IMG/VR virus record: IMGVR_UViG_3300037153_000324 | Coordinates: 10,374 to 74,373 of that record | Direction: 5' to 3' (one strand) | Source: a virus | DNA length: 64,000 nucleotides | Part shown: positions 1 through 64,000 of the stretch, piece by piece | Layout: each line of letters starts with the position of its first letter | Numbering within the stretch: the first letter of the stretch is position 1 | Notes under the pieces: generated by a model | Seen by the model: the letters and a program-made list of their open reading frames with translations, nothing else | What the model was told of the DNA's origin: nothing | Database searches by the model: none | Made by a program: the position numbers and the translations under genes

Positions 1-1
1 G

Positions 2-160
2 ACCGCAAAGAAGGTCAAGAAATACACTGATCCGTACGCTTGCGTTTTCTGCGGTCACAGTGTAGATATGCACATTCGCCGTCCAACTCCCTCCTGCCGT
101 GTAATCAAACTGGGTACCGGAGAAAAATGTAAATGTCAGGGGTTCAACAGAAAACCGTAA
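2..160 (+). CDS. Partial (5'-truncated) small Zn-binding protein
   Basis: Hand translation of frame 2: ...YACVFCGHSVDMH...SC...KCKCQGF*; CxxCGHxxxxH...C...CxC pattern common in phage small proteins. Confidence 0.5.
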   Translation, partial: TAKKVKKYTDPYACVFCGHSVDMHIRRPTPSCRVIKLGTGEKCKCQGFNRKP

Positions 161-345
161 AATTACCGTTCAAGCTCAGCGCTCAGGTGAAAGGAGTGCA
201 AAAGGCATATGGGCGTTTTGTCCAACAGTACGGCCAAGGTGAAGGCACTCGTATCTTCTTGGCGAAAGCCAAAGAGCAGGGAAAAGGAAAAACCATCCGA
301 CAAAAAGTAATTAGCGTCTACAAGAAGGGTGCGAAATTGAACTAG
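133..345 (+). CDS. Small basic hypothetical protein
   Basis: ORF track; Lys-rich; true start uncertain. Confidence 0.5.
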   Translation: MSGVQQKTVKLPFKLSAQVKGVQKAYGRFVQQYGQGEGTRIFLAKAKEQGKGKTIRQKVISVYKKGAKLN

Positions 346-346
346 C

Positions 347-730
347 GTGCCCAAGCACAACCCAACAGCCAAGGGCTTTCCTCCTGAAGCCGAAGTCGTC
401 AGAGCGGATGAAATGAGAGCCGTCCTGCAACGAGCAGAGCAAGAGCATCTGTCCAACCATAATTACAGTCCCGACGGTCATCGTATCAACACTCTGCGCC
501 CTGTTGGCCCGAAGGACTGGCTTGCTCAGGACACAGGACTGAATCGCCGCACTATTCAGCACATCATGAATGACGGCCAGAAATACATTGGCCTCTCGGT
601 AGCCGACAAGATTTTGACTGGCCTTGAGCTAACCCATTTGCTCGGTCGTGAAATTACTGTGATCCCCAACCCAAGCTGGTCGCTAGAGCGCTGGCAGCGG
701 TACATGGACGAGCGCGGATGCCGCCGTTGA
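347..730 (+). CDS. XRE-like helix-turn-helix protein
   Basis: WLAQDTGLNRRTIQHIMN...IGLSVADKILTGL resembles a Cro/C1-type HTH. Confidence 0.55.
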   Translation: MPKHNPTAKGFPPEAEVVRADEMRAVLQRAEQEHLSNHNYSPDGHRINTLRPVGPKDWLAQDTGLNRRTIQHIMNDGQKYIGLSVADKILTGLELTHLLGREITVIPNPSWSLERWQRYMDERGCRR

Positions 731-754
731 CATAGGTCTATATGTGCTACAAAT
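727..754 (+). promoter_or_regulatory. Putative sigma70-type promoter
   Basis: TTGACA (727-732) followed by TGcTACAAAT; spacer is short (15-16 nt). Confidence 0.35.
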
Positions 755-793
755 CAGGTGTCTTGCCTCACTCTCGGGCGGACGTTTCGGGCC

Positions 794-822
794 AGGGGGC
801 GGAGAAATCCGCCCCCTCTTTT
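794..822 (+). terminator. Intrinsic terminator
   Basis: AGGGGGCGGA-GAAA-TCCGCCCCCT 10-bp stem with GNRA loop, followed by CTTTT. Confidence 0.75.
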
Positions 823-884
823 GTTGCCGGAATGAAAAATCGTTATGCTGCGGATTTCCGCGTAAAGCCCACAGGAAGAAGGCG

Positions 885-2570
885 TTGGCCCGCAAAGCAG
901 TAGCCGCAAATCCCAGGCCGAAGAGCAGAATTTCACCCATTCGCGCACTGTCCAGACCGGACGAGTGGGCGATTGGTATGGGCTTGAGAGTAGATGCACG
1001 TCCCTTCAGCCTTGAAGGGCGCGAATACGTGCGCCAGGTGATCCGGGACTTCTCTCCCGAAATCGTGATCCCCAAGGCTGCACAGATGGCCTTCACAATT
1101 ACATTCCTTACCCGCTCCCTTCACTCCGTGGTCGAGCGGAAGTGGAATGGAATGTATTTGCTCCCGCTCAAAACGGGGGCCGTTCCCTTTGTTCAAGCCA
1201 GAATCGACCCGATCATCGAGTCCAATGCCTACCTCGATGCGAAATTTGCGTCAGTGGACAACCGCCTGCACAAGCAGACCACTGACCGGGTGAACCTCTA
1301 CATCAGAGGCACCAACATTTCGTCCGAGGTTCAGGAAGTTCCGGTCGATTTTGAAATTTGGGACGAGCGTGATCGGATGGTGGAAGAGAACCTAGAGGAC
1401 GCACGTCACCGGATGGACGGATCGCAAGTCAAGAAGCTGGTGCAGCTTTCCACTCCGACTGTCGATGGTCATGGCGTCTATAGCGACGATGCTTGGCCTC
1501 TTTCCGATCAGCACAGATGGGAAATTGCCTGTCCCGCTTGTGGTCGTTACCAATGCCTGAATTTCGATGACAAGGAATTGGATTACACCAATCTCAAGCT
1601 CGGAGACACTGCCGACGAGTGCGTGCTCGAATGTGCGTACTGCAAATATGCATTTACCGACCTAGAGCGCAAGACCGCAAATGCGACGGGTCGATGGGTC
1701 GCTGCAAACCCAAACGGCCTGCTTCGGGGATATTTCATCAACCAGTTCAATTCCCCAACGCAGTCTTTGTGGGAAATCATGCGTGGCTATTATGCGGGGC
1801 AGACAGATCAAAGGAAATTGAAGGCTTTTTGGCAGCAGAATATGGGCAGGCCGTATTCAGCGCCGGGAGACAGGATCACCGTCGAGCTTCTAGACAAGTG
1901 CCGTCTGCGTGGTTATTCCCTCGGTGGAATTCCAACCTCCTCGATTCATCTCGGAATCGACGTAGGAAATGTAATTCACGTATGGGCGTACATGCAAGAT
2001 CGTCAGAAGCGAAACTACGTCTGGCAGGTCAAGCTTTTTCGTGAGTGGAGCCAGTTGGACAAATTCCTTGGCTCGCTCATCTCCTTTGTTGGTGTCATCG
2101 ACGCGCATCCGGAAAAGTCGAAAGCTCGCGAGCTTTGCATGAAATATCACGGCAAGCTCTTCATGGGATTCGAGCAAGACCGCGATCAGCAGGGTGAAAT
2201 TGCGACGTGGGATAACGTGAAGCCACGTCAGGTGCCGGAAGTGAAGATCGACCGCACTCTCGCTTTCGACACTGTAATTTCACACATGATGAACGGTGCA
2301 ACCGTCTTGCCTGCCAATGCCCGTGAGCTTGGCGAGGCTATGCCGATGAAGCCGTGGAATGGGCTGTATCACCATCTGATTCAGCAGGTGCGTGTCGAAG
2401 AGGAAAATACAAAAGGACAGTTGATTGCTCGTTGGAAGCGAAACAAGAACCCTGACCACTGGCATCACGCGATGATGTTCGCGACAGTGGCGCTTTTGAA
2501 AAATGCCCCGCTGCAAGTACCTGCGGGATTTTCAAAAGCGGTTGGAGGGAGGAGTCTCGTTGGAGCGTAA
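885..2570 (+). CDS. Terminase large subunit (lambda GpA-like)
   Basis: GpA-type KAAQMAFT motif, IWDERD Walker B, STPT, SDQHRW-CPACG Zn motif, C-terminal GIDVG nuclease and DHWHHA; TTG start after GGAAGAAGG. Confidence 0.9.
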   Translation: MARKAVAANPRPKSRISPIRALSRPDEWAIGMGLRVDARPFSLEGREYVRQVIRDFSPEIVIPKAAQMAFTITFLTRSLHSVVERKWNGMYLLPLKTGAVPFVQARIDPIIESNAYLDAKFASVDNRLHKQTTDRVNLYIRGTNISSEVQEVPVDFEIWDERDRMVEENLEDARHRMDGSQVKKLVQLSTPTVDGHGVYSDDAWPLSDQHRWEIACPACGRYQCLNFDDKELDYTNLKLGDTADECVLECAYCKYAFTDLERKTANATGRWVAANPNGLLRGYFINQFNSPTQSLWEIMRGYYAGQTDQRKLKAFWQQNMGRPYSAPGDRITVELLDKCRLRGYSLGGIPTSSIHLGIDVGNVIHVWAYMQDRQKRNYVWQVKLFREWSQLDKFLGSLISFVGVIDAHPEKSKARELCMKYHGKLFMGFEQDRDQQGEIATWDNVKPRQVPEVKIDRTLAFDTVISHMMNGATVLPANARELGEAMPMKPWNGLYHHLIQQVRVEEENTKGQLIARWKRNKNPDHWHHAMMFATVALLKNAPLQVPAGFSKAVGGRSLVGA

Positions 2571-3174
2571 GCGTTCAACACCGTCTGATCGCGCAGAGAC
2601 ACAGCGACAGCAGGTAAAGCGTGTTCGGCGTCGGTACAAAGTCAACCTCAGCACACGAAGAAAATTCCTGCCGGGTGAGCAAGATCACATTGCCGATATG
2701 GTGATTGTTCTCAAGCTCGCCGGTTACTCGCGTGTTCAAATAGGAAGTGTCGTTGGAATTTCAAGAGGACAGGTCAGGGAAGTCCTTGAAGATCCGGCTG
2801 TACAGGAAAAGCTCGTCCTCTTGCGGAGTAAGTTGCCGCAAGCGGCCCTGGAATTGCTGCACGGTTACTCAATCGAGGCTGTGCAGTCGATTGTCGCCGT
2901 CATGCGTGAGTCAGGTGACGACTCGCTGGTGCTCAAGGCGGCGGGTGAAATTCTAGACCGCGCAGGTGTCGTCAAAGCTTCTCGTCAGGAGCGGCACAAC
3001 GTGATCGAGGAAGTCACGACGTTTGCCGACGATGGAATTGTTGATCGACTGCGTGAAGCTCCGGTACATGTGCAGGAAGAGGCTGCCCAAATTATCGAGA
3101 AGCTGGAAGAGCTAATGGCTCAGAACGCTGACGGAAATTCAGCACCGGAGCCAGAGGAAACGACCGATGAGTAG
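2560..3174 (+). CDS. HTH protein, possible terminase small subunit
   Basis: GYSRVQIGSVVGISRGQV HTH plus LKAAGEILDRAG motif; TTG start after GGAGGGAGGAG; lies between terminase and portal. Confidence 0.5.
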   Translation: MERKRSTPSDRAETQRQQVKRVRRRYKVNLSTRRKFLPGEQDHIADMVIVLKLAGYSRVQIGSVVGISRGQVREVLEDPAVQEKLVLLRSKLPQAALELLHGYSIEAVQSIVAVMRESGDDSLVLKAAGEILDRAGVVKASRQERHNVIEEVTTFADDGIVDRLREAPVHVQEEAAQIIEKLEELMAQNADGNSAPEPEETTDE

Positions 3175-4684
3175 ATGGCGGAAAGTTTGGGAGCAGGTAA
3201 TTTCACCGTGGAGTTGGTTTCTTGATGGAGGAGTGCGCTCTACGGTAAGGGCTGTTGGCCTGAAATTCTGGCCTCCCAGGCATCCGCTCTACGAAGGCAC
3301 CATTGTCAACTTCGAGCTTACTCGTCAGCTTTACCGAAATTCTGGTGACGCAGCACTTGGCACGGCATTTGCCAAACCGATTGTCGATCTTCAAGTGCAG
3401 TTCATGGGTTTACCGCTTGCATCGACTGGCGACGAGGCAATCGACACGTTCCTGAACGAATGTCTGCATACCTATTGGGTTGATGAAATTCAACAGGGTA
3501 TGCGGGACTCTATTCGTGATTCACTTGTAATTATCCGGCTACAACAGCCGGATTTGTTTGACCCGCTCATGACAATCGAGGAGCAAGAGCATTGCACAGT
3601 CGAATGCATTGCACCCGAGCGCGTACAGATCGAGCGTGACGTTGCCAATAAGCGCATCATTCGGAAGGCAATCGTCAGTCACAGAATGCAATTTGTAACA
3701 GATCCCGGCAGTGTCACCGAGGGTCGTGAACCGATTGTCGAGGAGCATGAAGTCCTTGAAATCATCACACGGGACACGTACCGCTTCTTCGACCAGAACA
3801 CGAACGAATACATCGACTCGCTAGGCGCTCCGAACCGCTGGAATTTCGTGCCACTTTTGGAAGCGTGGAACGAGTGGGATACGGCTCTGCAAGGCGGAAT
3901 GTCTGACCTAGAGACTGTAATTCCATTCATGCAGGCTTTTCACGACGTACTAACGCAGGGGTTACAGGCGCATAAGTATCACTCGACCCCGAAGTTGAAA
4001 TTGCGGCTCTCGGATGTTCTTGCATTTATTCGGGCGAATTTCCCGGATATCATCGACCCCGAGACAGGCGACGTGATACCGAATGCGACGATCAACTGGA
4101 ACGGTCGTGAAGTCCTGTTTTTCCAGGCAGAGGATGACGCAGGTTTCATCGAGGCCAAATCGGTACTCAACGACACCAAGACGTTGCTGGAATTTCTGAT
4201 TGATTGTATTTGCATTGCTAGCCAGACTCCTGAGTGGGCTTTCATGCGGGTTGATAGTGGCTCTGCAAACTCCGACCGCAACGCGCAGACCGTTCCGTTC
4301 GTGAAGAAAATCGACCGGAAGCGTAACGGTCATGCGAAGTGGATTCAGGAGCTTTGCAAGATGGTGCTCGTCTCTCAGAACGAAATTCCACATCGACCGA
4401 CGATTACTTGGCAGATGATTCGGGTTGATGACGAGGTTCTTTTCATGCAGGCATTTCAGCAACTCGTCATGGGGTTGGAAGTCGCTGCGGCCAGGGGTGA
4501 AATCTCAGACGAGACATACCGGAAGATGATAAAGCAGTTCCTTCCGGCGATGAAAAATACGACGCAGGAAGCCATCGACGCTCAGAGAGACTTCAGAGCG
4601 CAACAGGTGCAACAGGCGGCTCTCAATCCGGCTCCTACGCAACCGCTACCCGTTCAGGGTGGCCCACAAGGCTCCAACGAATGA
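3167..4684 (+). CDS. Portal protein
   Basis: 505 aa after terminase; FAKPIVD..VQFM, FVPL..., G.SDLE.VI features typical of SPP1/Gp6-like portals. Confidence 0.8.
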   Translation: MSRWRKVWEQVISPWSWFLDGGVRSTVRAVGLKFWPPRHPLYEGTIVNFELTRQLYRNSGDAALGTAFAKPIVDLQVQFMGLPLASTGDEAIDTFLNECLHTYWVDEIQQGMRDSIRDSLVIIRLQQPDLFDPLMTIEEQEHCTVECIAPERVQIERDVANKRIIRKAIVSHRMQFVTDPGSVTEGREPIVEEHEVLEIITRDTYRFFDQNTNEYIDSLGAPNRWNFVPLLEAWNEWDTALQGGMSDLETVIPFMQAFHDVLTQGLQAHKYHSTPKLKLRLSDVLAFIRANFPDIIDPETGDVIPNATINWNGREVLFFQAEDDAGFIEAKSVLNDTKTLLEFLIDCICIASQTPEWAFMRVDSGSANSDRNAQTVPFVKKIDRKRNGHAKWIQELCKMVLVSQNEIPHRPTITWQMIRVDDEVLFMQAFQQLVMGLEVAAARGEISDETYRKMIKQFLPAMKNTTQEAIDAQRDFRAQQVQQAALNPAPTQPLPVQGGPQGSNE

Positions 4685-4827
4685 GAACCCGGCCAGCAGT
4701 ACCGAGAATTGGGCGTAGAAGGAAATTGCGTGTGAAAAAGACCGCGAGACGGACGATTGCCGGAAAGCGTAATCCGAAGCAGCTTTCGGCCGCACTGGGA
4801 CGGAAGAGAGTGAGGAGACGCAGATGA
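4681..4827 (+). CDS. Protamine-like Arg/Lys-rich mini-protein (48 aa, not in ORF track)
   Basis: MRTRPAVPRIGRRRKLRVKKTARRTIAGKRNPKQLSAALGRKRVRRRR; ATGA overlaps with the portal stop and the next start. Confidence 0.6.
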   Translation: MRTRPAVPRIGRRRKLRVKKTARRTIAGKRNPKQLSAALGRKRVRRRR

Positions 4828-4967
4828 GCAGGATCAACACAGTTCCGGGTGGCCGTGTAATTTCAGGTTACGGTGGCCCGATTCAATGGCTCAGAGAAAC
4901 GAACGGCCGGAAGATTGCGAGAATTACACCAACTCTCGGATTTTTTGGGAGGTTGATCCGCAGGTAA
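4824..4967 (+). CDS. Small basic protein (47 aa, not in ORF track)
   Basis: MSRINTVPGGRVISGYGGPIQW...GRLIRR; GAGGAG SD; TAATG coupling to the next ORF. Confidence 0.55.
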   Translation: MSRINTVPGGRVISGYGGPIQWLRETNGRKIARITPTLGFFGRLIRR

Positions 4968-5161
4968 TGGCACGAAAGCGCAGTGGAATCAAGATCAAGA
5001 AATCTCACCAAGGCCGCTTGCGAAGAAAAGCGGGTACAAAGAAGGGAAAGAAAATCCCGGTTTCCAAGCTCCGCTCGATGAAGAAGAGTAAAAGCGCAGC
5101 AACTCGTCGTCAGGCGACATTCGCCCTGAACGCGAGACGCTGGAATCGCGGAAGGAGGTAA
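4967..5161 (+). CDS. Small highly basic protein
   Basis: MARKRSGIKIKKSHQGRLRRKAGTKKGKKIP...; GGGAGG SD; no acidic residues. Confidence 0.65.
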   Translation: MARKRSGIKIKKSHQGRLRRKAGTKKGKKIPVSKLRSMKKSKSAATRRQATFALNARRWNRGRR

Positions 5162-5281
5162 TTACACTGAGAATTCTAAGGGTACCAACATACGGGCCAA
5201 AGGGGAAGGTAATTTTCAAGAATCCCACGACCCGTATCGTTCACAGTCCTCCCGGCAAGGTTCACAAGTAGGAGGAATTAC

Positions 5282-5665
5282 ATGACAAAGATCGTCAAAG
5301 CATCGAACACCAAGTCTCCCAAGACTCCTCGCGAGCTTTCCAGCGGTGGTGAAATTGCGGAGAGCAAGAATCAGATCGCACAGCGCGGAAAGCGTCGTAC
5401 CACTTCCGATGCGAAAGTTCGCCGGGTCATGGCTCGCGACCCGCAAGATCCGCTGTCGAGAGGCGCTCCTGCCAAAGACGTGACGGAGCAAATTCGGGGT
5501 TACAGCAATCCCAACGTGGATTTCGACCCGTCACAGGCTCCGGGTGCAGTCTCGGTCAAAAAGGCTCCGCTTCCGAAGCCGGGAAATACAAATGCGGGGC
5601 ACCAGAAGGTCATCAAATACAACAACCAGCAGAGGACTGGCGGAAAAACGCTCAAAAGGCACTGA
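5282..5665 (+). CDS. Basic low-complexity head-region protein
   Basis: ORF with GGAGG SD. Confidence 0.6.
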   Translation: MTKIVKASNTKSPKTPRELSSGGEIAESKNQIAQRGKRRTTSDAKVRRVMARDPQDPLSRGAPAKDVTEQIRGYSNPNVDFDPSQAPGAVSVKKAPLPKPGNTNAGHQKVIKYNNQQRTGGKTLKRH

Positions 5666-5666
5666 G

Positions 5667-6827
5667 ATGGATTGGGCTGAAATTTTCGAACAGTTCGATT
5701 TTGTAGCAGCCGAGTATTCCTCGGATGCAGTTGCGGGATTGGTACCGCTTGATCCTGCAACTGTTGCTGCGGTTACGGAAGGCGATCCGGAACCGAAATT
5801 CGCAACGTTCGTGATCGAATCGGGTTGGTCGAAGTCCAAGCGCTTTTGGGGGCCAGAGCTATTTCAGAACGTGGCGGAGCAGATCAATTCTTCGGACGAG
5901 TCGATTGTGGGTTACATGGGCCACATTCGGCCCGAGGACGATCCGTACGTGTTTCCTGAAATTCAGCTTCATTGGCTCCGAGCAAAGGCAATTTCAGCGG
6001 GTGACAAAGCGAAGCTCGCTGTCAAAGCCTACGTTCTACCGGGAACGAAAGGCCGTGACTACCTCAAGCGCGGTCTTGTGAAATCCGTCTCCTGGCGAGG
6101 CAAAGTGCTACAGGTGCCGTTCGAGAAGGGGGTTCGCGTAAAGGAATATGTAATCGAGTCCATCGACCTGTCTCGGCCGCGTGCTGCCGGGATGAGTGCA
6201 AAACTCGTCGGCGGTCTGACGAGCGAAATGGAGGAAGGGAGTGACGAAGTGAAGCCAGAGGAAATTTCCGCCTTGGCTGCAAACGAGCTTCGTGCGCACA
6301 ATGCCAAGCTCGTCAGCGAAATCGAAGCGGACGCGAGAAAGCCGCTCGAAGTGAAAGTCTCCGAGATGGAAACGGAGAATGAGTCACTGAAGGCGGATGG
6401 CGACATTCTTGCCAAGGTTCGTGCTGCTCTGGAAATTTCTCCGGATGCGGATGTGCTCGATGTTCTCGGCAAGGTGCTCGATCAGGTGAAGGCTGCTGGT
6501 CGTACCGTACGCGAGTCCATCCTCGCAACGGTGCTCGAAAAGAAATTCAAGGACAGGGGTACACAGAAGCTCGTTGCCGCTGCGCTTGCTTCTGAAATGT
6601 CCGGCCTCACGCTTTTTTGCGACGAGGCGCATCGTGACGACGATCAGAAGGCCGTCTCGGAGATGGTCAACAATTACATCAACCAGGACGACGATCTGAA
6701 AAAGTTGGTTTCGGAGATGGAGGAGACTCCTCCTGCTGTCACCAACACGTCGCCCCCGAGAGACAACGATCCCGAGTACAAGCCGGGAATGGAAAATTCC
6801 CGCATTCGCGTTCGTTCAGCAGCGTAG
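5667..6827 (+). CDS. Prohead protease/scaffold fusion (putative)
   Basis: Upstream of the MCP; N-terminal globular domain ([31 protein letters not shown]) followed by a helical acidic scaffold region. Confidence 0.65.
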
Positions 6828-6841
6828 AGAGGAGGAAATTC

Positions 6842-7402
6842 GTGTCAGACGACGCTGCAATCGACAACAAGGAACACATCCCGTTCGATGCGCTCGAAGA
6901 GGAGTCGTACGGCTCGCCAGGGCATGTTCAGACGGGTGTTGCTCCTGTTCTCGGCCCGACACCATCCGCAAAAGGAAATCCCTACGTGAGCGAGGAAGAG
7001 CAGAACATGGAGATGGAGCCGAAGGTGATGGGGCCGGGGCCATTCGGTTCTCCGATCCCGGAAACGTCTGCTGGTCGGTTGATGCCGATTCAGGATCACC
7101 CGCTCAACGCTGAAAATCTGCCGGAAGGGCATCCGGCAGCGCTTGCGAGCGATTTCGGTCAAGAGGCCGAAGGGAAGAAAATCGCTCCCGGTGAGGCAAC
7201 GCCGCATTCGGGCATGCCGACGGGTGGCGAGAGCACGGCAACCGCCGAAGGCGACTACGAAGAGATGACGGTTGCACAGCTTCGTGATCTGGCGAAGGAG
7301 CGGGGAATTTCAAGTTACTCGTCCATGAACAAAGACGAGTTGATCGAGGCCCACGAAACCTACGACGAGAATGGCGGCGAGAAGGAATCCGACGAAGCAT
7401 AG
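6842..7402 (+). CDS. Acidic Pro/Gly-rich protein with C-terminal Rho-N/HeH-like domain
   Basis: [32 protein letters not shown] matches the Rho N-terminal-like motif. Confidence 0.7.
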
Positions 7403-7415
7403 GAAGGAGGAAACT

Positions 7416-7838
7416 GTGAAATTTGTGCTTTCCATGCTGTTCGGCTGGCTCCTTGTCGCAATGGGTCAGCTTCGGTCAGATGGCCGAGCAACTGTCGGCG
7501 GAATTACATGGCCTGCTGCTCAGGCCATCGTGTTCGGTGATCTGTACCGCGTCAACGGTTGGAACGGAATTGCGCTCAACAATGTTGGCGCATCGGACAC
7601 GGTTCGAGTCGGTGATATGGAAATTGCGCCGGATCGAATCTGGATCGTGAAATTGCCTGCGGCCGTCAACCCAGTCAAAGGTGATGTGCTGTACTGGGCA
7701 ACTGCCGACAACAGCACATTTCAGCGGGGCGATACCAACCTCGCTGCGTCAGGCAGCAGTGCGCCCGCGTGCAAGGTGCTCAAGTCGAAGGACGCAAACG
7801 GCTACGCGGAAGTCCGCGTGCTCAACGTCGGACTGTAG
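7416..7838 (+). CDS. Capsid decoration/cement protein (DUF2190-like)
   Basis: Directly upstream of the MCP; GDVLYW...G.V motif; GTG start after GGAAGGAGG. Confidence 0.6.
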   Translation: MKFVLSMLFGWLLVAMGQLRSDGRATVGGITWPAAQAIVFGDLYRVNGWNGIALNNVGASDTVRVGDMEIAPDRIWIVKLPAAVNPVKGDVLYWATADNSTFQRGDTNLAASGSSAPACKVLKSKDANGYAEVRVLNVGL

Positions 7839-7850
7839 AAAGGAGTGAAA

Positions 7851-9029
7851 ATGGCGAAAAGATCAAGCAGCCTCGTTCCCGAAGCGCCCGTGATCGACGA
7901 CATGGTGCGTGTAATTGGGAACGGCCAGTGGGCTGTGCGACACGACGGACGTTTTGCTCCGCTTTCACCGGGCGCGTTTGTCGGAACCCACGATGGTCGT
8001 CCGCTGCGTCATCGGGCTTGGACACCGAGCCGTGTTGTCGGTGAAATGTCCGCAGTCAGCATCATTTCTGCGTCCGAGATGGAGTCCAGGCTCGTTCCGG
8101 AATTTCGTCGGGACTGCATGGAAATCGAGCTTCTTCAGAGCGCGTCGGAAATGATTACGACGGCTCAGGGTGCGATGGACTTGCTCGAAAAGGTGCGGCT
8201 CGATATCGAAGTCGGGCTAGCCGACGTGCCAGTGCTCTACACGCCGCTGTACGAGCGCATCAACGGCCCGTTTCCTGGCGGCTCCGTCCAGATCGGCGGC
8301 GATGTGGTTTTCGACGCACACATCGTTTTCCAGCAGAAATTCGAGGCTGGCGAAGTCGTGTTCGGTACGCTCGCAAAGGCCGGAGCACCGTCGTTCGTGC
8401 CCATCGCGACGTACGCGGCAGGATTCGAGTGGACAGAGGACATTCTCGAATTCGACCGTTCGTATGAAATTGGCATGAATGCAAGGGCGTTCGGAAGGTC
8501 GTACAATTACCTTCTGAACCATTTGCATTTCTCGCCAATCCTGACCTACACCTACACTGCTCCGAACCAGACGCCTGCGAATGCGACTGGTACGACGACG
8601 CAGGAAAAGACGCTCCGGACATTTCAGGATGCGTACAAGGAAGCTGCGATGGCGACCACGCAGCGGATTCCGAACACGGTGCTCGCGAACGAGGCAGATC
8701 GTTTTCAGGTCGAGGATGCTCTGCTTACTCCCGTTCTCGACGACGCAGGAAATTTGCTGCGGCGTGTGCCGGTGGATACCATCATCTACTACAACGGGGC
8801 CACGGTCACGAACGGTACCGAGTCGGTCGTGTATCCGGGCGTCACACAGGGCAAGTGCTATTTCATCGCTCCTCGCACGCGAATGAAAGAGCTTGTCCAT
8901 CACGATCTGCGTGTCGATATCGGCCCGCAGGACATTTCACGTCTGGTCGAGGGACAGCAGGTGGCTCGGACGAGGCGCGGTATGTATCTCGATATCGCCA
9001 ACTCGGTTGAGGAAATTACACTACCCTGA
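7851..9029 (+). CDS. Major capsid protein
   Basis: Position, size, GC3-rich codons, GEV.FG and YAAGFEWTED motifs; AAAGGAG SD. Confidence 0.75.
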   Translation: MAKRSSSLVPEAPVIDDMVRVIGNGQWAVRHDGRFAPLSPGAFVGTHDGRPLRHRAWTPSRVVGEMSAVSIISASEMESRLVPEFRRDCMEIELLQSASEMITTAQGAMDLLEKVRLDIEVGLADVPVLYTPLYERINGPFPGGSVQIGGDVVFDAHIVFQQKFEAGEVVFGTLAKAGAPSFVPIATYAAGFEWTEDILEFDRSYEIGMNARAFGRSYNYLLNHLHFSPILTYTYTAPNQTPANATGTTTQEKTLRTFQDAYKEAAMATTQRIPNTVLANEADRFQVEDALLTPVLDDAGNLLRRVPVDTIIYYNGATVTNGTESVVYPGVTQGKCYFIAPRTRMKELVHHDLRVDIGPQDISRLVEGQQVARTRRGMYLDIANSVEEITLP

Positions 9030-9412
9030 TGCCTAGGCCAAAGGAAGTGCTCACGGATTTTCATGGGCACCTACAGCGGATCGAAAACAAAGTCGATGCA
9101 ATTCTCGTTCTCATGGGAGGTTTGATCCGAATGGCAGTAGATGAAGCTGCATTCGATGCAGCGCTGACGGAATTTCTCTCGGACGTGGAGGCCGGAATGC
9201 AGGCTGTTCAGGCGAAGCTCGATTCGCTTGGCACGCCGGTCGATCTGTCCGACGAGCTTCAGCAGATCCGGGACGCGAAAGACAAATTCAACGATCAGGT
9301 GCAGACGGCACTCGCCAGTGGTGGCGGCGCAACGGATCAGGGCGATCAGGGTACGGGGGAGCTAACTCCCGAAGAGCCGTCGTCCTCTGGCGAGGAACAG
9401 GTCGAGGAGTAA
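9029..9412 (+). CDS. Coiled-coil hypothetical protein
   Basis: ORF coupled to the MCP stop. Confidence 0.55.
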   Translation: MPRPKEVLTDFHGHLQRIENKVDAILVLMGGLIRMAVDEAAFDAALTEFLSDVEAGMQAVQAKLDSLGTPVDLSDELQQIRDAKDKFNDQVQTALASGGGATDQGDQGTGELTPEEPSSSGEEQVEE

Positions 9413-9436
9413 CGCAATTTCAATTCAACCTGAGAT

Positions 9437-9465
9437 GAGGGGCACGGCGAGGGTGCCCTTTGTTT
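9437..9465 (+). terminator. Intrinsic terminator after the capsid operon
   Basis: GAGGGGCAC...GTGCCCTTT stem followed by GTTT. Confidence 0.55.
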
Positions 9466-9478
9466 CGGGGGAGGGCAC

Positions 9479-9754
9479 ATGGAGTGCCAGGTGTGTTTTC
9501 AACCGGAATGCTCCGAGTCGATTGGAGCGATGCAGCGGCCTCGTCCTGGGGCCGTTCCGACGAAATTACAACCTGGGGAGAAGGAGTATCGCGGGTACGG
9601 AGAATGGGCAATTACACCTGATGAAGCACAATTTGTTCTTCACCGTGGCTACGCGATTGTGAATGGAAAAAAACGCCATGTACATTTCATTCAAAATGAG
9701 GCGTACGTGGCACAAGTCTACGTTGATGGTACCGGGGGCGGTGACAGGTACTAG
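9479..9754 (+). CDS. Hypothetical protein (CxxC)
   Basis: ORF with GGGAGGG SD. Confidence 0.5.
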   Translation: MECQVCFQPECSESIGAMQRPRPGAVPTKLQPGEKEYRGYGEWAITPDEAQFVLHRGYAIVNGKKRHVHFIQNEAYVAQVYVDGTGGGDRY

Positions 9755-10551
9755 TGCTAGGTGTAAAGAAAGCCAAATTTCAGAAACAGTCTAGGGGTGA
9801 GTACCCGGAGTATCCTCCGGGTGAAATCGTGATTCCTTGCAATGATCTTGCTAGGTATCACAATTTCACCTACGACTTCAGACTCTTGGACGTGCCAGAT
9901 GGAACAGTCATTTCGATGACTCGTTCTGCTTCGGTGGTCGAGAATTTGAATTTAGCGATTCGTTCGCTGAACAACAATTCGGAATGGGTCTGGATCATGG
10001 GTGACGATCATGCTTTCGGGCGTGACACTCTCATGAAATTGCTGAAGGTGCTGTATGAAAACGATTACAGCATCGTCGTGCCTCTCTGTTGTCGTCGTGG
10101 CCCGCCATTCGGGCTTGTTGTTTTTGACGAGGAGCGAGATGAGGACTACCTTGGGCGAGGGCAATTTCACACGATGCAGTTTCCTGATTTGCCGAAGAGT
10201 GGTCAGTTCGAATGCATAGCCGCTGGCTCTGCTGGAATGCTCATCAACCGAGGCGTTTTTGATGAAATGGGTGAGCCGTGGTTCGAAAATTCGGACAATA
10301 TTACAACGAACGAGGACGTTGTATTTTGCAAGAAGGCTCGCGCACTCGGACATAAAGTGATGGTAGACGTTGACACACGAATCGGACACATCGGAGTCGT
10401 TGGAGTCTGGCCTGACTATCGTGACGGGCAGTGGGGGATTACGCTCGATTTTCAGGGCGTTGGGCAGAACCACATCTTCCTCGCGGGCGGCATCCGGGAA
10501 GGAAATAACGGGGCACCCGAGCCTCGAACTGGAACCCTCGATTGGGAGTGA
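9754..10551 (+). CDS. Glycosyltransferase family 2-like
   Basis: WVWIMGDDH (DxD-like), AAGSAGMLINRGVF, NEDVVFC..AR..G.KV.VD..IGH. Confidence 0.8.
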   Translation: MLGVKKAKFQKQSRGEYPEYPPGEIVIPCNDLARYHNFTYDFRLLDVPDGTVISMTRSASVVENLNLAIRSLNNNSEWVWIMGDDHAFGRDTLMKLLKVLYENDYSIVVPLCCRRGPPFGLVVFDEERDEDYLGRGQFHTMQFPDLPKSGQFECIAAGSAGMLINRGVFDEMGEPWFENSDNITTNEDVVFCKKARALGHKVMVDVDTRIGHIGVVGVWPDYRDGQWGITLDFQGVGQNHIFLAGGIREGNNGAPEPRTGTLDWE

Positions 10552-10684
10552 TCCCATCGTAATTACAGTCTGTGCAAATTGTGGGCGTATGCGATCCGTG
10601 CTTTGGCTGACCAAGGATCGCTGGTACTGCGGAACATGCAGAGCGGAAGGAAAAGCGCCGCCAGATATGTTCCCCATCGGATAG
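10370..10684 (+). CDS. Small Zn-ribbon protein (true start probably near 10550)
   Basis: CANC...WYCGTC; upstream part overlaps the GT2 gene. Confidence 0.4.
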   Translation: MTHESDTSESLESGLTIVTGSGGLRSIFRALGRTTSSSRAASGKEITGHPSLELEPSIGSDPIVITVCANCGRMRSVLWLTKDRWYCGTCRAEGKAPPDMFPIG

Positions 10685-10691
10685 GAGTGAA

Positions 10692-11168
10692 ATGATCGCT
10701 TTTCTTTGCGTAGCGCTGCTCCTTCCTTGGCTGATTGCCAAGATGGCTGAAATTTGGCCGGATGAGGGGCTGGATCTGGCGCTTGGTTTTTTTCCGCGTG
10801 CAGGAACACTTCCAGCAAATACATGGGTAGCACTTTTCACGTCGTATACACCTTCGACGGTTGGGACGAACAACAACGGCCTAGCGAGCTACACGGAGCC
10901 GTCAGGGAACGGCTATGGGCGGCAGACAATTTCAAGTGCTTCATGGGGCGCTCAGGCGGCTGCTACGGCCGGTAGAAAGGTCACAGCAGGTCAGGTGACG
11001 TTTGCGACAGCAACAGGCGCGTGGGGAACGATCAATGGTTTTGCACTTGCGAATGCGCTCTCTGTTGGCTCAGCGTATTTTGCCTGTAATTTCGATGACG
11101 CGACGGCTGTACCGATTCAGTCAAATGATGTAATCAAGGTCACGCCAACCGCCCAATATAATCAATAG
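10692..11168 (+). CDS. Virion structural protein (tail-fibre-associated type)
   Basis: WVALFT, EPSGNGYGRQ, VTF.TAT.AWGTI motifs common in phage virion proteins. Confidence 0.6.
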   Translation: MIAFLCVALLLPWLIAKMAEIWPDEGLDLALGFFPRAGTLPANTWVALFTSYTPSTVGTNNNGLASYTEPSGNGYGRQTISSASWGAQAAATAGRKVTAGQVTFATATGAWGTINGFALANALSVGSAYFACNFDDATAVPIQSNDVIKVTPTAQYNQ

Positions 11169-11178
11169 ACAGTAATTT

Positions 11179-11682
11179 ATGTCTGTTAGCTATTACCAGG
11201 ACAAGAAAAAGCAGTGGTGGGAAGTGAAGGCCCACGGAGCGCGTAGACGCTGTGCGATGCACACTTGTGAGCAGTGTGGAAAGGAATTTCCTCGTTATCG
11301 TGCAAACGGCAAGAGCACGAATCAATACTGTTCACGGGTTTGTGCTAATCGCGCCGAAAAACCACGTAGGATAAGAAGAGGCCCAGATCATCCAAATTAC
11401 AAGGGGGGTCATATCAGCAAGGAAGGTTATCGCCAAATTTATGTAGACCGCAAGCTTGTGTTTGAGCATCGTCATGTCATGGCTGAATTTCTTGGTCGTG
11501 AGCTTTATTCCGACGAGACGGTTCACCACATCAATGGCGATAAGCTAGATAATCGGATTGAAAATCTCGAACTGTGGTCATTTAGGCATCCTCGGGGTCA
11601 GCGAGTTGTAGACCTAATTGACTTTGCGGAGGAAATTCTGATGGTTTACAAGTCAACGCCGACGACTCAGTACAACCAGTAG
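11179..11682 (+). mobile_element. Free-standing HNH homing endonuclease
   Basis: CEQC, YCSRVC, HPNYKGG, EHRHVMAEFLGR.L...ETVHHINGDKLDNRIENLEL. Confidence 0.9.
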
Positions 11683-11690
11683 GTGAAATT

Positions 11691-11960
11691 ATGGAGGTAG
11701 GTCAGAAAGTCAGGATCAAGCATGACGGCCGGGTAGGAAGCATCTCGGATATCGACGGGGAAATGCTGACAGTGTTGCTTCCTGTGGAAAAGTTGCATGA
11801 AGTGAAAAATACAACTATTGCTGACCTAGAGGAGAAGAAAGTCAAGCAGGCAGGCGTCGAGGAAGAGTGGATCGAAGGGCCAGACGTTCACGGGCGCTTT
11901 TGGGATCAGGACGGAAATCAGGTAATTACAGATCCGGATGGGAATAGGGTGGAACTGTAA
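11691..11960 (+). CDS. Hypothetical protein (SH3/KOW-like N-terminus)
   Basis: MEVGQKVRI...G.I. Confidence 0.5.
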   Translation: MEVGQKVRIKHDGRVGSISDIDGEMLTVLLPVEKLHEVKNTTIADLEEKKVKQAGVEEEWIEGPDVHGRFWDQDGNQVITDPDGNRVEL

Positions 11961-12451
11961 TGCCACAGTATATTGCGATTCCAAGAGCAACGAGCAACCC
12001 ATTTGAAGTCATCGAAGTTGCACTGACAGCTTCTCTCAAGACTGTGTTGCAGGTAAAGCCGGTTACGAAAGACCTTGTAATTTGTGGGTGGGGAATTTCA
12101 ACAGATGGGAATGCTTCGGGTACACCATTTGTTGCTGATCTTTGCGCAACTGATGTAGCGGCTACTGTTACAGCGCTTACACCTGACCTGTGGGAGAACG
12201 AGGACGCTGTAGCAGCGCTTGCAGTGGGTGGAACATCGGCCACGGGCTACAACGCATCGGCTGAAGGAACAATTGCGGCGTTTCGTATGTTCGATGCGCA
12301 GGAAATTCGGCCAGATGGTGATAAATACGTGATGTGGTTCCCATTGAAAGAACGGCCGAAGGTTGCGGCTGGTGGATTTGCTCGGGTCAGGGCGCACTAT
12401 TCTGCAACAGGCGTCAATTGCCTTCCTTGGTTGGTGTTTGACGAAACGTAA
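11960..12451 (+). CDS. Virion structural protein (putative)
   Basis: Beta-rich, coupled gene in the structural operon. Confidence 0.5.
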   Translation: MPQYIAIPRATSNPFEVIEVALTASLKTVLQVKPVTKDLVICGWGISTDGNASGTPFVADLCATDVAATVTALTPDLWENEDAVAALAVGGTSATGYNASAEGTIAAFRMFDAQEIRPDGDKYVMWFPLKERPKVAAGGFARVRAHYSATGVNCLPWLVFDET

Positions 12452-13188
12452 TGGGTTCTCGTTCGATTACTCCTGAATTTCTCATGTTGCGAAATAGTGC
12501 TTCGCCAGTTGGCGGCACTTTACCTACGGGTGCATTTGTAAATGGCGCAGATGCAACGGGGTTTGCGACAGGTGCTCGTACACCACGGGATTTGATTCCG
12601 TTCATGGGTGTAGCAACAAATATATTTCTCTCCTTTACGTCTAACCCTGACACGAATCCGCAAGCGTGGGGGTTGGGGCGTTGGGTTTCACGACCATTGC
12701 GTGCCCCATATTCAGTAAACGTAAATTCTCTAATACAATTTACTTTTGCACAAGGAAATTCTGCTCATCAAGCAAATTATTACGCTTGCGGATATATCTG
12801 GCGTCCGAGCACAGGTGTACAGATTGGCAGTGTGGTTGAAGGTACTGCTGGTGCAATAGGCTCTACATCACTACAGTGGTCAATTTCTGTTCCAGTAATT
12901 GCATCGGCAGATAGGGCACTGGTTCAAGATGGTGATGTATATGTTCTTGAGATAAGCGACAGGTTTACGCAGCAAAGCGCAGTAGCTTACACTTCTACAG
13001 TGTATTTTGATGGGCAAGATCCTCCTACGTCGCCTATTACCAGTCCCGCTTCTTCAGTTAGGTTTTCTGCAATTGTAAATGGGATTCGCACAGGGATAGC
13101 AGTACAGACTGCTGAGAATATTTCTGTTGCTGAAATGTATTCTTACCCCAAAAGCATTGCTCGCAATAGAGTGGCGGTGTATAGCTAG
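12451..13188 (+). CDS. Virion structural protein (putative)
   Basis: Ser/Thr/Gly-rich, coupled gene. Confidence 0.5.
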   Translation: MGSRSITPEFLMLRNSASPVGGTLPTGAFVNGADATGFATGARTPRDLIPFMGVATNIFLSFTSNPDTNPQAWGLGRWVSRPLRAPYSVNVNSLIQFTFAQGNSAHQANYYACGYIWRPSTGVQIGSVVEGTAGAIGSTSLQWSISVPVIASADRALVQDGDVYVLEISDRFTQQSAVAYTSTVYFDGQDPPTSPITSPASSVRFSAIVNGIRTGIAVQTAENISVAEMYSYPKSIARNRVAVYS

Positions 13189-15833
13189 TGCCCCGTCGCG
13201 GTAGATCCTGGCCTGCACGTCCATACGTTGAGTATTTCAGGCCGAAATTGCCCTGGATGCCTATTGGCTCGGGAATTTCGCAAAAGTCTAGCTCAGGTGT
13301 TTGCAATAGGAGTCTCAGTACGCTTGTTGACTCATTCGATGCAATGCTCGACAGCACGAAGTGGCCTGATTCGACCGCAGGGGTCGTTTGGGATGCCGCT
13401 GGCCGAGTAAAACTCCCTTGCACTTCTAGCTATGAGCGAATTGCTACTTCCATCTCGCTCGGAAATTTCTTTTTGACCGGCTCTGGTATTCAGGCGCAGA
13501 TAACTCCTCCATCATTCGGGAATGGTGGCCGTGAAATTTGGCTTGAGGTATCGCGGGTTGGAGTTGTAAACCAAGACAAGCTCTCCATGTGTTATTCCGG
13601 TGGCTATCTGGTCGCTCGTCAGACGGTTGGTGGGTCAACACAGAGCCAGACCACTGCTTACTATGCCGCTGGCACTCATGCTTTTTGGCGAATTCGTGAG
13701 CAGGGTGGCACAGTGTATTTCGAGACTTCCCCGGATGGCTCTACATGGAATCCGTTTTGGTCAGTTGCGCCAGCATTTGCAATTACAAATGTGTGGGCGT
13801 CAGTTCGATGTGGGTATTTTGGTACCGAATCGGCGGATAACGGCTACGTCGATAACATCAATTTCATTGCTCCGTATACGACCGCTAAAATCGAAACACT
13901 TACAGATGCATTCGATACGACGGTTGACTTTTCAAAATGGAATTGGTCATCGGGTTCTGTGGTTTGGGATTCTGGCGCAGGTGGTCGAGCAAAAATCCCA
14001 TGTGCCACATCTTATTACTCTCTTGCTACAGCAATGACAGGGCCGTGGTATGACCTGACTGGCTCAGCAGTATTTGCGAAAATGACACCGCCGCCGAATG
14101 GCGCGGGTTCGCGTGAATTTTACATCGAAGCTCTCCGTGCAACTGTAAACACTGACAAAGTATCGTTCTTTTGGGCGTCAGGAAATCTTTACTGGCGCTT
14201 GACACGCGGGGGAGTGCAGATAAGCCAATCGAGCATCCCCTACGATGCAGTAAATCATGCCTGGCTGCGAATTCGCGAATCTGGTGGAACAGTGTATTTT
14301 GACACTTCACCTGATGGTGCTGTATGGACAAATAGAGCTTCGCTTGTACCAGGGTTCGATGTGTCGAAAATTTGGGTCAATTTCAGTGCTGGTTACTGGT
14401 CAACCGAATCGGCCTCGGATGCTTATGTCGATAGTGTAAATATTGCGCCGTATACTGGCGTTACTTACACAAAAGCTGGTTCGGGAATTTTAGAAAGCAA
14501 TGCGAGCGGCACAAGAGTAAAAGTTTGGAGTAAGACTGGCTCTGGAATTTCAGCGCATGCAGCAAATGGATCAGATGCTTCTACTTTTGTAGATTCAGGC
14601 GTAGGGGTTTCCGAAAACACTGGTTCTGGTTTCGAGGCGAAGTCGCATGCTGTTGTGCTAGCGGGGTCAGGAATCAAAACTCATGCTGCTAGTGGACTAG
14701 ATGCAATTACTTTTGGTAAAACCGGCTCCGGTGTCAAAGATTCGTTTGCGAACGGAGTACGTGCCCGAGAATATGCCAAAACCGGAAATGGAGTCTCAAG
14801 TCGCGTTGGTAGCGGCCAGGATGCCTTCCTGCCTATGGAGACAGGGCTAACTGTCAGGGTCGAGACTGCAAATGGCTCAAAGGCAATTACGTTTGCAAAG
14901 GCAGGTGCAGGAATTTCTGCGCGAGTCAGTAGTGGGGCCGATATTTACATATTCGGCAAGACTGGCGCAGGAATTTCAGGACGAATTGGTGGCGGAATGT
15001 ATGTGCGTGCGGGTGGAGCACAGAAGCTCGGCTCGGGAATCCGAGAAAATTCAGCATCCGGCTTTGACGCGACGATCTACTCCAAATCTGGCTCTGGAAT
15101 TCGTGCAAGCGCCGCAGGCGGTATCAGGAATTACGCGCTTGGCAAGACAGGTGTCGGAATTTCCATTCTGGCCGCGTCTGGAAGTAAAGCGCCTGTCTTT
15201 GCCAAGACTGGGGTCGGAATTAGTGCTCGAATTTCCTCTGGCAACAAAAACTATGTCGCTGGTAAAACAGGTGCAGGTATCAGCGAGCGTGCTGCTAGTG
15301 GGTCAAAACTACTGATGTTTGGGAAAACAGGCACGGGAATTTCAAGCCGTGTTGGTAGTGGAGCCACTGTCAAGTCGGTCATCTGGTTCAAGGCAGGTGC
15401 AGGGATTCGTGTCCAGTCTGCATCCGGTGTTTGGGACAAGGACGTTCTCAAGGCCGGTGGAGCAGAAAGAGTCCAGAGCGCATCTGGAACGCGAATTCGT
15501 GAAATTCAGAAGGCCGGAATTGTTGTTATGTTGCATTCGGCTGGTGGCTTCACGGTTACTCAGTTCGGTAAGAGCGGAACCGGGATTCGTGACTCAGCAA
15601 GCGGCGGCGAATCGAAGTTTGTGGCTGGAATTACCTTCACTGATGAGATATGGCTTCTGCGAGCCGGGGAATCGGATGCGATTCTGGAAGCAATTACAAC
15701 TGGCTCGAAGCCGGAGCTTGAATCCGTGTACGAAGTGCTGACGGATGATGAAATGATCGAGGCTGTGCGAACTGCGCCTGCTGAATTGGTCGAAGTTGGA
15801 CAAGGTAAAGCTGAACTAGAGAGGGTGGGCTAA
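13188..15833 (+). CDS. Fibre/adhesin-like protein: two tandem lectin-like domains plus ~19-aa repeats
   Basis: Duplicated W.RIRE.GGTVYF.TSPDG..W domain; repeated KTGSGIS.R.ASG units. Confidence 0.6.
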   Translation: MPRRGRSWPARPYVEYFRPKLPWMPIGSGISQKSSSGVCNRSLSTLVDSFDAMLDSTKWPDSTAGVVWDAAGRVKLPCTSSYERIATSISLGNFFLTGSGIQAQITPPSFGNGGREIWLEVSRVGVVNQDKLSMCYSGGYLVARQTVGGSTQSQTTAYYAAGTHAFWRIREQGGTVYFETSPDGSTWNPFWSVAPAFAITNVWASVRCGYFGTESADNGYVDNINFIAPYTTAKIETLTDAFDTTVDFSKWNWSSGSVVWDSGAGGRAKIPCATSYYSLATAMTGPWYDLTGSAVFAKMTPPPNGAGSREFYIEALRATVNTDKVSFFWASGNLYWRLTRGGVQISQSSIPYDAVNHAWLRIRESGGTVYFDTSPDGAVWTNRASLVPGFDVSKIWVNFSAGYWSTESASDAYVDSVNIAPYTGVTYTKAGSGILESNASGTRVKVWSKTGSGISAHAANGSDASTFVDSGVGVSENTGSGFEAKSHAVVLAGSGIKTHAASGLDAITFGKTGSGVKDSFANGVRAREYAKTGNGVSSRVGSGQDAFLPMETGLTVRVETANGSKAITFAKAGAGISARVSSGADIYIFGKTGAGISGRIGGGMYVRAGGAQKLGSGIRENSASGFDATIYSKSGSGIRASAAGGIRNYALGKTGVGISILAASGSKAPVFAKTGVGISARISSGNKNYVAGKTGAGISERAASGSKLLMFGKTGTGISSRVGSGATVKSVIWFKAGAGIRVQSASGVWDKDVLKAGGAERVQSASGTRIREIQKAGIVVMLHSAGGFTVTQFGKSGTGIRDSASGGESKFVAGITFTDEIWLLRAGESDAILEAITTGSKPELESVYEVLTDDEMIEAVRTAPAELVEVGQGKAELERVG

Positions 15834-16549
15834 TGGCAACAGTCACACTTGATTTCAGACCACCCACCGATCCGGATATTTCGGTGCTGCATGTTTACGA
15901 AGCGCCAACATCGGACGGGCCGTGGGATGAAATTGACACGGTTACTCCTGTTGGCACGTATCCGACATACATCACTCGGTATACGACCCAAAATGCATCC
16001 GATCCGAAAAACTGGTTCGCAATCGAGTGGGAAAGCACGCTCGGGGCCAAATCTGGCCTCTCTGAGCCGCTTCAGGGAGGGTTTGATCCGCTTTTGAGTG
16101 AAATTGTCAACCGGGTTTTGCTTCGTGACTCGTCCCTGGATGAGAATATCGTCGCTCAGGAAGCTGAAGCGGTTGTCGAGGGCTTTTTCCCGCTGGAAGA
16201 GCTTTCAAGTATCCCTGCGAACGAGGCAACTGCCCGTCAGCTTTCCGGTTTTACTCTTCTGACGATGGCAAGGGCCTATTTGAGTGAAATTCTCAAGCAA
16301 TCGGCAGGCGTCAGCGGAAACGTGCAGAGCTTCACGGCTGGACTGGTTCAAATTTCAAGCGGAACGACCGCTGGAAGCGGGAAAACGACAAGTATTGACA
16401 TGATCGAGAAGATCATCGAGAATGCCAACTCCCTCCTTGGTCGGAGCTACAGCTACATCGTACTGCTAGAAGAAATCGCGGTGGCTGGTGGTTACAAGCA
16501 ACTCGACTTCTCAATGGACGAGTCCCGGCTGATCTTTGAAATTGGCTGA
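15833..16549 (+). CDS. Head-tail adaptor (putative)
   Basis: Synteny; N-terminal Fn3-like segment and helical C-terminus. Confidence 0.45.
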   Translation: MATVTLDFRPPTDPDISVLHVYEAPTSDGPWDEIDTVTPVGTYPTYITRYTTQNASDPKNWFAIEWESTLGAKSGLSEPLQGGFDPLLSEIVNRVLLRDSSLDENIVAQEAEAVVEGFFPLEELSSIPANEATARQLSGFTLLTMARAYLSEILKQSAGVSGNVQSFTAGLVQISSGTTAGSGKTTSIDMIEKIIENANSLLGRSYSYIVLLEEIAVAGGYKQLDFSMDESRLIFEIG

Positions 16550-17055
16550 TGAGCACGATTCCCGCATTCATTGCTCTTCTCAACCAGCACGGCTCTGACG
16601 TGCATTTTCATCGGTCGGATTCGATGATTCCTTGCCCCTGCCGGACACCGGAAGGCTATCGGGATATGTCCTGGCACATTATGAACCCTGAAGCTCCGAT
16701 GTGCGATGAAAATGGAATGCTGTCTGATCCGAATGCGCTATCGGATCTGATCGTCAAGGCTTTTTGCCAGCCAATTCAGTCTACGCGAGCTACAAGGCTG
16801 AATTCCGAGGTAATTGCAGCCATGTTTGGAGATATTCAGGCTGACGACCATCTCGGGATCTTCCCGGTCGAGTGGCAAGGCACGACGTTGAATTTCAGAC
16901 AGTGGGGCATGTCTGGCGAGGATTACGTCGAGTACGCGAATCAGCGTTTTACAATAGTAAATTCCAATTTGATTCCTGACCCTGACGACGGCAACCCATG
17001 GCATCATTGGGAAACCGGCCTAAGGTTGATTGGAGACGCTACGTGGTTAGGTTGA
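16549..17055 (+). CDS. Head-closure/stopper protein (putative)
   Basis: Synteny; CPC motif; HHWE.GLR C-terminus. Confidence 0.5.
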   Translation: MSTIPAFIALLNQHGSDVHFHRSDSMIPCPCRTPEGYRDMSWHIMNPEAPMCDENGMLSDPNALSDLIVKAFCQPIQSTRATRLNSEVIAAMFGDIQADDHLGIFPVEWQGTTLNFRQWGMSGEDYVEYANQRFTIVNSNLIPDPDDGNPWHHWETGLRLIGDATWLG

Positions 17056-17486
17056 CACAAAACGACTGGCGCTATTTGGCAGGACTTTTCGACGGTGAAG
17101 GCTGTGTGACTATTTGTGTTGCGACACGAAAAACAGCTACATCAAGTTGCCAAGCAGGGACAAGAGCGCTAAATACATCTTTGAGGATTGCCAATAATGA
17201 TCCTCGCGTTCTACTTTGGCTTGAAAAGAATTTTGGTGGCAAGGTTCGACAACATAGTGCTAAACGTCTATCGTGGGTCTGGATTGTACAAGGAGATAAG
17301 TCAGTAGAGGCAGCAAGTCAATTACTGAAATACTCGCGCATGAAAAAAGATCAGTTAGAGGCGTTTATTGCTCTTCAGGCATTACGTGTGCGTTCTGGCA
17401 TGCGCGTTTCTGAGCGTGATTGGCGACAACGTGAAAAACTAGTCAATGTAATTCGTATGTCCGAGTACAGAAGGAAAGCATCGTGA
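17043..17486 (+). mobile_element. Free-standing LAGLIDADG homing endonuclease
   Basis: YLAGLFDGEGCV, L.WL..NFGG, LLKYSRMKKDQ; GTG start after GGAG. Confidence 0.9.
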
Positions 17487-17520
17487 TCGGAATGCGCTTG
17501 ATTGGTAGTGAGGGCGAGTA

Positions 17521-18114
17521 ATGGCAAGGCTTCCGCTCTACCAATCTCGAAATGGCCTCACTGTTGACAAGCAGACGATCAATGCTATCGAAGAGGAAAT
17601 TCGCTGGTGTCAAGTAGAAGTGCCGCAATTGCTAGCGAAAAATCTCGACACCTTAGTTCGAATTACTGCGCTCAAAGGTCAGATGGAATGTAGACGCATG
17701 GCCGCTGGTGTTTACGATCCTACTCAGTCTCGGCCGGACATGGCTTGGAAGATCCCAGTGCGTAGAATTACAGAGCGCTACTTCTATGGCTGGAAAGTCC
17801 GTAGACGAGGGATTGCCGTGTGGGAAGTCTACAACGATTCTCGCGAGGCATATTACATCGAATACGGTATCTCGCTTAGCGGACGGCGAGTGAGAAGGCC
17901 AATTTTGAAATTGGCAGTTCGCAGAACGCTCGATTACATGCGAGCTACTCAAGCTGCGCATCGGTTTTTTTCCTCGGTGGTTGGTGATCCTCAGCACCGG
18001 CATCGAAGCGGAAAAGGATTTGTAATTTACGCGCAGTCGCCTCCAATGCGCTTGGTTGGCGTTACGGGGCCAAATCTTCCTGCTGATCCGCCTAGCGGAG
18101 TGACGTTGATATGA
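17521..18114 (+). CDS. Neck protein (HK97 gp10-like)
   Basis: VYNDSREAYYIEYG...RRPILK.A. Confidence 0.6.
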   Translation: MARLPLYQSRNGLTVDKQTINAIEEEIRWCQVEVPQLLAKNLDTLVRITALKGQMECRRMAAGVYDPTQSRPDMAWKIPVRRITERYFYGWKVRRRGIAVWEVYNDSREAYYIEYGISLSGRRVRRPILKLAVRRTLDYMRATQAAHRFFSSVVGDPQHRHRSGKGFVIYAQSPPMRLVGVTGPNLPADPPSGVTLI

Positions 18115-18752
18115 CGCAGACGAACGTTTACAACCCCGAGCTTCCTATCGAGACGGCTGTGCGTGCCCTGAAGGAGTACGCAGAGACGCAACTCGACAAA
18201 TCGGTGATGTACAACGGCACACCGCAGGGTCATCAGATTTATCAGGTGGTCATGGAATTTCCGGCATCGCAAGTGCCTCCTGCTAAAGTACCGCTGTCCA
18301 AAAACGTCGTCCATTTTGAAATTGATGAGGTAACACCGCGCATTCTCGGTCTTGGTGACAACATCTTCGCCGACAATTTCAATGATGGCGATTATTCGAT
18401 GCAACCGCAGGAAGGCTCAGTAATCGAGATGAACTGGGACGTGGGCGTGTGGACGAGTGACAAGACTGGTGGGACGACTGCTCGAATGCGGGCCTATCAG
18501 ACGTTACAGTTCATGTTCAACGGAGCGCTTGCAATTACTCGACTACGGCTTGCCACGGATTCCGGTGATGGTGGTCTTGAAATTCTCAAATTCGAGGGAG
18601 GGAGATTTATCACAGAGCGCGTAAACGACATTGATCTGTTTCGGATCACCGATTCGACTCTGACGATCCGAATTTTCACACGAACCCCGAAGGACGTGGT
18701 TATGGCTGCAATCGAAGATATTTCCCAAGATCCGCACTTCGACGTGGAATAG
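18111..18752 (+). CDS. Tail terminator/completion protein (putative)
   Basis: Synteny before the sheath gene. Confidence 0.45.
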   Translation: MTQTNVYNPELPIETAVRALKEYAETQLDKSVMYNGTPQGHQIYQVVMEFPASQVPPAKVPLSKNVVHFEIDEVTPRILGLGDNIFADNFNDGDYSMQPQEGSVIEMNWDVGVWTSDKTGGTTARMRAYQTLQFMFNGALAITRLRLATDSGDGGLEILKFEGGRFITERVNDIDLFRITDSTLTIRIFTRTPKDVVMAAIEDISQDPHFDVE

Positions 18753-18767
18753 GGAGGAGGAATTACA

Positions 18768-19916
18768 TTGTCAAGCGTGCAACTTTTTCCAGAAGTTATC
18801 GACGCGAGTCAGCTTCAGCCACGCGCGGCTGCAACTGTTTACTTGCCCGTTGGCGTCGAAGGAATGTCTGCTGAGGCAGGTGAGGCAGAAGAAAAACAGC
18901 CGTATGTAATTTCACGGCTGGACGAAGCTCAGACGCTCTTCGGAAGCACATCGTCGCTCTACACGATCATCAAGTGTGTGCTCGACCGGGGTGCTGGCCC
19001 TGTGTTGGCAATTGCATCGGCTGTAAGCGACGACACTCTGCCTGATTTGACCGACAGGCAGGCGGCGTGGGAATTCCTGGAAAGCGATCAGACGGTACGC
19101 ATCCGCTTGACCGATTCAATCGTGCAGGCTGATTTGGTCGCACTTGCCGTTTCGGCCAAGAATGCGAACACGATCTACAACAAGCAAATTGCATTGTGCG
19201 GAATGGACGCGGCCACCACCAAGGCCAATCTCCTTTCTGCTGCAACTGCAATTGGCGCAGATGTGGAGGGGGCAAAGCGAATCGCTCTCATTGCTCCGGG
19301 CGTATTCGATGAAACCGGAGTGCTTCGGGACGGCTCCTACGCAGCGGCTTGTGTCGCTGCTGAAATTGCAAAGAATAGTGATCCTGGAAATGACCTGGAT
19401 CTGCTACCTCTGCCCTTCTTGACCGGAATCGCGACAGATGTAAATGGCCTGCCTGTGTTCCGCAAGAAGGTGTCCTCCGGAGTTGCCGTCAACGATTTCG
19501 AGGATCTGCTTCAGGGCGGCGTTTCTCCGCTCATGGCTTCGAAGTCTGGCGCAGGTGTAGAAATTACACATCTTCGCACGGCTTACACGGCCGATGGAAC
19601 GTTCGACAGTCTCTACACTCGCATCATCATCGACCAAGTTTTCCTCGACGTGAAAACGTACATCGAGGACAACAATTTTCTTCGGGCCGGAAACACGGAT
19701 GCAACACGGGCACGGATCGGTTCTGGTGTCGAAGCTGTGCTCAACGAGCGACGAGAGTGGATTTCACCCGTCACGCAGCCGGACGGCACGACTGGTTACA
19801 AGGTCAGCGTCACTTCTGACCAGACGCAGCGCCAGGTCACGGTCGGATACGAAGGTGTCATCGTACGCGGAATCTCGACTGTCCGCGTGGCCCCGTCGTT
19901 CACGATCAGCGTGTAG
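18768..19916 (+). CDS. Contractile tail sheath protein
   Basis: AACVAA, LLQGGVSPL, TRIIIDQV and NTDATRARI...L sheath C-terminal features. Confidence 0.8.
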   Translation: MSSVQLFPEVIDASQLQPRAAATVYLPVGVEGMSAEAGEAEEKQPYVISRLDEAQTLFGSTSSLYTIIKCVLDRGAGPVLAIASAVSDDTLPDLTDRQAAWEFLESDQTVRIRLTDSIVQADLVALAVSAKNANTIYNKQIALCGMDAATTKANLLSAATAIGADVEGAKRIALIAPGVFDETGVLRDGSYAAACVAAEIAKNSDPGNDLDLLPLPFLTGIATDVNGLPVFRKKVSSGVAVNDFEDLLQGGVSPLMASKSGAGVEITHLRTAYTADGTFDSLYTRIIIDQVFLDVKTYIEDNNFLRAGNTDATRARIGSGVEAVLNERREWISPVTQPDGTTGYKVSVTSDQTQRQVTVGYEGVIVRGISTVRVAPSFTISV

Positions 19917-19928
19917 CGAAGGGAGGTA

Positions 19929-20336
19929 ATGAAATTGGCGTGGCTTATGGGCATGACTGCGGTGGATCTTGGAATTACGTTCGAAAGTGGGCGAGATTTC
20001 GCTGCAACACAGGATATGACGGAAGAGGTACGGCAGGAAGTCACGTATCAGGGTGCCTTTGGGACGGATGGGCCGGTTTTGAGGCGCGTACGGGCCGCTG
20101 ACGAAGGCACAGTGAGCTTCACGGCGGTACTCCTCAAGCAAGGTGTGGCAAATCGGATGAATGATGAATCCCTGCTACAGCAAATGCGTGATTTCGACGT
20201 GCAGGTGAAGCGTGGGAATCGCGTTATCACATACCGAGGCTGCAACTGGAACCGAATTTCAATTCGGTCAACGCTGGATCAGGTGACGCTCGATTCGGAC
20301 ATATCTGTGCCGGGCTATGCAGCCCCAGTGAACTAA
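19929..20336 (+). CDS. Tail tube protein
   Basis: 135 aa after the sheath; ITYRGC.W motif. Confidence 0.7.
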   Translation: MKLAWLMGMTAVDLGITFESGRDFAATQDMTEEVRQEVTYQGAFGTDGPVLRRVRAADEGTVSFTAVLLKQGVANRMNDESLLQQMRDFDVQVKRGNRVITYRGCNWNRISIRSTLDQVTLDSDISVPGYAAPVN

Positions 20337-20357
20337 GCAATTTCAAAGGGCGGAAAA

Positions 20358-20669
20358 ATGGACAGGCGTCTAGAAGAGCTACTAGAGCGTGGGGTCACTG
20401 CGCTCGAAAGCATCGCGGCTGACCCCATTCTGCATCCGGAAACTGGCCCACCATTTTGCCCGCACTGCGGCACGACGAATCCTGTAATTCGGGTTCAGGA
20501 TCGTGCCGCAAGTGGGCCGTTGGGTGAGTTTGTGATTGAGGCGCACTGTACGACGTGCGACAACGTATTCTACGGAATGCCGTCTGCGTACTTGTGCGTG
20601 AAATCTGTCGATGAAATCCGCGAAGAGTTGTCCAAGAGGGCGGGAGTTGAAAATGGCACGTATCGCTGA
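20358..20669 (+). CDS. Zn-ribbon protein
   Basis: CPHC...CTTC. Confidence 0.6.
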   Translation: MDRRLEELLERGVTALESIAADPILHPETGPPFCPHCGTTNPVIRVQDRAASGPLGEFVIEAHCTTCDNVFYGMPSAYLCVKSVDEIREELSKRAGVENGTYR

Positions 20670-21213
20670 GACAATCTCAGAGCGTAGACTAGAGCGAATG
20701 CGGCTTGGTCAGGCGACGTGCAGCTTTGTCACCCTGACAAGCGATCCTGAAATTCGGATTCCGATTGTACCGTTGTCCGAAGCGGAATACTCACAGGTGC
20801 TTGCCAAGGTGGCCTCAATTGACGCACCGCTGGACGTTGCCGGTGCTGCGGTCAGGGATCGTGCTCAAGCTCAAGAAATTTTGGTGCGTGCGTTTCGTGA
20901 AGAGGAGGATCTGACCAAGCGAGCGTTCGTGTCTGTCGATGAAATGATGAAATCGCTGGAAGTCAGTGATATCGACACGGCATTTGACGAGTATAGCGAA
21001 ATGGTTGCAAATTCATCGCCACGGCTAGAGGCAATTCCTCAGACAGAGTTGGACAACCTAAAAAAAGCCTTGCAGGAAATGAATTGGAACGAGTTGTCTG
21101 GCAGATCATGGTACGCACTAAAACGCTTCCTTTCAACGATCATGCCTTCGCCACTCCTGGACAACTGGTTTGGGTCTATCTCAATGAGCGACTCGACTAC
21201 GAAGAGCGATTGA
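20653..21213 (+). CDS. Tail assembly chaperone (gpG-like)
   Basis: Between tube and tape measure; contains a slippery site. Confidence 0.7.
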   Translation: MARIAETISERRLERMRLGQATCSFVTLTSDPEIRIPIVPLSEAEYSQVLAKVASIDAPLDVAGAAVRDRAQAQEILVRAFREEEDLTKRAFVSVDEMMKSLEVSDIDTAFDEYSEMVANSSPRLEAIPQTELDNLKKALQEMNWNELSGRSWYALKRFLSTIMPSPLLDNWFGSISMSDSTTKSD

Positions 21214-21437
21214 GCAAAATTCATGTTCACTGTTTGCCAAAGTTTTTTCAAGACAACTGCGAGGTTTGTCACGAACCGATTATCGACACCAAACGACTGC
21301 CTCCTGAAATTCAGGAAAAGGTCTATCGGCCAGGCAATGACGAGGAGTACAACGTGGAAGTCGATCTGACTCCTCCGGTGAGCTTCAGTGGTGGGGCAAG
21401 CCATGAAATTGAAGTAAGCGTACCGGCTGACGAATGA
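21060..21437 (+). CDS. -1 frameshift extension of the tail assembly chaperone (gpGT-like)
   Basis: AAAAAAAG at 21060-21067; the -1 frame is open (KKSLAGNELERVVWQ...) to 21437 and overlaps the tape measure start. Confidence 0.75.
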   Translation, partial: KKSLAGNELERVVWQIMVRTKTLPFNDHAFATPGQLVWVYLNERLDYEERLSKIHVHCLPKFFQDNCEVCHEPIIDTKRLPPEIQEKVYRPGNDEEYNVEVDLTPPVSFSGGASHEIEVSVPADE

Positions 21438-23743
21438 GCACTGTTCAAAATACACTGATCTGGCGTCTCACTGCCCGAGGCACGGGCGAAGTAATTTCGT
21501 CGTTCAACCAGATCGGCAGTGGTTTTCAACGTCTAGGCTCGCAGATCAATCAGCAGTCGCGGATGAGCGAGCGACTGAATGCCCAGTGGCGTGCAATGGG
21601 TACGACGATCCGCTATGCAATTGCTGGCGGAACGATTTTCGGGCTTACTCGCATGGCAAGCGAGCTAAAGGATATTCAGACGCAGCTTGGTCTAATTTCA
21701 GCAATCGCTTCACAGCCTGGCCCTGCCGGTGGCCTTGTTGGTGTGCCGTTTTCGGATCAACAGATCACGCAGCTTGGAAATAGGCTCAGACAAGTCTCTA
21801 CGGATACGCTCACGCCTTTGCAAGACATTCAATCCGCTGCACTCAACCTGCTTTCGACCGTGCAGGGGGTTCCACAAGATCAAATTTCACCAATGCTGGA
21901 AACCATCACCAAAGGAGCCAAACTCGCGCAGACTCCGACTGAGGATCTGACCAAGGCAATTACAACGATGAACATTGCCTTCGGCCAGGCAAACAATGTC
22001 AGGAATGTGCAGCAAGGGGTGCAACGCTGGTTCTCACTGATTCAGCTTGCCCCTGGCGGTGTTTCTGCTGGCCCTGAAATTGTGCAGCAACTTTCACCTG
22101 TTGCTGCGGTAGCTCGGTTGCAGCCTGGCATAAATACAACCGGCCGTGAAGCGCAGGCGCAAATGATGGCTCTCATGCTCGGTGCAGTGCGCACAGGTGC
22201 CACACCGTCCACGGCTGGACGAGGATTGGCATTCCTGATTCAGAGCATCTTGCAACCAAAAACAGCCGCATCGAAGCAGGCACTTGCTTCAATGGGAATT
22301 ACACCTGAGTTTACCCACCGAGAAGGTTTCTGGCCTTCGTTGATGAAGCTGTTTCAGCACATCAATTTCAAGGGTGATCCCAAGGCACTTGCAGCAATTC
22401 CAGACGATCAGCTAGAGGATATGGGTACCTCAGCGCTCAAAGGGCTAGACCCTCAGCAAGCAGAGCTATTGAATCGTGCAATTCCGCGAATTCATGGAGT
22501 GCGTACGGCTGTAATTCTGGCATCTCAACTTCAGAAGCATGGGCAGGTGCAGTCGCTTGCACAGGATTACCAGATCATGCTCGGGCATTTCAATCAGCAT
22601 GACAAGGATGTACTGCTTCTCAACCGCGCATGGGATCGTTTTCGGAATCGGTCAAGATTGCAAGAAGCGGTAACTGCAATTCACAACATGCAGCTTCAGG
22701 TTGCTCAGACATTTCTTCCTGTTTTGAATTACGCTGCCAGAGGAGCATCATACGTCTCAAGGCAGGCCCAAGCACATCCGACAATTACAAGAGATGTTAC
22801 GCTTGCGATGACTGCTGCTATCGGTGGTGCTGGAATTCTTAGGTTCCTTGGCGGTGGCGGTGGAATTCGCGGATTGCTGCGCAGGGGAGCAGGTGGCGGC
22901 GGTGAAGCAATTGTCAGGTCACAGGCTGTTGCTGCACTTGCAAATACAGGCGTGCTCGGAGGAAGTCCGCTCAATCCGATGTACGTCGTTGTGGTCGATC
23001 AGCTTTTCGGATCGAGTGCGCGTAGCCCAACTGGTGATCCGCTATCTCCGACCGGCCCCAACCCGTATAGGAAGGGTGGAAGTCGCATTGCTGGTTGGGC
23101 AAAGAAAATTGGAGGGCCGCTTGGTGGTTTGTTTGCTGAAGGTGCGGCTGAAATTGGTGCTGGTACAGTAGCTACGGGTGCGGCTCTCTTTGCTGCAATT
23201 CCACTTTTGCTAAGCGGCGGTGGTGCAAAAACTGCCGCAGGGAGACGAGCACAAGCTGCAACTCGCGGAGGAGCCAATCCACTGCTGGCGAAGGTTCTCC
23301 AAAACCATGGTCTACATTACGATCCGCAAAACTACCCGAAATTTCACCATTTGTTGACTGGTTTCACAAAGGGTAGCGTGACGGCAGACCAGTTCGAGAA
23401 TTACCTTCAAAAGCACAGAGATGTTCTACAAGCGCTAGGCGTAATTTCACGACCGCAAACGCCTAGGCAGAACATGCGACAAGAGCCATACTACGCTGCT
23501 CAAGCGATGCTCAAGACTTATGAAATTGCCAGAGCACAACAGGTGCTTCACAGTCCTTACGTGACGGACGTTTCAGGGCTACAGGTTCACAACATCAAGG
23601 GCAGGGCTGTAGTGGATTTCACAGTGAAGATCGAGCAGCCTGGAAAGAAAACGAAAATCGTACGCGAGCATGTCCCAATGGATTTGTGGACACACAAAGC
23701 TCCTGCATCCCGAGGCAAGACTGGAAAGACAGCGAGGAATTAG
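21434..23743 (+). CDS. Tape measure protein
   Basis: 769 aa, Ala/Gly/Gln-rich, S.AGRGL...I TMP motif; synteny. Confidence 0.85.
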   Translation: MSTVQNTLIWRLTARGTGEVISSFNQIGSGFQRLGSQINQQSRMSERLNAQWRAMGTTIRYAIAGGTIFGLTRMASELKDIQTQLGLISAIASQPGPAGGLVGVPFSDQQITQLGNRLRQVSTDTLTPLQDIQSAALNLLSTVQGVPQDQISPMLETITKGAKLAQTPTEDLTKAITTMNIAFGQANNVRNVQQGVQRWFSLIQLAPGGVSAGPEIVQQLSPVAAVARLQPGINTTGREAQAQMMALMLGAVRTGATPSTAGRGLAFLIQSILQPKTAASKQALASMGITPEFTHREGFWPSLMKLFQHINFKGDPKALAAIPDDQLEDMGTSALKGLDPQQAELLNRAIPRIHGVRTAVILASQLQKHGQVQSLAQDYQIMLGHFNQHDKDVLLLNRAWDRFRNRSRLQEAVTAIHNMQLQVAQTFLPVLNYAARGASYVSRQAQAHPTITRDVTLAMTAAIGGAGILRFLGGGGGIRGLLRRGAGGGGEAIVRSQAVAALANTGVLGGSPLNPMYVVVVDQLFGSSARSPTGDPLSPTGPNPYRKGGSRIAGWAKKIGGPLGGLFAEGAAEIGAGTVATGAALFAAIPLLLSGGGAKTAAGRRAQAATRGGANPLLAKVLQNHGLHYDPQNYPKFHHLLTGFTKGSVTADQFENYLQKHRDVLQALGVISRPQTPRQNMRQEPYYAAQAMLKTYEIARAQQVLHSPYVTDVSGLQVHNIKGRAVVDFTVKIEQPGKKTKIVREHVPMDLWTHKAPASRGKTGKTARN

Positions 23744-24526
23744 ATGGCCGTCCCTGACATTATTTCAGGCGAGCTTTGGGTTCCGGGTACTGGGCAAGAT
23801 CCGGCGAAATACCTTCTTCGCCCTGGCCGGGTAACTGCCCCTGGCGTACATACGGCAGGGCAATTGCGGCATGCACGGCCATACATGGCGCTAGATGACA
23901 AAGCTGGTTCGAGGATGTTTGTATTTCCGGTCGGCGTCGAAGGGTTCCGTCGTTCTGGCGAGACGAAGCTCGACACGCATTTTTACATTGGCGATAATTC
24001 AGCCGATGGTGTTGTTGTTCATCACGAAGAGGCACACATCGAGCTAAGCGGCGTGCTGCCTGGCTTGACTGCACAGGACAACATGGTTGACTGTATTTCA
24101 CTTCTTAGGTCATGCCCGATGGACGGAATGTTTCTTTACGTGCCCGGAATTTTCGAGAAGGTGCAATACGTCTTGCCGCAGACGTGGGACTTCAGTCACG
24201 AAGGCGACGATCGTACGCATTCGATTTCGTTCACAATTTCATATTTGCGGATTGGTGAAGGTGGAAAGACACGCGATCCGCTTGGTACTGCTCCTCCGAC
24301 GAATATTCCCGGCTCGAAGAGTGACCCCAAAGGTTCGGCCGCAAAGACGTTCACTGTCAAAGCTGGTGCGCGAACGCTTAGGCAAATTGCAAGTATCGTC
24401 TATGGCGATCCTGAGAAGTGGATTACACTTTATCAGTTGAACAGCTTTGGTTCTGGCGGCAGTGATACGCCGATGTTCACGTATGCGACGGCAGTCCTAC
24501 CAATTGGGACGGTGCTTCGTGTATGA
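23744..24526 (+). CDS. Tube initiator/LysM protein
   Basis: C-terminal TVKAG..TLRQIA..VYGDPEKW..LY.LN...LPIG.VL LysM motif. Confidence 0.75.
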   Translation: MAVPDIISGELWVPGTGQDPAKYLLRPGRVTAPGVHTAGQLRHARPYMALDDKAGSRMFVFPVGVEGFRRSGETKLDTHFYIGDNSADGVVVHHEEAHIELSGVLPGLTAQDNMVDCISLLRSCPMDGMFLYVPGIFEKVQYVLPQTWDFSHEGDDRTHSISFTISYLRIGEGGKTRDPLGTAPPTNIPGSKSDPKGSAAKTFTVKAGARTLRQIASIVYGDPEKWITLYQLNSFGSGGSDTPMFTYATAVLPIGTVLRV

Positions 24527-24696
24527 CTCCTGTAATTGAAAAGAAGGTGGCAGTTCGGAAACGGCATGAAAAAGCGATCAAGCTATATCGGATCTGGCTC
24601 AAGACAAACTCAAAGGCATCCCGTGAACGCAAAATTCAAACATTCGATTTGTTCATTGACTCGGCGTATTTGGACAGTGTAATTTCAGATGGCTAA
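24523..24696 (+). CDS. Small hypothetical protein (57 aa, not in ORF track)
   Basis: MTPVIEKKVAVRKRHEK...SDG*; overlaps both neighbours. Confidence 0.45.
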   Translation: MTPVIEKKVAVRKRHEKAIKLYRIWLKTNSKASRERKIQTFDLFIDSAYLDSVISDG

Positions 24697-26932
24697 TCTG
24701 GCTGTTGTTGCGAAGGCACTCGTCACTACGAAGTGGCAGGGCAAGGCATACCGTCAAATTCCGATTGCAACAATCGAGAGCTACTACGTCGATTCCTCTC
24801 TCGACAATGACAGCGATGCATGGAATATGGAAATTGGCGATCCGCACGGTGACTTGATGGACGTGTTCGTAAAAGACAACGAAATTCGTGTTACACTGCT
24901 TGCTTTTGGGCATCCCGAGGCAACTCCGATTATGACTGGGATTGCTGACGATGCGGACTACAAAGACGGCGTAATTACATTGACTGGCAGGGATTTGTCC
25001 AGTCTAGCGACAGATTCAACGGCAGAACCGACGATGTGGCAGAATGCTCGCTCTTCCAGCATTGTTGCGCAGCAAGCCAAGGCACTTGGAATTACAAATG
25101 TCTCTGGTCTGGCTCCGACGAAGCCGGTAAAGAAGCGGCACTACACAGACGGTTCGGAGAGCTACTGGGAATTCTGGTACCGCATGTACCGCAAGGAAGG
25201 CATGTGGATTTGGACGGAGCCGGACGGCGCGTTGATGGGGTCAACGCTGAATTACAACCAGAATCCCAGTTACTTCTTTGGTAATCCCGATCCGAATGAC
25301 AATGCTTCCGTGAAACAAGCGTACATGCCTGTCATGGAATTTCAGGGGCACAAGACGGGTCAGAGCCGCTTGCATGAAGTGTGGGTGTATTACCACAACG
25401 GTAAGGGTGGTCACAGGGTTGAGCTAACCGATCCTACGATTGCTGACTGGTTGAAAAAGCCGCGCAAGATTCTGCTCGATACAGACGCGACCACTGACGC
25501 GGGCGCGAAGAAGCTCGGGCTTGAGGAAATTTTCGAAAGTCAAGTTGGCTCTGTCGAGCACAAGATCCTTGTTTCTGATCCCGGCTACATCATCCGGCAG
25601 AACAAAATGTGCCATCTCAGAATTCCCGAAGAGGGAATCGAAGGTGACTTTTTCATTATCGGCGTGCGCATTCAAGCCGGTACGGATGGCATGGTCTGCG
25701 AAGTCAGGTTGCGTGAAAAGAAATATGCACTGACGAGACGTGTTCCATCTGATCCTGACACGTCAAAAGATCCGTGGGGGCAGAAGGATACGCCTGACGA
25801 TGCCGCTTCGACACTCGGAGTGAAATGGGGCGACTTTTTCATCAAAGCTGCTCGTCAATGGCGCGGCCCTTGGGATTTTACTGTATTTCTGGCAACGCTG
25901 CTTTCCATTTGTGCGCATGAGACAGGCTTCAGAAACGAGCGTGTAAATGGTGGCCCTAAGACAGATACAAGCAATCCCGAGTGGTATCCACGGCCAACGC
26001 AGGAAGATTTGGGTGTAAAAGCTCAAGTACCGGGTGGCCCAGTGGTTTCAGATCCTTCGACACTTTCACAACGAGTCGAGCTTTGGAAAACTCGATTTGC
26101 CAACATGCACACCAATCCTCGATTGGCCGGATATTTCGGTGGTGACGATGCAGCAGTGGGGCCAATGCAATTGCTTAGTGTCGGATTGAAATTGGAAGCT
26201 GATGCAATGCAAAGTCCGAAAGGCGAAGTCGAATACGAGGGCGGTCGCTGGAATCCTGAGTACAACATTTGGGTTGGAGCGCATCGCTTGCGTACGGGCC
26301 TGAAAGCAACCGTAGGCGACACTGGTAATGATGCTGATATTTGGGCTGGTGTCGGAAGCTATTTTGGTGGTAGCGCTTCTGCCACGGCTGCTTACGTTGC
26401 AGCAGTAAAGAAATTGTATAGAGAGACATATCTACCGATGGTGCAGGGTTGGTTGAAAACTGAGCAGTCAAGACCGCAGAACGCAGGAAGCGTCACGGAT
26501 GACACCAACAGGACACCGCAGGGTGGCTTTGAAAATTCCAAGGCCGATCTTGCCAAACTGACCCACATTCACAAAGCCAGTTCGAGCGTCGATATCGAGC
26601 ATGTGAATTACGTTTTGCTCAGTCGCGCAGATGCAGTAGCCAAGTACGTTGGCAAGGAAATTGTCGTAACTTCCGGCTACCGATCACGCGAGGAGCAGAT
26701 CAAGATTTGGGAGAGTGGCGTTCGGCCTGCTGCCAACCCATACACAAGCACGTCGAACCATACACTCGGTGAAGCAATCGACTGCACAGTTGACGGAGTA
26801 AAAATTGGACTGGCAAAAGGGTTTTCAACCGCTACACTCAGAGCATTCAAGCTCCATGTGCTCACACCTGAAACAGAGCCAGGTAGACCCTACGATCCGG
26901 TTCACTTGACGAGAATCGAGGTAGACGGCTAA
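24689..26932 (+). CDS. Baseplate hub fused to lytic transglycosylase and M15-type peptidase domains
   Basis: Mu gpP-like LTGRD...D N-terminus; AHETGF...GPMQL...NI..GA (SLT); VTSGYRS...SNH..GEAID...H (M15). Confidence 0.75.
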   Translation: MANLAVVAKALVTTKWQGKAYRQIPIATIESYYVDSSLDNDSDAWNMEIGDPHGDLMDVFVKDNEIRVTLLAFGHPEATPIMTGIADDADYKDGVITLTGRDLSSLATDSTAEPTMWQNARSSSIVAQQAKALGITNVSGLAPTKPVKKRHYTDGSESYWEFWYRMYRKEGMWIWTEPDGALMGSTLNYNQNPSYFFGNPDPNDNASVKQAYMPVMEFQGHKTGQSRLHEVWVYYHNGKGGHRVELTDPTIADWLKKPRKILLDTDATTDAGAKKLGLEEIFESQVGSVEHKILVSDPGYIIRQNKMCHLRIPEEGIEGDFFIIGVRIQAGTDGMVCEVRLREKKYALTRRVPSDPDTSKDPWGQKDTPDDAASTLGVKWGDFFIKAARQWRGPWDFTVFLATLLSICAHETGFRNERVNGGPKTDTSNPEWYPRPTQEDLGVKAQVPGGPVVSDPSTLSQRVELWKTRFANMHTNPRLAGYFGGDDAAVGPMQLLSVGLKLEADAMQSPKGEVEYEGGRWNPEYNIWVGAHRLRTGLKATVGDTGNDADIWAGVGSYFGGSASATAAYVAAVKKLYRETYLPMVQGWLKTEQSRPQNAGSVTDDTNRTPQGGFENSKADLAKLTHIHKASSSVDIEHVNYVLLSRADAVAKYVGKEIVVTSGYRSREEQIKIWESGVRPAANPYTSTSNHTLGEAIDCTVDGVKIGLAKGFSTATLRAFKLHVLTPETEPGRPYDPVHLTRIEVDG

Positions 26933-27337
26933 ATGCCAATTACAGATGCGGAATGGGGCGGCATTGCGGATCTAGCAGAACGTGTTGCAGTTCAGACGGC
27001 TGGAACGAAACTCAGTTATTTTGTTACCGGCACTGTTGTTCGAAGTGACCAAGACACAATGTGTGTGTGGCTAAAGGAATTTGGCGAACAGCCAATTCCA
27101 ATTGTTGGTTTCAAGGTTGAAGTGACGTATTACGACGAGACTCCTGCCGGAACGAAAGCCCCCTCAGTCGGGTCAGACTCGCCGTACAAGCTCACCAAGA
27201 AAAAGGCGAAAGTGAAAACACTCGTTCCTGATCCCGGTCAGCTTGTCTTGGTGGTGCGTGAGATGGGTGAAACGAGAATTCCTCGTTGCCTAGGTGTAAT
27301 TCTAGGTACGGACTGGATTATTCCGGAGGACGAGTAA
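26933..27337 (+). CDS. Baseplate spike (gpV-like, putative)
   Basis: OB-fold-like; P.PGQLVLV...P.CLG. Confidence 0.55.
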   Translation: MPITDAEWGGIADLAERVAVQTAGTKLSYFVTGTVVRSDQDTMCVWLKEFGEQPIPIVGFKVEVTYYDETPAGTKAPSVGSDSPYKLTKKKAKVKTLVPDPGQLVLVVREMGETRIPRCLGVILGTDWIIPEDE

Positions 27338-27733
27338 ATGTACGATCTGGCTGTATCGAACCACGGCGACTTGCTATTTTCAGCCGCCCGCGATCTTCAA
27401 GGTAAGAGTGGAATTCCCTTGTTCGATCAGCAGATTGTCTCTCGCCTGCGCATTCGACGTGGAACATGGATTTACGACTTGACCAAAACGCTAGGAAGCC
27501 GCATTCCTGAAATTCTGAACAGGCCGCGTGAAGAAGCGGCGTCGATGATTCCCGCGTTTGTTCAAGAAGCACTCAGAGAGATGGACGATGACATTACGAT
27601 CATCGAGATTGTTACATCCTCAGATTTCAACACTGTGAACGTTCAAATTCATTACACGGCCATTGTGCCCGGTGTTCAAGAGCCGCAACTTGTAAATGTC
27701 GTAACCGTTCCCTTCGTAATCGGGAGTGAGTAA
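27338..27733 (+). CDS. Baseplate wedge/sheath initiator (gp25/gpW-like)
   Basis: GDL....DL, RL...RG.W.YD...GS, VQEAL. Confidence 0.7.
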   Translation: MYDLAVSNHGDLLFSAARDLQGKSGIPLFDQQIVSRLRIRRGTWIYDLTKTLGSRIPEILNRPREEAASMIPAFVQEALREMDDDITIIEIVTSSDFNTVNVQIHYTAIVPGVQEPQLVNVVTVPFVIGSE

Positions 27734-29154
27734 TGACCCTGACTGACTTCTCGCTGTACCGCACCCGAAATCAAATTGTGGGCGAGATGCTGGCCGAGCT
27801 TCAGGCTGCAATTCCTGATATTTACATGGGCGATGACGGAATTATCCGTATCATCTATGAAATTGAATCGGGTCAGTTGGAGAATGTCTTTCTCGCCAAT
27901 CAGCTTCTTGCCGAGGATATGTGGGTGCAGAGTGCGTCCTTGCAGGCGCTTGGAAAGTTTGGTGAGCAATACGGAATTTCACAGCGGGAAGGATCGCGTT
28001 CCACAGGACAGTTGATTTTTACAGCGGCCGGTGGAGAGACAATTCCGGCAGGTACGCAAGCTGCGCATGATCCTGGCTTTGGCCTCGATCCTGTCTACTT
28101 CGAGAGCACGGATACGGCCGTGGTGCCTGACACGGGTACTCCTGTTGCTCCGGTTGTTGCTGTAAATGCAACGGCAGGAAATTTGAACGGTTTGTACGAA
28201 TACGTCGTTACGTATCTGTCTGCTGCGGGTGAAACACTCCCCTCAGTGGAATCGGCTGCTGTCAATCCGGTTTCGCAACAAGTGAATCTCACCAACATTC
28301 CGCTTGGTGGGCCTGGAACGATTGGACGGAGAATTTACAGGGACAAGAATGGTGCTGGTATCTATCGTCGGGTAACTGAAATTGCAGATAACACGACGAC
28401 GATGTTTACCGACAATGTGACGGATACCACTGTCGCGTCTAGCTCGTTGGCTCCTTCGGTCGATACTGCACATGCAATTCAGGTAGCAGCGCGAGCCGTT
28501 GATCCCGGAACCGAAGGCAACGTCATCATTGGGTCAATCACTGAAATTGTATCAGGGCCAGGGTCGATCAGCGCAGTCAACAACCCCGTTGCTTTTGCTG
28601 GCGGGAGTGACAGTGAGGACTCAGACGATTTCAGAGCACGAATTTTGGACTTCCTGCAAAACCCGCAGACAGGATCAGTTGGCGACTTGAAAGCATGGGC
28701 CGAGGAAGTGGAGGGTGTCGGGACAGCAACCGTCATCGCAAACGACAACTTGGGTACGCCGACAAACGGCCATGTTACCGTTCGCATTGCAGGCCCAAAT
28801 GGTGAAATTCCTGACGCAGATGTACAAGCGGACGTTTTGGAAGCACTGCAAGAGCAGGATATTGCCAACATCACAATTCATGTTGGCACGTTTACTCCCG
28901 TTGTGCAGAATGTGACGGTTGACGTGACGACTTCAGGGACGTATGTTCTCGCTGACGTGACTCCTTCTGTGCAGCAGGCCATTGCAGATTACATTACTAC
29001 TTTGCAGGTAGGAGACACTCTCAGAATTTCAGGTATTGTCGATGCAGTATTCGGATTGGTTGGCATTCTCGATGTAACAGTTACGTCACCGACGAGCAAT
29101 CAGACGGTTGCTGCAATGAGTAAGTTAGTTCCTGGGACAATTACAGTAACGTAG
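27733..29154 (+). CDS. Baseplate J-like protein
   Basis: GG.D.EDSDDFRARI, WAEEVEGV, GHVTV.I. Confidence 0.9.
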   Translation: MTLTDFSLYRTRNQIVGEMLAELQAAIPDIYMGDDGIIRIIYEIESGQLENVFLANQLLAEDMWVQSASLQALGKFGEQYGISQREGSRSTGQLIFTAAGGETIPAGTQAAHDPGFGLDPVYFESTDTAVVPDTGTPVAPVVAVNATAGNLNGLYEYVVTYLSAAGETLPSVESAAVNPVSQQVNLTNIPLGGPGTIGRRIYRDKNGAGIYRRVTEIADNTTTMFTDNVTDTTVASSSLAPSVDTAHAIQVAARAVDPGTEGNVIIGSITEIVSGPGSISAVNNPVAFAGGSDSEDSDDFRARILDFLQNPQTGSVGDLKAWAEEVEGVGTATVIANDNLGTPTNGHVTVRIAGPNGEIPDADVQADVLEALQEQDIANITIHVGTFTPVVQNVTVDVTTSGTYVLADVTPSVQQAIADYITTLQVGDTLRISGIVDAVFGLVGILDVTVTSPTSNQTVAAMSKLVPGTITVT

Positions 29155-29164
29155 GAGACAAAAC

Positions 29165-30700
29165 GTGGCAACAAGTGGTGAACCACCTTCAGTAATAGTT
29201 CCGCCGAGTATCGACGGCGATCCTCTAGCTGGTACAACGCTCTACGGCAATGTTGGTGATTGGGCTGGAACCCCAACTCCTGTTTTTGACTATCAGTGGA
29301 AGCGGAACGATCAGCCAATTTCAGGTGCGACGTTACACACATATGTACCAGGAACTCTTGATGTAAACACAACGCTTACGCTTGAAATTCGAGCAACAAA
29401 TGACTACGGAGTTGCTTTTGCTTCATCGACTGGACTTTACATTACCAATCCGGCACCTGTGATTCAGAATAATCCTGTTATCAGTGGATCGCAGTTCATT
29501 GGAAATACACTGACGACGACAAGCGGCGATTGGTACAACATTCCTCACGGGTATGCATACCAGTGGAAGCGTGACGGGGCAGATATTCTCGGAGCAACAA
29601 GTACGCAGTACGTGCTTGTCTCGGCTGATTCAGGTCATACAATTACATGCCAAGTGACCGCTACGAACATGGGTGGATCTGGCGTTGCAGTTTCCAATGG
29701 TATTTCAGCAATTACACCCAGTTCTGCACCCGTGAATGTTGGCTTGCCTGATATCACTGGCAACCCGAATGTAGGCGCACTTCTTATGGCGCACAATGGG
29801 TCATGGGCAAATGGCCCATATGCATTCACGCACCAATGGAAACGCGACGGAGTAGTAATTCCTGGCGCGACGGGTAGCAATTATCTTGTTACTGCTGCTG
29901 ACTTTGGTGGAAGAATCACATTGACTGTAACTGCGATCAATGTCATTGGTTCAACAATCGCAACATCACAGCCAACTAGCGAAGTAATTATCGAACAGCC
30001 GGTATCTCCCGGATTTCAGCCGCAGTTACCGCTTGAGCTTCCACCTTCCGATGCTGAATTCGCGTTCATGCAGGAAGAGCCGCCTGGTTTCTTCCCCGAA
30101 AACCAAGATTCCAACTTTGGTTTTGTAATTCGAAAGATGTGGAGCGATCAGCTTCAGCAAAGCATCGACCAGCAACAACTTCTTTACGGCGAACGCTTTA
30201 TCGACACGTCAACTGAATTTCTGGACGAGTGGGAAAAAGACGTTGGTTTGCCACCCGGACGAAACTTGACAGTTACTCAACGGCGTGCGCTCGTCAAATC
30301 TCGACTTCGAAAGACCGCGTTCACACGGACGATGCGGCGGCAAATCGTGGAGGATTTTCTTACCACGATTTACATGCAACCAATTCAGCTATTGCCGCCG
30401 GGTGTGCCACTCGTTGCGGACGGTGTGCCAATCGGTGCTGAGCCTGGTGCGGTGTCTGATTTGTATTCGATCACCGAAATTGTGGAGCAGTTTCACTATG
30501 TTGTTGGACTTGCTCCGACAGTCTCCATTGACGAGGTTTTGTTGACGCGAGAATTGAATCGAGTTACGCCTGCTGGAATTTCTTTCGACTTCGCGCATTT
30601 TGAAATTTTCTCGATCTACCAGGAGTATGCCACGTATCAGGAGCTTTACGATGCGTGGGCAACCTACGATGAAATTTTCTCGAACATCTACTCCTACTAG
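29165..30700 (+). CDS. Baseplate protein (gpI/YmfQ-like) with three N-terminal Ig-like repeats
   Basis: Three Y.YQWKR.G..I.GAT..Y repeats; FLDEWEKDVGL...QRRALV; RVTPAGI. Confidence 0.75.
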   Translation: MATSGEPPSVIVPPSIDGDPLAGTTLYGNVGDWAGTPTPVFDYQWKRNDQPISGATLHTYVPGTLDVNTTLTLEIRATNDYGVAFASSTGLYITNPAPVIQNNPVISGSQFIGNTLTTTSGDWYNIPHGYAYQWKRDGADILGATSTQYVLVSADSGHTITCQVTATNMGGSGVAVSNGISAITPSSAPVNVGLPDITGNPNVGALLMAHNGSWANGPYAFTHQWKRDGVVIPGATGSNYLVTAADFGGRITLTVTAINVIGSTIATSQPTSEVIIEQPVSPGFQPQLPLELPPSDAEFAFMQEEPPGFFPENQDSNFGFVIRKMWSDQLQQSIDQQQLLYGERFIDTSTEFLDEWEKDVGLPPGRNLTVTQRRALVKSRLRKTAFTRTMRRQIVEDFLTTIYMQPIQLLPPGVPLVADGVPIGAEPGAVSDLYSITEIVEQFHYVVGLAPTVSIDEVLLTRELNRVTPAGISFDFAHFEIFSIYQEYATYQELYDAWATYDEIFSNIYSY

Positions 30701-30712
30701 CGAGGAAGTCGA

Positions 30713-31510
30713 ATGCTGACAAGTCCACGTCGAGTAATTCCCTATCCGAATCCGGATCGTACAGACCATCCGGATATTCCAACGCACATTCTCAATCTTG
30801 TAAATGCACTGGAATTGGATCTGGTCTATGCTCAGGGAACGCACGCTTCTCGTCCCGCTAACCCTGGTATTGCCGGTGGCTACTTGTACTGGGAAACAGA
30901 CACGAACCAATTGTTTTACTGGGATGGTGTAGCATATACTCTTGTTTCAGGAATTTCACCTACACTAATCGACGCACCGGGCGATTTGATTGTTGGAACT
31001 GCCGATAATACTCCTGCGAGACTAGCTGTAGGATCACTTGGGCAGGTGCTAACACGAATTTCATCTGCTCCGTATGTCGGCTGGCAGGCGCTCCCGGCTG
31101 CGCCCGTTGCGCCGGGGACAGAACTTGACTACAAGCAGATCACGGCCACAACCGCGCAGATCAATGCGACGACCGAAGCGACTGCCGTTGCGGTCATTAC
31201 CGGGAACTCGGTGACATACGACGGCACGAAGGTCAGGGTCGAGTTCTTCGCCCCGATGGGTATCAGCCAAGCACAGATGACCGTGACGTTCGTTCTCTTG
31301 CGGGATGCAACCGTCGTCGGGCAGGCCAAGAAACAGGTGCCTGCGGCCGGAGATACCGGGATGTATTTCGTGATGCTCGATACACCGTCAGCGGGTGCCC
31401 ACGTCTACAAGGTTTCGCTGTTCGTCAGCGTCTCGGCCCATCAAGTCTCAGCCGGTGTGGGCGGCTCAGGGAATCTCGCGCCCGCCTTTCTGCGAGTGAC
31501 GAAGGTATGA
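30713..31510 (+). CDS. Tail fibre/receptor-binding protein 1
   Basis: GDLIVGTADNTPARLAVG..GQVL; N-terminus shared with the next gene. Confidence 0.65.
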   Translation: MLTSPRRVIPYPNPDRTDHPDIPTHILNLVNALELDLVYAQGTHASRPANPGIAGGYLYWETDTNQLFYWDGVAYTLVSGISPTLIDAPGDLIVGTADNTPARLAVGSLGQVLTRISSAPYVGWQALPAAPVAPGTELDYKQITATTAQINATTEATAVAVITGNSVTYDGTKVRVEFFAPMGISQAQMTVTFVLLRDATVVGQAKKQVPAAGDTGMYFVMLDTPSAGAHVYKVSLFVSVSAHQVSAGVGGSGNLAPAFLRVTKV

Positions 31511-31523
31511 GGAAGGAAAATCA

Positions 31524-32537
31524 ATGCTGACAAGCGCAAGACGCGGAATTTCGTATCCGAATCCCAATCGGCTTGATACGCCGGATATTCCGACACATAT
31601 TCAAAATCTTGTAAACGCGCTTGAGCTTGACGTTGTTTTCGCGCAAGGCACTCATGTTGCTCGTCCTGCCAATCCCGGAATTTCAAATGGCGGCTATATC
31701 TATTGGGAGACGGACACCAAGACGCTGTTTTACTGGGATGGGACGGCGTATCAGAACATGAGCTTTTCAGGAATTGCAAGTCCCTTAGCCGGTGATGCCA
31801 TCGTGTACGACGGATCGAATTTCGTAAAATCAAGCGCATACAAGATGAACCCCTCTGGCCTTGCAATTTCAGGAACAGTCGATGGCAGCAAGTTCATGCA
31901 TGACGATTTTTCATGGCGACCGCTTGCACTACCAGTTGCCTCGGGAGTCTCGGGACTTCCTGCAACTCCGCTAGAAGGAACAATTGCATTGCTGAGAACT
32001 GCGCACAACGAGGTAGAGCTTTACTACAACGTCAGCGATACACGTTGGTATTCGCGAATTGTATCGGCCTATTGGGCTGAGCCTACTGGCTCGTTACCCG
32101 GTGGCTCGTTTGCTGTGCTCGGTACGAGTAACAGACTGCTCCGCTATTTCAAAGAGTTTTACGATGTAGGCTTACGACCGCAAGTGCGATTTCTAACCAG
32201 TATTTACGCAAATACGTCTGCACACTCGACAACATTTTCATTTCGACTTGCGTACTGGTGTTGGGTGGCAGCGGCAACGTCGGGAGTACGAATTGGCGAG
32301 AGTGCAACTGCTGTTTCACCTGTCGCAGTCGGTCAGCAACCTCCGCAATATTTCAGTACCGATTGGCTTGACTTGAATGTAACTGGAACAGCACCGGCTT
32401 CTCCTGATGCTTCAATGGTGATCGAAGCTATGGTATCCGATGCAGGAGCGGGGGGAACAGTTGGGCGAGCAATGACGCAGGGTGCAAATACAGCGGGATT
32501 TGGAATTACAACTGAACATCGCTGGCGGTCGAACTAA
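31524..32537 (+). CDS. Tail fibre/receptor-binding protein 2
   Basis: N-terminal ~75 aa paralogous to 30713-31510. Confidence 0.65.
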   Translation: MLTSARRGISYPNPNRLDTPDIPTHIQNLVNALELDVVFAQGTHVARPANPGISNGGYIYWETDTKTLFYWDGTAYQNMSFSGIASPLAGDAIVYDGSNFVKSSAYKMNPSGLAISGTVDGSKFMHDDFSWRPLALPVASGVSGLPATPLEGTIALLRTAHNEVELYYNVSDTRWYSRIVSAYWAEPTGSLPGGSFAVLGTSNRLLRYFKEFYDVGLRPQVRFLTSIYANTSAHSTTFSFRLAYWCWVAAATSGVRIGESATAVSPVAVGQQPPQYFSTDWLDLNVTGTAPASPDASMVIEAMVSDAGAGGTVGRAMTQGANTAGFGITTEHRWRSN

Positions 32538-32552
32538 AAGGAGAGCAGCCTA

Positions 32553-33512
32553 GTGGGCACACGAATCAAGAATTTCGTTTCAACCGGGTTGGCTCCCGAC
32601 GGTAGATTGTATGCTGGCGACCTGAATCGAATTCAGGATCAGTACGCTGATCTGTCAAATTTTGGACAAGCGTTTGCTGCTGGCTCAATTTCACTTGGAG
32701 AAGCTGCACTGATCTTGCTGCGTTACGGAGCAGGAGAAGCGCGTCTCTCAGGTGCGCTGCGGACGGATGGAATTATTCGCGCCTTGGGTGGTGTTTATGC
32801 TGGCGCATTTTCCACTGTTCAGCGTGATGCAATTCCAGTTGGCTTGCGTCCATTTGGACTCATCATTCTCAACACGACAACGAATCAGCTTGAAATCAAC
32901 AAGGGCACAGACGATACCCCAAACTGGCAAACAGTTGGAGCAACATCACAGCAGGTAGCTGGCGGAATTTTACAGAATGGGTTGCTTGCCAATCGGCCAA
33001 GCCCATCTGCAATTGGTATCGGAATGTATTTTGCAGTAGACCAGAACGTAATTTACTATTCGGATGGCACTGTCTGGCAGAGAATCGGGCCAAGGCCGGG
33101 AGACTTGACGCAGACGATGAATGACTCTGCACAGCCGGGACGAATTCTTTGTCAGGGTCAATTGATCCCTCGCACCGGAGTTTACGCGGATCTGTTCGCT
33201 GTATGGGGAACGAAATTTGGTGCTGGCGATGGTGTTTCAACGTTTGGTGCTCCCGATCTACAGGGTCGTGTGCTTGTTACTGTTGCTCCTGGCGGCAAAG
33301 CCGAGGTAAATACAGTTAGTAAAAACGATGGCCGTGCAGCTAACCAGCGAAATATCAGCCACACCCACTTGACCTATCGCCTGGAAGGACGTGTGTCTGG
33401 CCCTGCTGCGAGCGCAACTGTTATCACGGCCTACGATGCGCCGGTTTCAGGCGATGTGAACAACGTAAATTACCCTGCGTACTTTATTGTCAACACGGAG
33501 GCGAAGCTCTAA
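32553..33512 (+). CDS. Tail fibre protein with tail-collar domain
   Basis: LCQGQ.I.R...YADLFAVWGT.FGAGDG.STF..PDLQGRV. Confidence 0.85.
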   Translation: MGTRIKNFVSTGLAPDGRLYAGDLNRIQDQYADLSNFGQAFAAGSISLGEAALILLRYGAGEARLSGALRTDGIIRALGGVYAGAFSTVQRDAIPVGLRPFGLIILNTTTNQLEINKGTDDTPNWQTVGATSQQVAGGILQNGLLANRPSPSAIGIGMYFAVDQNVIYYSDGTVWQRIGPRPGDLTQTMNDSAQPGRILCQGQLIPRTGVYADLFAVWGTKFGAGDGVSTFGAPDLQGRVLVTVAPGGKAEVNTVSKNDGRAANQRNISHTHLTYRLEGRVSGPAASATVITAYDAPVSGDVNNVNYPAYFIVNTEAKL

Positions 33513-33664
33513 TGCCAAATCCCGAACGTGATCCGCTTGACACATATTTCACTCGTCTGGCGGAAGTACCGCAAGGTAAGGAAGATCCCAACCCGCAAGA
33601 TTACACCGATGCAATGGCGAATCTCGAAAAGCGAATTCAAAAGCTAGAGGAAAAGAGTGATTGA
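33512..33664 (+). CDS. Small coiled-coil protein (50 aa, not in ORF track)
   Basis: MPNPERDP...LEKRIQKLEEKSD*; coupled at both ends. Confidence 0.45.
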   Translation: MPNPERDPLDTYFTRLAEVPQGKEDPNPQDYTDAMANLEKRIQKLEEKSD

Positions 33665-34130
33665 CTCGTACAACATCGAACTTCCTGATTATGAAATTGG
33701 TGACTTCGGCTTGAAGCCCGGAGAAGTCAAGTTCACGTATGACGACGAGATGAAGTCGATCATGCCGGAAGCCGAGAAAGCTTTTGCGCTTATTTTCGAG
33801 CAGACTCAGCATGAGCTAGGAATTTCACTGAGTATGAAAACAGATGTTGAAATGTCGATTGTTCCGCTTTGGCTAATGGCTGTCTATGGCCCCGGTGATG
33901 GTATTGGGCTGCACCGTGAGGGAAGTGAAAATACCCACACGCTTCTGTGCGCTATGAACGATCTACCGGAAGATGCTGGCGGCGATCTTCAGATCGAAAA
34001 TCATGATAAGAAGTATGCGCATCGCCGTGGCCGAGTTGTAATTTTCCCCAGTGATGCGCTGCATGGAAATCAAATGATTACCAAGTCTGTAGTCCGAATA
34101 GGACTGGCGGGATTGGTGAGCGTCTTGTGA
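33657..34130 (+). CDS. 2OG-Fe(II) oxygenase
   Basis: Y..GD.I.LHRE, GGDL, GRVVIFP...LHG...R (HxE...H...R). Confidence 0.75.
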   Translation: MIDSYNIELPDYEIGDFGLKPGEVKFTYDDEMKSIMPEAEKAFALIFEQTQHELGISLSMKTDVEMSIVPLWLMAVYGPGDGIGLHREGSENTHTLLCAMNDLPEDAGGDLQIENHDKKYAHRRGRVVIFPSDALHGNQMITKSVVRIGLAGLVSVL

Positions 34131-34139
34131 GAAAAACCC

Positions 34140-34376
34140 ATGTACATAATCGCAGCAGTCGGTGACGGATGGCTCGCGGTTGCTGCTGTTATAACGGCAA
34201 TCGGGGGGATAATTTCAAGTATTGCTGCCGCAAAAAGAGCTAAGAAAGAAGGGATCGAAGAATCGAATGCAAAATGCCATGAGCGATTGGTCAAGATGCA
34301 AGAAGAATCCGAGAGATTGGCTGCTGAATTACATCGCATGAAGATGATACATTACGACGAAACCGAGTACGAATGA
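34140..34376 (+). CDS. Membrane protein (holin-like)
   Basis: One TM segment followed by a coiled coil. Confidence 0.45.
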   Translation: MYIIAAVGDGWLAVAAVITAIGGIISSIAAAKRAKKEGIEESNAKCHERLVKMQEESERLAAELHRMKMIHYDETEYE

Positions 34377-35014
34377 AAATATTGCTCTTTTTCTCGGCAG
34401 TTTGTTGGATTGCGACGGCAGGACTGGTCGCTGCAATGAGCCTGAGCGCGGCCCCAGTCGAGACGGTTACGACCACGATTCAAGGCCCGCCAGGAGCCAC
34501 AGGAGCCACAGGGACGGCCGGAAAGCCCGGAAAGGCTGGTCAGAAGGGGTCAACCGGAAACGCTGGCTCAGAAGGCCCACAGGGGCCGCAGGGAGTCCAA
34601 GGCCCACAGGGCATTCAAGGGCCAATAGGGCCGACAGGCTCACAGGGAGTTTCAGGTAGCCGTGGAGCACAAGGCTTACAGGGCCTAGCGGGGAAAGCTG
34701 GCTCATCTGGCCCACAGGGTGCTCAAGGTGCTCAGGGAATTTCAGGGCCGAAAGGTGATAAAGGCGACACCGGAGCAACCGGCCCGCAAGGCCCGAAGGG
34801 CGACACTGGTTCACAGGGATCGACAGGCCCACAAGGAGCACAAGGGCCAGTAGGAGCAACTGGGTCAACTGGTGCGACCGGCGCAGCAGGGCCACCGGGA
34901 ATTCAAGGGCCACCTGGCCCGGTATGTCCTACGGGTTTTACGCTTCAGACAATTTCAGTACACGAACGCGATCCTGAAGGCACTGCCATAATTTCCGTCT
35001 GCGTCCAAGGGTGA
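34373..35014 (+). CDS. Secreted/anchored collagen-like protein
   Basis: Signal-like N-terminus, ~49 uninterrupted Gly-X-Y triplets, C-terminal Cys pair. Confidence 0.85.
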
Positions 35015-35787
35015 ACATGGAACTGAAGCTTGGAAAAAAGAAATACGAACACGACGAGCGCACATTGATGATGACGAAGTACATTACCGATTTGTGGGCA
35101 CCGTCGCGATGGGACTTCGATGCCGGTCGCAACAAATTCATTTCGCGCATGTGGGCAAATGACGACTGGGGCGACTGTGTAATTGCTGGCAGAGCCAATC
35201 AGCAAGTGCGGTTGGAAAGAATGGAACAACGACGGACAATCATTATCACTGACCAGGACGTAATTTCAAGTTATCAGAACTTGAGTGGAGCCGTCGAGCC
35301 GGGAGATAAGAACGATATCGGTATCGAAGTGATCGACGGAATGCGTGATTGGCGAAACAACGGTTGGAATCTCGGACGACACAATTACAAAATCACGGCC
35401 TATGGTGAGCTTGATCCCGGAAATTTTCAATCGCTTTGCGCAGCTACGTATCATCTCTGCGGAGTCCATTTGGGTTTTTGGCTTCCCAAGTCAGCAGAAC
35501 AAATGCTCGATGAAGGTGTGTGGGACTACGCAGGGCAAAACGGCCCCAATTGGAAGCCTGGTTCCTGGGGTGGGCATCTGACCTATTGCAAGAAATACGA
35601 TGGGAGTAATTTGTATGTGCTCACTTGGGGAATGCAAATTCGTGTTACACAGCGTTTTCTCGACCGCTATTGCGATGAAGCATGGGCCGTAGTGGATTCA
35701 GCAGACTCATGGCGTTCCAAGAATTCCATTGACGTTGACAAGTTGATGAATGATCTTCAGGCAATTTCAACAAAGATCAACAGGTAG
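35011..35787 (+). CDS. Papain-like cysteine peptidase (putative)
   Basis: ND.WGDCVIA, WGGH, TWG motifs. Confidence 0.6.
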   Translation: MNMELKLGKKKYEHDERTLMMTKYITDLWAPSRWDFDAGRNKFISRMWANDDWGDCVIAGRANQQVRLERMEQRRTIIITDQDVISSYQNLSGAVEPGDKNDIGIEVIDGMRDWRNNGWNLGRHNYKITAYGELDPGNFQSLCAATYHLCGVHLGFWLPKSAEQMLDEGVWDYAGQNGPNWKPGSWGGHLTYCKKYDGSNLYVLTWGMQIRVTQRFLDRYCDEAWAVVDSADSWRSKNSIDVDKLMNDLQAISTKINR

Positions 35788-35795
35788 GAGTGAAA

Positions 35796-35891
35796 ATGCG
35801 CGGTCTTGTAATTCAACCGCATTTCTGGTGGTTCGTGATTGCTGTCTGCTTTATCCTGTTCTTGCTATTTGGGAATAACTGGGTAACATAA
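35796..35891 (+). CDS. Small membrane peptide (31 aa, not in ORF track)
   Basis: MRGLVIQPHFWWFVIAVCFILFLLFGNNWVT; AGGAG SD. Confidence 0.45.
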   Translation: MRGLVIQPHFWWFVIAVCFILFLLFGNNWVT

Positions 35892-35987
35892 GAAGTCCGA
35901 GGACAGGGGTTTAGGGGCACTCGCGGACTGGTAGCTCTGCCTGCAAGAAGCGTAGCTCTCTTTCTACGCAGGGCCGCGAAATACAAA

Positions 35988-36245
35988 ATGAAAGGTGGTG
36001 TACAAGTGGTAGAAATTGGCGATACGGTTACTTACGTTGATCCGGTCGGACAGGAGCACAACGCACTGGTGACAACTGTATTTTCAAGTGGTCATGCCGG
36101 TGACGATGGGCCAAAGCCGTCAGTCAATCTCGTTTACGTGTCGGACGATGGCACGAAGGCGGATCAGTACGGGCGGCAGATCGAACGATCAACGTCAGTA
36201 GTGAACGAGGCAAATCAGGCCGCGCACGGGAACTACTGGAAGTAG
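35988..36245 (+). CDS. Hypothetical phage protein
   Basis: IGDTVTYVD..G..H.ALVT.V...VNL. Confidence 0.6.
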   Translation: MKGGVQVVEIGDTVTYVDPVGQEHNALVTTVFSSGHAGDDGPKPSVNLVYVSDDGTKADQYGRQIERSTSVVNEANQAAHGNYWK

Positions 36246-36385
36246 CCGTGAAAATGCCTATCAGTGGTGCCGAGCAGGTGCCTTTCGATAGGCACAAATT
36301 ACAGAAAGGCGGTGATAAAGGTCAACAACTAGCTCCACGGGCGCACATACTCGCCTGTGTCTAGTCCCCGAGCAAAGGATATGTT

Positions 36386-36988
36386 TTGAAAATTCTCGCC
36401 GTACTAAGCTGCGCTGCCTTCGTCGCCGGAGGCGGCGTAGTGGCATCAGCGAGTGCTAGCGCCAGCCAGGCGCAGGTAAAAGCACAAATGACCAAACTGA
36501 AAATCAAGATCAACTATGCCACTCGGTTCGTCAAGCACGACCGCTCTGTAATTCGGGCAGGCGTAGAGTGGATTCCATTAGGTGCGAGCGTGCAGATGCT
36601 CGATCCCCACCCCAACATGGAATTACACCGGAAACACATGCGCACGATGTACAGAATCGTCCGACAGAGCAGGGTAAAGCTGGCAGAATTGCAGAAAGTC
36701 TACAGGAGGCTGTATATCAGCCTAACTCGACCGGCTCATTACACTCAGTGGCTTTGCATTCACCACTTCGAAGGAGCGTGGAATGCGAACACTGGGAATG
36801 GGTATTACGGCGGTTTGCAAATGGATTACGGCTTTATGTCCACGTACGGTTGGAGTCTGCTGAAATTGAAGGGTACGGCGGACAGGTGGACACCCTTGGA
36901 GCAGATGCAGGTCGCTGAGAGAGCCTATGCTTCTGGCAGGGGCTTCAACCCCTGGCCGAACACAGCGAGGTACTGCGGGTTACTGTGA
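36386..36988 (+). CDS. Resuscitation-promoting-factor (Rpf)-like transglycosylase, secreted
   Basis: Signal peptide; W.CI..FEG.W.ANTGNGYYGGLQ...EQ..VAER....G..PWP...CG. Confidence 0.85.
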   Translation: MKILAVLSCAAFVAGGGVVASASASASQAQVKAQMTKLKIKINYATRFVKHDRSVIRAGVEWIPLGASVQMLDPHPNMELHRKHMRTMYRIVRQSRVKLAELQKVYRRLYISLTRPAHYTQWLCIHHFEGAWNANTGNGYYGGLQMDYGFMSTYGWSLLKLKGTADRWTPLEQMQVAERAYASGRGFNPWPNTARYCGLL

Positions 36989-37006
36989 GAAAGGAAATTT
37001 GATAAG

Positions 37007-37059
37007 CTTGAGCGGGGTAGAGTTGAGTTGCCCGCCCTTCTCGCTCTGCCCCGCTCAGG
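37007..37059. terminator. Long hairpin ending the late operon
   Basis: CTTGAGCGGGGTAGAG pairs with CTCTGCCCCGCTCAGG; no U-tract. Confidence 0.5.
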
Positions 37060-37137
37060 GCCGATCCTACCTCAGAGGCGTTCCATGCCGGTTCGTGGCG
37101 TCCTGAGCCGTCCTGTGCGGCCTCAGAGGGGGGTGGT

Positions 37138-37167
37138 TTGACAAACTCACAGTGGACGACTTAGATT
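37138..37167 (+). promoter_or_regulatory. Putative promoter
   Basis: TTGACA-N18-TAGATT. Confidence 0.4.
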
Positions 37168-37256
37168 CCCTCCGGGGCCGGACGACCATGTGATACCGGA
37201 ATCCGGCCCTTATCCCTTTCCTGGCCCGAAATTTCACCGAGAGGAATGAAGAAATT

Positions 37257-37568
37257 GTGGCTCACGATGCTCCGCACGGACGACAGAAGTCATCGAAATT
37301 AGTCAAGAAGCCGCATGTAACCGAGCAGACGAAATTTGACCTTTGGTTGTCCCAATGCATGAATGACGGGACGCCTGTAATTGTCACTTTTTCGCTCGAT
37401 CTACAACCGATTTTGGGCGTTAGGACAACTCCTTGTTGGGTGCTCGTTGTTGACCGCTATTTTGTCCAATTGGAGCTTATCGATCTGTTCGAAAAATTCG
37501 GTGCCGGTGGTAATATCTTCTGGTTTCCGAAAGACGTTCTCAGGGCGGTTTCTCTTGCAATTTCATAG
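37257..37568 (+). CDS. Hfq/Sm-like protein (putative)
   Basis: D.WL....D.TPV.V.F / VDRYFVQL / WFPKDVL.AV aligns by eye to Hfq DPFL...VPVSIYL / FDQFVILL / VYKHAISTV. Confidence 0.5.
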   Translation: MAHDAPHGRQKSSKLVKKPHVTEQTKFDLWLSQCMNDGTPVIVTFSLDLQPILGVRTTPCWVLVVDRYFVQLELIDLFEKFGAGGNIFWFPKDVLRAVSLAIS

Positions 37569-37606
37569 TGTTTATTGGTTGCAAGAGCTATGCGCAAAAT
37601 AGCTTC

Positions 37607-37790
37607 TCTCGCGCGTGCGCGTACGTGCGCGATCCTTATAGACTCCTACGGAGTCTATGAATGTACTCTTACTGTTCACTGCTCCGCAGTGAACAAACAA
37701 AAACAGAAACAGACAAAAGTAAAAAGTAAAAAAATGAAAAAGTAAAAAATAAAAGGAAATAGAAAGGCTGAAATTTTTGTTCCGTTTGTC
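37607..37790. other. Putative replication origin
   Basis: Non-coding; three inverted repeats followed by an ~80-nt A-rich tract, upstream of the helicase. Confidence 0.55.
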
Positions 37791-37820
37791 ACAAACCCTC
37801 ACAAACTCCCGGAGGAGCCA

Positions 37821-38063
37821 TTGGCTGAAAAAACCAAAAAATCGCAGCCTTCTGCGGAAAAACCAATTTCAATCACTTTCGAAAACAAATTTCACAAGGA
37901 GCTTGAAAAAACCCTTCGCCAGTGGTTCGAAAAAAACGGGCAATTTTCAAAAAACGGCCTGCAAATAGAGTACGACTTTCGCGGACGGAAAAATTCCGTT
38001 TCGCTTCGCGTAATTGGACGACCCGGACAAATTCTCGTTCGCAAATGGAAACAAGGAACCTAA
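37821..38063 (+). CDS. Hypothetical protein
   Basis: GGAGGAG SD, TTG start. Confidence 0.45.
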   Translation: MAEKTKKSQPSAEKPISITFENKFHKELEKTLRQWFEKNGQFSKNGLQIEYDFRGRKNSVSLRVIGRPGQILVRKWKQGT

Positions 38064-38127
38064 TTCGCTGTTTTCAAATTTGGCAACTAGACAGAGCAGG
38101 GAACAAAGCGATAAGCAAGGAGATGCC

Positions 38128-39465
38128 GTGAGCGTCGAGAGCTACGTTATTTCAGCGTTGGTCGAGGAGGGATCGCCCAAAAAGGCTTTTTCCGAAGGCG
38201 TGAACGAAAGCGACTTCGAAATCTACGATGAGGAATTTCGTTGGATCGTAGATCGAGCCGAGAAGCGTAAGCCAGTCACCCCTCGAACATTCAAGGATGC
38301 GTTTCCGGATTTTGATTTCATCATCCCGAGGGAGACGCTTCCGGATCTGCTGGACGAATTGAAACAGGAACGAGCCTTTGTCTCGATTTCAAGTGCCATC
38401 GAGGAAGTCATTGTTGACCTGACCGCTGAGAATTCGCTTCGGAAGGCCGAGGAGCTACGTGAAATTCTCGGGGACGTTCTCCGTACGCATGCCGCGCATA
38501 GCGACGTGCTCATCAAAGCCGGTTGGCGCGATCATCTGAAACGAGTTAGGGATCTTCAGATACTTCGGGAGAATGGTGAAATTGCTGGAATCCCAACTGG
38601 CATCCTTCATTTCGATCAATACTGGGGCGGGCTGCAAGGGGAAGCCAGCTACCTGATTCTCGGACGGCCGGGTGATGCTAAGAGCTTTACCCTGGCGAAA
38701 TTCACGACAGAGGCAGCCTGGCAGGGATACCGTGTCGGTTTCTTTTCGCCCGAGATGACAGAGCATCAGCATCAGTGTAGGTTCCACACGCTTCTCTCTG
38801 CCAAATCTGAAATTCAGCAGGAGTGCAATCTCAAGGGTGCATTTCCCAACCGAGCGCTCAAGGATGGGTTCGGCTTCAACCTCAAGACGTACAAGCGCTT
38901 CCTGGAATATCTCGACAATTCGATGAAAGGTGAAATTTGTCTGTTTACGCGCAAATATCGGCGTGAGCGAATGACGACGAGCTACATCGAGTCGCGGGTG
39001 GAAGAGCTAGGGCTGGATCTTGTAATTGTCGATCCGCTCTATAAGCTGAAAGCGCCACGGCACAGGGGTACGAAGTGGGAGGAGCTTTCCGAGCTTACGG
39101 ACAATCTCACGAATATTGCGCATGCATTCAACATTCCGGTCATAATGTCCAATCAGGCGACGAGAGCGCTCGTCGGATCGAGGGGCGACCCGCCTGGTCG
39201 AGACACAAGCTTCGGATCGGATGCACCTGTGCAGGAGGCAGACGTTGTATTTGGCGTTCGCCATCACTCTGACGAGCGGATAATGAAAGTTGCCTGCTCA
39301 AAGAATCGGCATGGTGAGCCATTCAAGTTCACCATGAAATTCTTGCCCAACAAAGGTGTGATGGAAGATGTGACTCCTTTGTATGGCGAGTACAAGAACG
39401 GGTACGATCCTGAGATAGCTGAAGAGCTACGTGTAGCTATGCGAGAGGAAAATGAAAATGACTGA
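38128..39465 (+). CDS. dnaB: DnaB-like replicative helicase
   Basis: GIPTG, GRPGDAKS Walker A, FFSPEM, LVIVDPLY, SNQ, SDAPVQEADVV, KNRHG. Confidence 0.9.
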   Translation: MSVESYVISALVEEGSPKKAFSEGVNESDFEIYDEEFRWIVDRAEKRKPVTPRTFKDAFPDFDFIIPRETLPDLLDELKQERAFVSISSAIEEVIVDLTAENSLRKAEELREILGDVLRTHAAHSDVLIKAGWRDHLKRVRDLQILRENGEIAGIPTGILHFDQYWGGLQGEASYLILGRPGDAKSFTLAKFTTEAAWQGYRVGFFSPEMTEHQHQCRFHTLLSAKSEIQQECNLKGAFPNRALKDGFGFNLKTYKRFLEYLDNSMKGEICLFTRKYRRERMTTSYIESRVEELGLDLVIVDPLYKLKAPRHRGTKWEELSELTDNLTNIAHAFNIPVIMSNQATRALVGSRGDPPGRDTSFGSDAPVQEADVVFGVRHHSDERIMKVACSKNRHGEPFKFTMKFLPNKGVMEDVTPLYGEYKNGYDPEIAEELRVAMREENEND

Positions 39466-39661
39466 CGAGCGCTATGTGGACAGGGTTGTTGTCGTCAAGA
39501 AAGGCGATCATGCTTTTGTCAGACTCGTTTCGAACAACGGTGAAATTTTGCTGGTGTCCGAAAACTTCCAGAATATGTCATGGGCTGCGGCAGTAGGTAT
39601 CAAACTGGCCGAGCAATTGGGTGTTTCCTATGAAGTGCTAGACGTGGAGGTAGCAAAATGA
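39452..39661 (+). CDS. DUF1508/YegP-like small protein
   Basis: RLVSNNGEILLVSE motif. Confidence 0.5.
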   Translation: MKMTDERYVDRVVVVKKGDHAFVRLVSNNGEILLVSENFQNMSWAAAVGIKLAEQLGVSYEVLDVEVAK

Positions 39662-39990
39662 AGCCTGGTGAAATTGTCAAGGTCAAGCAGCGGACGGGTG
39701 AGCGTGGTCGTCCGAAGGAAGTGACAGTTCTTGGCAGCAAAGACAAAGATGAAATCAAGATCCTCTCGCAGAACAAGGCAGCGCCGGAAGTCGAGATTTA
39801 CGACCGTGAGCGCTCTGCTGAGCCAGAAAGGACGGTTGAGTTAGGGCATGTGCCCACCCGAGTAACCGAAGCTGATAAGATTCGCTACAAGCCACGCAAA
39901 CCGGAGGAGCCTGAAATTCGGCTGAACGAGGCCGATCACAAGAAGTGGGAGAAAATCAAGACGTTGGACGAGGACGATGATGTGAAATGA
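39658..39990 (+). CDS. Hypothetical charged protein (RGRPK motif)
   Basis: ORF with GGAGG SD. Confidence 0.5.
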   Translation: MKPGEIVKVKQRTGERGRPKEVTVLGSKDKDEIKILSQNKAAPEVEIYDRERSAEPERTVELGHVPTRVTEADKIRYKPRKPEEPEIRLNEADHKKWEKIKTLDEDDDVK

Positions 39991-40149
39991 TGGAGAACGA
40001 AAAAGAGAGGCAGGTTGCACAAGCTCAGCGTCGTAGCGCCGATCATGCCCTGAAGTCGATGCAAATTTACATTCGCAGGGCTGTCAAAGCAGGTGCGACT
40101 GACGAGGAAATTTTCAATGCCGCCAAAGACGCAATCAAGGAGGAAATGC

Positions 40150-40416
40150 GTGCCTAGGGATTTGCGTGATCCTCAAGCGATAGGTCACTGGTTTGCCGAG
40201 CTTCGGGAAGCGCATCCCAACATGAAGGCGCATCAAATTGCTGACTACATTGACAGCGAAGTAGATGTGCTGAATTACACCGAATTGGAACAGACGATAG
40301 GCCAAGAAACTGTAATTCGATATCGCAGTGAGCTTTTCGAGCGTGCTGAGCAAGGGGATAGGTACGCGAAGTCGAGGCTCGATGGGCTTGCGTTCGAGGA
40401 GCCTAGCGACGGATGA
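40150..40416 (+). CDS. Hypothetical protein
   Basis: GTG after AGGAGG. Confidence 0.45.
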   Translation: MPRDLRDPQAIGHWFAELREAHPNMKAHQIADYIDSEVDVLNYTELEQTIGQETVIRYRSELFERAEQGDRYAKSRLDGLAFEEPSDG

Positions 40417-41513
40417 ATTACAAAGGTAGGAATATTGACCCGTTGAGCGTGTGGGATCGCTATGTCGAATTTCCGCCAGGGATCGACGCCGATAAGTCGA
40501 TGTTTCTTCCACTAGTTCTGTGCCCAAATCCTGAACATGACAATTCTCGCTCACCTGCATTTCAGATCAATACGACTGCGCCGCTTGTACATTGTTTCGC
40601 TCACTGTGGAATTTCAGGCACGTACGATCATGCCGTGGCGATGATCGAGGGTTACTACGATGACCTAAAGGTGGATCTAGGTGAAATTGACAGAATCCGG
40701 CAGAAGTCGGTAAAGGAGCGCTCGCGTGCGGAGCACGATAAAGTGGCTCGCTATTTCAGAGCGCAGCGAAAAGCAAGCAAGCTCATTCTTCGAGGCTCCA
40801 CTCGCTCCAAATTTTCTCGAAAAACCAGTGCCAGGAAAACGCAGGAAAAGAAATCCCAAATCAAGATCGACCTGAACTTCGACACTTTCATTCCGCAGAT
40901 CGGCTTGGAATATCTCGAAGGCCGAGGAATTACAGCAGAGTCGATTGCGCGGTGGGGGTTGGGCTGGCACCCTGACGAGAAGCGGCTCGTTATTCCAGCG
41001 CACGATGACAGGGGTACGCTCAGGTTTCTGATTCGGCGGGCGGTGAAGGATTCCCAGTGGCCCAAGTACCTGTACAGTGAGGGCTACCCCAAGACTTCCC
41101 TGCTCTTTGGGGGGTTGCAAACTGACCTAGGGATGGTACAATCCCGTGGACTGATCCTCGTAGAAGGGAGTTTCGATACGATCAAGCTTCACCAATACGG
41201 ATTGACGTGCGCAGCGGCCATTCTTGGCACAGGAATTTCACCCGAGCAGATGCGCATAGTGATGAAATTGAGGCCCAAGCGAATTTTCCTCATGTTCGAC
41301 CGCGATACGGCCGGTGTCACTAATATCTCGCTCGCAGCGAAATTGCTTGCCAGGAAATATCCGCTGTTCGTGTGCCGATATCCCAGGGGAAAATTCGATC
41401 CGGCCGAGCTAGTGAAGAAGGAGGCGTGGAATTCATTGATGAGAGCAGTGCCCTATTCGTTATGGAATAGGAAATCGAGACGGCCCGAATCGTCTCTAAC
41501 CGAAAGGAAATAA
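40413..41513 (+). CDS. DNA primase (Zn-binding domain plus Toprim)
   Basis: CPNPEHDN.RSP...HCFAHC; YL..RGI; LVEGSFD; MFDRDTAG. Confidence 0.9.
   Translation: MNYKGRNIDPLSVWDRYVEFPPGIDADKSMFLPLVLCPNPEHDNSRSPAFQINTTAPLVHCFAHCGISGTYDHAVAMIEGYYDDLKVDLGEIDRIRQKSVKERSRAEHDKVARYFRAQRKASKLILRGSTRSKFSRKTSARKTQEKKSQIKIDLNFDTFIPQIGLEYLEGRGITAESIARWGLGWHPDEKRLVIPAHDDRGTLRFLIRRAVKDSQWPKYLYSEGYPKTSLLFGGLQTDLGMVQSRGLILVEGSFDTIKLHQYGLTCAAAILGTGISPEQMRIVMKLRPKRIFLMFDRDTAGVTNISLAAKLLARKYPLFVCRYPRGKFDPAELVKKEAWNSLMRAVPYSLWNRKSRRPESSLTERK
41115..41142 (+). promoter_or_regulatory. Promoter inside the primase gene
   Basis: TTGCAA-N16-TACAAT with extended -10 TG. Confidence 0.55.
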
Positions 41514-41514
41514 G

Positions 41515-42654
41515 TTGGCGAGGACAAGAGAGAAGTTTCAGATTCGCCGCGTCAAGTCGAAAGAGGATCGCAAGCGGCCGTCTGTTTTCATGCGATTGAA
41601 AACGGATGAGGCGTTCAAGGGTGTGGCGTTGTTCGAGCCAGATCCCGAGTTGGACGACAACCCCGGCTATTTCGAGTATTACGACCACTGGGATCAGCAG
41701 GGGCAACAGTACGTCCCTTGTGCGGGTGAAATGTGCCCCTTCTGCAAGGCGAACGACAATCCTTCGACTCGGGCAATGACCGTCTGGTATTTCCCTGAGG
41801 CGGCAGACGTGAAAGACCAGATCAAGGTTTTCACGATGAATTTCAGCACGATCAACGACATTACCGACGAGGCCGAGGAAGAGGACGGCTTGATCGGTAA
41901 GAAGGTGCGCATCAAGCGTCTGTCCGACAAGGGCGATTACAAGGTGCGCGTGCTCACCGAGAAGGGCCTGACCGAAACGCAGTTGAAAAAGGTCATGGCT
42001 CGTCTCGATGAAGTGTTCCCTGACGGTCTGGAAGGCATTACGCTCGCACAGTTGAAGCGTCAGATGGAGCGCTTGCGTGCTCTGGACGAGTTGGAGGACG
42101 ACGACGAGGACGACGAGCAGGACGAGCAGCCCAAGGCTCGCCGTGGTCGGGCAATTTCAAAGGACGAGGAAGAGGACGAAGAGGAAGAGGACGACGAAGA
42201 GGAAGAGGACGAAGAGGAAGAGGACGACGAAGAGGACGAAGAGCCGACCGACGAAGAGGACGAAGAGGAGGAAGAGGAGGAGGACGACGAAGAGGACGAC
42301 GACGAGGAAGAGGACGAGGAAGAGCAGGAGCAGGCTGAAATTACAGCGGCCGAGTACGAAGTTCTCAAGTCGAGCGAGCGTGACGACACGTTCGAGTTGC
42401 AGAACGACGAGGGCAAGGTGAAGATGTGGCTCGGAGAGAACGTCGAGGTTGACTACGACGAATTCCCGAAGGGCACGCCTGTCACCGTCTCCGCGCTTCA
42501 GGACGACGAGGGCGATTGGATCATCACTGAAATCAAGGTGAAAAAGCGTCGTGGTCGTCCGCCTGCGTCCAAGGCCAAGACGCGGACAAGCCGCGCAGCC
42601 TCGTCTCGTTCCAGCGGTTCGACTCGCGGCCGGGGTAGGCCGCGTAAGCGGTAA
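41515..42654 (+). CDS. ssDNA-binding protein (gp32-like) with acidic tract, extra OB-like domain and AT-hook tail
   Basis: HW...C...CPFC Zn core after the primase; long E/D tract; RRGRPP and RGRGRPRKR. Confidence 0.65.
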   Translation: MARTREKFQIRRVKSKEDRKRPSVFMRLKTDEAFKGVALFEPDPELDDNPGYFEYYDHWDQQGQQYVPCAGEMCPFCKANDNPSTRAMTVWYFPEAADVKDQIKVFTMNFSTINDITDEAEEEDGLIGKKVRIKRLSDKGDYKVRVLTEKGLTETQLKKVMARLDEVFPDGLEGITLAQLKRQMERLRALDELEDDDEDDEQDEQPKARRGRAISKDEEEDEEEEDDEEEEDEEEEDDEEDEEPTDEEDEEEEEEEDDEEDDDEEEDEEEQEQAEITAAEYEVLKSSERDDTFELQNDEGKVKMWLGENVEVDYDEFPKGTPVTVSALQDDEGDWIITEIKVKKRRGRPPASKAKTRTSRAASSRSSGSTRGRGRPRKR

Positions 42655-42659
42655 GGAAA

Positions 42660-43008
42660 TTTCCACTTCGTGAACGATCAGGTTGTAACGGGCAAGCGTG
42701 GTAGTGAGCGGACTGTCGGTAAGGGCTTGGCGGTTTGCTCGCGTGCTACCACAAGGAACACCGTTTCGGCGGTGCCTGCTTCTACGGCAGTTGCGTTTGG
42801 GCACTGTGCAACCCTGCCCCTAAGTGAACCCGTGCGGAGTGGAAAATACATTCGGGCGGTGCGCTAAATGCGCGGCGTTATCGCCCGGATTCCAGGGAGT
42901 GTGCGCGTTCTTAGCGGTCACGCAGCCGCCCTGGAAAGCCGGGTGGGGAAGGGAATTTCCCTCTAGGGTTTCAACCCCTCTAGTGCGGAAGTCTCCGCCC
43001 CACCCGGT
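42660..43008 (+). ncRNA. Candidate large structured ncRNA 1
   Basis: Nested long stems with many G-U pairs, a UUCG loop and multi-way junctions; no credible ORF. Confidence 0.6.
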
Positions 43009-43049
43009 AATTGATTTGGCCCGAAACAACAGAAAGGAAATAAACGCGA

Positions 43050-43382
43050 ATGACATTGCCACTTCTAACGTCCGCTCAGCTTGTCGAGGAAATTGCCGAG
43101 GATACGGGCTATTCCAAGTCCGATGTGCGGCATTTCATGGACTCGCTGGCGCGGGCGATCACGGATCATGTTTCCGATTGTGAGAGAGTCAGGATTGGGA
43201 ACCTCGTCCAGATCGAGCCGAAGTTGAAAAAAGCACAGAAAAAGCGGATGGGTCGGAATCCGGCTACAGGTGAGGACATTGAAATTGCTGCCAAGCCAGC
43301 GAGTGTGCGCGTAGGTGTTCGGCCACTCGCTGGCTTGAAGGACGCGATGCCGTCCGTGCAGAAGCTTAGGAAGCGAGTCTGA
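43050..43382 (+). CDS. HU family DNA-binding protein
   Basis: IAEDTG.SK.DV; RMGRNPATGE.I.IAAKPA. Confidence 0.95.
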   Translation: MTLPLLTSAQLVEEIAEDTGYSKSDVRHFMDSLARAITDHVSDCERVRIGNLVQIEPKLKKAQKKRMGRNPATGEDIEIAAKPASVRVGVRPLAGLKDAMPSVQKLRKRV

Positions 43383-43383
43383 A

Positions 43384-43656
43384 ATGTCCAAGCTGACCAA
43401 GTACACCAAGGACAAGCAAGCGCTGTCGTCCGTTTATGAATTTCCAGGTCTGATTAGCGGTTGGAATGTGCGCATTCAGGCGAACCACGGTTCAGTTTCA
43501 GTTCGCAAAAACGGGACGACTGTTCTAACCATGACACATCAGGAAGCTGAAATTCTTGGTGAGGTACTGGTAGATGCAGCAGAGGACGGTCGGCGTCGAA
43601 TCAGGAAGATCGAGAAGAAGAGAAAAAAGAATGCTGTCAAAACGCAAGTAGCTTGA
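43384..43656 (+). CDS. Hypothetical protein
   Basis: ORF directly after HU. Confidence 0.5.
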   Translation: MSKLTKYTKDKQALSSVYEFPGLISGWNVRIQANHGSVSVRKNGTTVLTMTHQEAEILGEVLVDAAEDGRRRIRKIEKKRKKNAVKTQVA

Positions 43657-43659
43657 AAT

Positions 43660-44055
43660 TTGGCACTCCGAGGCAGGAGACGCACTGACGGAACGGCATG
43701 GCCTAGCTTGACTGGGCCTACGGCTACACGGAACGGTAGTCCCAGTGCGATTCGAGAGGGGAAGGCGTGGTACGAACCAGCGACGTGCGCACGGTAACTG
43801 GTGAGTGGTAGGAGTGCCAATGAAATTGCCTCGGCCGGGGGTATCTTGGCGGCAGGATGCCGGGGCAAGTTTGGGGTCAGGTTCCGACGATTCCCTCCGT
43901 TCCCTCACGTTTCGGTGGGATGGACGTAAGTGAAAAAGACGGCCCATAGCCATGACGCCCGTCTAATCAGCCTGGCTCCAAGAGTCTGCTCTGGCCTTGC
44001 GGCGCTAGAGCAGCATGGGGGCGCTCCTAACGAGGGTGGGGGCGCTCCCTTTTTT
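43660..44055 (+). ncRNA. Candidate large structured ncRNA 2, ending in an intrinsic terminator
   Basis: Consecutive closed domains (10-13 bp stems); final GGGGGCGCTCCT/GGGGGCGCTCCC hairpin plus T6. Confidence 0.6.
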
Positions 44056-44068
44056 CAAGGAGATGCGC

Positions 44069-44272
44069 ATGAAGAAATTAGCTGAATTGACAAATGCCAC
44101 AAAAGCGCAGCTAGTAGCGTTCATCAACACGGCTCTCGTTCTGATTGTTTCGTTTGGGATTACGTTGAGTGATGCACAGACCGCTGCAATAATTTCGTTT
44201 GTGAACGCCGGTCTTTCTCTTTGGATTGCCATGACGTATCGTGATAGCCCAAAGCGAATTTCAGATGAGTAA
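44069..44272 (+). CDS. Holin-like two-TM protein
   Basis: LVLIVSFGITLSDAQTAAII motif like actinophage holins; AAGGAG SD. Confidence 0.55.
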   Translation: MKKLAELTNATKAQLVAFINTALVLIVSFGITLSDAQTAAIISFVNAGLSLWIAMTYRDSPKRISDE

Positions 44273-47200
44273 CTATATAGAATTACATAATCACTCCACC
44301 TTCAGTATTTCGGACGGCTTTGGTTCACCGCAAGCTATTGTTGATCGTGCGAAGGAACTAGGGTGGAATGCCGTTGCATTGACGGAGCACGGGCACATGA
44401 TAAGCGCTCCGACTTTTTACAAGGCCGCTAGAACCGCTGGAATCAAGCCGATCATCGGTTGCGAGCTTTACGTTACAGGCGACTGGTCGTTTGGTATGCG
44501 GGAGAAGGTTGCGCTTACTGAGCAATTTCATCTTACGGTGCTAGCACTCTCGAAGGAGGGCTACCAGAATCTTGTTGCCTGGACGAGCGAGGCGATGAAG
44601 CGTGAAAATTTCTACCGCAAGCCGCGCATCTCTGTTGTGCGCATGGCAGAGATTGCACCGTGGCCGTTGCACCACAACGTTGTGCTTTCCGGGTGCCTGG
44701 CTTCGGAGCTTTGTCGTTCGCTTGAGAATGGAAATGGCTTGGGGATTGGAATGGAGTATGCGTTACAAATGAAATCTTTGTTCCCGAATTTCTATATCGA
44801 GATTCAGGATCACAAGATTTCAAAGTTTGACGATGACCGCTACCCGGCCTATCAAGAGCTTCTGGCAAAAGAAGTCATAGTTCAAGGGAAGCTCCTAGAA
44901 ATTTCAACACTGACTGCTGTGCCTGCAATTTTGACGAATGACTCACATCTTCAGAGGCCGCAGGATAGAAAAGCGCATGTAGCGATGAAGGCATCCGCAT
45001 GGCGATCAAGGGATGACCTTCATTATGGCCGCTCGCAGGAACAGGTAATTACCTCATACCTGGCGGACTATGCTTATTTTGGTAATTACATGCGAGATAT
45101 GGAGCAAGTCTGTGATAATGCTGATTTACCAAGGGCGTGTCTGGCTTCTGTTTCTGAAATTGTCGAAGCCGCAGATATCGTTCTCGACCCACTCGACAAC
45201 ACGGTATATTCGATTCCCTTTTCAGGCGAATCCGACCCCCTACACGCTCTCCGTCGAGCGAGTAAGTCTCGTCTGGCAAATGGGGTTTGGAAGCACGGTC
45301 GGATTGCCCGTGAGAGATTTGAGCATGAACTAGAGTCGATGGGGGATTTTGCTCATTATCTCGTCCTCATGGCGAAATTCATCAAGGAAGCGCATCGGCA
45401 GGGAATTCTGACGTGGACGCGGGGATCGGCTGCTAACTCATACCTGGCCTACTGCCTCGGGATTCATGAAATTGATTCCATCGAGTACGGTCTGACGTTC
45501 TCGCGTTTCTTCAATCCGGCTCGAAAGAAATTGCCGGATATCGACGTGGACATAGATCCGGAGCGGTATGACGATTTCATGCGCATTGTGCAGGAGCACA
45601 TGGAGCCGTTGATCGGGGCTGGTCAGGTAGTGCGCATGTGCGATTTCGGGTTGGCGCAGAATCGAGCCGCATTCAGAATGGCCGCATCTGCTCTTGGAAT
45701 TCCCAAGGAGGAGCAAGACGAAATTTCAAAGCTCCTTCCACAGATGATCGACTCTGGAATGGTGGACGAGGATACCGATGTGTTCATTGCGCTGCGTGAG
45801 GATTATCCCGAGCTATATGAAATTACGTCAGCGATCTTTGATTCGGTCAAGTCAGTGGGCCAGCACGCGAGCGCATGGGTATTCGGTACTGCTGATCGCA
45901 AGGTGGAGGACTGGATTCCTCTTTATCTAATTGCATCGAGTAATGCGCTGGTGACTCAATACGACTTCCACCAGATCGAAGATTTCGGTTTGGTGAAAAT
46001 GGACTTTCTTCGGCTCAAGACTCTGAGTATCGCGAAAAAGGTCATGCAGATGGTCGGGAAGTCGCCAATGGAATTCTACGACGTGCCGCTCGATGACTCC
46101 AAGACTTTCGAGATGATGCGTGCGGGTGACGTAGAAGGCGTCCACACTCTGCAAGGGAAGGAAACGCGGCGTGGTATCGTAGAGATGCAAGTTGAAAATG
46201 TCCACGACGTAATCGTGGCGGCGGCGTTGTATCGTCCTGCGCATACCCGTGAAGGTCGAGATAAACTCTACCTACAGCGGAGGCGTGGTGATGAAATTCC
46301 CTCTTACCCGCACTCAATTGTTGAGCGAATTGTTGGTGGAACGTTCGGAATTCCGGTATTTCAAGAGCAGGCGATGGAGATTGGTTATGCCGTCGGGATG
46401 GATGATGCAGGTGTCGATGACATTTACCAAGCCATCAAGAAGGCAAAAGGGGTTGGCAAGGGTGCAAAGGAAGCATTCTCTAAGATCGAGCCGAAATTCC
46501 TAAAGGCCGCAAAACGAAAAATGAAACCGCATGAGGCGAAAGGAAGTTGGCTGTATGTTCAAGGTTTCCAGGGTTACGGTTTCAACAAAGGTCACGCAAG
46601 CTCGTATGGTGTGCTTGCGACGAGGATGGCGTATCTGAAATGTCACTATCCGGTCGAATTTTTCGCAGCGATCCTCGATACGTTTCCCGAGAAGGCGTCG
46701 TACATTGCTGCGGCGAGAAACGCAGGGTTGAAATTCTTGCCACCGGACGTGAATCATTCTGGCAAGGGGTTCGGTATCGACCGTCAGTTAGGCGGAATTC
46801 GAGTTGGGCTAGGAAAGATTCACGGCTTGGGGCCGGTGGCGGTTGATGAAATTGTTAGGGGCCAGCCTTTTCAGACCTACGACGACTTTCTTGGACGTAC
46901 GACGCGCAGGGCAGTCAACGTCAAGCGCCTTGAAAATCTCCGCACGGTGGGTGCGTTCTCCTCGCTCGGCCTTCATCACAGAACGCGAGACGAGGAGGAA
47001 TTTCAACTACTTGGATTCACGCTCGGCCGTCCTATCGCTCTCCGGGGCTGCAAGCCTCGGCACGTTGGTGCTCGCACATCGGATAGCGGCTGGAAGCACT
47101 TGGGACGTGAGAAGGGGGTGGAGCTTACTGCGGGCCGTGCAAGTGTGAGTAAGCTGTTCTGGATTCCGCCTGATGTGAAATTGGAACTGAAGGCTTCTCC

Positions 47201-47519
47201 ATGGGCACAGGTGAAAACATGGCTGATGCTGGCAGTGGACGAAAATGGAATTCCGGTTCACTGGATGGTCAACGAGGACAAGAAGCACGTTGTCATGCTA
47301 CTGAAATACCTGCATCGGAAGTGTCAAGGCTCGGTAATTTGCGCGGATGGAATGATCCGACTTCCGTTCGTGCAGAACGGCCCACCTGGCTTCCGTTTCT
47401 TCGGGGTTTCGGGAACGTATGATGGTGAGCCGCAGTGTTGGCATGTGCAAGAGATTCAAGTAAAAGCGATTTTGGAAATTGAACGGCAAAAGCGCATAGA
47501 GCGATACAGAGGAGGATGA
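44265..47519 (+). CDS. dnaE: DNA polymerase III alpha subunit
   Basis: PHP (LHNHS.FS..DG, TEHG, TNDSH), RGSAANS, PDIDVD, KMDFL.L, VFQEQ.M, YGFNKGH. Confidence 0.95.
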   Translation: MSNYIELHNHSTFSISDGFGSPQAIVDRAKELGWNAVALTEHGHMISAPTFYKAARTAGIKPIIGCELYVTGDWSFGMREKVALTEQFHLTVLALSKEGYQNLVAWTSEAMKRENFYRKPRISVVRMAEIAPWPLHHNVVLSGCLASELCRSLENGNGLGIGMEYALQMKSLFPNFYIEIQDHKISKFDDDRYPAYQELLAKEVIVQGKLLEISTLTAVPAILTNDSHLQRPQDRKAHVAMKASAWRSRDDLHYGRSQEQVITSYLADYAYFGNYMRDMEQVCDNADLPRACLASVSEIVEAADIVLDPLDNTVYSIPFSGESDPLHALRRASKSRLANGVWKHGRIARERFEHELESMGDFAHYLVLMAKFIKEAHRQGILTWTRGSAANSYLAYCLGIHEIDSIEYGLTFSRFFNPARKKLPDIDVDIDPERYDDFMRIVQEHMEPLIGAGQVVRMCDFGLAQNRAAFRMAASALGIPKEEQDEISKLLPQMIDSGMVDEDTDVFIALREDYPELYEITSAIFDSVKSVGQHASAWVFGTADRKVEDWIPLYLIASSNALVTQYDFHQIEDFGLVKMDFLRLKTLSIAKKVMQMVGKSPMEFYDVPLDDSKTFEMMRAGDVEGVHTLQGKETRRGIVEMQVENVHDVIVAAALYRPAHTREGRDKLYLQRRRGDEIPSYPHSIVERIVGGTFGIPVFQEQAMEIGYAVGMDDAGVDDIYQAIKKAKGVGKGAKEAFSKIEPKFLKAAKRKMKPHEAKGSWLYVQGFQGYGFNKGHASSYGVLATRMAYLKCHYPVEFFAAILDTFPEKASYIAAARNAGLKFLPPDVNHSGKGFGIDRQLGGIRVGLGKIHGLGPVAVDEIVRGQPFQTYDDFLGRTTRRAVNVKRLENLRTVGAFSSLGLHHRTRDEEEFQLLGFTLGRPIALRGCKPRHVGARTSDSGWKHLGREKGVELTAGRASVSKLFWIPPDVKLELKASPWAQVKTWLMLAVDENGIPVHWMVNEDKKHVVMLLKYLHRKCQGSVICADGMIRLPFVQNGPPGFRFFGVSGTYDGEPQCWHVQEIQVKAILEIERQKRIERYRGG

Positions 47520-48094
47520 AAATGGCGATGGTTCGCCCAAGACTCGATCACTTTGTTGGTCGCAGAGCCATGACAGTGATGCAAGACGAGGAAAACCTGT
47601 GGGACTGGACGATTATTCTCGAAGGCAAAGTTGAAATTCACAATGAGGATCAACAGCGTGTCGAGTCGCCCGATGTGGTACTGGGAATGTTGTTGACGAC
47701 TGTGATTCAAAGCGAGGCCGAGACGCGGCTAGTGTTTACTCGGCCCGATGCGTCTGGACAACCTGATCTGACTCGTCAGATTCAGTTGGAAATTACACCG
47801 ACACTGCACACGATTAGCGCACCGGGTTACGAACAGCAGGGTATTCACCCGCAGTGGCCGGAAGAGCTAGAGGAAATCTTGCCGCCAGATCCGTCACCGG
47901 ATCGTGTGGCCGCAGGGCCGATGCCGTTCGAGGAAACCGGCCCAATTACAAAACCAACTGTCGTCAAGGTGACGGAGCCGAAAGACGAGCCATTGCCGCC
48001 ACCCCAAGTTATGCCGCCGAAAGCTACGAAAAAGGCCACTAGGAAGGCACGTAAGCCTCGGAGAGACGACGAAAAGCCGAACGGGGGAAAGTAA
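47516..48094 (+). CDS. Hypothetical protein with Pro-rich/basic tail
   Basis: Coupled ORF. Confidence 0.55.
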   Translation: MKMAMVRPRLDHFVGRRAMTVMQDEENLWDWTIILEGKVEIHNEDQQRVESPDVVLGMLLTTVIQSEAETRLVFTRPDASGQPDLTRQIQLEITPTLHTISAPGYEQQGIHPQWPEELEEILPPDPSPDRVAAGPMPFEETGPITKPTVVKVTEPKDEPLPPPQVMPPKATKKATRKARKPRRDDEKPNGGK

Positions 48095-48096
48095 GG

Positions 48097-48480
48097 GTGG
48101 TCGAACGGTCAGAGCCGCCTATGTGGCGGCAGAGGCTTCTCAGCGTGGTTGGTGCGTCTCGCGGTGCCGAGAATCTTCGCTTGCTCACTGCCTGGCACCG
48201 GGCCGAAGGAAAAGCTGCGCAGTGGAATCCGCTCAATACGACGTACAAGCTCAATAATTCGTCCTCGTTCAACAAAGTTGGAGTCCAGAATTACAGTCGT
48301 CCGACAGAAGGGGTTTGTGCTACCGCACTTACACTGGTCAATGGTTTCTACAATGGAATCCTGGGAGACTTACAAGGGGGGAAATTGACCGCTGAGCAGA
48401 TCGTCCGTCAGAACTGGTCTGAATTTCAGAAGTGGGGAACGAATCCGACCGTAATTCTCGCCGTATTGAAGGAAGTTTGA
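48097..48480 (+). CDS. Lysozyme-fold cell-wall hydrolase-like protein
   Basis: AW.RAEG...WNPLNTT...GVQNY....G..AT..TL.NG.Y motif. Confidence 0.5.
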   Translation: MVERSEPPMWRQRLLSVVGASRGAENLRLLTAWHRAEGKAAQWNPLNTTYKLNNSSSFNKVGVQNYSRPTEGVCATALTLVNGFYNGILGDLQGGKLTAEQIVRQNWSEFQKWGTNPTVILAVLKEV

Positions 48481-49322
48481 TGGGCTTGTTCGACAAAAAG
48501 AAGCTCGTCCCAGTTGAAATTGATCCGTCGTACTCACATATGGTAGGGAGGTTGGTTGGGGCAACTGAAATGTTGGTGCGCTATATGATCCTTCAAGGGG
48601 ATGAACCGGCGAGGGGTATGGCAGCACGGGTAGAGGAAGTGATTGCATGGTTCACAGAGGGGGAATTCAAGCCGTTCACTGAAAAGGAATTTCTAGCCGA
48701 AGGGGTAAAAACAAGTGAATGATTTTGCTGTAGCACAGGGGCCATTGACGCTTCGGTTGCGTAATGAGGCGGACGAATGGGAGACGGGAGATATCATCAA
48801 TGTTCTGCTTCTGGAAGCTGCAAATGAAATCGAGGCGGCACTTGTTCTGGTCGAGGGAAGAAAAATGCTTATTGAGCGCTTGCGTCAGGAGCGTGACAAT
48901 GCTGAATTTCGTAGGGTCGCAGTCCAGGAGCATTACGACGACTTGAGAAACTGGGCAAAACTTTTGGAGGAGGACAACAAGAAATTGGCTGAAGTCGAAG
49001 AAGCTGTTAGGGACTACCTCGCCTATCCCTTACTGGCGGGGAAGCGGCAACGGCTCGATGCTGCACTTGAAAATACTTAGCCGTCATGATGACAGCGGAA
49101 GAAGCTGCGAACCGGCTTATCAACGCAATTCTGGTGGAGTTTGCGGATAGTGATGACGAGTGTCTTGTGCCGATGCGAAATTTGTTTTCTGAAATTGCGG
49201 AAAGATGTAGTGTCTGTGATTGGGATAGCTCAGGTATCCCTGAATGGGAGACGGTGGGTTGGTTGCGAAAACGCTCTCGCGATGGTCTTGCTCGTCTTGC
49301 TCACGGTGAATTTATTCCATAG
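48480..49322 (+). CDS. Three small hypothetical ORFs (48480-48722, 48715-49080, 49086-49322)
   Basis: Tightly packed ORFs. Confidence 0.5.
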
Positions 49323-50381
49323 GTGGCGAACATGAAGAAGAAAAAGTCTAAAGCCCAAGCATTAGCGCATGAAATTTCGACCGCTCTCAAACTCGAAGAG
49401 CCGATTCGTCTTGGCTCTGATCCGTATTTCAAGATCGAGCGCATTACAACCGGCTCGTTGGTGATTGACCGAATTACAGGAGGGGGGTTTGCGCTTGGCA
49501 GGCATTACGAACTTTACGGCGATGAAAGTTCAGCAAAAAGTTTCATTGCCTATTCCACAATGGCCCATTCGCAACAACGCAGTAATTTGTGTGCACTCAT
49601 TGATCCTGAACACTCTTTTGACTCAGACTGGTTCGAGCACCTTGGCGGCAATCCCAGTGAGCTTCTTCTCTACCATCCCCAAAATGCTGAGGATGCAATC
49701 GCCGTGATGATGATGCTCGCCAAGAAAGCAGATGAAAATTTCATTGAAGTAACGACGATAGATTCTGTGGCGAGTCTTGTTACATCTGAGGAAATGGCGA
49801 AAGATCCTCGCGAAGAAGATCGAATTGCATCGCAGGCGCGAATGATGAGTCGTGCTCTGCGACGGCTTACGACGATCAATCGCAAGATGCTTTTTCTCTG
49901 GACGAATCAAGAGCGCACGAACGTTGGAATTCGGTTCGGGAATCCGCGTACGACTTCGGGCGGTCGAGCGTTGAGGTTCTACGCAACTGGCCGGATCGAA
50001 ATGCGTAGGGGTACGAAGGTCACTGCTAGGCGTCCACAGCCACGCACAGGGAAATTGGTGGAGACAGAGGTACAGATCGGCCGTTGGATTCAGGTGCGAG
50101 CCGAGAAGGATAAATCAACGCGGCCGTATGGGGAAGGTGCATTCGTCTTTTCCGCCGAGAATAATGAAATTGATATCGCGTCCGAAATCATCATGCTTGG
50201 GATGGAGGACGGTCTAATTACACGAAGTGGGAACGGCCGCTACAGCTACGTTGACCTTGACGATCATGAATGGGTTGGTACGGAAAAACAATTCTCGAAA
50301 ATGCTAGCTGAGAATGGAGCATTGCAAGATGAACTGATTACAGCCATCGAGGCGACAACGTTAGAGGATGTGGAGGCATAA
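49323..50381 (+). CDS. recA: RecA/UvsX-like recombinase
   Basis: TGSL.ID...GGG...GR..ELYGDESSAKS, IDPEH, IDSVASL, QARMMSRALR, NQER, GGRALRFYA. Confidence 0.95.
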   Translation: MANMKKKKSKAQALAHEISTALKLEEPIRLGSDPYFKIERITTGSLVIDRITGGGFALGRHYELYGDESSAKSFIAYSTMAHSQQRSNLCALIDPEHSFDSDWFEHLGGNPSELLLYHPQNAEDAIAVMMMLAKKADENFIEVTTIDSVASLVTSEEMAKDPREEDRIASQARMMSRALRRLTTINRKMLFLWTNQERTNVGIRFGNPRTTSGGRALRFYATGRIEMRRGTKVTARRPQPRTGKLVETEVQIGRWIQVRAEKDKSTRPYGEGAFVFSAENNEIDIASEIIMLGMEDGLITRSGNGRYSYVDLDDHEWVGTEKQFSKMLAENGALQDELITAIEATTLEDVEA

Positions 50382-50609
50382 GTGGCGCGTGAAGTGAAAT
50401 GCGATATCTGCCGGAAGCCGACAGAGAAGATTGTGGGCAAGTTGTTTTTTGCGCCTATAGTTCAAGGTGCAAGAACATTTCATTCGAAGTATTCGCATCA
50501 CGCGGATGTGGGAATCTGCTGCAAGGATCGCCTTCTGCGTGGGTTTGATTTTCGTGAGAGAACAAGCGCGGAGGAATATCACGAACGGAGACGGGTAAGG
50601 GCGGTATGA
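50382..50609 (+). CDS. Small Zn-binding protein
   Basis: CDIC...D...CC. Confidence 0.5.
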   Translation: MAREVKCDICRKPTEKIVGKLFFAPIVQGARTFHSKYSHHADVGICCKDRLLRGFDFRERTSAEEYHERRRVRAV

Positions 50610-50727
50610 GTAAGGAGGCAATGCTCAAGAGATGCACAAAATGTAATCGGAAACAAGTGGTTCATGCCAACCGCACCAAGTGTCTCGATTGTGGTGGCCT
50701 ATTGGTACAAATTCATTGGCGGCAGTG

Positions 50728-51099
50728 ATGGAAACGCCGTGGGAACGAGCGCGTAAAACGAAGTCTGAGCGCCAGGAAGAGCGTCTAGGTAATTTGCCGG
50801 GTGGAAACCGGCAGATAAATTCGGGTCGTTTCTGGCGCTCCAAGCGTGACGCAACACTGTTTGAATTTCTGATTGAGGCGCGGACAACTGAGAAAGGTTC
50901 CTACACGATTTCATATGATGAATTTCGCGCTATTGAGAAAAATGCGCTACAGACGCCTCCCGGTTGCTTGCCGGGAATGCAAATCGACTTGCGCAGCTTG
51001 CGGCTGATTGTCGTGAGGTTCGATGATTGGTACGATGAAAGAGTTGAGTTATTGCGACTGAAGGATGCGGGTGAGAACCAACACCGAGAGACTGATTAG
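50728..51099 (+). CDS. PD-(D/E)XK Holliday-junction-resolvase-like nuclease
   Basis: QE.R....GG.RQ.NSG....K.D....FLIEARTT...SY. Confidence 0.65.
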   Translation: METPWERARKTKSERQEERLGNLPGGNRQINSGRFWRSKRDATLFEFLIEARTTEKGSYTISYDEFRAIEKNALQTPPGCLPGMQIDLRSLRLIVVRFDDWYDERVELLRLKDAGENQHRETD

Positions 51100-52021
51100 A
51101 CACGCTCAACGGCGCAAAGGGCTGCTCGTTCCGCTGCTTGAGGATCTGCTACAGCGACCGCTAGAGATTGAATCTCCGGAAGATGTGAAATTCCTGAGCA
51201 ATCTTGCCTTGAAGCAAGTCATGCGTGAGCAAGCACGGGGTACGGAGAGTGTTATTTCACCTTCGTCTCTGGCTTCGTGTTTGCGGCAGGTGTTCTTGCT
51301 CAAGAATCATCGCGAGCTTGACGTGCGACCGTTGAGGAGTCCACGTATCGAGCCAAACTTCTACTTTCTCAATGGGAATTTCCTTCACCTGAAGTGGCAA
51401 TTTGCGCTTTACCGGCTGGCCCAAAAATTCCCCGAAAGCTCCGTGTTCAGGTTGATGGACTGCGAAGCTCGGATAATGAGCAAGCGAAACGATCATGGCG
51501 GAACTGTAGACGCAATTGTTGAAATTGATGGTGAGCCTTTGATCGTGGATTTCAAGGGCATCAATGTTCGTGCATTCGCCAATATTGTTGCTGGCAACGT
51601 ACCCATTTCGTACTCGGTTCAGCTTGCTGATTACATGGCGCTTCATAATTCCGCTCGGAATGTGACGAGAAGAGTCGAACGAGCACTACTAATTTCAGAG
51701 AACAAGGGAGGGCCAGACTCGAAGCATCCGATAGCGTTGCATGAGACGCAGATTTCATTGGCTGACTTCAGGCCCGAAGTCCAACGCCGACTAGGAGAGT
51801 TGAGGAAACATGGCGAAGGAAATTCCATACCGCCCCCGGAGTGCGAGTCAACGAAAAGCCTTCAGTTCCAGGCGTGCCCGTTCCGGAAATTCTGTCGGGA
51901 CGAAGTCAGGGAAATCGAGCGCCGACTCGCTGCGAGTGAGGACGCCAAGGGACTCCAAATTTCAGTTCCTAAGAGACGCCGGAATAATCGCTCCCGAGGT
52001 TATTCCATCAGACGACGATAA
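51065..52021 (+). CDS. Cas4-like/PD-(D/E)XK exonuclease
   Basis: SPSSLASC.RQ, G..LH, GTVDAI....IVDFKG, Q...YM, C...CPFR..C. Confidence 0.75.
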   Translation: MRVRTNTERLIRHAQRRKGLLVPLLEDLLQRPLEIESPEDVKFLSNLALKQVMREQARGTESVISPSSLASCLRQVFLLKNHRELDVRPLRSPRIEPNFYFLNGNFLHLKWQFALYRLAQKFPESSVFRLMDCEARIMSKRNDHGGTVDAIVEIDGEPLIVDFKGINVRAFANIVAGNVPISYSVQLADYMALHNSARNVTRRVERALLISENKGGPDSKHPIALHETQISLADFRPEVQRRLGELRKHGEGNSIPPPECESTKSLQFQACPFRKFCRDEVREIERRLAASEDAKGLQISVPKRRRNNRSRGYSIRRR

Positions 52022-52385
52022 TATTCCGCTAGATTTCACTCGTCTTTCCAACCGGGGAATTGGCGCACTGCACTCCCGCTATGCAGTGCGTCACGCGCAT
52101 GCCATTTTCAATTGTTCGATCTTGAGCGCAGACCTGTCTCAGCTTCGCCGGGATCTGAAGATCGAGAAATCGAAATTTCGGATCAGGAACAAGGGCGAGA
52201 AGCTGAATATCGTCAATGCCATGATGGAGGACGATGACGGCATTGTTGAAATTGAGGATAAGATCCTAGAGCTAGAAGCCAAGGTCGGTGTGCTGTCGGC
52301 TATTGCGGCGGGCTATGAATCCCTGCGTAATGCGGCATCGAGGGAGATTTCACGGCGGCTTTCGGAGCGGGCTGCGGTGGACTGA
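51810..52385 (+). CDS. UvsY-like helical recombination mediator (start uncertain)
   Basis: Coiled coil ending ASREISRR; lies within the recombination block. Confidence 0.4.
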   Translation: MAKEIPYRPRSASQRKAFSSRRARSGNSVGTKSGKSSADSLRVRTPRDSKFQFLRDAGIIAPEVIPSDDDNIPLDFTRLSNRGIGALHSRYAVRHAHAIFNCSILSADLSQLRRDLKIEKSKFRIRNKGEKLNIVNAMMEDDDGIVEIEDKILELEAKVGVLSAIAAGYESLRNAASREISRRLSERAAVD

Positions 52386-52392
52386 CCAGGGC

Positions 52393-52420
52393 TTGCATTA
52401 TCATCCCTAGGTGGTATAAT
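52393..52420 (+). promoter_or_regulatory. Strong sigma70-type promoter
   Basis: TTGCAT-N16-TATAAT with extended -10 TG; intergenic. Confidence 0.75.
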
Positions 52421-52453
52421 GGGCCTGGCCCGTTCGACCGCTAGCTAGAGAGG

Positions 52454-55400
52454 ATGGTAATGCCGCGCACGAAGAAGCCCAAGGTAGAAATTTCATTCAG
52501 AAAGGCAGGAAGGAGTCCGTCTGAGCGTAAGACTGCTTTGCCACAGCCGACGAAAGAGCCTGGTGGCTTGTCTCCTCTTGCGCAGTACATCGAGGACAAC
52601 GCAGGCTCGAAATTGACTAGGGCTGAGTTGGTCGAGCAATTTCAAGAGTATGACTGCGATCACAAGAATCGACTGCGGACTGTCAGTGCTTCTACCTTCG
52701 ATCTGTATACGTGCCCGAATTGTGGCCTGATCGACAGAGTGGAGAAGTCATGACTGATTTTATTCTGAAAAAGTCGCTTGGCCCGCTCAGTTCGGGTACA
52801 CGACTGAAATTGCGTGGTTACATCGAGGGAACGAGCTACGCGCATGTACAGCTTTTTTCACGTCCTGAGTCCGGTTCAGATTTCGAGAAACTGTGCAAGA
52901 AGTACGGAGCGAGCGGTATCTTTGAAATTGAATCCGATTTGCTCGTCAGACTCAGAGAGACGCGCAATGGAAAAACGCGAGAGGAATTGTCATGAAAATG
53001 GTGCCCGAGTTGGTCAAAGGTCAGATGTATCACGTCGTCTACAATCACGAAGCTGCGAATGGTCGCATTGTGCAAAAGGAATTTGTCGGCCAGTATCTCG
53101 GCCCGAGTGTCTACGGTCGAGAAGATTTCAGCTTGCGCCCTATCGCTGGCACATCCTCGATTGATCTGTCGCAGATTGTGGCGGCTGAGGAGGTATCCGC
53201 TTCGACCAAGCCCACCATGCCTATGCCGATGCCAAAAGTGTAGGGCAAAATACAGAAAGGAATCCGACGATGCTACAGGTAATTTCAAAGAACGTCAACG
53301 CAGTCCTTCCGGAAGCCAACCATCATGAGGTTGAAATTGGCCCGTTCAGGGATGCTCTCATCAAGGGCTTGCTTGCGAGCAAGCTTGCCAAGGATGACCT
53401 AGTGCATCGCGTCAGGCAGGGTCGTAGCGGCCCGAATTCCTGGTCGCTCCGTATTTCAACCGGAGCCGTGTACAGATTTCGCATGTACGGCCCGTACACG
53501 GCACTGGAAGTGAAGAATCAGAACAAAAATTTCTTTTTCTTGACGCCTGCGCAGGCGTACAAGTGGGCGGCGGCACTCTCGGCGTGAAAAAGAAATTGAC
53601 ACTGGTCGGAATTGCCCTTTGCCTGTCAGGAGCTACGGCATGGATATTTCTTTCCGAGGGGTTTGGGAGTATCCTGTGGCCGATTATGGCGGGCATTGCT
53701 GTAATAGCCTGGCTAGTGGCAGTGTTCGAATGAAAGGTTGGAAAATTGAAGTCATTACAAATTGACGTTCGTATTCTTGACCAACCGGAATTTCGGGCTT
53801 TTCTAGAACGCCTCAACGATTTCATTACCGAGTATGCGTGGTACAATCGTGATTGTCTGTCCGTGGATATGGACGGCGTGACCGAGGAAGGAGAAGGTAG
53901 AAAATTGACTACAAAACAAAGCCCCGAGGAGCATCGCGATCAGGTATTGCTAGAGCGATTTGGTTCAGCAATTACTCTTTCCGTCAAGGTACTGCGACCT
54001 GCCAACAAGTATCCCTATGAACATGAAATTTGGACGTCAGAGATACGTGTGCCGGTTATGGATCATTCTGATGAAAATGTACAAGCAATAGTAGAGGCGT
54101 GGGTTCAGACAATGGAGGCAGGCATTGCGCTTGCTCAGGCGTTTGGGGAAAGCGGCTTCAAGGAGCAGCAATGACCGACACGGCACGGTTCATGGCTTGG
54201 ATGTTCTCGACGGGCGCGGTCGCTGGCGTGGTCATCGGCTTCATCTTGGGGTGGTGGTTGACGTGACCGACACGGCGCTCATTGAAGAAGCGCGGCGCTC
54301 TTCCACGCAAGATTCACTAGCGTTGGATGTAATTCGACGATTGGCCGACGCTCTAGAGGCTGCGGAGGCAGAGCGGGAGAAGCTGATAAGAGCGATAGAG
54401 GGTGAGTCCGCTGCATACCAAGCAGGTTACGAGGATGCCATGTGCGATCAGACTAAAAAGGCCCAAGTTGACTAAGCCAATTCCAGTTCGGAAAAAGAAG
54501 CCAACCAAGCGCTCTGATGAAATCCGGGAGCTTTTCGATCCCAAGTCGCAGCGTATGTCGGAGCGACAAATTTCAAAAGTCCTCATGGAATTAGACGAGC
54601 GAGCGGATGAGCGTGAGGAATACGTGCAGAAAATTCTTGCGGCAAACGACGACTCGATTTTGAAGGTGGTAGGTCACATGATTGAGGAATTACAAATCAT
54701 GGAAGGGAGGCCCAAGTTTACGGTTCGTGACCGCACGTACAACACGACACCTGTCGAGCAACAACAGTTGGAGCGCATTCAACTGAAAAACTTTCGCTAT
54801 ATCGCTGTGCGTAGTCTGGTAGCCTGCGCACTTATGGATATTCGTGTGGGAAATTTCAGATTGCCGAAGGGCTTTTGTGCTCGTTGTGGGGTGAAGTGTC
54901 GTGGTTAGGAAAAAGACTCCCAAGACGATTCCCAAGGCTGTACCGCCAGTTGCCAAGGGCAAGAAGCGGCTGACACAGATTGCCGACGATGACAAAGCTA
55001 TTGCGGAGTTTGAGAAAGCTGCGCTCAAGCCTGTGCGCAGGCAGGGAAGCGCAACGCATCATCGTGACGAGGTATCGACGCGAGAAATACTGGAAATCGT
55101 GGCCGATGAAATCGAAGAAATTGGTGCTGGAAAGGTCAACCGCTTGAATGCCCGTGATTACTATGCCATGAACCTGATTCGACCGCTGCGTTTGAAATAT
55201 GAAATTTCATTTAGGGATCAGGAAGTCCCTCATTCACTTTGTAAGGAGCATGATGGCAACTCTTAGTAAAGAAATTATCGACAAGATCATCGCCAATAAT
55301 GGACACTATCCTGGTGATCCGAGAATTTCACGGGTGGTCAAATACACGAATCAGTGGGGAGGAGAGAGTTACGCTGTAATTTATCCGTTTGAGGATCAAC

Positions 55401-55982
55401 TGCGGTATCACAACTCAGCGCATTGTTTCAATGTGGAAGTGATTTGGGAGGCAAAATGAAATCAAGGGCGGGAGAATTCTTGTCGATGGGCGGCTGCTTC
55501 GTGGAAGTAGTGCGGCGTGACGACAAGGACAAGGTGCTGGTTAGTGTTGAAATCAAGGGGCTACCTGAATTCGAGGAAGTCAGCAAGAAGCTCATTGCGA
55601 TCATGGAGGATGAATTGCCGGAGCGGACGAAGGGTGAATTTTGGATTCGGACGAGGCCGTGGAAATGAATGACATTCCGCAGATCGGGATACTTACAAAC
55701 GATCCGTCTATCGTGTTTCAGGTGGAATTGGCGGGTATGGACAATGATGATCTGTGCATGATGGTGGTCGAAGTAATCGTCGCAATGGCGCTGCGTTCGG
55801 GTGCGTCTCCGCGTACGGTGTGTGAGGGGATTTTCAAGTCGATTGCCTGGTCAGAGGAAGAGTGGAACGAGAGCGTCAAGCCTTACTACGTCAGTCAGTT
55901 GGCTGTAATTACACAGGTAATGGAAATGGCAAAAGGGGAAAACAATGGCGAAACCGATTCCGGTACGGAAGAAAACCCCTAA
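52454..55982 (+). CDS. Cluster of about 12 small hypothetical ORFs (e.g. 52454-52753, 52992-53243, 53270-53587, 53746-54174, 54468-54908, 54901-55266)
   Basis: Tightly coupled short ORFs downstream of the promoter. Confidence 0.5.
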
Positions 55983-56739
55983 GAAGAAATTTCCGACGCC
56001 GAGGGAGGATCGTGAACGCGGTTGGGCGGCGCTTGGGTTCGATATCTCGCTGTCGTCCATTGCTGGTGCAGGTGTGGGCTACGACAAAACGCTAGACCGC
56101 TACGTTGGCCCGGAATTCGTGATGGTGTCATTTGACAAGGGTACTCATTATTTCGAGCGCCTGAAAACAGCGGCACGGGCGCATGAAATTGTGATGGATC
56201 TCCTAGCGGCGCTGAAACTCTCGCTCAAACTCGATGAGATTTTCATTTCTCAGGAGGAGCCGTTTCCGCCGCACGGAGGATTCATGCGGCGAGGAATTTC
56301 ACAGTCGCTCAAGCAACAGGCCGAAATATCGGGTGCGTTTTTGGGCGGGCTGCTGCGCTTTGGCTACGTGAACATTTCACAGATCGGAAATCATCAATGG
56401 CGGCAAGTAATTGCTGCGGATCTTGGAATTACAATTCACCATTCCAAGTGGCGCAGTCCAGAGCTTGCCGCCGAGTACAACTGCAAGCCTGTTGACTCAG
56501 GGAAATTTCGTGCGAAGCAGTGGGCCGCAAATTTCTCCGAAGATCCCGTGTTCAGGAACAAGATACCGGATTGGCCTGACTTGATCGTGCGAAATGGGAC
56601 GAAAATTTCCCGACCGGATTCCTCGACCGCAAAGGCTGTGCAGTGCGATGACCGATTTGACAGTTTAGCCATCATGCAAGTTCAATTGAATGAGCTTGTC
56701 AGTGCTGGAATTGCCCCAAGGGAAGTGCGGAAAGGATGA
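55945..56739 (+). CDS. RuvC-like Holliday junction resolvase
   Basis: LGFDISLS, IFISQEE, QAEISG, W.Q.I, DDRFDSLAI. Confidence 0.65.
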   Translation: MAKPIPVRKKTPKKKFPTPREDRERGWAALGFDISLSSIAGAGVGYDKTLDRYVGPEFVMVSFDKGTHYFERLKTAARAHEIVMDLLAALKLSLKLDEIFISQEEPFPPHGGFMRRGISQSLKQQAEISGAFLGGLLRFGYVNISQIGNHQWRQVIAADLGITIHHSKWRSPELAAEYNCKPVDSGKFRAKQWAANFSEDPVFRNKIPDWPDLIVRNGTKISRPDSSTAKAVQCDDRFDSLAIMQVQLNELVSAGIAPREVRKG

Positions 56740-57227
56740 AAATTCCTTTGTATGGACGAAAAGGCATTGTTGCTTGGGCGCGAGTTTCTAGGCGTGATTT
56801 CGATTGGCTAAATGAGAATCACTGGAATTTGATGGCGAATGGTTATGCGTATCGGCGTGGTAGGAATGATGAAGGTCGAGCGGAGAGCCGTCGTATTCGA
56901 GAATGTATTTTCATGCATCGAGAAATTCTTGGCTTGGTAAAAGGTGATGGTCTACAGGTTGACCATGTGAACCGGGATAGGCTCGATAACCGACGATGTA
57001 ATTTGCGAGTGGTTATGCCAAGGCATCAAGGGCATAACATCATGCGGCATGGAAATTTCACTTCACAGTTTCGTGGTGTGGCCTGGGATCAAAAAAGTGG
57101 TAGGTGGGAATCCTACGTGCATGTTCGTGGGAGGAAATTTTCAGCAGGCCGGTTTGATTCAGAGCGAGAGGCGGCAAGGGCGGCTCAAGCTTTGCGTTTT
57201 GAGTTATTGAGCCATGCCGTTGACTAA
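56736..57227 (+). mobile_element. HNH-AP2 homing endonuclease
   Basis: MHREIL...VDHVNRDRLDNRRCNLR; SQFRGV.W.....W....G.F.SE.EAARA. Confidence 0.9.
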
Positions 57228-57247
57228 TTGACCTAGGGTGCTATACT
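57220..57247 (+). promoter_or_regulatory. Promoter upstream of the helicase
   Basis: TTGACT-N16-TATACT with extended -10 TG; the ATG 8 nt downstream suggests a leaderless mRNA. Confidence 0.65.
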
Positions 57248-57255
57248 GAAGCGGC

Positions 57256-59469
57256 ATGATCGTTGACAATTTCATCTATCTCAACATTGACGAGCTTACG
57301 GAGCGCGAATGGGACAAGCTGCTCCGCTCGTTGACGTTCGAGCTTCCCAATGGCGACGTAGCCGTGGGCTATCGGCGCTATCTGACCAAGGGGTATTTCA
57401 AGCTTCCTCGCGGTGCCTGGTACCTCCTGCCGAATCATGTTCGCTATCACGACAAGCGCGTGGCTCCGGAGATGCCAGAGCTAAATTTCACTTTGAAGCT
57501 GGATGACACGGAGAAGGATGAGCGCTTCGCCGGTCAGGTCGAAGCCCTCAGTGCAATGTTCGAGAACGAGCAGGGGCAGATCATTCGACCGCCTGGCTGT
57601 ATTTCGGGTGATGCCGTGATCGAAGTCAATCGGGGCGGAAAGAGCTTCAAGACGACGATGCGTGATCTTGTCATGCGCCTGAACGGCGGGAATGTCCATT
57701 GGGGCCGAAAATGGGATCTTTCAATTCCGACGATGATCCGCGCTCGTTTCCCTGACGGAACCATTCGCTTGACTGAAATCAAGGATTCGTGGGAGTCGGG
57801 CAAGAAGGCTGTCTACGAAGTGAAAACGAAATCGGGTCGAGCGGTCAGAGCGACGGCAGATCATCCGTTCTTGACGAATCGTGGATGGCGGAAGCTGTCT
57901 CAGCTTCGGGTCGGCACGAATGTCTATGTCGATGGCGGCAAGATGAAGTGGACAGGAGAACGAAAGAAGCTTGTCTATCGTGAAATTCAAGGGTTGGTTG
58001 GTCATCCTTATGCTTTGGAGCGCCCGCACAAGGGTTATGCCCGTTGGTCGTGCCCCGCTCATCGGATCGTTGTCGAAGCCGACTTGAACAAGCTTGCGCT
58101 GGGTGAGTACGTTGATCGCCTGCGGGCAAATGAAATCAGCGGGCTGACGTTTCTCGATCCGGCTGTAGTCGTTCATCACAAAGACAACGATCCGACCAAC
58201 AACAAACTCTCCAACTTGGAAGTGAAAGAGTCGCCTAGTGCTCATGCTGTGGAGCATGGCGTAAATGGCGGCTGGCGCAGGGTAACTGCTCGTACCTCAA
58301 TTGAGGAAATTGTTTCGATTACAGAGATTGGCGTCGAGGAGACGTTTGATCTTGAAGTTGGAGATCCGAGCAATTACATTGCGAATGGGTTTGTCGTTCA
58401 CAATACGGGAAAAACCCAAGTTGCACTTGCGTTTGCTGCGGAGTGCCGCACGCGGACGCTTGTGCTTGTTCACACGGCCGACATTCTCAAGCAGTGGGTG
58501 GAGTACACCGAGAACGCAATTCCTGAGCTAAAGGGAAAGGTGGGTGTAATTCAGGGCAAGCGCTGTCAGGTCGGCCACATCACGATTGGAATGGTGCAGT
58601 CACTCGTCAAGTACACGCATGACAAGAAATTCTGGCAGCAATTTGGGTGTGTAATCGCGGACGAAGCACATCACGTCGCTGCACCCACATGGGAAGGCGT
58701 GCTCAACTCCTGCCCTGCGTATTACCGTTTCGGTTTCACGGCTTCTGCCACTAGAGCGGACGGAATGCATCCCGCAATGAAGTACATTCTCGGCCCGATC
58801 ATTTACCGGCAGAAATTCACCAGTCCGGTCAAGCTGGAAGTGGTGCCTGTCAAGACGAATTTCTATGCCCCGTATCGAGGGCGCTTTGACTGGGGAAATA
58901 TTCTTCGTGCCCTGATCGTGGACGAGGAGCGCAATCAACAAATCGCAAAGGTGGTAGACGATGAAATCAACGCCGGAAACAGTGTCCTCGTTCTTAGCCG
59001 AAGAATTGAGCATCTTGGAGCAATTGCTGAGGCTATGCAAGCACCAGTCGAAATTCTTACAGCAAGGCGTGGAAAGCATAATCGTGGACGAATCCTTGAC
59101 CAGTTTAGATCGGGGGAAATTCGATGCGTTCTTGCTACGCAACTTGCTGACGAAGCTCTCGACGTGCCAAGACTCAATCGAGTTTGCCTTGTCCACCCTG
59201 GAAAGCATGAAGGGCGAATCGTTCAGCAGATCGGACGGGCACTAAGGCAGCACCCCGACAAGAAAGATGCTGTAATTTACGACTTCTACGATCCGCGTGT
59301 GGGTGTGCTACGGCGACAGTGGGATCGAAGAAAGCTCGCGTACCGGAAGAACAAAATTTCAATTAGAAAGCGAGGCTCACTGTGGCTGTCACACGGGCGG
59401 CGAACGGACAGTACATCGTCAAGACAGAAGCCGAAGCTAAGAAAGCGCTTACGCTTTTCCAAAACATGA
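57256..59469 (+). CDS. SF2 (DEAH) helicase, intein-interrupted
   Basis: PPG|TGKT, DEAHH, TASATRADG, ALDVP.L, QQIGRALR. Confidence 0.9.
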   Translation: MIVDNFIYLNIDELTEREWDKLLRSLTFELPNGDVAVGYRRYLTKGYFKLPRGAWYLLPNHVRYHDKRVAPEMPELNFTLKLDDTEKDERFAGQVEALSAMFENEQGQIIRPPGCISGDAVIEVNRGGKSFKTTMRDLVMRLNGGNVHWGRKWDLSIPTMIRARFPDGTIRLTEIKDSWESGKKAVYEVKTKSGRAVRATADHPFLTNRGWRKLSQLRVGTNVYVDGGKMKWTGERKKLVYREIQGLVGHPYALERPHKGYARWSCPAHRIVVEADLNKLALGEYVDRLRANEISGLTFLDPAVVVHHKDNDPTNNKLSNLEVKESPSAHAVEHGVNGGWRRVTARTSIEEIVSITEIGVEETFDLEVGDPSNYIANGFVVHNTGKTQVALAFAAECRTRTLVLVHTADILKQWVEYTENAIPELKGKVGVIQGKRCQVGHITIGMVQSLVKYTHDKKFWQQFGCVIADEAHHVAAPTWEGVLNSCPAYYRFGFTASATRADGMHPAMKYILGPIIYRQKFTSPVKLEVVPVKTNFYAPYRGRFDWGNILRALIVDEERNQQIAKVVDDEINAGNSVLVLSRRIEHLGAIAEAMQAPVEILTARRGKHNRGRILDQFRSGEIRCVLATQLADEALDVPRLNRVCLVHPGKHEGRIVQQIGRALRQHPDKKDAVIYDFYDPRVGVLRRQWDRRKLAYRKNKISIRKRGSLWLSHGRRTDSTSSRQKPKLRKRLRFSKT
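57598..58404 (+). mobile_element. Intein (269 aa) with HNH endonuclease
   Basis: CISGD start, TADHPF block B, VHHKDNDPTNN.LSNL, NYIANGFVVHN end, +1 Thr. Confidence 0.92.
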
Positions 59470-59897
59470 AGGATGAAATTGACGAGATAAAGAAGGAGTC
59501 CGGTATTGACGAGATGGAACTGGATTGCGTCGAGCTAAAGCGAGCCGTTACCGCGTTCATGGTCGAGAACAGTCTCGACCGTTTGAATTTCAAGAAGGGT
59601 TTTCACGGCACGCTCGTCCGGGCGACGTATGGCGCGACGTGGATTGGTGAGCGCAGCCAGCTAACGGACGATGCGCCGGGGTATGCGGTACCGCTCAAGG
59701 AACTGCTCACAAAGAAATTCAAGCGCAGTCCTGATAAGGCTAAGAAGATGTGGCTACGTTTGACGACGAGAATTCCTGATCCCATCAAGATTGAGGAAGC
59801 CATTGCCGAGGGTGTAATTACAGTGCAGGATGTGGCACCGGCATGGTGGGAAAAAGACAAGTCCCCATATCTCCGGATATTTTCATCTGATGATTAG
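59382..59897 (+). CDS. Hypothetical protein (Gam-like?)
   Basis: N-terminal coiled coil; family unsure. Confidence 0.45.
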   Translation: MAVTRAANGQYIVKTEAEAKKALTLFQNMKDEIDEIKKESGIDEMELDCVELKRAVTAFMVENSLDRLNFKKGFHGTLVRATYGATWIGERSQLTDDAPGYAVPLKELLTKKFKRSPDKAKKMWLRLTTRIPDPIKIEEAIAEGVITVQDVAPAWWEKDKSPYLRIFSSDD

Positions 59898-60201
59898 GAA
59901 GAAAACGAAAACGAAATTGAAGCTGAATGAGCTTCCCTACGATCAGCAGTTACCAAGGCGTAGGGATCTTGCGTATTTGAAGCCGCCGAAGTTCAAGCAG
60001 TACGTGACCATTCGTGAGCTTTCAGATATCGTGGAAAAGGACATTTCATGGATTCGAAAGCTCGAACGGGACAACAGAATTCCAAAGGCGTCTCGGGTCA
60101 AGCGTGGTCGTCTCGAAGTCCGGATGTGGAGTCCGGAGCAGGTGGACGAAATCGAGCGGATCATTGCGGGCCACCACAAGGGACGACCGCGCGGCTCTTG
60201 A
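59890..60201 (+). CDS. MerR-like HTH DNA-binding protein
   Basis: TIRELSDIVEKDISWIRKLE...IP...R...R.WS.EQV; C-terminal KGRPR. Confidence 0.7.
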   Translation: MIRKKTKTKLKLNELPYDQQLPRRRDLAYLKPPKFKQYVTIRELSDIVEKDISWIRKLERDNRIPKASRVKRGRLEVRMWSPEQVDEIERIIAGHHKGRPRGS

Positions 60202-60236
60202 AATCCCTGCAAATTGCCCTTTCGCGAAATTGGAAC

Positions 60237-60264
60237 TTGACGGCTTGACAATTACTGCTAAGCT
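60237..60264 (+). promoter_or_regulatory. Putative promoter
   Basis: TTGACG-N16-TAAGCT with extended -10 TG. Confidence 0.5.
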
Positions 60265-60315
60265 GTGCGGGTGGTCAATTCCGGCCCGATGAAAGAGAGA
60301 GAAGGAGGCAAGACG

Positions 60316-61173
60316 ATGGCAGCAAGACTCGCGGATCTGAGGGCACAGGCGAAGCGCCTTGGAATTCCCTCGTCCGAGATTCGCAGTGCGTCGAGCGTGC
60401 GTGAGCTTCGTGACCTGATCGCGGAGTACGACACTCCCAAGCGCACTGTCAAGCGCACTGTCAAAAAGGCTGTCGCCAAGAAGGCGACTGCGAAAAAGCA
60501 GCCCGTCCGGAGGGGTCGGCCCCCGAAGGCCAAGGCTGTGACCACTCGCAAGGCCGCACCTGCCCGGTCGCGCAAGAGCGGCACGGCGAAGCGACGGCCC
60601 GCTGCGAGCGGAAACGGTGACGGAAGGCATCTGCTCGGGCGCGTGAATTACAAGAAGCGCTGGAATGCCCGTGAGGGTAGCGCTCCCGACCAGATCATCA
60701 AGGCGCTGGCGAAGTACAACGGCGACCGCGAGAAGGTCTACTCCGTCCTCGTCAAGCGCGTGTGGGATTTCACCAACAAGATCAAGCGCGATGGCTCGCG
60801 GCGGACTCTGCCCGAGGCGCAGCAGATGTTGAAATACCGCATCGCTCGCACGGCTTGGGACTTCGCGATTCAGACCGGCCAGCACGACAAGGCCACGGAT
60901 CGCGTCGAGTACGGCACGGGCGGCACCGGAAACGGTACGTGGAAGCCCGTCACGGCGACTCGCAAGGCGACGACTCGCCGCAAGGTGTCAACGACTCGCA
61001 AGGCATCGACCGTCAAGAAGGCAGGAGCGGCCCGTAGAGGCCGTCCTGCCAAGGCGGCGGTCGTGAAGCGTGGTCGGCCTGCGAAGGCGGCAGGAGCCAA
61101 GCGAGGGCGTCCTGTGGGCAGTAAGAACAAGACCACGACTCGCGCTCGCGGTCGTGCAGCGGCTCGTCGGTAG
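60316..61173 (+). CDS. Histone H1/HMGA-like basic protein with four AT-hook motifs
   Basis: K/A/R/T-rich arms; RRGRPPK, RRGRPAK, KRGRPAK, KRGRPVGSKNK; AAGGAGG SD. Confidence 0.75.
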   Translation: MAARLADLRAQAKRLGIPSSEIRSASSVRELRDLIAEYDTPKRTVKRTVKKAVAKKATAKKQPVRRGRPPKAKAVTTRKAAPARSRKSGTAKRRPAASGNGDGRHLLGRVNYKKRWNAREGSAPDQIIKALAKYNGDREKVYSVLVKRVWDFTNKIKRDGSRRTLPEAQQMLKYRIARTAWDFAIQTGQHDKATDRVEYGTGGTGNGTWKPVTATRKATTRRKVSTTRKASTVKKAGAARRGRPAKAAVVKRGRPAKAAGAKRGRPVGSKNKTTTRARGRAAARR

Positions 61174-61179
61174 AAAAGG

Positions 61180-61217
61180 CTGAAAAACCCCGGCTGAAAT
61201 ATTCCGGGGTTTTTCAG
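61180..61217. terminator. Bidirectional terminator
   Basis: CTGAAAAACCCCGG / CCGGGGTTTTTCAG perfect 14-bp inverted repeat. Confidence 0.8.
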
Positions 61218-61268
61218 TTCTCGAAATGTCCCTAGGACAAATTCTCATCCGACAGTGAAGGAAATTAC

Positions 61269-62282
61269 ATGCAACAGAAGGATATGTACATCGGTAGGGT
61301 GGTCGAAATCGTCAAGGTTGGACGAGGCGTGCGCAGGTTGACCGGCGTCAAAGCTCGCATTGACGATTTTGGAATTCCAAGCTCGTCCTTCTCGAACCGT
61401 CACGATGAAGTCCAAATTACAATTTTGGACTCGGACGGTAATCCGGCTACTGTTTTCGATTCCACGACGGGCAATCATGTTTTCAGGATGCGCCGTGTGC
61501 TCTCGCGTGAGATAGTCTCGGTTGATGAGGCCGACGCATTGCGCGAGGAAAAAGCTGAGGCTGAGCGTATCCGAATTGAGCGAGCCGAAAAACGGCGTGC
61601 GTTGCAAGAGCATTATGAAAATGTCCTGGCCGAACTGGGTTTCGAGGAGAACGAGGTTTGGGTTGTGGCTAGGAGCAACAACAATGGCGAACCTGAAATT
61701 TCAATGTTGAGGTTCAGTGGCAACGGTGCTGAAAAGTTGCTCAAACTCCTCTACAACGGTGAGCAGGGCGAGAATGCCGACTAGAATTGCAGTCATTCTC
61801 GCCTGGTCGGCTCTGTTCGTATGGGGCATGGGTTGGAGCGGCTTGTACTGGGGGCCAATTTCATTCGGGGTAGTTGCGTTCCTGTGGTATCTTGTGTCGG
61901 ACACGCTTCACGTAATCAAGAAGGGTGTTCAGGGACTTGCAGGAACCCACGTCACGAATTACAACTTGAACGTGGAGGAGCCAGCAATCAGGGGAGAGCG
62001 CATCAACCCTGATCCGACCGGCCCGGAGATTTACCCGGCCGTCATCGAAGGGAGAAGGTACAAATGAAATATCCGCCTGTCGAGGAGATTCTGAATCGGG
62101 TGTATAGCCCGGATGATTTCGATGGACTGCCGCTCGTCATCGTGACTGAGATGGAGAACATGGGCGGCTTTGAGGTTCCGGTCGAGGGTATGACGCTGCT
62201 CGGCCCGAACTGCGTCTATTACAGCCGGACGCTGACCCGTCCCCCGTGTCCGCCGATCCTCTATCACGTCTGCCTCAACTGA
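61269..62282 (+). CDS. Three hypothetical ORFs (61269-61784; 61774-62067, two-TM; 62064-62282)
   Basis: ORF track, SD sites. Confidence 0.5.
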
Positions 62283-62382
62283 CCGCTAAAGGAAATTTGA
62301 TAGCGCATGCTAGACTTGACGTGGTGAGTGAGCAGGCCACCCTACTCACTCACCAAACGTCAACCGAGGTAAGGAGTCCGAA

Positions 62383-62901
62383 ATGAAAAAGCGAGCTACA
62401 GCCAAGATTGGCAGCGATGCGGTCAAGGGTGAATTCTTTTTCTGGAAGCCACGACCCAAGAAATCGCGCTCGACGTGGAAGCCGCCGCTCCGGAAAAAGC
62501 GCCGGTTCAGTCATATTCAGTCCAAGGCTCAGACGCCGTGGCTAGTGCGCGACGAAAACGAGCGGATCAAGCTTGAAATGGAGCAGGCCATCGCTGAAAT
62601 TGTAGTGCCGGATGGCTGGACGAAAACGGGTGATGCACTAGGTGGCATCGTCGTTGCTCGCACCAAGGGCGACAAGCGGATCAGTCGTGTAATTGATCCC
62701 GATGGAAATGTGATGAGCGAGACAGCTTTCACCGTTTCACCGCCCACTACTCAGACGTACACACAGACTCTTACGCGGCTGCTCAAGGAGGGAGACAAGC
62801 ATTTTCTCCGGTGGGCAGTCACCAATCCCGAAGCTCGCGAGCTTGCGATCAAACTCGGAGTGAAATTGCCAATCCGCAAAAAGACCCGAAAGGAGCAGTA
62901 G
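62383..62901 (+). CDS. Hypothetical basic protein
   Basis: AAGGAG SD; preceded by the 11-bp hairpin TGGTGAGTGAG/CTCACTCACCA. Confidence 0.55.
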   Translation: MKKRATAKIGSDAVKGEFFFWKPRPKKSRSTWKPPLRKKRRFSHIQSKAQTPWLVRDENERIKLEMEQAIAEIVVPDGWTKTGDALGGIVVARTKGDKRISRVIDPDGNVMSETAFTVSPPTTQTYTQTLTRLLKEGDKHFLRWAVTNPEARELAIKLGVKLPIRKKTRKEQ

Positions 62902-63207
62902 TTGTCCAGGTTTATTCTACTGTCGTCGGCTGTGGCAACATTTGTTGCGGCGCTCGCACTTGCGTTCACGGCGGCGGCGCATGCTACAGCGAATTACAAA
63001 TGGTCGCATGCACAGGAAGCTGCTGTGCTTCAAGGCTGTATTAGCAACGGTCGTGGAAATTCCAACCTCTTCTGTGTCTGTACGCTGCGCTGGTTGGAGC
63101 GGCGTTATTCATGGAGTCGGCTTGCGACGATTTATCTGCGTCGGCCGGTGTACTACACTGGTGTAATTGCTGTCAACGCCTCCCGTGCCTGTATCGCCTA
63201 CGACTGA
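62902..63207 (+). CDS. Secreted Cys-containing protein
   Basis: Signal peptide ending AHA; four Cys. Confidence 0.55.
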   Translation: MSRFILLSSAVATFVAALALAFTAAAHATANYKWSHAQEAAVLQGCISNGRGNSNLFCVCTLRWLERRYSWSRLATIYLRRPVYYTGVIAVNASRACIAYD

Positions 63208-63217
63208 GAGGAAACAA

Positions 63218-63686
63218 ATGCACATTGTCGCAATTACATTTCCACAGTCCGAAAATCCGGAGGACAGCATCACGGAGTATTTCGGCCCGTTCGAGAATTC
63301 TGAGGAGGCCGAAGATTTCATGAGGGCCGTCGAGAACGTGACCGGCGAGCAGGGTTGGAGCTTCCTGATTACTCCGCTCGACAGCCCAATCAAGACGCTG
63401 GCGGCGTTCACACAGAGGGCGAGGAGTCTTGGCTAGGTTTCGACCACTGACGCAGAGTGAGCTTTTCACGCTCAATGATCGGCTCAAGCGGCTGTTGAGA
63501 ACGTCTGACGGTTGGCTGACCAGTCCGGAGCGTGAGGCAATTACAAAAGCGCAGGAGTGCATTGAGTCCTTGTCGCACTACTCGAACAGTGACGAGAGCT
63601 TGCCTGGCCGAGAGCGTGCGTGCATCATGAAATTGCAGGATGAGATGCGCGAGCGTCAACGGATCGAGAATTACCCGTACGGTTAG
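63218..63686 (+). CDS. Two small hypothetical ORFs (63218-63436, 63429-63686)
   Basis: SD sites, coupling. Confidence 0.45.
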
Positions 63687-64000
63687 GGCAGTGCTCGAAT
63701 TTCTTTTCATCTGGACGGCCGTTTGTCTAGCAGCGGCCGTCCTTTTCATTGTGGTTGGACTGCGGAGCTAAAAGGTAATTTGACACACGATGCTACACTG
63801 TGCGTAACGAAAGGAGATGATCGAGATGAAGCCCGAGTACGTCAACAACACGGCGAGATGCAAACGGTGTGGCTCCGAGAACGTGACTTGGCAGCACAGT
63901 CCGAAGGGCAAGTGGTATCTCACCGAGGTTTTCAGGAATGAGCGCAGCGAGCTTGTCACTGACTACCGCGATTTTCATTCGGAGTATTGCGATATCCCGG

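Follow-up and report, generated by a model that had tools for sequence, protein, structure and literature searches.

The analysed DNA (the window, 64,000 nucleotides) belongs to a phage genome of 74,373 bp. It is a linear molecule flanked by terminal repeats of 127 bp, and its genes include those for RecA and a PD-(D/E)XK nuclease. The original prediction held that the phage seeds its DNA with AATT sites for AT-hook proteins of its own or of its host, and listed four proteins with RGRP or GRP motifs, one of them an SSB, together with an HU protein and protamine-like peptides. All of these were recovered, the four motif-bearing proteins as described:

4681..5161, + strand: two small, very basic 'protamine-like' ORFs just past the portal gene, recognised at the ORF level
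39658..39990, + strand: 110-aa protein with a single ERGRPK motif and no family match
41515..42654, + strand: 379-aa gp32-type single-strand DNA-binding protein (SSB), assigned by predicted fold
43050..43382, + strand: HU/IHF-family DNA-bending protein (PF00216, 8.9e-18), a candidate architectural partner
59890..60201, + strand: 103-aa protein, putatively a stand-alone winged HTH of the MerR/excisionase-like kind, with GRP(R) in its C-terminal tail; candidate motif reader
60316..61173, + strand: 285-aa protein containing four AT-hook cores (RGRP); candidate reader of the motif or chromatin-like protein

In the protein encoded by 60316-61173, a tentatively SAP/HeH-like domain of three helices at the N-terminus is followed by a linker rich in Lys and Ala. 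The central domain (residues ~105-195) is helical and conserved, and the tail is basic. Residues 1-44 (pLDDT 80-91) gave VIA-align Z scores of 4-5.5 to SAP domains and to the N-terminal domain of Rho, values that common small helical arrangements also reach. The central domain gave weak, non-discriminating fold matches (Z ~5) to SANT/HTH-like bundles. The search returned 177 members of this family, found on contigs of the clade described below, and one homologue bears PF02178 in precomputed annotation. The hooks are variable among the homologues. Directly upstream lies 59890-60201, a gene shared by all three complete genomes, with one GRP-core motif (KGRPR). A profile of nine homologues matched MerR N-terminal HTH structures in the PDB weakly (E 0.015-0.05), no Pfam or PHROG match was obtained, and the MerR-like wing sequences of nine comparable loci displayed no pattern.

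The product of 41515-42654 has no Pfam, PHROG or NCBIfam match. Its structural model (pLDDT 89) resembles RB69 and T4 gp32 in Foldseek (probability 1.0, E 6e-4, TM ~0.5), and a His-Cys3 zinc motif (H58, C69, C74 and C77) is invariant in 34 homologues. The predicted OB-fold core, the zinc motif and an acidic tract of ~100 residues support its assignment to the T4 gp32-type SSBs. It carries two C-terminal AT-hooks (RRGRPP and RGRGRPRKR), and this combination of acidic tract and hooks may interest researchers working on phage replication. The HU/IHF-family gene is conserved in all three complete genomes; its best NCBIfam rows were IHF-alpha models, below their cut-offs. The two basic ORFs encode 48 aa (4681-4827, 46% K+R) and 91 aa (4886-5161, 32% K+R).

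A single asymmetric heptamer accounts for most of the AATT excess

A recount of nucleotides 1-2400 returned the 19 AATT and zero TTAA reported previously. The complete genome contains 749 copies of AATT and none of TTAA, where base composition predicts 248 of each, and the window contains 612 and none, respectively, with AATT-containing words present throughout in both orientations as had been claimed. A null model was made by shuffling the synonymous codons within 69 genes (57 kb) 300 times, such that amino acids and codon usage were kept. AATT was the most enriched 4-mer (546 observed vs 300 shuffled; 1.8x, z +19), and the enrichment thus survived a control in which, by the original prediction's own account, it might have vanished. 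About 80% of the AATT excess could be traced to one asymmetric heptamer, TGWAATT, whereas AATT not within this heptamer was just 1.24x over the synonymous shuffles. The GAAATT and GTAATT words singled out before belong to this heptamer, which is a sharper signal:

1..64000: TGWAATT / AATTWCA, 254 sites (120 on the + strand, 134 on the - strand), with 245 of the 612 AATT inside
first + strand sites: 649, 1352, 1970, 2195, 2273
first - strand sites: 461, 929, 1097, 2276

The whole genome carries 322 copies (4.3/kb, ~1 per 230 bp), of which 274 lie wholly in ORFs, 43 between ORFs and five across a boundary. In the 69 genes, 224 sites were counted vs 37 in the synonymous shuffles (~6x), with z values of 23 and 27 for the two orientations. 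The density is 4.1/kb in genes and 6.3/kb in intergenic DNA. The sites are evenly distributed along the genome and nearly equal on both strands, and they are present in the intein, the homing HNH gene, core genes and accessory genes alike. Along genomes G000, G001 and G002 the orientation is uniform (chi-square p 0.06-0.99) and without polarity. The sole orientation bias, an antisense excess of 53-60% that stays constant, is expected because TGA cannot stand in frame. The spacing periodicity raised in the original prediction did not materialise, as neither a fixed distance nor a helical period was seen between sites.

Selection for the heptamer acts at the DNA level, against coding constraints. 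Codon pairs that build it are overused 2-5x: GTA-ATT encodes 43 of the 86 Val-Ile pairs (expected 9), ATT-TCA 62 of the 120 Ile-Ser pairs (expected 15) and GAA-ATT 86 of the 133 Glu-Ile pairs (expected 38), in agreement with the synonymous construction proposed earlier. The dipeptides Glu-Ile and Ile-Ser are themselves ~2x enriched. All seven positions matter, since single substitutions reduce the O/E from 7-13 to 0.3-3. Position 2 does not tolerate C for G (TCAAATT O/E 0.7 vs 7.3), and T is strongly favoured at position 1 (non-T O/E 1.5-2.2 vs 7.3). A mild enrichment remains in near-cognates changed at the outer positions, as would be expected if affinity were graded. The flanks of 3,750 pooled sites contained no sequence signal beyond TGWAATT.

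Distribution of the heptamer and of AT-hooks among related phages

The motif is common to a large uncultivated metagenomic clade (>70 contigs, 47-62% GC). It is enriched in 16 TerL-related viral contigs (1.4-4.8 sites/kb), in the complete genomes G001 and G002 and in 29 metagenome loci, and is absent from the outgroup (L017-L019/G003). The core conserved across the clade is TGWAAT, not AATT. TGAAATC, which lacks AATT, is as enriched as TGAAATT in G001 and more so in L003 and L004; AATT itself is therefore dispensable. Between relatives at 76-92% identity, 69% of the sites remain sites vs 34-35% of other heptamers (p 5e-28), and at ~50% protein identity 11-13% of the sites are shared. Individual sites are thus under purifying selection over short divergences and turn over across longer ones, at a maintained density.

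The presence of hooks on four phage proteins, the gp32-type SSB included, could suggest that the selected unit is simply AATT, a minor-groove site read by AT-hooks alone (phage RGRP or host Lsr2-type RGR) for compaction or marking and for SSB recruitment. WAATT, in the heptamer usually followed by G or C, is indeed a canonical HMGA/Lsr2 site, the hook-bearing family is clade-specific and mycobacteriophages use Lsr2. In addition, no ORF of G001 contains an [RK]GRP hook, with one VGRPR tail left on its MerR-like protein, and in this genome the heptamer is half as dense, with position 7 relaxed. We nevertheless regard hooks alone as an unlikely explanation. TG is strictly required and a minor-groove hook is blind to G.C vs C.G, so that hooks alone cannot explain the motif, and both the low enrichment of AATT beyond the heptamer and the behaviour of TGAAATC argue against AATT as the unit. 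Were hooks the sole reader, enrichment should track hooks and need A/T only; AATT O/E was 3.5 at loci with hookless homologues (nine of 29) and 2.8 at hooked loci, and hook number correlated negatively with AATT O/E (rho -0.45). Reading by Lsr2 would further require an actinobacterial host. The self-seeding of hook sites advanced by the original prediction is consequently upheld in part: the DNA is seeded with a word containing AAATT or AATT, but its TG lies beyond hook recognition. Similarly, the expected co-occurrence of enrichment and AT-hooks is seen in the confinement of the hook-protein family to the motif clade, but hookless relatives are still enriched.

Absence of TTAA and other restriction sites

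TTAA is the most depleted 4-mer, with no copies in the 69 genes vs 126 in the codon shuffles (z -16). It belongs to a wider set of missing sites:

1..64000: avoidance layer; TTAA, 23 six-base palindromes, GGWCC, GAAGAC and CTGGAG absent, CACGAG nearly absent

Relatives keep the heptamer while their TTAA counts range from zero to normal (44 in G001, 63 in G002, and 55 in L016 vs 59 expected), and the outgroup lacks AGCT instead of TTAA. As the loss of TTAA varies among relatives and is accompanied by 23-28 absent six-base palindromes, it is attributed to restriction avoidance. TTAA absence, which had been taken as part of the AATT pattern, is thus a second, independent layer in which TTAA and ~30 other sites are avoided as targets of host Type II enzymes. 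TTAA is missing beyond what composition predicts, other enzyme sites, several Type IIS words among them, are missing with it, and the set differs between relatives, all as in the palindrome avoidance of phage genomes. The enrichment of TGWAATT is a signal of the opposite kind, constant across the clade, and such avoidance leaves it unexplained. The restriction-avoidance profile of this phage is among the broadest we have seen and may interest researchers studying anti-restriction evolution.

That the heptamer is a functionless by-product of TpA avoidance, restriction avoidance, codon usage or amino-acid composition seems hardly tenable. In its favour, TpA is depleted (rho 0.55), all AnTn words are somewhat enriched (AAAT, ATTT and AATT 2.1-2.9x) and the avoided sites forbid many alternative codon pairs. 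The enrichment however survives shuffles that preserve amino acids and codons (z >20), is stronger in non-coding DNA and persists where TTAA is normal, as in L016. No avoided site accounts for the specific T and G, and the retention of sites is double that of other AT-rich heptamers.

Type IIG/III and orphan methyltransferases typically recognise asymmetric words of 6-7 bp. TGWAATT would fit these enzymes as the target of a sequence-specific methylation or hypermodification by a phage or host enzyme, dense since modified sites would protect or mark the genome, and many phage ORFs are without annotation. We consider this very improbable, because no methyltransferase, glycosyltransferase or base-modification gene was found among the ~65 ORFs scanned, such targets are not normally enriched, and the extreme avoidance of ~30 restriction sites speaks for DNA that carries no other modification. 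The lone oxygenase among the scanned ORFs, which adjoins a collagen-like gene, looks like a prolyl hydroxylase.

A proposed architectural role for TGWAAT(T)

We propose, with a probability of roughly 45%, that TGWAAT(T) is the landing site of a clade-conserved architectural protein that binds double-strand DNA by reading both sequence and shape and is probably phage-encoded. The word appears composite. Its TG step may be read base-specifically or serve as a flexible hinge, and would abut WAATT, a short and rigid A-tract whose narrow minor groove could suit AT-hooks, Lsr2-type RGR loops and MerR-like wings. Coating or marking of this kind could organise, compact or protect the phage DNA, or nucleate a replication zone. 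We infer that a protein reads the word; which protein this would be, and what its coat would do, are proposed on the same footing. The spacing of the sites, neither fixed nor helically periodic, gives no hint of cooperative filaments. A host factor could read the word instead of a phage protein, and the strand symmetry could also be compatible with a single-strand reader such as a nuclease or helicase. The AT-hook protein family and the MerR-like protein, both candidate readers, and the HU/IHF protein as a candidate partner are kept across the clade.

Parts of the proposed recognition have precedents. AATT is preferred by HMGA hooks and by Lsr2, which favours short AATT(G/C) islands (PMC8476142), and many mycobacteriophages need host Lsr2, which moves to the zones of phage replication (PMC10066036). 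The five 3' bases of the heptamer, WAATT, are the preferred short site of both proteins, and the SSB of the phage and its candidate chromatin-like protein bear RGRP hooks; the difference is that TG is needed on one side only, that some relatives drop the final T and that some lack hooks. The MerR-like monomer BldC reads AATT with its wing in a narrowed minor groove and a nearby base with its recognition helix, resulting in an asymmetric site (PMC5859096). The phage has a conserved, putatively MerR-like stand-alone winged-HTH protein encoded beside the AT-hook gene, although its similarity to MerR domains is weak (E 0.015). BldC units (AATTNNNN(C)) form head-to-tail arrays in promoters, whereas the phage words are scattered single 7-bp sites without preferred spacing.

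Alternatively, the word might be a Chi-like signal, recognised on single-stranded DNA by a helicase-nuclease of the host (RecBCD/AddAB/AdnAB-type) or of the phage that enters at the genome ends. Recognition would turn degradation into RecA loading, and a dense array on both strands would shield the phage and limit spacer acquisition. The word shares with Chi that it is short (6-7 nt), asymmetric, over-represented in both orientations within coding sequence, selected for density and not position, and slightly degenerate between relatives; the terminal repeats of the linear genome, RecA and the nuclease also fit a self-mark of linear DNA, and phages over-represent the Chi of their host (PMC3784561). 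On the other hand, known Chi words are G-rich and reach 2-5x at ~0.2/kb in phages, whereas the AT-rich heptamer reaches 6-20x at a 20x higher density. It displays no polarity or orientation bias toward replication, the ends or an origin, and no clustering at ori or pac. Chi changes between genera, but the heptamer is constant across relatives whose differing avoidance sets imply different hosts, and the degenerate third position (W) and the shape of the A-tract fit duplex read-out. We rate the Chi-like reading, with its presumed link to a nuclease, as rather improbable, though less so than reading by hooks alone.

If the architectural protein is indeed phage-encoded, the word might act as a modification-free barcode of the genome, in which the reader tells phage from host DNA by a 7-bp word every ~230 bp. 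This is a speculative extension that we consider possible but unlikely. If true, the phage would be able to single out its own genome for coating, protection, replication or packaging, or to exempt it from attack by a nuclease of phage or host origin, and selection would reshape codon pairs and dipeptides in every gene, newly arrived mobile ones included.

To our knowledge, genome-scattered functional words are mainly bacterial (Chi, uptake sequences and KOPS), phages being limited to weak Chi mimicry or a few dozen operators, and the phages that depend on Lsr2 are not known to distribute a defined word over their genomes. The stoperators of cluster A mycobacteriophages are asymmetric 13-bp sites in ~24-36 copies, mostly intergenic and oriented with transcription. 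They too are a single protein-binding word repeated over a phage genome, but the heptamer, with 322 copies of 7 bp that are mostly intragenic and in both orientations, is not of this type. An apparently abundant soil-type phage clade holds one heptamer at ~6-20x expectation in every gene. Selection on it, visible in codon pairs, dipeptides, intergenic DNA and site retention, points to an unrecognised, experimentally accessible interaction of the phage genome with a factor that reads DNA. In addition, the motif provides a simple sequence signature for spotting clade members in metagenomes, and calls for caution with host-prediction methods based on codon pairs and k-mers.

The heptamer TGWAATT behind the AATT excess

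According to the original prediction, the phage genome is seeded with AATT as sites for AT-hook proteins, and the lack of TTAA belongs to the same phenomenon. The count given for positions 1-2400 (19 AATT and 0 TTAA) was exact, and the whole genome contains 749 AATT and 0 TTAA, where base composition predicts 248 of each. As a null model, synonymous codons were shuffled 300 times within each of 69 confidently called genes (57 kb in total), leaving protein sequences and codon usage unaltered. The enrichment persisted under this codon-preserving shuffle: among the 256 four-mers, AATT ranked first in enrichment (546 vs. 300 expected, z = +19) and TTAA first in depletion (0 vs. 126, z = -16).

Analysis of longer words led to one exact asymmetric heptamer, TGWAATT (reverse complement AATTWCA), which is found on the plus strand as TGAAATT (106), AATTTCA (100), AATTACA (74) and TGTAATT (42). 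Base composition alone would give 15 sites and a second-order Markov model 37, compared with the 322 present (4.3 per kb). All seven positions matter, as any single-base change lowers the observed/expected ratio (O/E) from 7-13 to 0.3-3 (TCAAATT 0.7, TGAAGTT 0.3, CGAAATT 1.5). The flanks of 3,750 sites pooled over 642 kb of clade sequence carried no information beyond the word except a mild preference for G/C immediately 3'. Within genes, 102 sense sites (17.9 from synonymous shuffles, z = 23) and 122 antisense sites (18.8 from synonymous shuffles, z = 27) were observed, whereas AATT not within the heptamer was only 1.24-fold enriched. We therefore attribute approximately four fifths of the AATT excess to the heptamer. 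Literature searches for the heptamer, in IUPAC notation and in plain letters, found nothing but primer sequences.

The word is indeed built through synonymous codon-pair choice, as had been proposed. GTA-ATT encodes 43 of the 86 Val-Ile pairs, where 9 would be expected; for ATT-TCA the figures are 62 of 120 Ile-Ser pairs against 15 expected, and for GAA-ATT 86 of 133 Glu-Ile pairs against 38. In addition, Glu-Ile and Ile-Ser dipeptides are about twice as common as amino-acid composition predicts. Intergenic DNA (6.9 kb) contains 43 sites, or 6.3 per kb, with 1.6 expected, and genes contain 4.1 per kb. The presence of the word on both strands and in intergenic DNA led us to reject an RNA-level cause, for instance an RNase E-like site.

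The two strands carry 148 and 174 sites, evenly spread along the genome, and no orientation switch or polarity was found. A Chi-like signal for a helicase-nuclease would have a precedent in phages (PMC3784561), and the asymmetry and the density logic of the word fit such a role. However, the heptamer is rich in A and T, shows no polarity and is constant between relatives, and its density exceeds that of known Chi sites in phage genomes about 20-fold; we consider this explanation less likely than a binding word. AATT positions did not show a 10-11-bp period, and neighbouring heptamer sites had no preferred spacing, with only a modest deficit of very short gaps. The sole recurrent arrangement, nine overlapping palindromic 10-mers, was not above chance. 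Heptamer density was alike in core and accessory genes and in both mobile elements, the intein and the HNH homing gene. The longest heptamer-free stretch (12094-13532, 1,438 bp) spans a gene whose third-position GC is unusually low (0.32), together with the start of a putative tape-measure gene (881 aa); it is about the size of the largest gap expected from random placement.

Conservation of the word and avoidance of restriction sites

Each of the 16 viral contigs whose terminase is 56-65% identical had the word (1.4-4.8 sites per kb, 47-60% GC), and the enrichment was absent in all three contigs with a terminase 36-37% identical; these comparisons are among relatives that are not phylogenetically independent. 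Two complete clade genomes, G001 (70 kb) and G002 (66.7 kb), contain 161 and 298 sites, and the outgroup genome G003 contains 11 in 47.6 kb. The 29 metagenome loci found via the AT-hook protein were all enriched for the word.

G001 and G002 share about 50% protein identity with this phage, and 11-13% of its sites are found at the same aligned position in them, where chance predicts 0.1-0.3 sites (<1%). Across these alignments, most sites turned over and the density was kept. In relatives at 76-92% nucleotide identity, 69% of the sites were retained, whereas heptamers chosen arbitrarily or for AT-richness were retained in 34-35% of cases (odds ratio 4.1, p = 5e-28). The retention in close relatives together with the turnover in distant ones indicates that single sites are under purifying selection and that density is a long-term property. 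Codon shuffles, intergenic density and site conservation all contradict a compositional by-product, which is thereby excluded. We also rejected repair or conversion biased toward the word, since near-cognates at the outer positions are enriched and not depleted.

The last position of the word is less constant. TGAAATC is as frequent as TGAAATT in G001 (103 each) and exceeds it in 60%-GC contigs (L003, 21 vs. 11; L004, 7 vs. 5). From these counts, the clade-wide conserved core is TGWAAT and not AATT, with T at position 7 usually, but not always, favoured. AATT thus stands as the top enriched four-mer; as the selected unit it does not, given this core and the 1.24-fold value outside the heptamer.

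TTAA is missing from this genome and from several relatives, but occurs 44 times in G001, 63 times in G002 and at a normal count in the related contig L016 (55 vs. 59 expected). The heptamer is kept in all three, so the lack of TTAA is a separate matter from the AATT excess. In this phage, 23 of the 64 six-base palindromes have no copy and seven others have one copy. The missing sites include those of SmaI, SacII, NaeI, BssHII, NarI, ApaI, AgeI, MluI, StuI, PmlI, PvuII, XhoI, PstI, SacI, BamHI, SalI, MscI, BglII and BclI; furthermore, GGWCC is absent (about 124 expected), as are GAAGAC and CTGGAG, and CACGAG has one copy. The breadth of this avoidance is exceptional. G001 lacks 28 palindromes and G002 lacks 24, with a common core and lineage-specific extras, and the outgroup G003 is instead short of AGCT (1 vs. 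183 expected). Because the pattern is all-or-none and differs between relatives, we ascribe it to avoidance of Type II restriction enzymes, which suggests phage DNA without broad modification. That the heptamer is a modification target is unlikely, given how strongly restriction sites are avoided and that a search of roughly 65 ORFs for modification genes found none.

Candidate readers of the word

Four proteins with GRP motifs and an HU-family protein are encoded in the genome, as originally described. The proteins considered here are the following.

60316-61173, SAP/HeH-like AT-hook protein with four RGRP cores in all
59890-60201, stand-alone MerR/excisionase-like winged HTH protein with a C-terminal GRP(R) tail
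43050-43382, HU/IHF-family protein
41515-42654, plus strand, gp32-type SSB with a His-Cys3 zinc motif

The AT-hook protein consists of an N-terminal three-helix domain that is SAP/HeH/Rho-N-like with weak structural matches, a Lys/Ala-rich linker, a helical central domain (confident fold) and a basic tail. Foldseek found no match for it. VIA-align yielded only weak rows of SAP-like and SANT/HTH-like type, the central domain having no clear fold match, and all hits in the ESM Atlas (at 0.83) were unnamed viral clusters. The family comprised 177 members in our search, on clade contigs; a PDB profile search with it gave nothing meaningful, and a single-protein viral scan with the hookless homologue P0141 gave no match. 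The product of 41515-42654 matched no Pfam, PHROG or NCBIfam model. Its N-terminal 190 residues contain the invariant His-Cys3 motif and are modelled with a fold like the T4/RB69 gp32 core, which identifies it as a gp32-type SSB. Beyond this core, some 100 residues are Asp and Glu without interruption; the protein also has a further small domain and, at the C-terminus, a pair of AT-hooks. Its family is a small one, with 53 cluster representatives. The MerR-like protein is kept in all three complete genomes, and its wing sequence showed no pattern with the motif variant among the 9 comparable loci. The HU-family protein scored best to IHF-alpha models.

AT-hooks account for the motif only in part. 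WAATT followed by G/C is the best short site of HMGA hooks and of the Lsr2 RGR loop (PMC8476142), and in many mycobacteriophages host Lsr2 is recruited to replication zones and needed for them (PMC10066036). However, the word must carry TG on one side only and does not tolerate G to C, which is beyond a minor-groove hook; AATT beyond the word is hardly enriched and a form without AATT is favoured in some relatives. No ORF of G001 has an [RK]GRP hook (its MerR-like protein is left with a single VGRPR tail), yet in this genome the word occurs 161 times as heptamer and 407 times as hexamer core. A hookless homologue is found in 9 of 29 genomes or loci, where AATT is at 3.5 times expectation compared to 2.8 times with hooks. 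Hook number correlated negatively with AATT enrichment, which is confounded with GC, and not significantly with position-7 preference (rho = 0.23). The expected co-occurrence therefore holds for the gene family, which is found in the same clade as the motif, but not for the hooks, which are dispensable, as G001 and the nine hookless homologues keep the enrichment.

A binding word fits the heptamer best. In favour of this reading, the specificity is graded, the two strands are alike, the sites are evenly scattered and denser between genes, single sites are under purifying selection, and the word is constant across relatives that avoid different sets of restriction sites. The word would be read by a conserved architectural factor that binds double-stranded DNA and is probably phage-encoded. 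It looks composite, with a TG step abutting a rigid narrow-groove A-tract, which would suit a helix-plus-arm or helix-plus-wing reader. BldC, a MerR-like monomer whose wing reads AATT and whose helix reads a nearby base, offers a structural precedent for the latter (PMC5859096). Candidates for this role are the central domain of the SAP/HeH protein, which the hooks would assist as accessory clamps, its MerR-like neighbour and the IHF-like protein.

Two very basic small ORFs (4681-4827 and 4886-5161, plus strand) follow the portal gene in the head-morphogenesis module, and an additional 66-aa ORF ends at window position 2. Lys and Arg make up 32-46% of these small predicted products, which could be packaged DNA-condensing peptides.

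Gene content, relatives and host

The complete virus record is 74,373 bp long with 52% GC and 127-bp direct terminal repeats; the window covers its bases 10,374-74,373. Gene calls were ORF-based and made in this analysis; nearly all genes lie on the plus strand, and no tRNA genes were found in the genome. The sole sizeable minus-strand block, upstream of the window (L020:2971-5580), is a leftward gene pair encoding a MoxR-like AAA_5 ATPase and a DUF7192 protein. Recognisable genes encode a gpA-type large terminase, capsid protein, DnaB-type helicase, DnaG-type primase, DnaE-type polymerase, RecA, PD-(D/E)XK nuclease, intein-bearing helicase, HNH-AP2 endonuclease, HU/IHF-family protein, Rpf-like transglycosylase and collagen-repeat protein.

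A megablast search of isolated phages (INPHARED) gave no match, and protein searches gave only distant ones, with identities of about 24% for TerL (phages of Proteobacteria and Bacillus), about 30% for DnaE (actinophages) and about 39% for the capsid protein (Bacillus and Clostridium phages). The terminase has hundreds of relatives (56-72% identity) on 65-76 kb metagenome contigs; genome contigs scanned with TerL and with RecA contained no relative. The Rpf-like transglycosylase domain (PF06737; 36386-36988, plus strand), matched among the control genomes only by Corynebacterium, and a weak CHAP-domain match under the cut-off (L020:8808-9725, plus strand) are the sole hints of a Gram-positive, possibly actinobacterial host. 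At the level of protein similarity, the polymerase matches and the Rpf-like domain lean toward Actinobacteria and the capsid matches toward Firmicutes.

A 2OG-Fe(II) oxygenase gene (PF13640; 33657-34130, plus strand) adjoins the gene for the collagen-triple-helix-repeat protein (34373-35014, plus strand), which looks like a pairing of prolyl hydroxylase and collagen-like fibre and not like DNA modification. The ResIII/Helicase_C helicase (57256-59469, plus strand) carries an intein with an HNH module inside (residues ~170-383), and the free-standing HNH-AP2 endonuclease gene (56736-57227) lies directly upstream of it.

Follow-up and report, generated by a model that had tools for sequence, protein, structure and literature searches.

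The 395-nt gap between an SSB-like gene and an HU gene in an uncultured phage reads as an enlarged hairpin spacer

Between the genes for an SSB-like protein and an HU protein, an uncultured phage carries a gap of 395 nt (42655–43049), and the question raised by this locus is whether the gap holds a new large structured RNA. A sequence-only reading had proposed exactly this: an unrecognised plus-strand RNA, named RNA 1, in which a long stem closes a multibranch domain that is followed by further hairpins. The window analysed here is the whole stretch of DNA, 64,000 nt long, and corresponds to bases 10374–74373 of a 74,373-bp IMG/VR record that bears direct terminal repeats. Its genes are nearly all on the plus strand, as is every gene flanking the SSB–HU gap. 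The genes surrounding the gap are as follows.

38014–39465, DnaB-type helicase (Pfam)
40413–41513, Toprim primase (Pfam)
41515–42654, plus strand, gp32-like SSB of 379 aa (AlphaFold model and PDB fold match)
43050–43382, plus strand, HU gene (PF00216, E 8.9e-18)
44241–47519, PolIII-alpha (Pfam)

The 379-aa SSB-like protein has no sequence match in Pfam, PHROG or PDB. Its AlphaFold model (pLDDT 85.5) finds T4 and RB69 gp32 as the best PDB matches (probability 0.97–0.99, E 1.5e-3). The protein consists, in order, of a gp32-like N-domain with a His/Cys3 motif, a long acidic tract (~70 residues) and a basic GRP-rich tail with two GRP (AT-hook-like) motifs, and residues H50, C61, C66 and C69 are invariant in 10 relatives. 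Because of the gp32-like fold match, the His/Cys3 motif and the acidic tract, “between SSB and HU” seems a reasonable description of the position, as far as a structural model can support it. HU itself has more than 3,400 homologues, and the identical protein is encoded by 6 contigs in all. The closest cellular relatives of HU (45–54% identity; loci L187–L266) are nearly all from Solirubrobacterales or Thermoleophilia MAGs, and because this is the class of its nearest cellular relatives, Solirubrobacterales/Thermoleophilia is suggested as the probable host lineage, despite the 52% GC of the phage.

Several other features of the genome were recorded along the way. Neither Pfam nor PHROG matches the ORF at 37257–37568 at E ≤ 0.1. 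Across the 74-kb genome there are 100 copies of the heptamer AATTTCA and 106 of its complement TGAAATT, where 3.4 of each would be expected, on both strands and in genic as well as intergenic positions; copies in relatives frequently share bases with the SSB stop codon, in the form TAATTTCA. The left arm of the record, before the window (G000:C1), contains inverted repeats of 28–30 nt with 93% identity at 2914–2943/4036–4065 and 6260–6287/6454–6481, which enclose 1,092 nt and 166 nt, respectively.

Folding of the gap gives the following elements, listed in order of position.

42660–42845, plus strand, “domain 1”, a phage-specific stretch of 186 nt bounded by stem P1
42660–71/42834–45, P1, the closing stem of 12 bp (up to 13) with 2 G-U pairs
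42696–42754, plus strand, P2, a hairpin of 23 bp with 7 G-U pairs
about 42849–42891, plus strand, hairpin B (an “H1” member, defined below), with closing stem TTCGGG/CCCGGA and loop AAAUGCGCGGCG
about 42890–42936, hairpin C, with an 8-bp outer stem TTCCAGGG/CCCTGGAA (pair probability 0.95)
about 42938–43008, module D, a branched or extended hairpin that is closed by a GC-rich stem of 11 bp and has the tail UAAUUGAUUU (pair probability 1.0)
43017–43049, plus strand, HU leader, with a conserved GCCCGAA box and the Shine-Dalgarno sequence AAAGGAAA

All the pairings quoted for RNA 1 are present where they had been placed. In the gap we verified TTCGGGCGGT/ATCGCCCGGA, the outer stem of hairpin C and GCCGGGTGGGG/CCCCACCCGGT, along with the CACCGT-TTCG-GCGGTG hairpin and GTGGTAG/CTACCAC, the latter with a G-U-rich extension of 15–16 bp (6 G-U). 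The plus strand of the 395-nt gap has a minimum free energy of −173.3 kcal/mol, compared with −150.6 ± 5.9 in dinucleotide shuffles (z −3.9, 0/100), and the minus strand gives z −2.5. For the 353-nt core, z is −4.5 on the plus strand and −2.95 on the minus strand. Overall, the gap therefore folds better than shuffled sequence (z −3.9 to −4.5, 0/100). Four local hairpins, P2, B, C and D, keep pair probabilities of 0.73–1.0 in every context tested.

Domain 1 as a whole has z −2.84 on the plus strand and −0.49 on the minus strand, the former at about the 5th percentile of this genome’s 200-nt windows (mean −0.66, sd 1.24, minimum −4.75). P2 is the one clearly significant element within it, with z −4.54 (0/200) on the plus strand, −1.04 on the minus strand and a pair probability of 0.73–0.95 across all contexts. 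The stretch at 42755–42833, which contains the TTCG hairpin and two more hairpins that had been proposed beside it, is no better than shuffles (z +0.7). As for P1, which was said to close the domain, 9 of 60 shuffled versions of the 395 nt (15%) have an uninterrupted helix of 13 bp or more as their longest. The probability of P1 is 0.96 in the excised 353-nt RNA and about 0 in an 800-nt context; none of the four longer contexts includes it in the predicted fold, and a fold forced to contain it is 2.5–4.8 kcal/mol less stable. Domain 1 also has a predicted long-range helix in which 42681–42685 pairs with the conserved HU leader at 43027–43031 (P 0.2–0.8). A multibranch domain closed by P1 is thus not upheld, since the length of the helix is within chance and P1 is outcompeted once flanking mRNA is added. 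Nor is a single large structured RNA supported: the signal is that of the four local hairpins, P1 closure and the 3′ half of domain 1 are within chance, and the block is absent from the 13 related contigs described below. The supported structure is an array of hairpins rather than one multibranch fold.

The abundance of G-U pairs had been taken as a sign of a plus-strand RNA rather than DNA palindromes. G-U pairs account for 19 of the 121 predicted pairs. The argument holds for P2 and for hairpin B, which fold asymmetrically (for B, z −3.35 on the plus strand and −1.26 on the minus strand), but not for C (z −2.8 on plus, −4.4 on minus) or D (z −5.5 on plus, −4.5 on minus). The latter pair bears on the idea that the element works as DNA, as a cruciform or as single-stranded plus-strand hairpins serving replication; at the DNA level it might serve as a signal for priming or helicase loading, as a site associated with an origin or as junction DNA bound by HU. 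HU proteins prefer cruciform and junction DNA, the element lies between SSB and HU and near the helicase, primase and polymerase genes, and C and D fold equally well on both strands. Set against this, the stretch is GC-rich and lacks an AT-rich unwinding region or iterons, P2 and B rely on G-U (G-T) pairs, fold poorly on the minus strand and would form no symmetric cruciforms, and a single hairpin, with no conservation of its stem sequence, is enough for the relatives. We consider a DNA-level function very unlikely.

The gap was next compared with known RNA families. None of the 4227 models of Rfam 15 matched the whole window at the gathering score, and searches of 2 kb and of 421 nt at E ≤ 10 returned only chance-level candidates (eeev_FSE, mir-663 and Acido-Lenti-1; 12–16 bits against cut-offs of 37–80). 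RNA 1 thus matches no Rfam family, in keeping with its description as unrecognised. The statement that it is neither tRNA nor tmRNA likewise stands, as ARAGORN finds 0 such genes in 64 kb. The cobalamin riboswitch RF00174 was tested owing to a likeness of a second candidate in the window, RNA 2, and more weakly of RNA 1, to the cobalamin core; it has no match at E ≤ 10 in the 74-kb genome, whereas the control search was positive in 11 of 14 reference genomes.

The gap is non-coding. A candidate small gene within it is an ORF of 65 aa at 42670–42867, which has a GTG start and is in frame with the SSB gene. This ORF is open for 65 codons with AAGGA 12 nt upstream, its codon score (0.083 per codon) is above that of 98% of out-of-frame ORFs, and small ORFs are packed into the variable HU-to-polymerase gap of relatives. 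Against a small protein, the ORF matches only itself among 5.8 billion protein clusters, belongs to no Pfam or PHROG family, has a GC2 of 0.60 compared with 0.44 in real genes, scores at the 10th percentile of called small genes and would account for only half of the gap. A protein-coding small gene was rejected on these grounds, and we hold it to be extremely unlikely.

Homologues of RNA 1 were sought at increasing distance. Domain 1, C and D have none in the rest of the genome, and RNA 1 has none in GenBank phages (blastn), in five related IMG/VR genomes (BLAST) or in all loci, including 14 related loci (nhmmer and sensitive blastn). The covariance model of RNA 1, R1, recovered only itself from 27 sources. 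A pattern made from the P1 arms gave a single hit in IMG/VR, inside a 436-aa ORF of an unrelated contig, where ~0.7 chance hits are estimated if roughly 1e11 bases were scanned, and this hit was rejected; a 20-mer from the junction gave no hit in IMG/VR. The 401 Thermoleophilia genomes yielded 5 hits at E ≤ 0.01, with 4 expected by chance. No closer relatives of the phage were found in IMG/VR with HU, PolIII-alpha or the 90-aa ORF as single queries, nor by searching genome contigs with the SSB-domain alignment, and a metagenome scan for relatives returned mostly bacterial HU. An orphan across all of these searches, domain 1 appears to be specific to this phage.

Relatives were retrieved with aligned HU homologues and an alignment of the SSB-like domain. 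They comprise 13 distinct contigs (L002, L003, L006, L007, L082, L087, L091, L092, L102, L108, L110, L112 and L178) that share the order primase, SSB-like, HU, PolIII-alpha, with 44–73% protein identity to the window. The RNA 1 block is absent from all 13. In 11 of them the SSB–HU spacer is only about 75–125 nt. The long spacer of L006 contains a free-standing HNH homing-endonuclease gene (L006:3606–4001; PF13392, E 7.8e-11), and that of L112 a 150-nt element homologous to RNA 2 of the window. Ten hairpin regions from these spacers were folded, namely nine short spacers and the hairpin part of the L112 gap. In eight, the fold consists of one long GC-rich hairpin or two (z −3.0 to −4.6), and the stems are unrelated in sequence; the remaining two are weak (z −1.4 and +0.7). 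Downstream of the spacer hairpin, relatives have a conserved (A)UUUUCA(R)CCCGA(R) box and then the RBS; CCCGA(A/G) precedes the HU RBS in most of them. In the window, module D is followed by TTGATTTGGCCCGAAAC (UUGAUUUGGCCCGAAAC) and then the RBS, and the HU stretch from Shine-Dalgarno sequence to AUG is predicted to be 63–69% unpaired.

One of the four hairpins has counterparts in the relatives. A regular expression for TTCGGG...TGCG(CG)GCG...CCCGRA, run on all loci, was found only in the window (hairpin B), L006 and L082, and in the two relatives this B-type closing stem and loop core (L006:3495–3536 and L082:1338–1382) directly follow the SSB stop codon. The UGCGG loop core also occurs in SSB–HU gap hairpins of L091, L102 and L110, making five relatives in all. 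We use “H1” for a hairpin that follows the SSB-like gene and has a long stem and a loop with UGCGG, its closest form having the closing stem UUCGGG/CCCGRA; hairpin B has all of these features, with a 2-nt loop insertion. In an alignment of the six hairpins, 85.7% of cells are paired (68% in shuffles; 0/500), with a covariation score of 0.53 compared with 0.25 (0/500). Seven of ten pairs are compensatory, in an alignment of n = 6 that is based on the loop and so favours paired columns. Hairpin B scores 29.3 bits with model R3, but B is a training sequence of R3, and a search for further H1 copies with this model recovered only the training set. Even with this limit, hairpin B is the SSB/HU junction hairpin of the phage family on sequence and position. 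In L006 and L082 the junction hairpin is likewise trailed by a second, terminator-like hairpin, of which D is the positional counterpart in the window.

The site between SSB and HU is an insertion hot spot with variable content, because most relatives have just a short hairpin spacer there, L006 an HNH gene and L112 an RNA-2-like element. This invites the reading that the extra 280 nt of RNA 1 are evolutionary debris from insertion at a recombination hot spot, with no function beyond being tolerated: either a small gene in decay or a MITE-like element with the P1 inverted repeats at its ends. The hairpins would then persist because untranslated RNA that is structured and G-rich avoids polarity. 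The differing cargo of the site in relatives (nothing, an HNH gene, or an RNA-2-like element with ATTTCAG direct repeats), the 12-bp inverted repeats bounding domain 1, its orphan status in every search and the statistically unremarkable parts of domain 1 all fit such an origin. In its variable site, the HNH gene of L006, the inverted repeats and the 7-nt direct repeats flanking the element of L112, the locus resembles MITE-like and homing-endonuclease insertions. It differs from them in that domain 1 is single-copy in the genome and in relatives, has no clear target-site duplication and carries no detectable transposase or endonuclease remnant; a MITE-type element was rejected for the first two reasons, although the inverted repeats are present. 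A decayed HU copy and a decayed gene from relatives were also rejected, as an HU profile found nothing in six-frame translations and tblastx against relatives gave nothing below E 0.02. The hexamer AATTTC/GAAATT occurs in the stretch at the genome’s usual density, which means that it does not look recently foreign, and the plus-strand-specific stability of P2 and B also speaks against debris.

The 5′ arm of hairpin C (42892–42908) matches HU coding sequence at 43296–43312 in 16 of 17 bases, in a stretch that belongs to a perfect 14-bp inverted repeat within the HU gene (43292–43305/43324–43337). The match could be due to chance or to a local gene-conversion patch, and as a hint of local patchwork it favours the account of RNA 1 as debris. 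We regard that account as unlikely.

RNA 2 is relevant to a further reading, in which domain 1, alone or with B–D, is a functional structured RNA. RNA 2 (window 43657–43822) has a homologue in the metagenome contig L112, at 1497–1644, within the SSB–HU gap. RNAalifold on the two members gives 36 pairs, 8 of them compensatory, and the unpaired stretches are near-invariant (e.g. GAGAGGGGAAGGCGTGG and GACGGAACGG). The element is flanked by the 7-nt ATTTCAG direct repeats in L112 and by TGAAATT on both sides in the window, and no Rfam family matches it. With a homologue that shows compensatory changes and invariant junctions, RNA 2 looks more promising as an RNA candidate than RNA 1. Model R2, built from the two members, has no hit to 42655–43049 at E ≤ 10, and RNA 1 was rejected as a member of the RNA 2 family. 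The 3′ strand of P1 (42835–42847) is 85% complementary to the 5′ strand of the RNA 2 P1 (43658–43670); in principle, judged by complementarity, the two could form a long-range stem bracketing HU and the 90-aa ORF.

A functional structured RNA could take two forms. As a cis sensor, domain 1 would be a riboswitch- or protein-binding leader that sets read-through of the B–C–D hairpins into HU; as a trans-acting RNA, it would be a stable RNA cut from the operon transcript. The plus-strand-specific stability of domain 1 and of P2 is consistent with either form, as are a GC content of 58% compared with 52% for the genome, the high probability of P1 in the excised RNA and the predicted helix with the HU leader. 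RNA 2 adds an analogy: it has the same layout, and its closed domain has a homologue with compensatory pairs at the SSB–HU site of L112. RNA 1 resembles riboswitch and leader RNAs in the order of its parts, with a P1-closed domain (~186 nt) first, then hairpins, then a terminal hairpin that is GC-rich and has a U-rich tail, and last the HU RBS; RNA 2 repeats this order ahead of the polymerase operon. RNA 1 differs from these RNAs in having no Rfam match (RF00174 included), no conserved homologue of domain 1, a P1 that is not robust, and neither an established ligand nor an established alternative antiterminator pairing. The absence of domain 1 homologues extends to related genomes and loci, IMG/VR patterns, GenBank phages and the 401 Thermoleophilia genomes; in addition, the model of RNA 2 is not matched, the 3′ half of domain 1 is no better than shuffles, P1 is within chance and loses to flanking pairings, and no promoter is predicted. 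GOLLD and ROOL, large phage-associated RNAs in Rfam, offer another comparison. RNA 1 likewise lies in a phage genome, is non-coding and structured over a long stretch and is enriched in GC, but it is much shorter, does not lie beside tRNAs (there are none in the window) and has neither an Rfam match nor a family. On balance a functional structured RNA is rather improbable. A more specific version is also improbable: domain 1 would be a lineage-specific cis-regulatory sensor or excised stable RNA, inserted at the SSB–HU site where L112 has a conserved, covarying RNA-2-type domain, both being exchangeable cassettes that gate HU and PolIII-alpha expression in soil actinophage-like viruses.

RNA 1 instead reads as an enlarged version of the hairpin spacer found in related phages, rather than as a demonstrable new large RNA gene. 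Our best explanation, a tentative one, is that a cis-acting intercistronic module, serving as terminator or mRNA stabiliser, has expanded in this lineage. RNA 1 would be an untranslated spacer within a polycistronic mRNA of the replication module, in the order helicase, primase, gp32-like SSB, spacer, HU and 90-aa ORF. This phage family places a long stable hairpin right after the SSB gene, with a conserved UGCGG loop in a sub-group and, in at least two relatives, a second, terminator-like hairpin next to it. Such hairpins probably exert a cis effect on their mRNA, by stopping transcription in part and/or by forming a 3′ exonuclease barrier and processing site, which would leave the SSB message more abundant than the HU and polymerase messages downstream of it. 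The module of this phage has become an array of four strong hairpins, with B conserved, D terminator-like and beside the HU leader, C extra, and P2 located in the 186-nt insert, domain 1.

We infer that RNA 1 is co-transcribed in an mRNA that spans the helicase gene to the 90-aa ORF. A sigma-70 consensus scan predicts no promoter within the gap or immediately upstream of it, with the reservation that the consensus may not fit the host; the best plus-strand promoter upstream is predicted at 37138–37167. In a terminator scan, the sole canonical plus-strand terminator in the 33–50 kb region is at 44017–44049, and within the gap only a 5-bp stem at 42776–42790 was reported. Three nucleotides upstream of the canonical terminator, which is followed by TTTTTT, lies a hairpin with the loop CCUUGCGGCGCU on a 10-bp stem (43986–44013), and the core of this loop is the same as in the junction hairpin of L006 and L082. 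Downstream of the terminator come AAGGAG, an RBS, and a small ORF that overlaps the start of PolIII-alpha; the stretch described here covers 43986–44058.

The cis spacer reading is supported by the plus-strand genes, the lack of a promoter at the gap, the conserved gene order, the short hairpin spacers of relatives, the conservation of hairpin B, the robustness of the hairpins to context and the status of the site as an insertion hot spot. The terminator or stabiliser role itself is one we infer for the hairpins. None of them is a textbook intrinsic terminator, which counts against the reading: B and C are followed by no U-tract, and D has a GC-rich 11-bp stem and a weak U-rich tail, but it is branched and the terminator scan does not call it. 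One hairpin is enough in relatives, and the extra 280 nt are not explained by a terminator or stabiliser function. P2 and its strand asymmetry suggest selection on more RNA structure than a simple barrier requires. A last point against the reading comes by analogy, in that the layout of closed domain, hairpins, terminator-like hairpin and RBS is mirrored by RNA 2, whose domain seems to be conserved in the manner of a ligand- or protein-binding RNA.

Precedents for a cis spacer exist. REP hairpins lie between malE and malF, RNase III sites lie between T7 early genes, and terminator hairpins follow T4 gene 32. Like these intercistronic stem-loops, RNA 1 sits between co-directional cistrons, straight after a gene needed in bulk (SSB), and consists of long GC-rich hairpins; the position of the hairpin is kept in relatives while stem sequences drift. 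It differs in size, its four hairpins and a further 130 nt replacing the one or two hairpins of relatives, and in lacking a canonical U-tract; cleavage or termination is putative. Unlike REP elements, it has no repeated copies elsewhere in the genome.

The value of this check is mostly negative, since it reduces “large structured RNA 1” to four local hairpins plus a closing stem that is not supported, and it shifts attention to RNA 2. If the interpretation as an expanded intercistronic module is true, RNA 1 would represent ordinary phage operon engineering. Intercistronic hairpin modules are already known, and the new items would be the orphan insert and, as a small addition, a conserved UGCGG-loop hairpin that marks the SSB/HU junction in an uncultured soil phage family, probably of Solirubrobacterales. 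Should domain 1 be functional, it would point to swappable RNA cassettes controlling phage replication genes.

Follow-up and report, generated by a model that had tools for sequence, protein, structure and literature searches.

In E. coli, the REP325 hairpin cluster of the yjdMN operon limits transcriptional read-through and makes the message upstream of it more stable (bioRxiv 10.64898/2026.03.23.713779). The E. coli HU protein binds hairpin-rich REP325 RNAs (PMC4550694), with an affinity described as moderate in the later study (bioRxiv 10.64898/2026.03.23.713779). Elements of a comparable kind occur in phages. The RNase III sites of T7 and the mRNA-stabilising hairpins of T4 and lambda are formed on the transcribed strand and punctuate polycistronic messages near highly expressed genes. 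Much larger are GOLLD, ROOL and OLE, multi-domain RNAs of phages and bacteria, all of which are catalogued in Rfam and show deep covariation over many genomes.

The locus considered here belongs to a soil phage whose record comprises 74,373 bp with direct terminal repeats and a GC content of 52%; nearly all genes lie on the + strand. The window, that is, the whole 64,000-nt stretch analysed, includes a group of replication genes arranged as follows (window positions):

38014-39465, gene for a DnaB-like helicase
40413-41513, primase gene
41515-42654, gene for an SSB-like protein
43050-43382, + strand, gene for an HU-family DNA-binding protein (Pfam Bac_DNA_binding, E 9e-18)
43384-43656, + strand, p90, an orphan ORF of 90 aa (only self-hits in two protein searches)
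44069-44272, + strand, hol67, an orphan ORF for a 67-aa membrane protein (phrog_9752 'holin', E 2e-7; only self-hits)
44241/44265-47519, gene for a DnaE-type polymerase

The 3' end of hol67 overlaps the start of the DnaE gene. After the HU operon, between p90 and hol67, lies a gap of 412 nt (43657-44068), which contains the block described below; a second gap, of 395 nt, separates SSB from HU (gap 1). The initial annotation had described two RNA-like blocks bracketing HU, and the two gaps do indeed flank HU together with p90. The block consists of four stem-closed modules placed side by side (spacing 2-5 nt) and followed by a strong intrinsic terminator:

43660-43820, + strand, domain A: perfect 10-bp closing helix (43660-69/43811-20) and a branched interior with a 7-bp inner helix and three hairpins
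43826-43868, + strand, hairpin B: outer helix of 10 bp (43826-35/43859-68, one G-U pair) and inner helix of 6 bp; z -2.2
43870-43982, + strand, domain C: closing helix of 14 bp (43870-83/43969-82, three G-U pairs) around two hairpins; z -1.3
43986-44013, + strand, hairpin D: 10-bp helix (43986-95/44004-13, one G-U pair); z -2.4
44017-44055, + strand, intrinsic terminator: stem of 11-13 pairs (44017-44049), then T6

The p90 stop codon lies 4 nt upstream of the first of these stems (stem A), and the sequence CGCACTG/CAGTGCG (43681-87/43743-49) is nested within domain A together with inner hairpins. Every stem listed in the initial annotation, as well as the terminator, is present where it had been placed. 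Partition function calculations gave each closing helix a pair probability of at least 0.95 over its core, and the centroid of the whole region reproduced the layout originally proposed; the single MFE structure differs from it.

The resemblance to REP325 (a BIME between yjdM and yjdN and the source of the HU-binding naRNA4) lies in the presence of transcribed, adjacent hairpins between two genes of the same orientation. HU features in both cases, as the block ends the HU operon. REP units, however, form a dispersed family of many copies, whereas no 13-mer of the block is found elsewhere in the phage genome on either strand, no second copy of its stem words exists there and the modules are unrelated to one another. 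In addition, REP325 is partly Rho-dependent while the block ends in a canonical intrinsic terminator. The block would work in the manner of REP325 yet falls outside the REP family, since it is unrepeated. Being also absent from GenBank phages and PLSDB plasmids, it was rejected as a candidate repeat or mobile element. Compared with the T7, T4 and lambda elements, which are single hairpins of about 40-60 nt, the block extends over 360 nt as an array that includes two branched domains, and the longest uninterrupted helices in it measure 10-14 bp as opposed to the roughly 20 bp of classic RNase III substrates. GOLLD, ROOL and OLE share with the block the size class, the multi-domain layout and the phage setting, but the block matches none of them and has no homologue. 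Long inverted repeats are also present in the early operon of the same phage, where they enclose small ORFs; the stems of the block are shorter than these, do not surround any credible ORF and are without counterpart among relatives. Long-range stems enclosing HU-p90 or DnaE were considered and discarded, as only imperfect repeats (72-88%) were found, many of them seeded by the word TGAAATT.

Comparison with shuffled sequences showed the energy of the overall fold to be ordinary: the MFE z score of the whole region was -1.1 for the + strand and -0.8 for the - strand, and ensemble diversity fell within the usual range. Domains A and C, with z about -1, folded no better than shuffled sequence; hairpins B and D scored about -2.3 and the terminator -4.4. 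A perfect 10-bp helix by itself arises in 3% of dinucleotide shuffles. What sets the block apart is the number and disposition of its helices. Uninterrupted helices of at least 10 bp (G-U allowed) number five on the + strand versus one on the - strand, and the domain C fold does not form on the latter (z +0.5 there versus -1.3). The tiling by such helices covers 0.96 of the interval 43657-44016, a value reached by none of 400 shuffles (mean 0.45, maximum 0.93); the figure for the - strand is 0.45, and only 0.3% of genome windows attain 0.9 or more. As the tiling measure was devised after the structure had been seen, these figures are supportive and do not amount to a formal test. The asymmetry between strands results from the G-U pairs, whose counterparts on the opposite strand are A-C mismatches, and points to an RNA made from the + strand. 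The structure is real and specific for the + strand, and it is completed by a genuine terminator.

As first supposed, the block encodes nothing. Codon-usage scoring gave no positive value for any frame of either strand, against positive values for every neighbouring gene, and with its 355 nt the block is the longest stretch in the + strand gene block without a + strand frame open for 60 codons. Its GC content is 0.61, to be compared with the 52% of the genome and with 0.48 and 0.44 for p90 and hol67, respectively. A hidden or decayed gene was rejected in view of the lack of coding signal in any frame and of tblastx similarity to relatives. An antisense ORF of 142 aa gave no Pfam match. A 37-aa ORF (43820-43933) is preceded at a distance of 6 nt by AGGAG, this motif and the ATG being located within the 3' arm of stem A; it was dismissed as a gene on the grounds that its peptide is rich in Arg, Gly and Ser and its codon score is that of non-coding sequence.

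In the 74-kb genome, the terminator ranks within the top three of the + strand by strength. The T-run extends to 44055 and the ribosome binding site of hol67 (AAGGAG) begins 2 nt further on, at 44057, with the ATG at 44069. Since the ribosome binding site follows at once, the distance between the T-run and hol67 is too short for a promoter. A scan for sites of the sigma-70 type found none near 43600-43700, at the 5' end of the block. Two promoter-like sites were identified at a distance from it:

41115-41142, + strand, promoter-like site within the primase gene: TTGCAA, 16 nt with CCTAGG in the spacer, TG-extended TACAAT
44165-44193, + strand, weaker promoter-like site within hol67: TTGAGT, 17 nt without the CCTAGG box, TG-extended AATAAT

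The upstream site is one of a small class sharing the CCTAGG motif and a TG-extended -10. At least 12 related loci have a promoter-like match with an extended -10 at the corresponding position, some 350-430 nt ahead of SSB; primase-internal sites were recorded at L003:3031, L010:1295, L021:2355, L022:2531, L023:1597, L024:3116, L026:2285 and L028:1547, some of the relatives having the CCTAGG box in the spacer. The downstream site lies about 70 nt before the DnaE ATG and could possibly act as a restart for this gene; in three relatives, a comparable site is found inside HU, before DnaE. Like the block, gap 1 is rich in hairpins (z -3.9 to -4.0). The arrangement suggests a transcription unit running from about 41150 to 44055 that would include SSB, gap 1, HU and p90, with the block as its 3' tail.

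DnaE has numerous relatives, at 50-66% identity, and about 55 related DnaE loci were collected from IMG/VR, JGI metagenomes and MAG contigs. The order primase-SSB-HU-DnaE is kept in some 50 related phage loci and in four complete relatives. The block, p90 and hol67 are absent from all of these. The same p90, hol67 and DnaE recur on 5-6 near-identical contigs on record, of which one measures 74,235 bp; the relatives compared here are more distant ones. Searches with blastn, tblastx and nhmmer, run on the related loci and on 1.5 Mb of retrieved DNA, detected no similarity to the block, and neither did a DNA search of the four complete related genomes or a covariance model for domains C-D applied to 0.4 Mb of loci from the clade; a scan of IMG/VR for the pattern of stem pairs returned no other record. 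An intrinsic terminator between HU and DnaE was found in 0 of 32 relatives. The interval from HU to DnaE (window 43383-44265; L002-L057) is a hypervariable slot, which ranges from 0 to 2.5 kb and harbours unrelated small ORFs; in some relatives HU abuts DnaE. A conserved element at this place was rejected, the corresponding intervals of relatives being either coding or absent. On the sequences compared, the block, its terminator, p90 and hol67 are a lineage-specific filling of this slot. In a set of 50 distinct related loci, 380 kb in all, just two further non-open stretches reached 150 nt, and in only one relative, L023, does such a stretch follow HU. This is a non-coding hairpin block of 182 nt placed directly after the gene (L023:3719-3900; MFE z -3.5), without sequence likeness to the block of the window. 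Two related phage contigs (L090 and L091) were assigned to MAG bins of Acidobacteria and Gemmatimonadales, weak evidence as to the host; the nearest cellular relatives of DnaE (L092-L169) are from Patescibacteria, at about 30% identity.

Together, these observations led us to view the block as the structured 3' untranslated tail of an SSB-HU-p90 mRNA of about 2.9 kb, which would insulate DnaE and shield the message, an interpretation to which we give an even chance of being right. Transcription would start at the promoter inside the primase gene and proceed through SSB, gap 1, HU and p90; the polymerase would then traverse the four adjacent stem-closed modules and stop at the terminator (44017-44055). 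The terminator would thereby insulate hol67-DnaE from a strongly expressed unit for DNA-coating proteins, and the stacked hairpins would present a barrier to 3'-to-5' exonucleases, making for a longer-lived HU message. The synthesis of DnaE would presumably depend on read-through, on the weaker promoter-like site in hol67, or on both. The boundaries of the transcript, the stabilising effect and the insulation are what we infer from several features: the block is non-coding and GC-rich in a densely coding genome, its tiled helices are confined to the transcribed strand, and a strong terminator followed by a ribosome binding site is found with no promoter-like site at the block's 5' end. Further arguments are the conserved position of the primase-internal promoter-like site in at least 12 relatives, the hairpins of gap 1 and the post-HU hairpin block of L023, and the REP325 precedent. 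Against this reading, the block carries about 350 nt of extra structure, far beyond the needs of a terminator or a 3' barrier, 32 relatives have no terminator between HU and DnaE (HU adjoining DnaE in some of them), and the overall fold energy is unexceptional. Since the block is an orphan, selection on its fold cannot be shown.

The same variability of the HU-DnaE interval, with its changing length and unrelated ORFs, could mean that the block is mostly filler that arrived in the slot with p90 and hol67, the terminator being the only functional part. In favour of this view, p90, the block and hol67 are all orphans, and domains A and C fold like shuffled sequences. We nevertheless regard it as unlikely. 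It is rare for a phage genome to retain 350 nt of filler, and the block is the longest non-open stretch of the + strand gene block; its helix tiling on the + strand was equalled in 0 of 400 shuffles, its GC content exceeds that of the genome by 9 points and that of the flanking orphan genes by 12-17 points, and tblastx disclosed no trace of a decayed gene.

The 3'-tail interpretation also has to be weighed against the idea that the region gives rise to a stable non-coding RNA of about 360-400 nt, either cleaved off the HU message at its 3' end or independently transcribed, and acting in trans through binding to HU or p90 or as a decoy. The modular, stem-closed domains with high pair probabilities, the specificity for the + strand and the raised GC content are all compatible with such a molecule. 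Small RNAs derived from 3' untranslated regions share the terminator of the mRNA, as this one would. The binding of E. coli HU to hairpin-rich REP325 RNAs (PMC4550694) offers a precedent, but the later study of REP325 saw no nucleoid role (bioRxiv 10.64898/2026.03.23.713779). Other findings likewise make a trans-acting RNA quite unlikely. No promoter-like site accompanies the block and the MFE z is only about -1. Rfam 15, including GOLLD, ROOL, OLE, 6S, riboswitches, ribozymes and introns, gave no match at the gathering threshold anywhere in the window, and relaxing the cutoff to E values up to 10 produced a single chance match of 16 bits. No homologue turned up in any search, so that there is no sign of selection on the fold; homologues with compensatory changes, which would characterise a conserved non-coding RNA gene, were not found in the related genomes. 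ARAGORN reported no tRNA or tmRNA in the window. Nor are there tandem repeats of the sort expected for a ToxI-like RNA of a type III toxin-antitoxin system, the sole notable direct repeat being formed by the two arms of the terminator.

A more specific version, in which the 3' end of the HU message releases a stable, lineage-specific RNA of about 360-400 nt that binds the phage HU (or p90) and tunes its making or use, appears improbable on the present analysis. If correct, the released RNA would be the phage counterpart of the E. coli HU-binding hairpin RNAs, and an RNA that is a stable partner of the phage HU would be of greater significance than a message tail. The predicted model of p90 comprises four strands (a beta-meander) and a long basic helix; a fold search with this model gave no informative match and no family was found for the protein. 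With apparent relatives that are chance repeat hits only, p90 was set aside as an RNA-binding partner. An 'Hfq-like' protein had also been put forward in the initial annotation as a partner to be tested, but the ORF in question (37257-37568) matches no Pfam family at E values up to 1. The proposal made there of processed non-coding RNAs co-expressed with nucleoid proteins survives in part: the block is non-coding, its RNA structure belongs to the transcribed strand, a terminator closes it, and it most likely shares a transcript with SSB and HU. The notion of a discrete, processed decoy, scaffold or anti-defence RNA finds no support, given the lack of a promoter-like site at the 5' end, the lack of homologues and the ordinary stability of the fold. 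There is no evidence for the block as an RNA gene; it reads best as a structured mRNA tail.

The position of the terminator directly before the hol67 ribosome binding site, and that of the p90 stop codon next to stem A, evoke a cis-acting attenuator, in which the upstream fold would set the level of read-through into hol67-DnaE. One variant that can be envisaged has ribosomes ending at the p90 stop codon and freeing the 3' arm of A, which would then pair with the 5' arm of the terminator, and the segments 43809-18 and 44020-29 are indeed 90% complementary. However, this alternative pairing has probability 0 in the ensemble and would have to act over 200 nt; relatives lack a terminator at this place and the downstream promoter-like site could serve DnaE. 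An examination of the region as an attenuator or riboswitch leader yielded no other candidate pairing and no promoter within the block. Attenuation seems improbable. An element acting at the DNA level, such as a single-strand initiation site or a replication origin among the replication genes, is in our estimate highly improbable: the location between the primase/SSB/HU genes and DnaE and the one-strand cluster of hairpins recall primosome assembly sites, which are hairpin clusters on one strand, but the block is GC-rich with no iterons or AT-rich tract found, the GC skew makes no turn here, the canonical terminator with its T-run points to RNA, and relatives with the same replication genes lack the block.

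As to its kind, the block is an operon-punctuating hairpin array with a terminator, a known kind of element of which this is a new instance. If the 3'-tail interpretation is right, the phage walls off a strongly expressed SSB/HU unit from the polymerase gene by means of a bulky RNA tail. This solution would have arisen in a single lineage within a hypervariable slot; it would help to annotate phages of this type and would bring no new principle.

A bias in short words, extending over the whole genome, is perhaps a more rewarding lead than the block itself. The word TGAAATT, which precedes stems A and B (43654 and 43821), has 106 occurrences in the + strand of the 74-kb genome and 100 in the - strand, with z scores of 18-26 against shuffles that keep proteins and codon usage; the codon pair GAA-ATT was observed 75 times versus 15 expected. 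Genome-wide, no link between TGAAATT and hairpins was found. The word is evenly spread on both strands and, given this spread and the lack of a tie to hairpins, it says nothing specific about the block. TGAAATT likewise stands before one hairpin of a third non-coding block, GC-rich as well (0.60); this block lies at genome positions 9940-10180 (L170:3941-4181), about 200-430 nt before the start of the window, and forms strong hairpins on the + strand only (z -3.4 versus -0.9). TGAAATT is the top 7-mer in most relatives, others carrying TGAAATC, TGAAAAC or TTGTCAG-like words, and the top words of relatives stand at 20-65 times expectation (related loci including L003, L013 and L021-L026); the bias is absent in unrelated loci. 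The word looks like a DNA recognition word that co-evolves. The tetramer TTAA is missing altogether from the genome (0 occurrences versus about 100-250 expected), a depletion common to relatives, and of the 64 palindromic hexamers 32 occur at most twice, most of them never. Judged from these counts, the loss of TTAA and of palindromes is extreme restriction-site avoidance. The hexamer GAATTC is over-represented 3.7-fold.

Follow-up and report, generated by a model that had tools for sequence, protein, structure and literature searches.

Which function could be served, in a phage genome, by a gene whose product joins AT-hooks of the HMGA type to basic tails of the linker histone H1 type? The question is raised by a gene located within a 64,000-nucleotide stretch of viral DNA (the window), corresponding to positions 10374-74373 of a 74,373-base record. 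The 'terminal repeat' of the record is a 127-base overlap of its ends, so that the map may be circular or permuted. The window carries structural genes (terminase, portal, capsid, sheath, baseplate), replication genes (DnaB-like helicase, primase, Pol III alpha-type polymerase, RecA/UvsX-like recombinase) and a gene for a Cas4-like nuclease; all ORFs matching a phage family are found on the + strand. No tRNA gene was found in the window, and neither an integrase nor a repressor among the 62 ORFs scanned against PHROGs. The gene under study encodes what is here called the HMGA/H1-like protein, with a pI of 11.9 and a net charge of about +62, as calculated from composition. The features of the locus are collected in Table 1.

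Table 1. Features of the HMGA/H1-like locus and HIRAN-domain genes of related loci. Coordinates refer to the window, except for the last row, where they refer to the locus named.
Feature	Position	Strand	Details
Candidate sigma-70-type promoter	60237-60264	+	-35 TTGACG 60237-60242, N16, -10 TAAGCT 60259-60264
Extent of RNA-library contigs	60297-61178		four runs X7, X8, X9, X10
Shine-Dalgarno AAGGAGG	60302-60308	+	7 nt 5' of ATG
CDS, HMGA/H1-like protein	60316-61173	+	ATG 60316 to TAG 61173; 285 aa, 31.4 kDa
N-terminal helix-extension-helix (SAP/Rho-N-like by predicted fold) motif	60316-60435	+	residues 1-40, AF2 pLDDT 84-94
Basic disordered arm 1	60436-60624	+	residues 41-103, net +22, pLDDT 49-56, AT-hook 1
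AT-hook 1, RGRP	60511-60522	+	in arm 1
Conserved globular core	60625-60915	+	residues 104-200, pLDDT >90 (about 110-190)
Basic disordered arm 2	60916-61170	+	residues 201-285, net +28, no D/E, AT-hooks 2-4
AT-hooks 2-4, RGRP	61036-61047, 61069-61080, 61102-61113	+	arm 2, 11-residue spacing
Intrinsic terminator hairpin	61180-61217	+	14-bp perfect stem, 10-nt loop CTGAAATATT, T-run within 3' arm
HIRAN-domain genes in relatives	L003 734-1108; L004 3574-3912; L005 3222-3680		Pfam 38-43 bits, cut-off 24.7

The gene and its signals

The initial annotation had described the gene as provided with its own promoter, a strong Shine-Dalgarno sequence, strongly GC3-biased codons and a perfect terminator, and each of these elements was found again. 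A longer reading frame, starting from a GTG at 60265, is unlikely; the homologues begin with MAxL. A Shine-Dalgarno-like word, represented in the window by AAGGAGG, occurs at 34 of 36 homologue loci.

For the evaluation of the promoter, related loci were pooled from viral contigs (5) and metagenome contigs (68), and the 36 in which the homologue was complete and preceded by 130 nt or more of sequence were used. In 32 of them the 130 nt preceding the homologue contain the pattern TTGACN-N15-18-TANNNT, at a distance of 51-117 nt from the start, against 137 of 3497 control windows of the same length (3.9%); two of the four negative loci are due to wrongly assigned start codons. Six promoter-like sites of this type are present in all on the + strand of the window. 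A generic promoter scan called no promoter upstream of the gene.

The two arms of the terminator (61180-61193 and 61204-61217, 14 nt each) are 100% complementary, and the predicted folding energy of -26.2 kcal/mol (z -4.64) was equalled by none of 200 shuffled sequences. The hairpin was missed by a generic terminator scan, whose limit for the loop is 8 nt, against the 10 nt present here. A hairpin with a T-run is located 3' of the stop codon at 29 of 42 homologue loci, according to a crude criterion based on GC-rich hairpins. Since both promoter and terminator are conserved, the gene is a conserved, self-contained unit served by a host-type polymerase.

The GC content at third codon positions, 0.745, is the highest among 48 ORFs (mean 0.544, sd 0.084). 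Lysine is encoded by AAG in 92% of cases, against 61% in 15 large ORFs, and arginine by CGC in 45%, against 21%. The 1-kb bin 60001-61000 is also the one with the highest GC, 0.607, among the 64 bins of the window.

Some further elements are found at the same site. On the minus strand, an antisense ORF of 279 aa (60046-60885) overlaps the gene; as all homology lies in the + frame, it is taken to be a by-product of the high GC of the + strand gene. A box, (A/T)CCCAGGG(A/T)C, lies between the terminator and the next gene, in the window as GTCCCTAGGACAA at 61235-61250, and was seen by eye, uncounted, downstream of the homologues in many loci. Again by eye, the terminator loops often contain the local form of a word enriched in these phages and described below (TGAAAT, TGAAATT or TGAAAA), as is the case in the window (61194-61203) and at the related loci L004, L009, L016, L030, L033, L034, L036, L057 and L068.

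Presence in RNA libraries

Sequencing runs were searched by using the 6-kb stretch 57000-63000, and not the gene alone; the focus of the RNA on the HMGA/H1-like gene is therefore not an artefact of the query. All sampled words of the stretch are contained in six DNA runs, and 7-14% of them in five metatranscriptome runs. Contigs from the RNA libraries of four of these five runs, all from soil, were aligned to the stretch. In X7 a single contig of 882 nt covers 60297-61178 with 0 differences; in X8 two contigs are found, at 60301-60724 and 60770-61171, while in X9 and X10 the contig pieces fall inside 60307-61164. Over the flanks, 57000-60296 and 61179-63000, the four runs contain no RNA contig except for 151 nt at 61615-61765 in X9, a lack which does not equal transcriptional silence.

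The contig starts from three studies agree within 10 nt and no loose ends are seen, which is a weak hint that starts and ends of the contigs reflect those of the transcript. The contigs support transcription of the gene as a separate unit. They carry neither strand nor expression level; in combination with the codon bias, they support, rather than prove, that the gene is well expressed. The initial annotation had called it highly expressed. Presence in four runs and codon bias speak for such a statement, but contigs cannot rank levels, so that it holds only weakly.

Folded and disordered parts of the protein

The protein was modelled by AlphaFold2 with 40 homologues, and the resulting subdivision is reported in Table 1. 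The initial annotation had proposed a globular core flanked by K/A/R/T-rich arms. A folded core between such arms was indeed found in the model, but residues 1-40, previously taken as part of an arm, are predicted to be folded.

In this N-terminal motif, helices are predicted at residues 5-14, 19-24 and 28-39, and the family consensus reads MAxLxxLRxxAKxLGIPxxxIRxAxTAxELQxxI. Structural comparison revealed similarity to TAF1 (6mzm_A; VIA Z 5.4, rmsd 1.9 A, 40 residues aligned), to the SAP domain of MANF (6h9u_B; Z 5.0) and to the N-terminus of Rho (1a62; Z 4.9). The matches extend over 39-41 residues with rmsd values of 1.9-3.6 A and several SAP-type entries agree, all Z values lying below 8, the confidence line of the tool. 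At the sequence level, Pfam gave no SAP or Rho_N match for the HMGA/H1-like protein, a PDB profile search returned no SAP or Rho entry, and a Rho_N match was obtained for one of 40 relatives (E 0.0088). The motif may thus be called SAP/HeH-like on the basis of the predicted fold only.

The core is composed, in the model, of an extended N-terminal segment and three helices (123-133, 138-151, 165-187), with the basic hairpin loop KIKRDGSRR separating helices 2 and 3, and a TGQH motif after helix 3. Its net charge, by composition, is +11. In 135 sequences, residues Q189 and H190 never vary; in a set of 40 sequences R104, W116, R119, P124, D125, Q189, H190 and R196 are all invariant. The core modelled by itself is still well defined (pLDDT 84, pTM 0.72). 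No match for it was found in Pfam or PDB by sequence, and its best score in the ESM Atlas, 0.83, is at a level also reached by shuffled proteins. The Foldseek search on the core, proposed as a check in the initial annotation, returned nothing from PDB at E<=0.001, nor did the full model against PDB and BFVD at the same threshold. The best structural match obtained is the SANT-like domain of DMAP1 (Z 5.0), followed by scattered three-helix DNA- or chromatin-binding domains (Z 4.0-4.6); all the matches of the predicted core, the best included, are within noise. The prediction of a two-copy complex of the core (alignment A3) scored 0.01, where 0.42 is the mark for a call.

Arm 2 contains 12 K, 16 R, 17 A and 13 T in its 85 residues and, according to its composition, is a long K/A/T/P-rich basic tail of the linker histone H1 type. 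The two arms contain the sequence RGRP at residues 66, 241, 252 and 263. Upon shuffling of the arms, the mean number of RGRP was 0.033, and four were never reached in 100,000 shuffles. The DBD2 peptide of HMGA1, given as KRPRGRPKGSKNKGAA in PMC11947522, contains the hook RGRPKGSKNK, and the last hook of the HMGA/H1-like protein, RGRPVGSKNK, is identical to it in 9 of 10 residues. The four AT-hooks originally noted, one of them near to that of HMGA, are thus present. The Pfam AT_hook model (PF02178) scored below its gathering cut-off (12.0 vs 17.4 bits, E 0.21), which says little about the motif, as the model has only 13 positions; at E<=0.1 it was detected in 2 of 40 relatives.

The internal DNA repeats reported in the initial annotation were also recovered. 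AAGCGCACTGTC is repeated in tandem at 60439-60462, encoding a KRTV repeat in arm 1, and repeats of the CGACTCGCAAGGC type are present in the gene. In addition, two of the hooks are covered by a 33-nt tandem repeat (61039-61104), which indicates hook duplication.

A family with interchangeable tails

A word-indexed search found 177 homologous proteins at E<=0.01; the 120 listed bear either no name or the label 'hypothetical', and range in length from 226 to 361 aa. By searching a profile of the core against 1.84 billion representatives (clusters at 50% identity), about 208 clusters were detected at E<=0.001, all of metagenomic origin. Among the 150 of these that were listed, ranging from 105 to 408 aa, the core is central and no fusion to another domain is seen. 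Neither megablast with 58000-63000 nor tblastn with the protein found a match in 50,697 GenBank phage records, and PHROGs contained none for the protein. The genome contigs of 185,579 species, each represented by one genome, gave 69 pattern matches, of which 0 were confirmed as relatives. These absences fit a lineage of uncultured, non-integrating phages.

The basic tails are variable within the family. At least one xGRP hook is present in 127 of 221 full-length members, while the other 94 have none and carry K/A/T-rich tails; K+R amount on average to 26% in the family. On a FastTree tree of 220 cores, presence of hooks changes at least 41 times, whereas shuffled labels gave 71 changes on average and never fewer than 61. 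Because their state changes repeatedly along the tree, hooks are regarded as an optional form of a generic basic tail; as 94 of 221 members have no hooks, reading of AT-rich DNA by AT-hooks cannot be the conserved function. The number of hooks falls with increasing GC of the flanking DNA (Spearman -0.50, p 0.0065, 28 loci), a trend which, the loci being related, may be phylogenetic.

Pfam HC2 (PF07382) was detected in 9 of 40 relatives (best E 3.2e-6), through their low-complexity tails, and the HMGA/H1-like protein itself has no HC2 match in Pfam. In the literature searched, no description was found of this family, or of a tailed-phage family so built. Closest to it come a predicted Hc1-like H1 protein of large aquatic phages (PMC12619734) and an AT-hook protein from a PM2-like element (PMC1950889). 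Tails of the AT-hook and H1-like kinds are reported to be rare in bacteria (PMC8156234).

Genomic context

The gene is surrounded by genes of DNA metabolism, and about 25 kb separate it from the point where the structural module ends. The order helicase, protein of about 170 aa, small HTH-like protein, HIRAN protein and HMGA/H1-like gene is conserved; in the window the HIRAN gene is missing, and a gap of 114 bases separates the HTH gene from the HMGA/H1-like gene. The small HTH-like protein (59830-60201) ends with KGRPRGS, and its relatives also end in GRP.

Other features of the window may be reported here. The helicase (57256-59469; ResIII + Helicase_C) is split, at about residues 170-383, by an intein with an HNH nuclease, and its relatives in L002 and L004, of 444-445 aa, are without intein. 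A 379-aa protein encoded at 41515-42654 ends with two C-terminal RGRP hooks; its GC3, 0.732, is the second-highest, and no family match was found for it. One GRP hook is also present in a 110-aa ORF at 39658-39990. An Rpf-type transglycosylase-like domain is encoded at 36386-36988 (PF06737, 35 bits vs a cut-off of 27). Given the distribution of this domain, it is, together with the TANNNT -10 boxes, a weak hint of an actinobacterial host.

Enrichment of the word TGWAATT

The window contains 254 copies of TGWAATT, about one per 250 bases, where 18.6 +/- 4.5 are expected, and GAAATT is its most enriched 6-mer (298 vs 53 expected). For k-mers, expectations were derived from dinucleotides, as scoring by high-order Markov models masked this lattice of words. 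Within the HMGA/H1-like gene the word is found once, against 3.4 copies expected from length. In related phages the enriched word is TGAAAT, TGAAATT, TGTAATT or, for one group, TGAAAAC. TGAAA-type enrichment was present in all related loci tested, and TGAAA, not AATT, is the part shared.

A connection with the hooks is suggested by published data, according to which AT-hooks bind the minor groove of AATT and the HMGA1 target used for NMR, GGGAAATTCCTC, contains GAAATT (both PMC8476142). The comparison rests on 31 loci, each 4 kb or longer and with homologues distinct from one another, after dropping three duplicates and four loci in which no homologue was found by pattern. Over the 28 with complete genes, the number of hooks did not correlate with AATT enrichment (Spearman -0.11, p 0.59), the medians being 1.87 for hook-less (n=11) and 1.92 for hook-carrying loci (n=17). 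The type of word, TGAAAA or TGAAAT, was not associated with hooks either (Fisher p 0.30), and hook-less members occur in phages rich in TGAAATT (L009, L018, L027). The possibility that the promoter of the gene carries the phage's own word was considered and discarded: this was the case for 6 of 26 promoters, with 4.3 expected (P about 0.24).

Comparison with known proteins

HMGA proteins are small and wholly disordered, with three hooks and an acidic C-terminal tail. The HMGA/H1-like protein resembles HMGA1 and HMGA2 in having several RGRP hooks in a disordered basic chain, one of them almost identical to that of HMGA1, and in a role presumed to be architectural. It differs in having two confidently folded parts and no D/E in the C-terminal arm, and no homology to HMGA is detectable beyond the hook motif. 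The tripartite organization, a globular middle between K/A/T-rich basic tails, is instead that of H1/H5 and of Chlamydia Hc1/Hc2. No Linker_histone match was found in the protein by Pfam at E<=1, and similarity of the predicted core to winged-helix folds reached only Z 4.3. In winged helices the wing is located after helix 3, whereas the hairpin of the core is predicted between helices 2 and 3. The N-terminal two-to-three-helix motif, of about 40 residues, is similar in predicted fold to SAP, HeH and the N-terminus of Rho (Z 4.9-5.4), and its family consensus resembles Rho_N; the remainder of the protein is unrelated to these.

Another likeness is with CarD of Myxococcus xanthus, whose disordered C-terminal domain, linked to a folded one, is described as bearing four RGRP hooks, with HMGA-type and H1-type tails being interchangeable (PMC8156234), as they appear to be across the family reported here. 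Unlike CarD, the HMGA/H1-like protein contains, according to Pfam, neither the RNAP-binding CarD_CdnL_TRCF domain nor the acidic stretch following it. A minor-groove element of the (R/Q)GR type, preferring AT-rich DNA, is shared with the silencers Lsr2, H-NS and MvaT (PMC8476142), which are abundant nucleoid proteins. In the silencers, however, the element belongs to a C-terminal domain that is folded and connected to an oligomerisation domain, while the hooks described here are located in disordered arms. No Lsr2 or H-NS domain was matched in Pfam at E<=1, and the core has no PDB sequence match.

Discussion

The gene probably encodes, in our judgement, an abundant architectural DNA-binding protein of the phage, whose tails may be of either HMGA or H1 type. 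From the anatomy, conservation, fold confidence and RNA presence observed, we infer DNA binding, abundance and an effect on DNA. The initial annotation had proposed a nucleoid protein coating phage DNA or a competitor of host Lsr2, a proposal which is supported in part, by the separate transcribed unit and by a make-up of AT-hooks, H1-like tails and a SAP-like motif such as an architectural DNA-binding protein would have. According to our reading, the gene would be transcribed alone, starting at a sigma-70-like promoter of host type and ending at a strong terminator, with codons and a ribosome site which would suit heavy translation. The protein would probably contact DNA at many points simultaneously: the SAP-like motif and the two basic arms could provide sequence-independent affinity and neutralise charge, the four RGRP hooks could insert into the minor groove of AATT-type sites, and the core, basic and with a basic hairpin, might contact either DNA or a partner protein in a specific manner. 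As a result, replicating phage DNA, and perhaps host DNA as well, may be bent, bridged or compacted. The free switching of the tails between HMGA and H1 type implies that the conserved job belongs to the core plus a generic basic anchor. Such switching parallels CarD, where HMGA and H1 tails are reported to be functionally equivalent (PMC8156234). The neighbouring helicase, HTH protein and HIRAN protein, in conserved order, support a role on DNA. Against DNA binding counts the predicted core, which is devoid of a recognisable DNA-binding fold, as do the sub-threshold Pfam AT_hook score and the N-terminal motif, which matches neither SAP nor Rho_N significantly by sequence; basic disordered tails also bind RNA. 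In addition, it is not evident why a further architectural protein should be needed, because three other ORFs have GRP hooks.

The main rival is an adaptor role of the CarD kind, in which the core would act as a protein hub recruiting RNA polymerase, the replisome or a repair factor, the tails serving only as a tether. The strict conservation of the core alone, against variable and interchangeable tails, would fit such a role, as would the same neighbouring genes; in CarD the folded domain is reported to be indispensable and the tail replaceable (PMC8156234), and it has been suggested that AT-hook proteins serve mobile elements as replication factors (PMC1950889). The lack of similarity to CarD_CdnL_TRCF or to any Pfam family, the basic nature of the core itself, and expression signals whose strength is better suited to a stoichiometric DNA coat than to a regulator make us consider it unlikely. 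More doubtful is the idea of a chromatin made by the phage, in which hooks, perhaps together with the core, would dock on the TGWAATT/TGAAA lattice and the arms would bridge sites, so that the DNA would be compacted and marked as self. If true, it would set the phage apart from a host genome without the lattice word. The abundance of the word, the occurrence of GAAATT within the HMGA1 target GGGAAATTCCTC (PMC8476142), the RNA contigs over the gene and the enrichment common to all tested related loci are in its favour. However, hooks and AATT enrichment are uncorrelated, hook-less members are found in phages rich in TGAAATT, the shared part of the word is not the one to which hooks bind, and, besides the three other ORFs with GRP hooks, any conserved gene of the lineage could equally well encode the reader.

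Three other readings appear less probable again. The extreme charge and the strong expression signals could be those of a packaged protein, condensing DNA and neutralising its charge in the capsid as adenovirus protein VII or mu; the distance from the structural module, and a host-type promoter found at only six sites in the window and not common to structural genes, make this very improbable. It is harder still to credit that the protein binds RNA, or acts as an RNA chaperone on phage transcripts: basic disordered tails and Rho-N-like motifs do occur in RNA-binding proteins, but RGRP hooks and SAP motifs are known above all as binders of double-stranded DNA, and no RNA-binding domain was found by Pfam. 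Least probable of all is competition with a xenogeneic silencer of the host such as Lsr2, by reaching AT-rich phage sites first. RGR-type hooks and Lsr2 are both reported to prefer AATT (PMC8476142), and the Rpf-type domain and the TANNNT boxes are weak actinobacterial hints, but a large part of the family is hook-less, and Lsr2 has been reported to be required for mycobacteriophage infection, rather than harmful to it (PMC10066036).

The sequences described here constitute an undescribed family of uncultured soil phages, with a well-folded core lacking a known relative. If the architectural role holds, the family would offer a tractable model of a bacterial virus organising DNA by a linker-histone-like protein of its own, and the repeated switching of the tails amounts to a natural test of whether those of HMGA and H1 are equivalent. 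The HMGA/H1-like protein is also a concrete candidate to be tested in connection with the word lattice of these phages, for which there is as yet no explanation.
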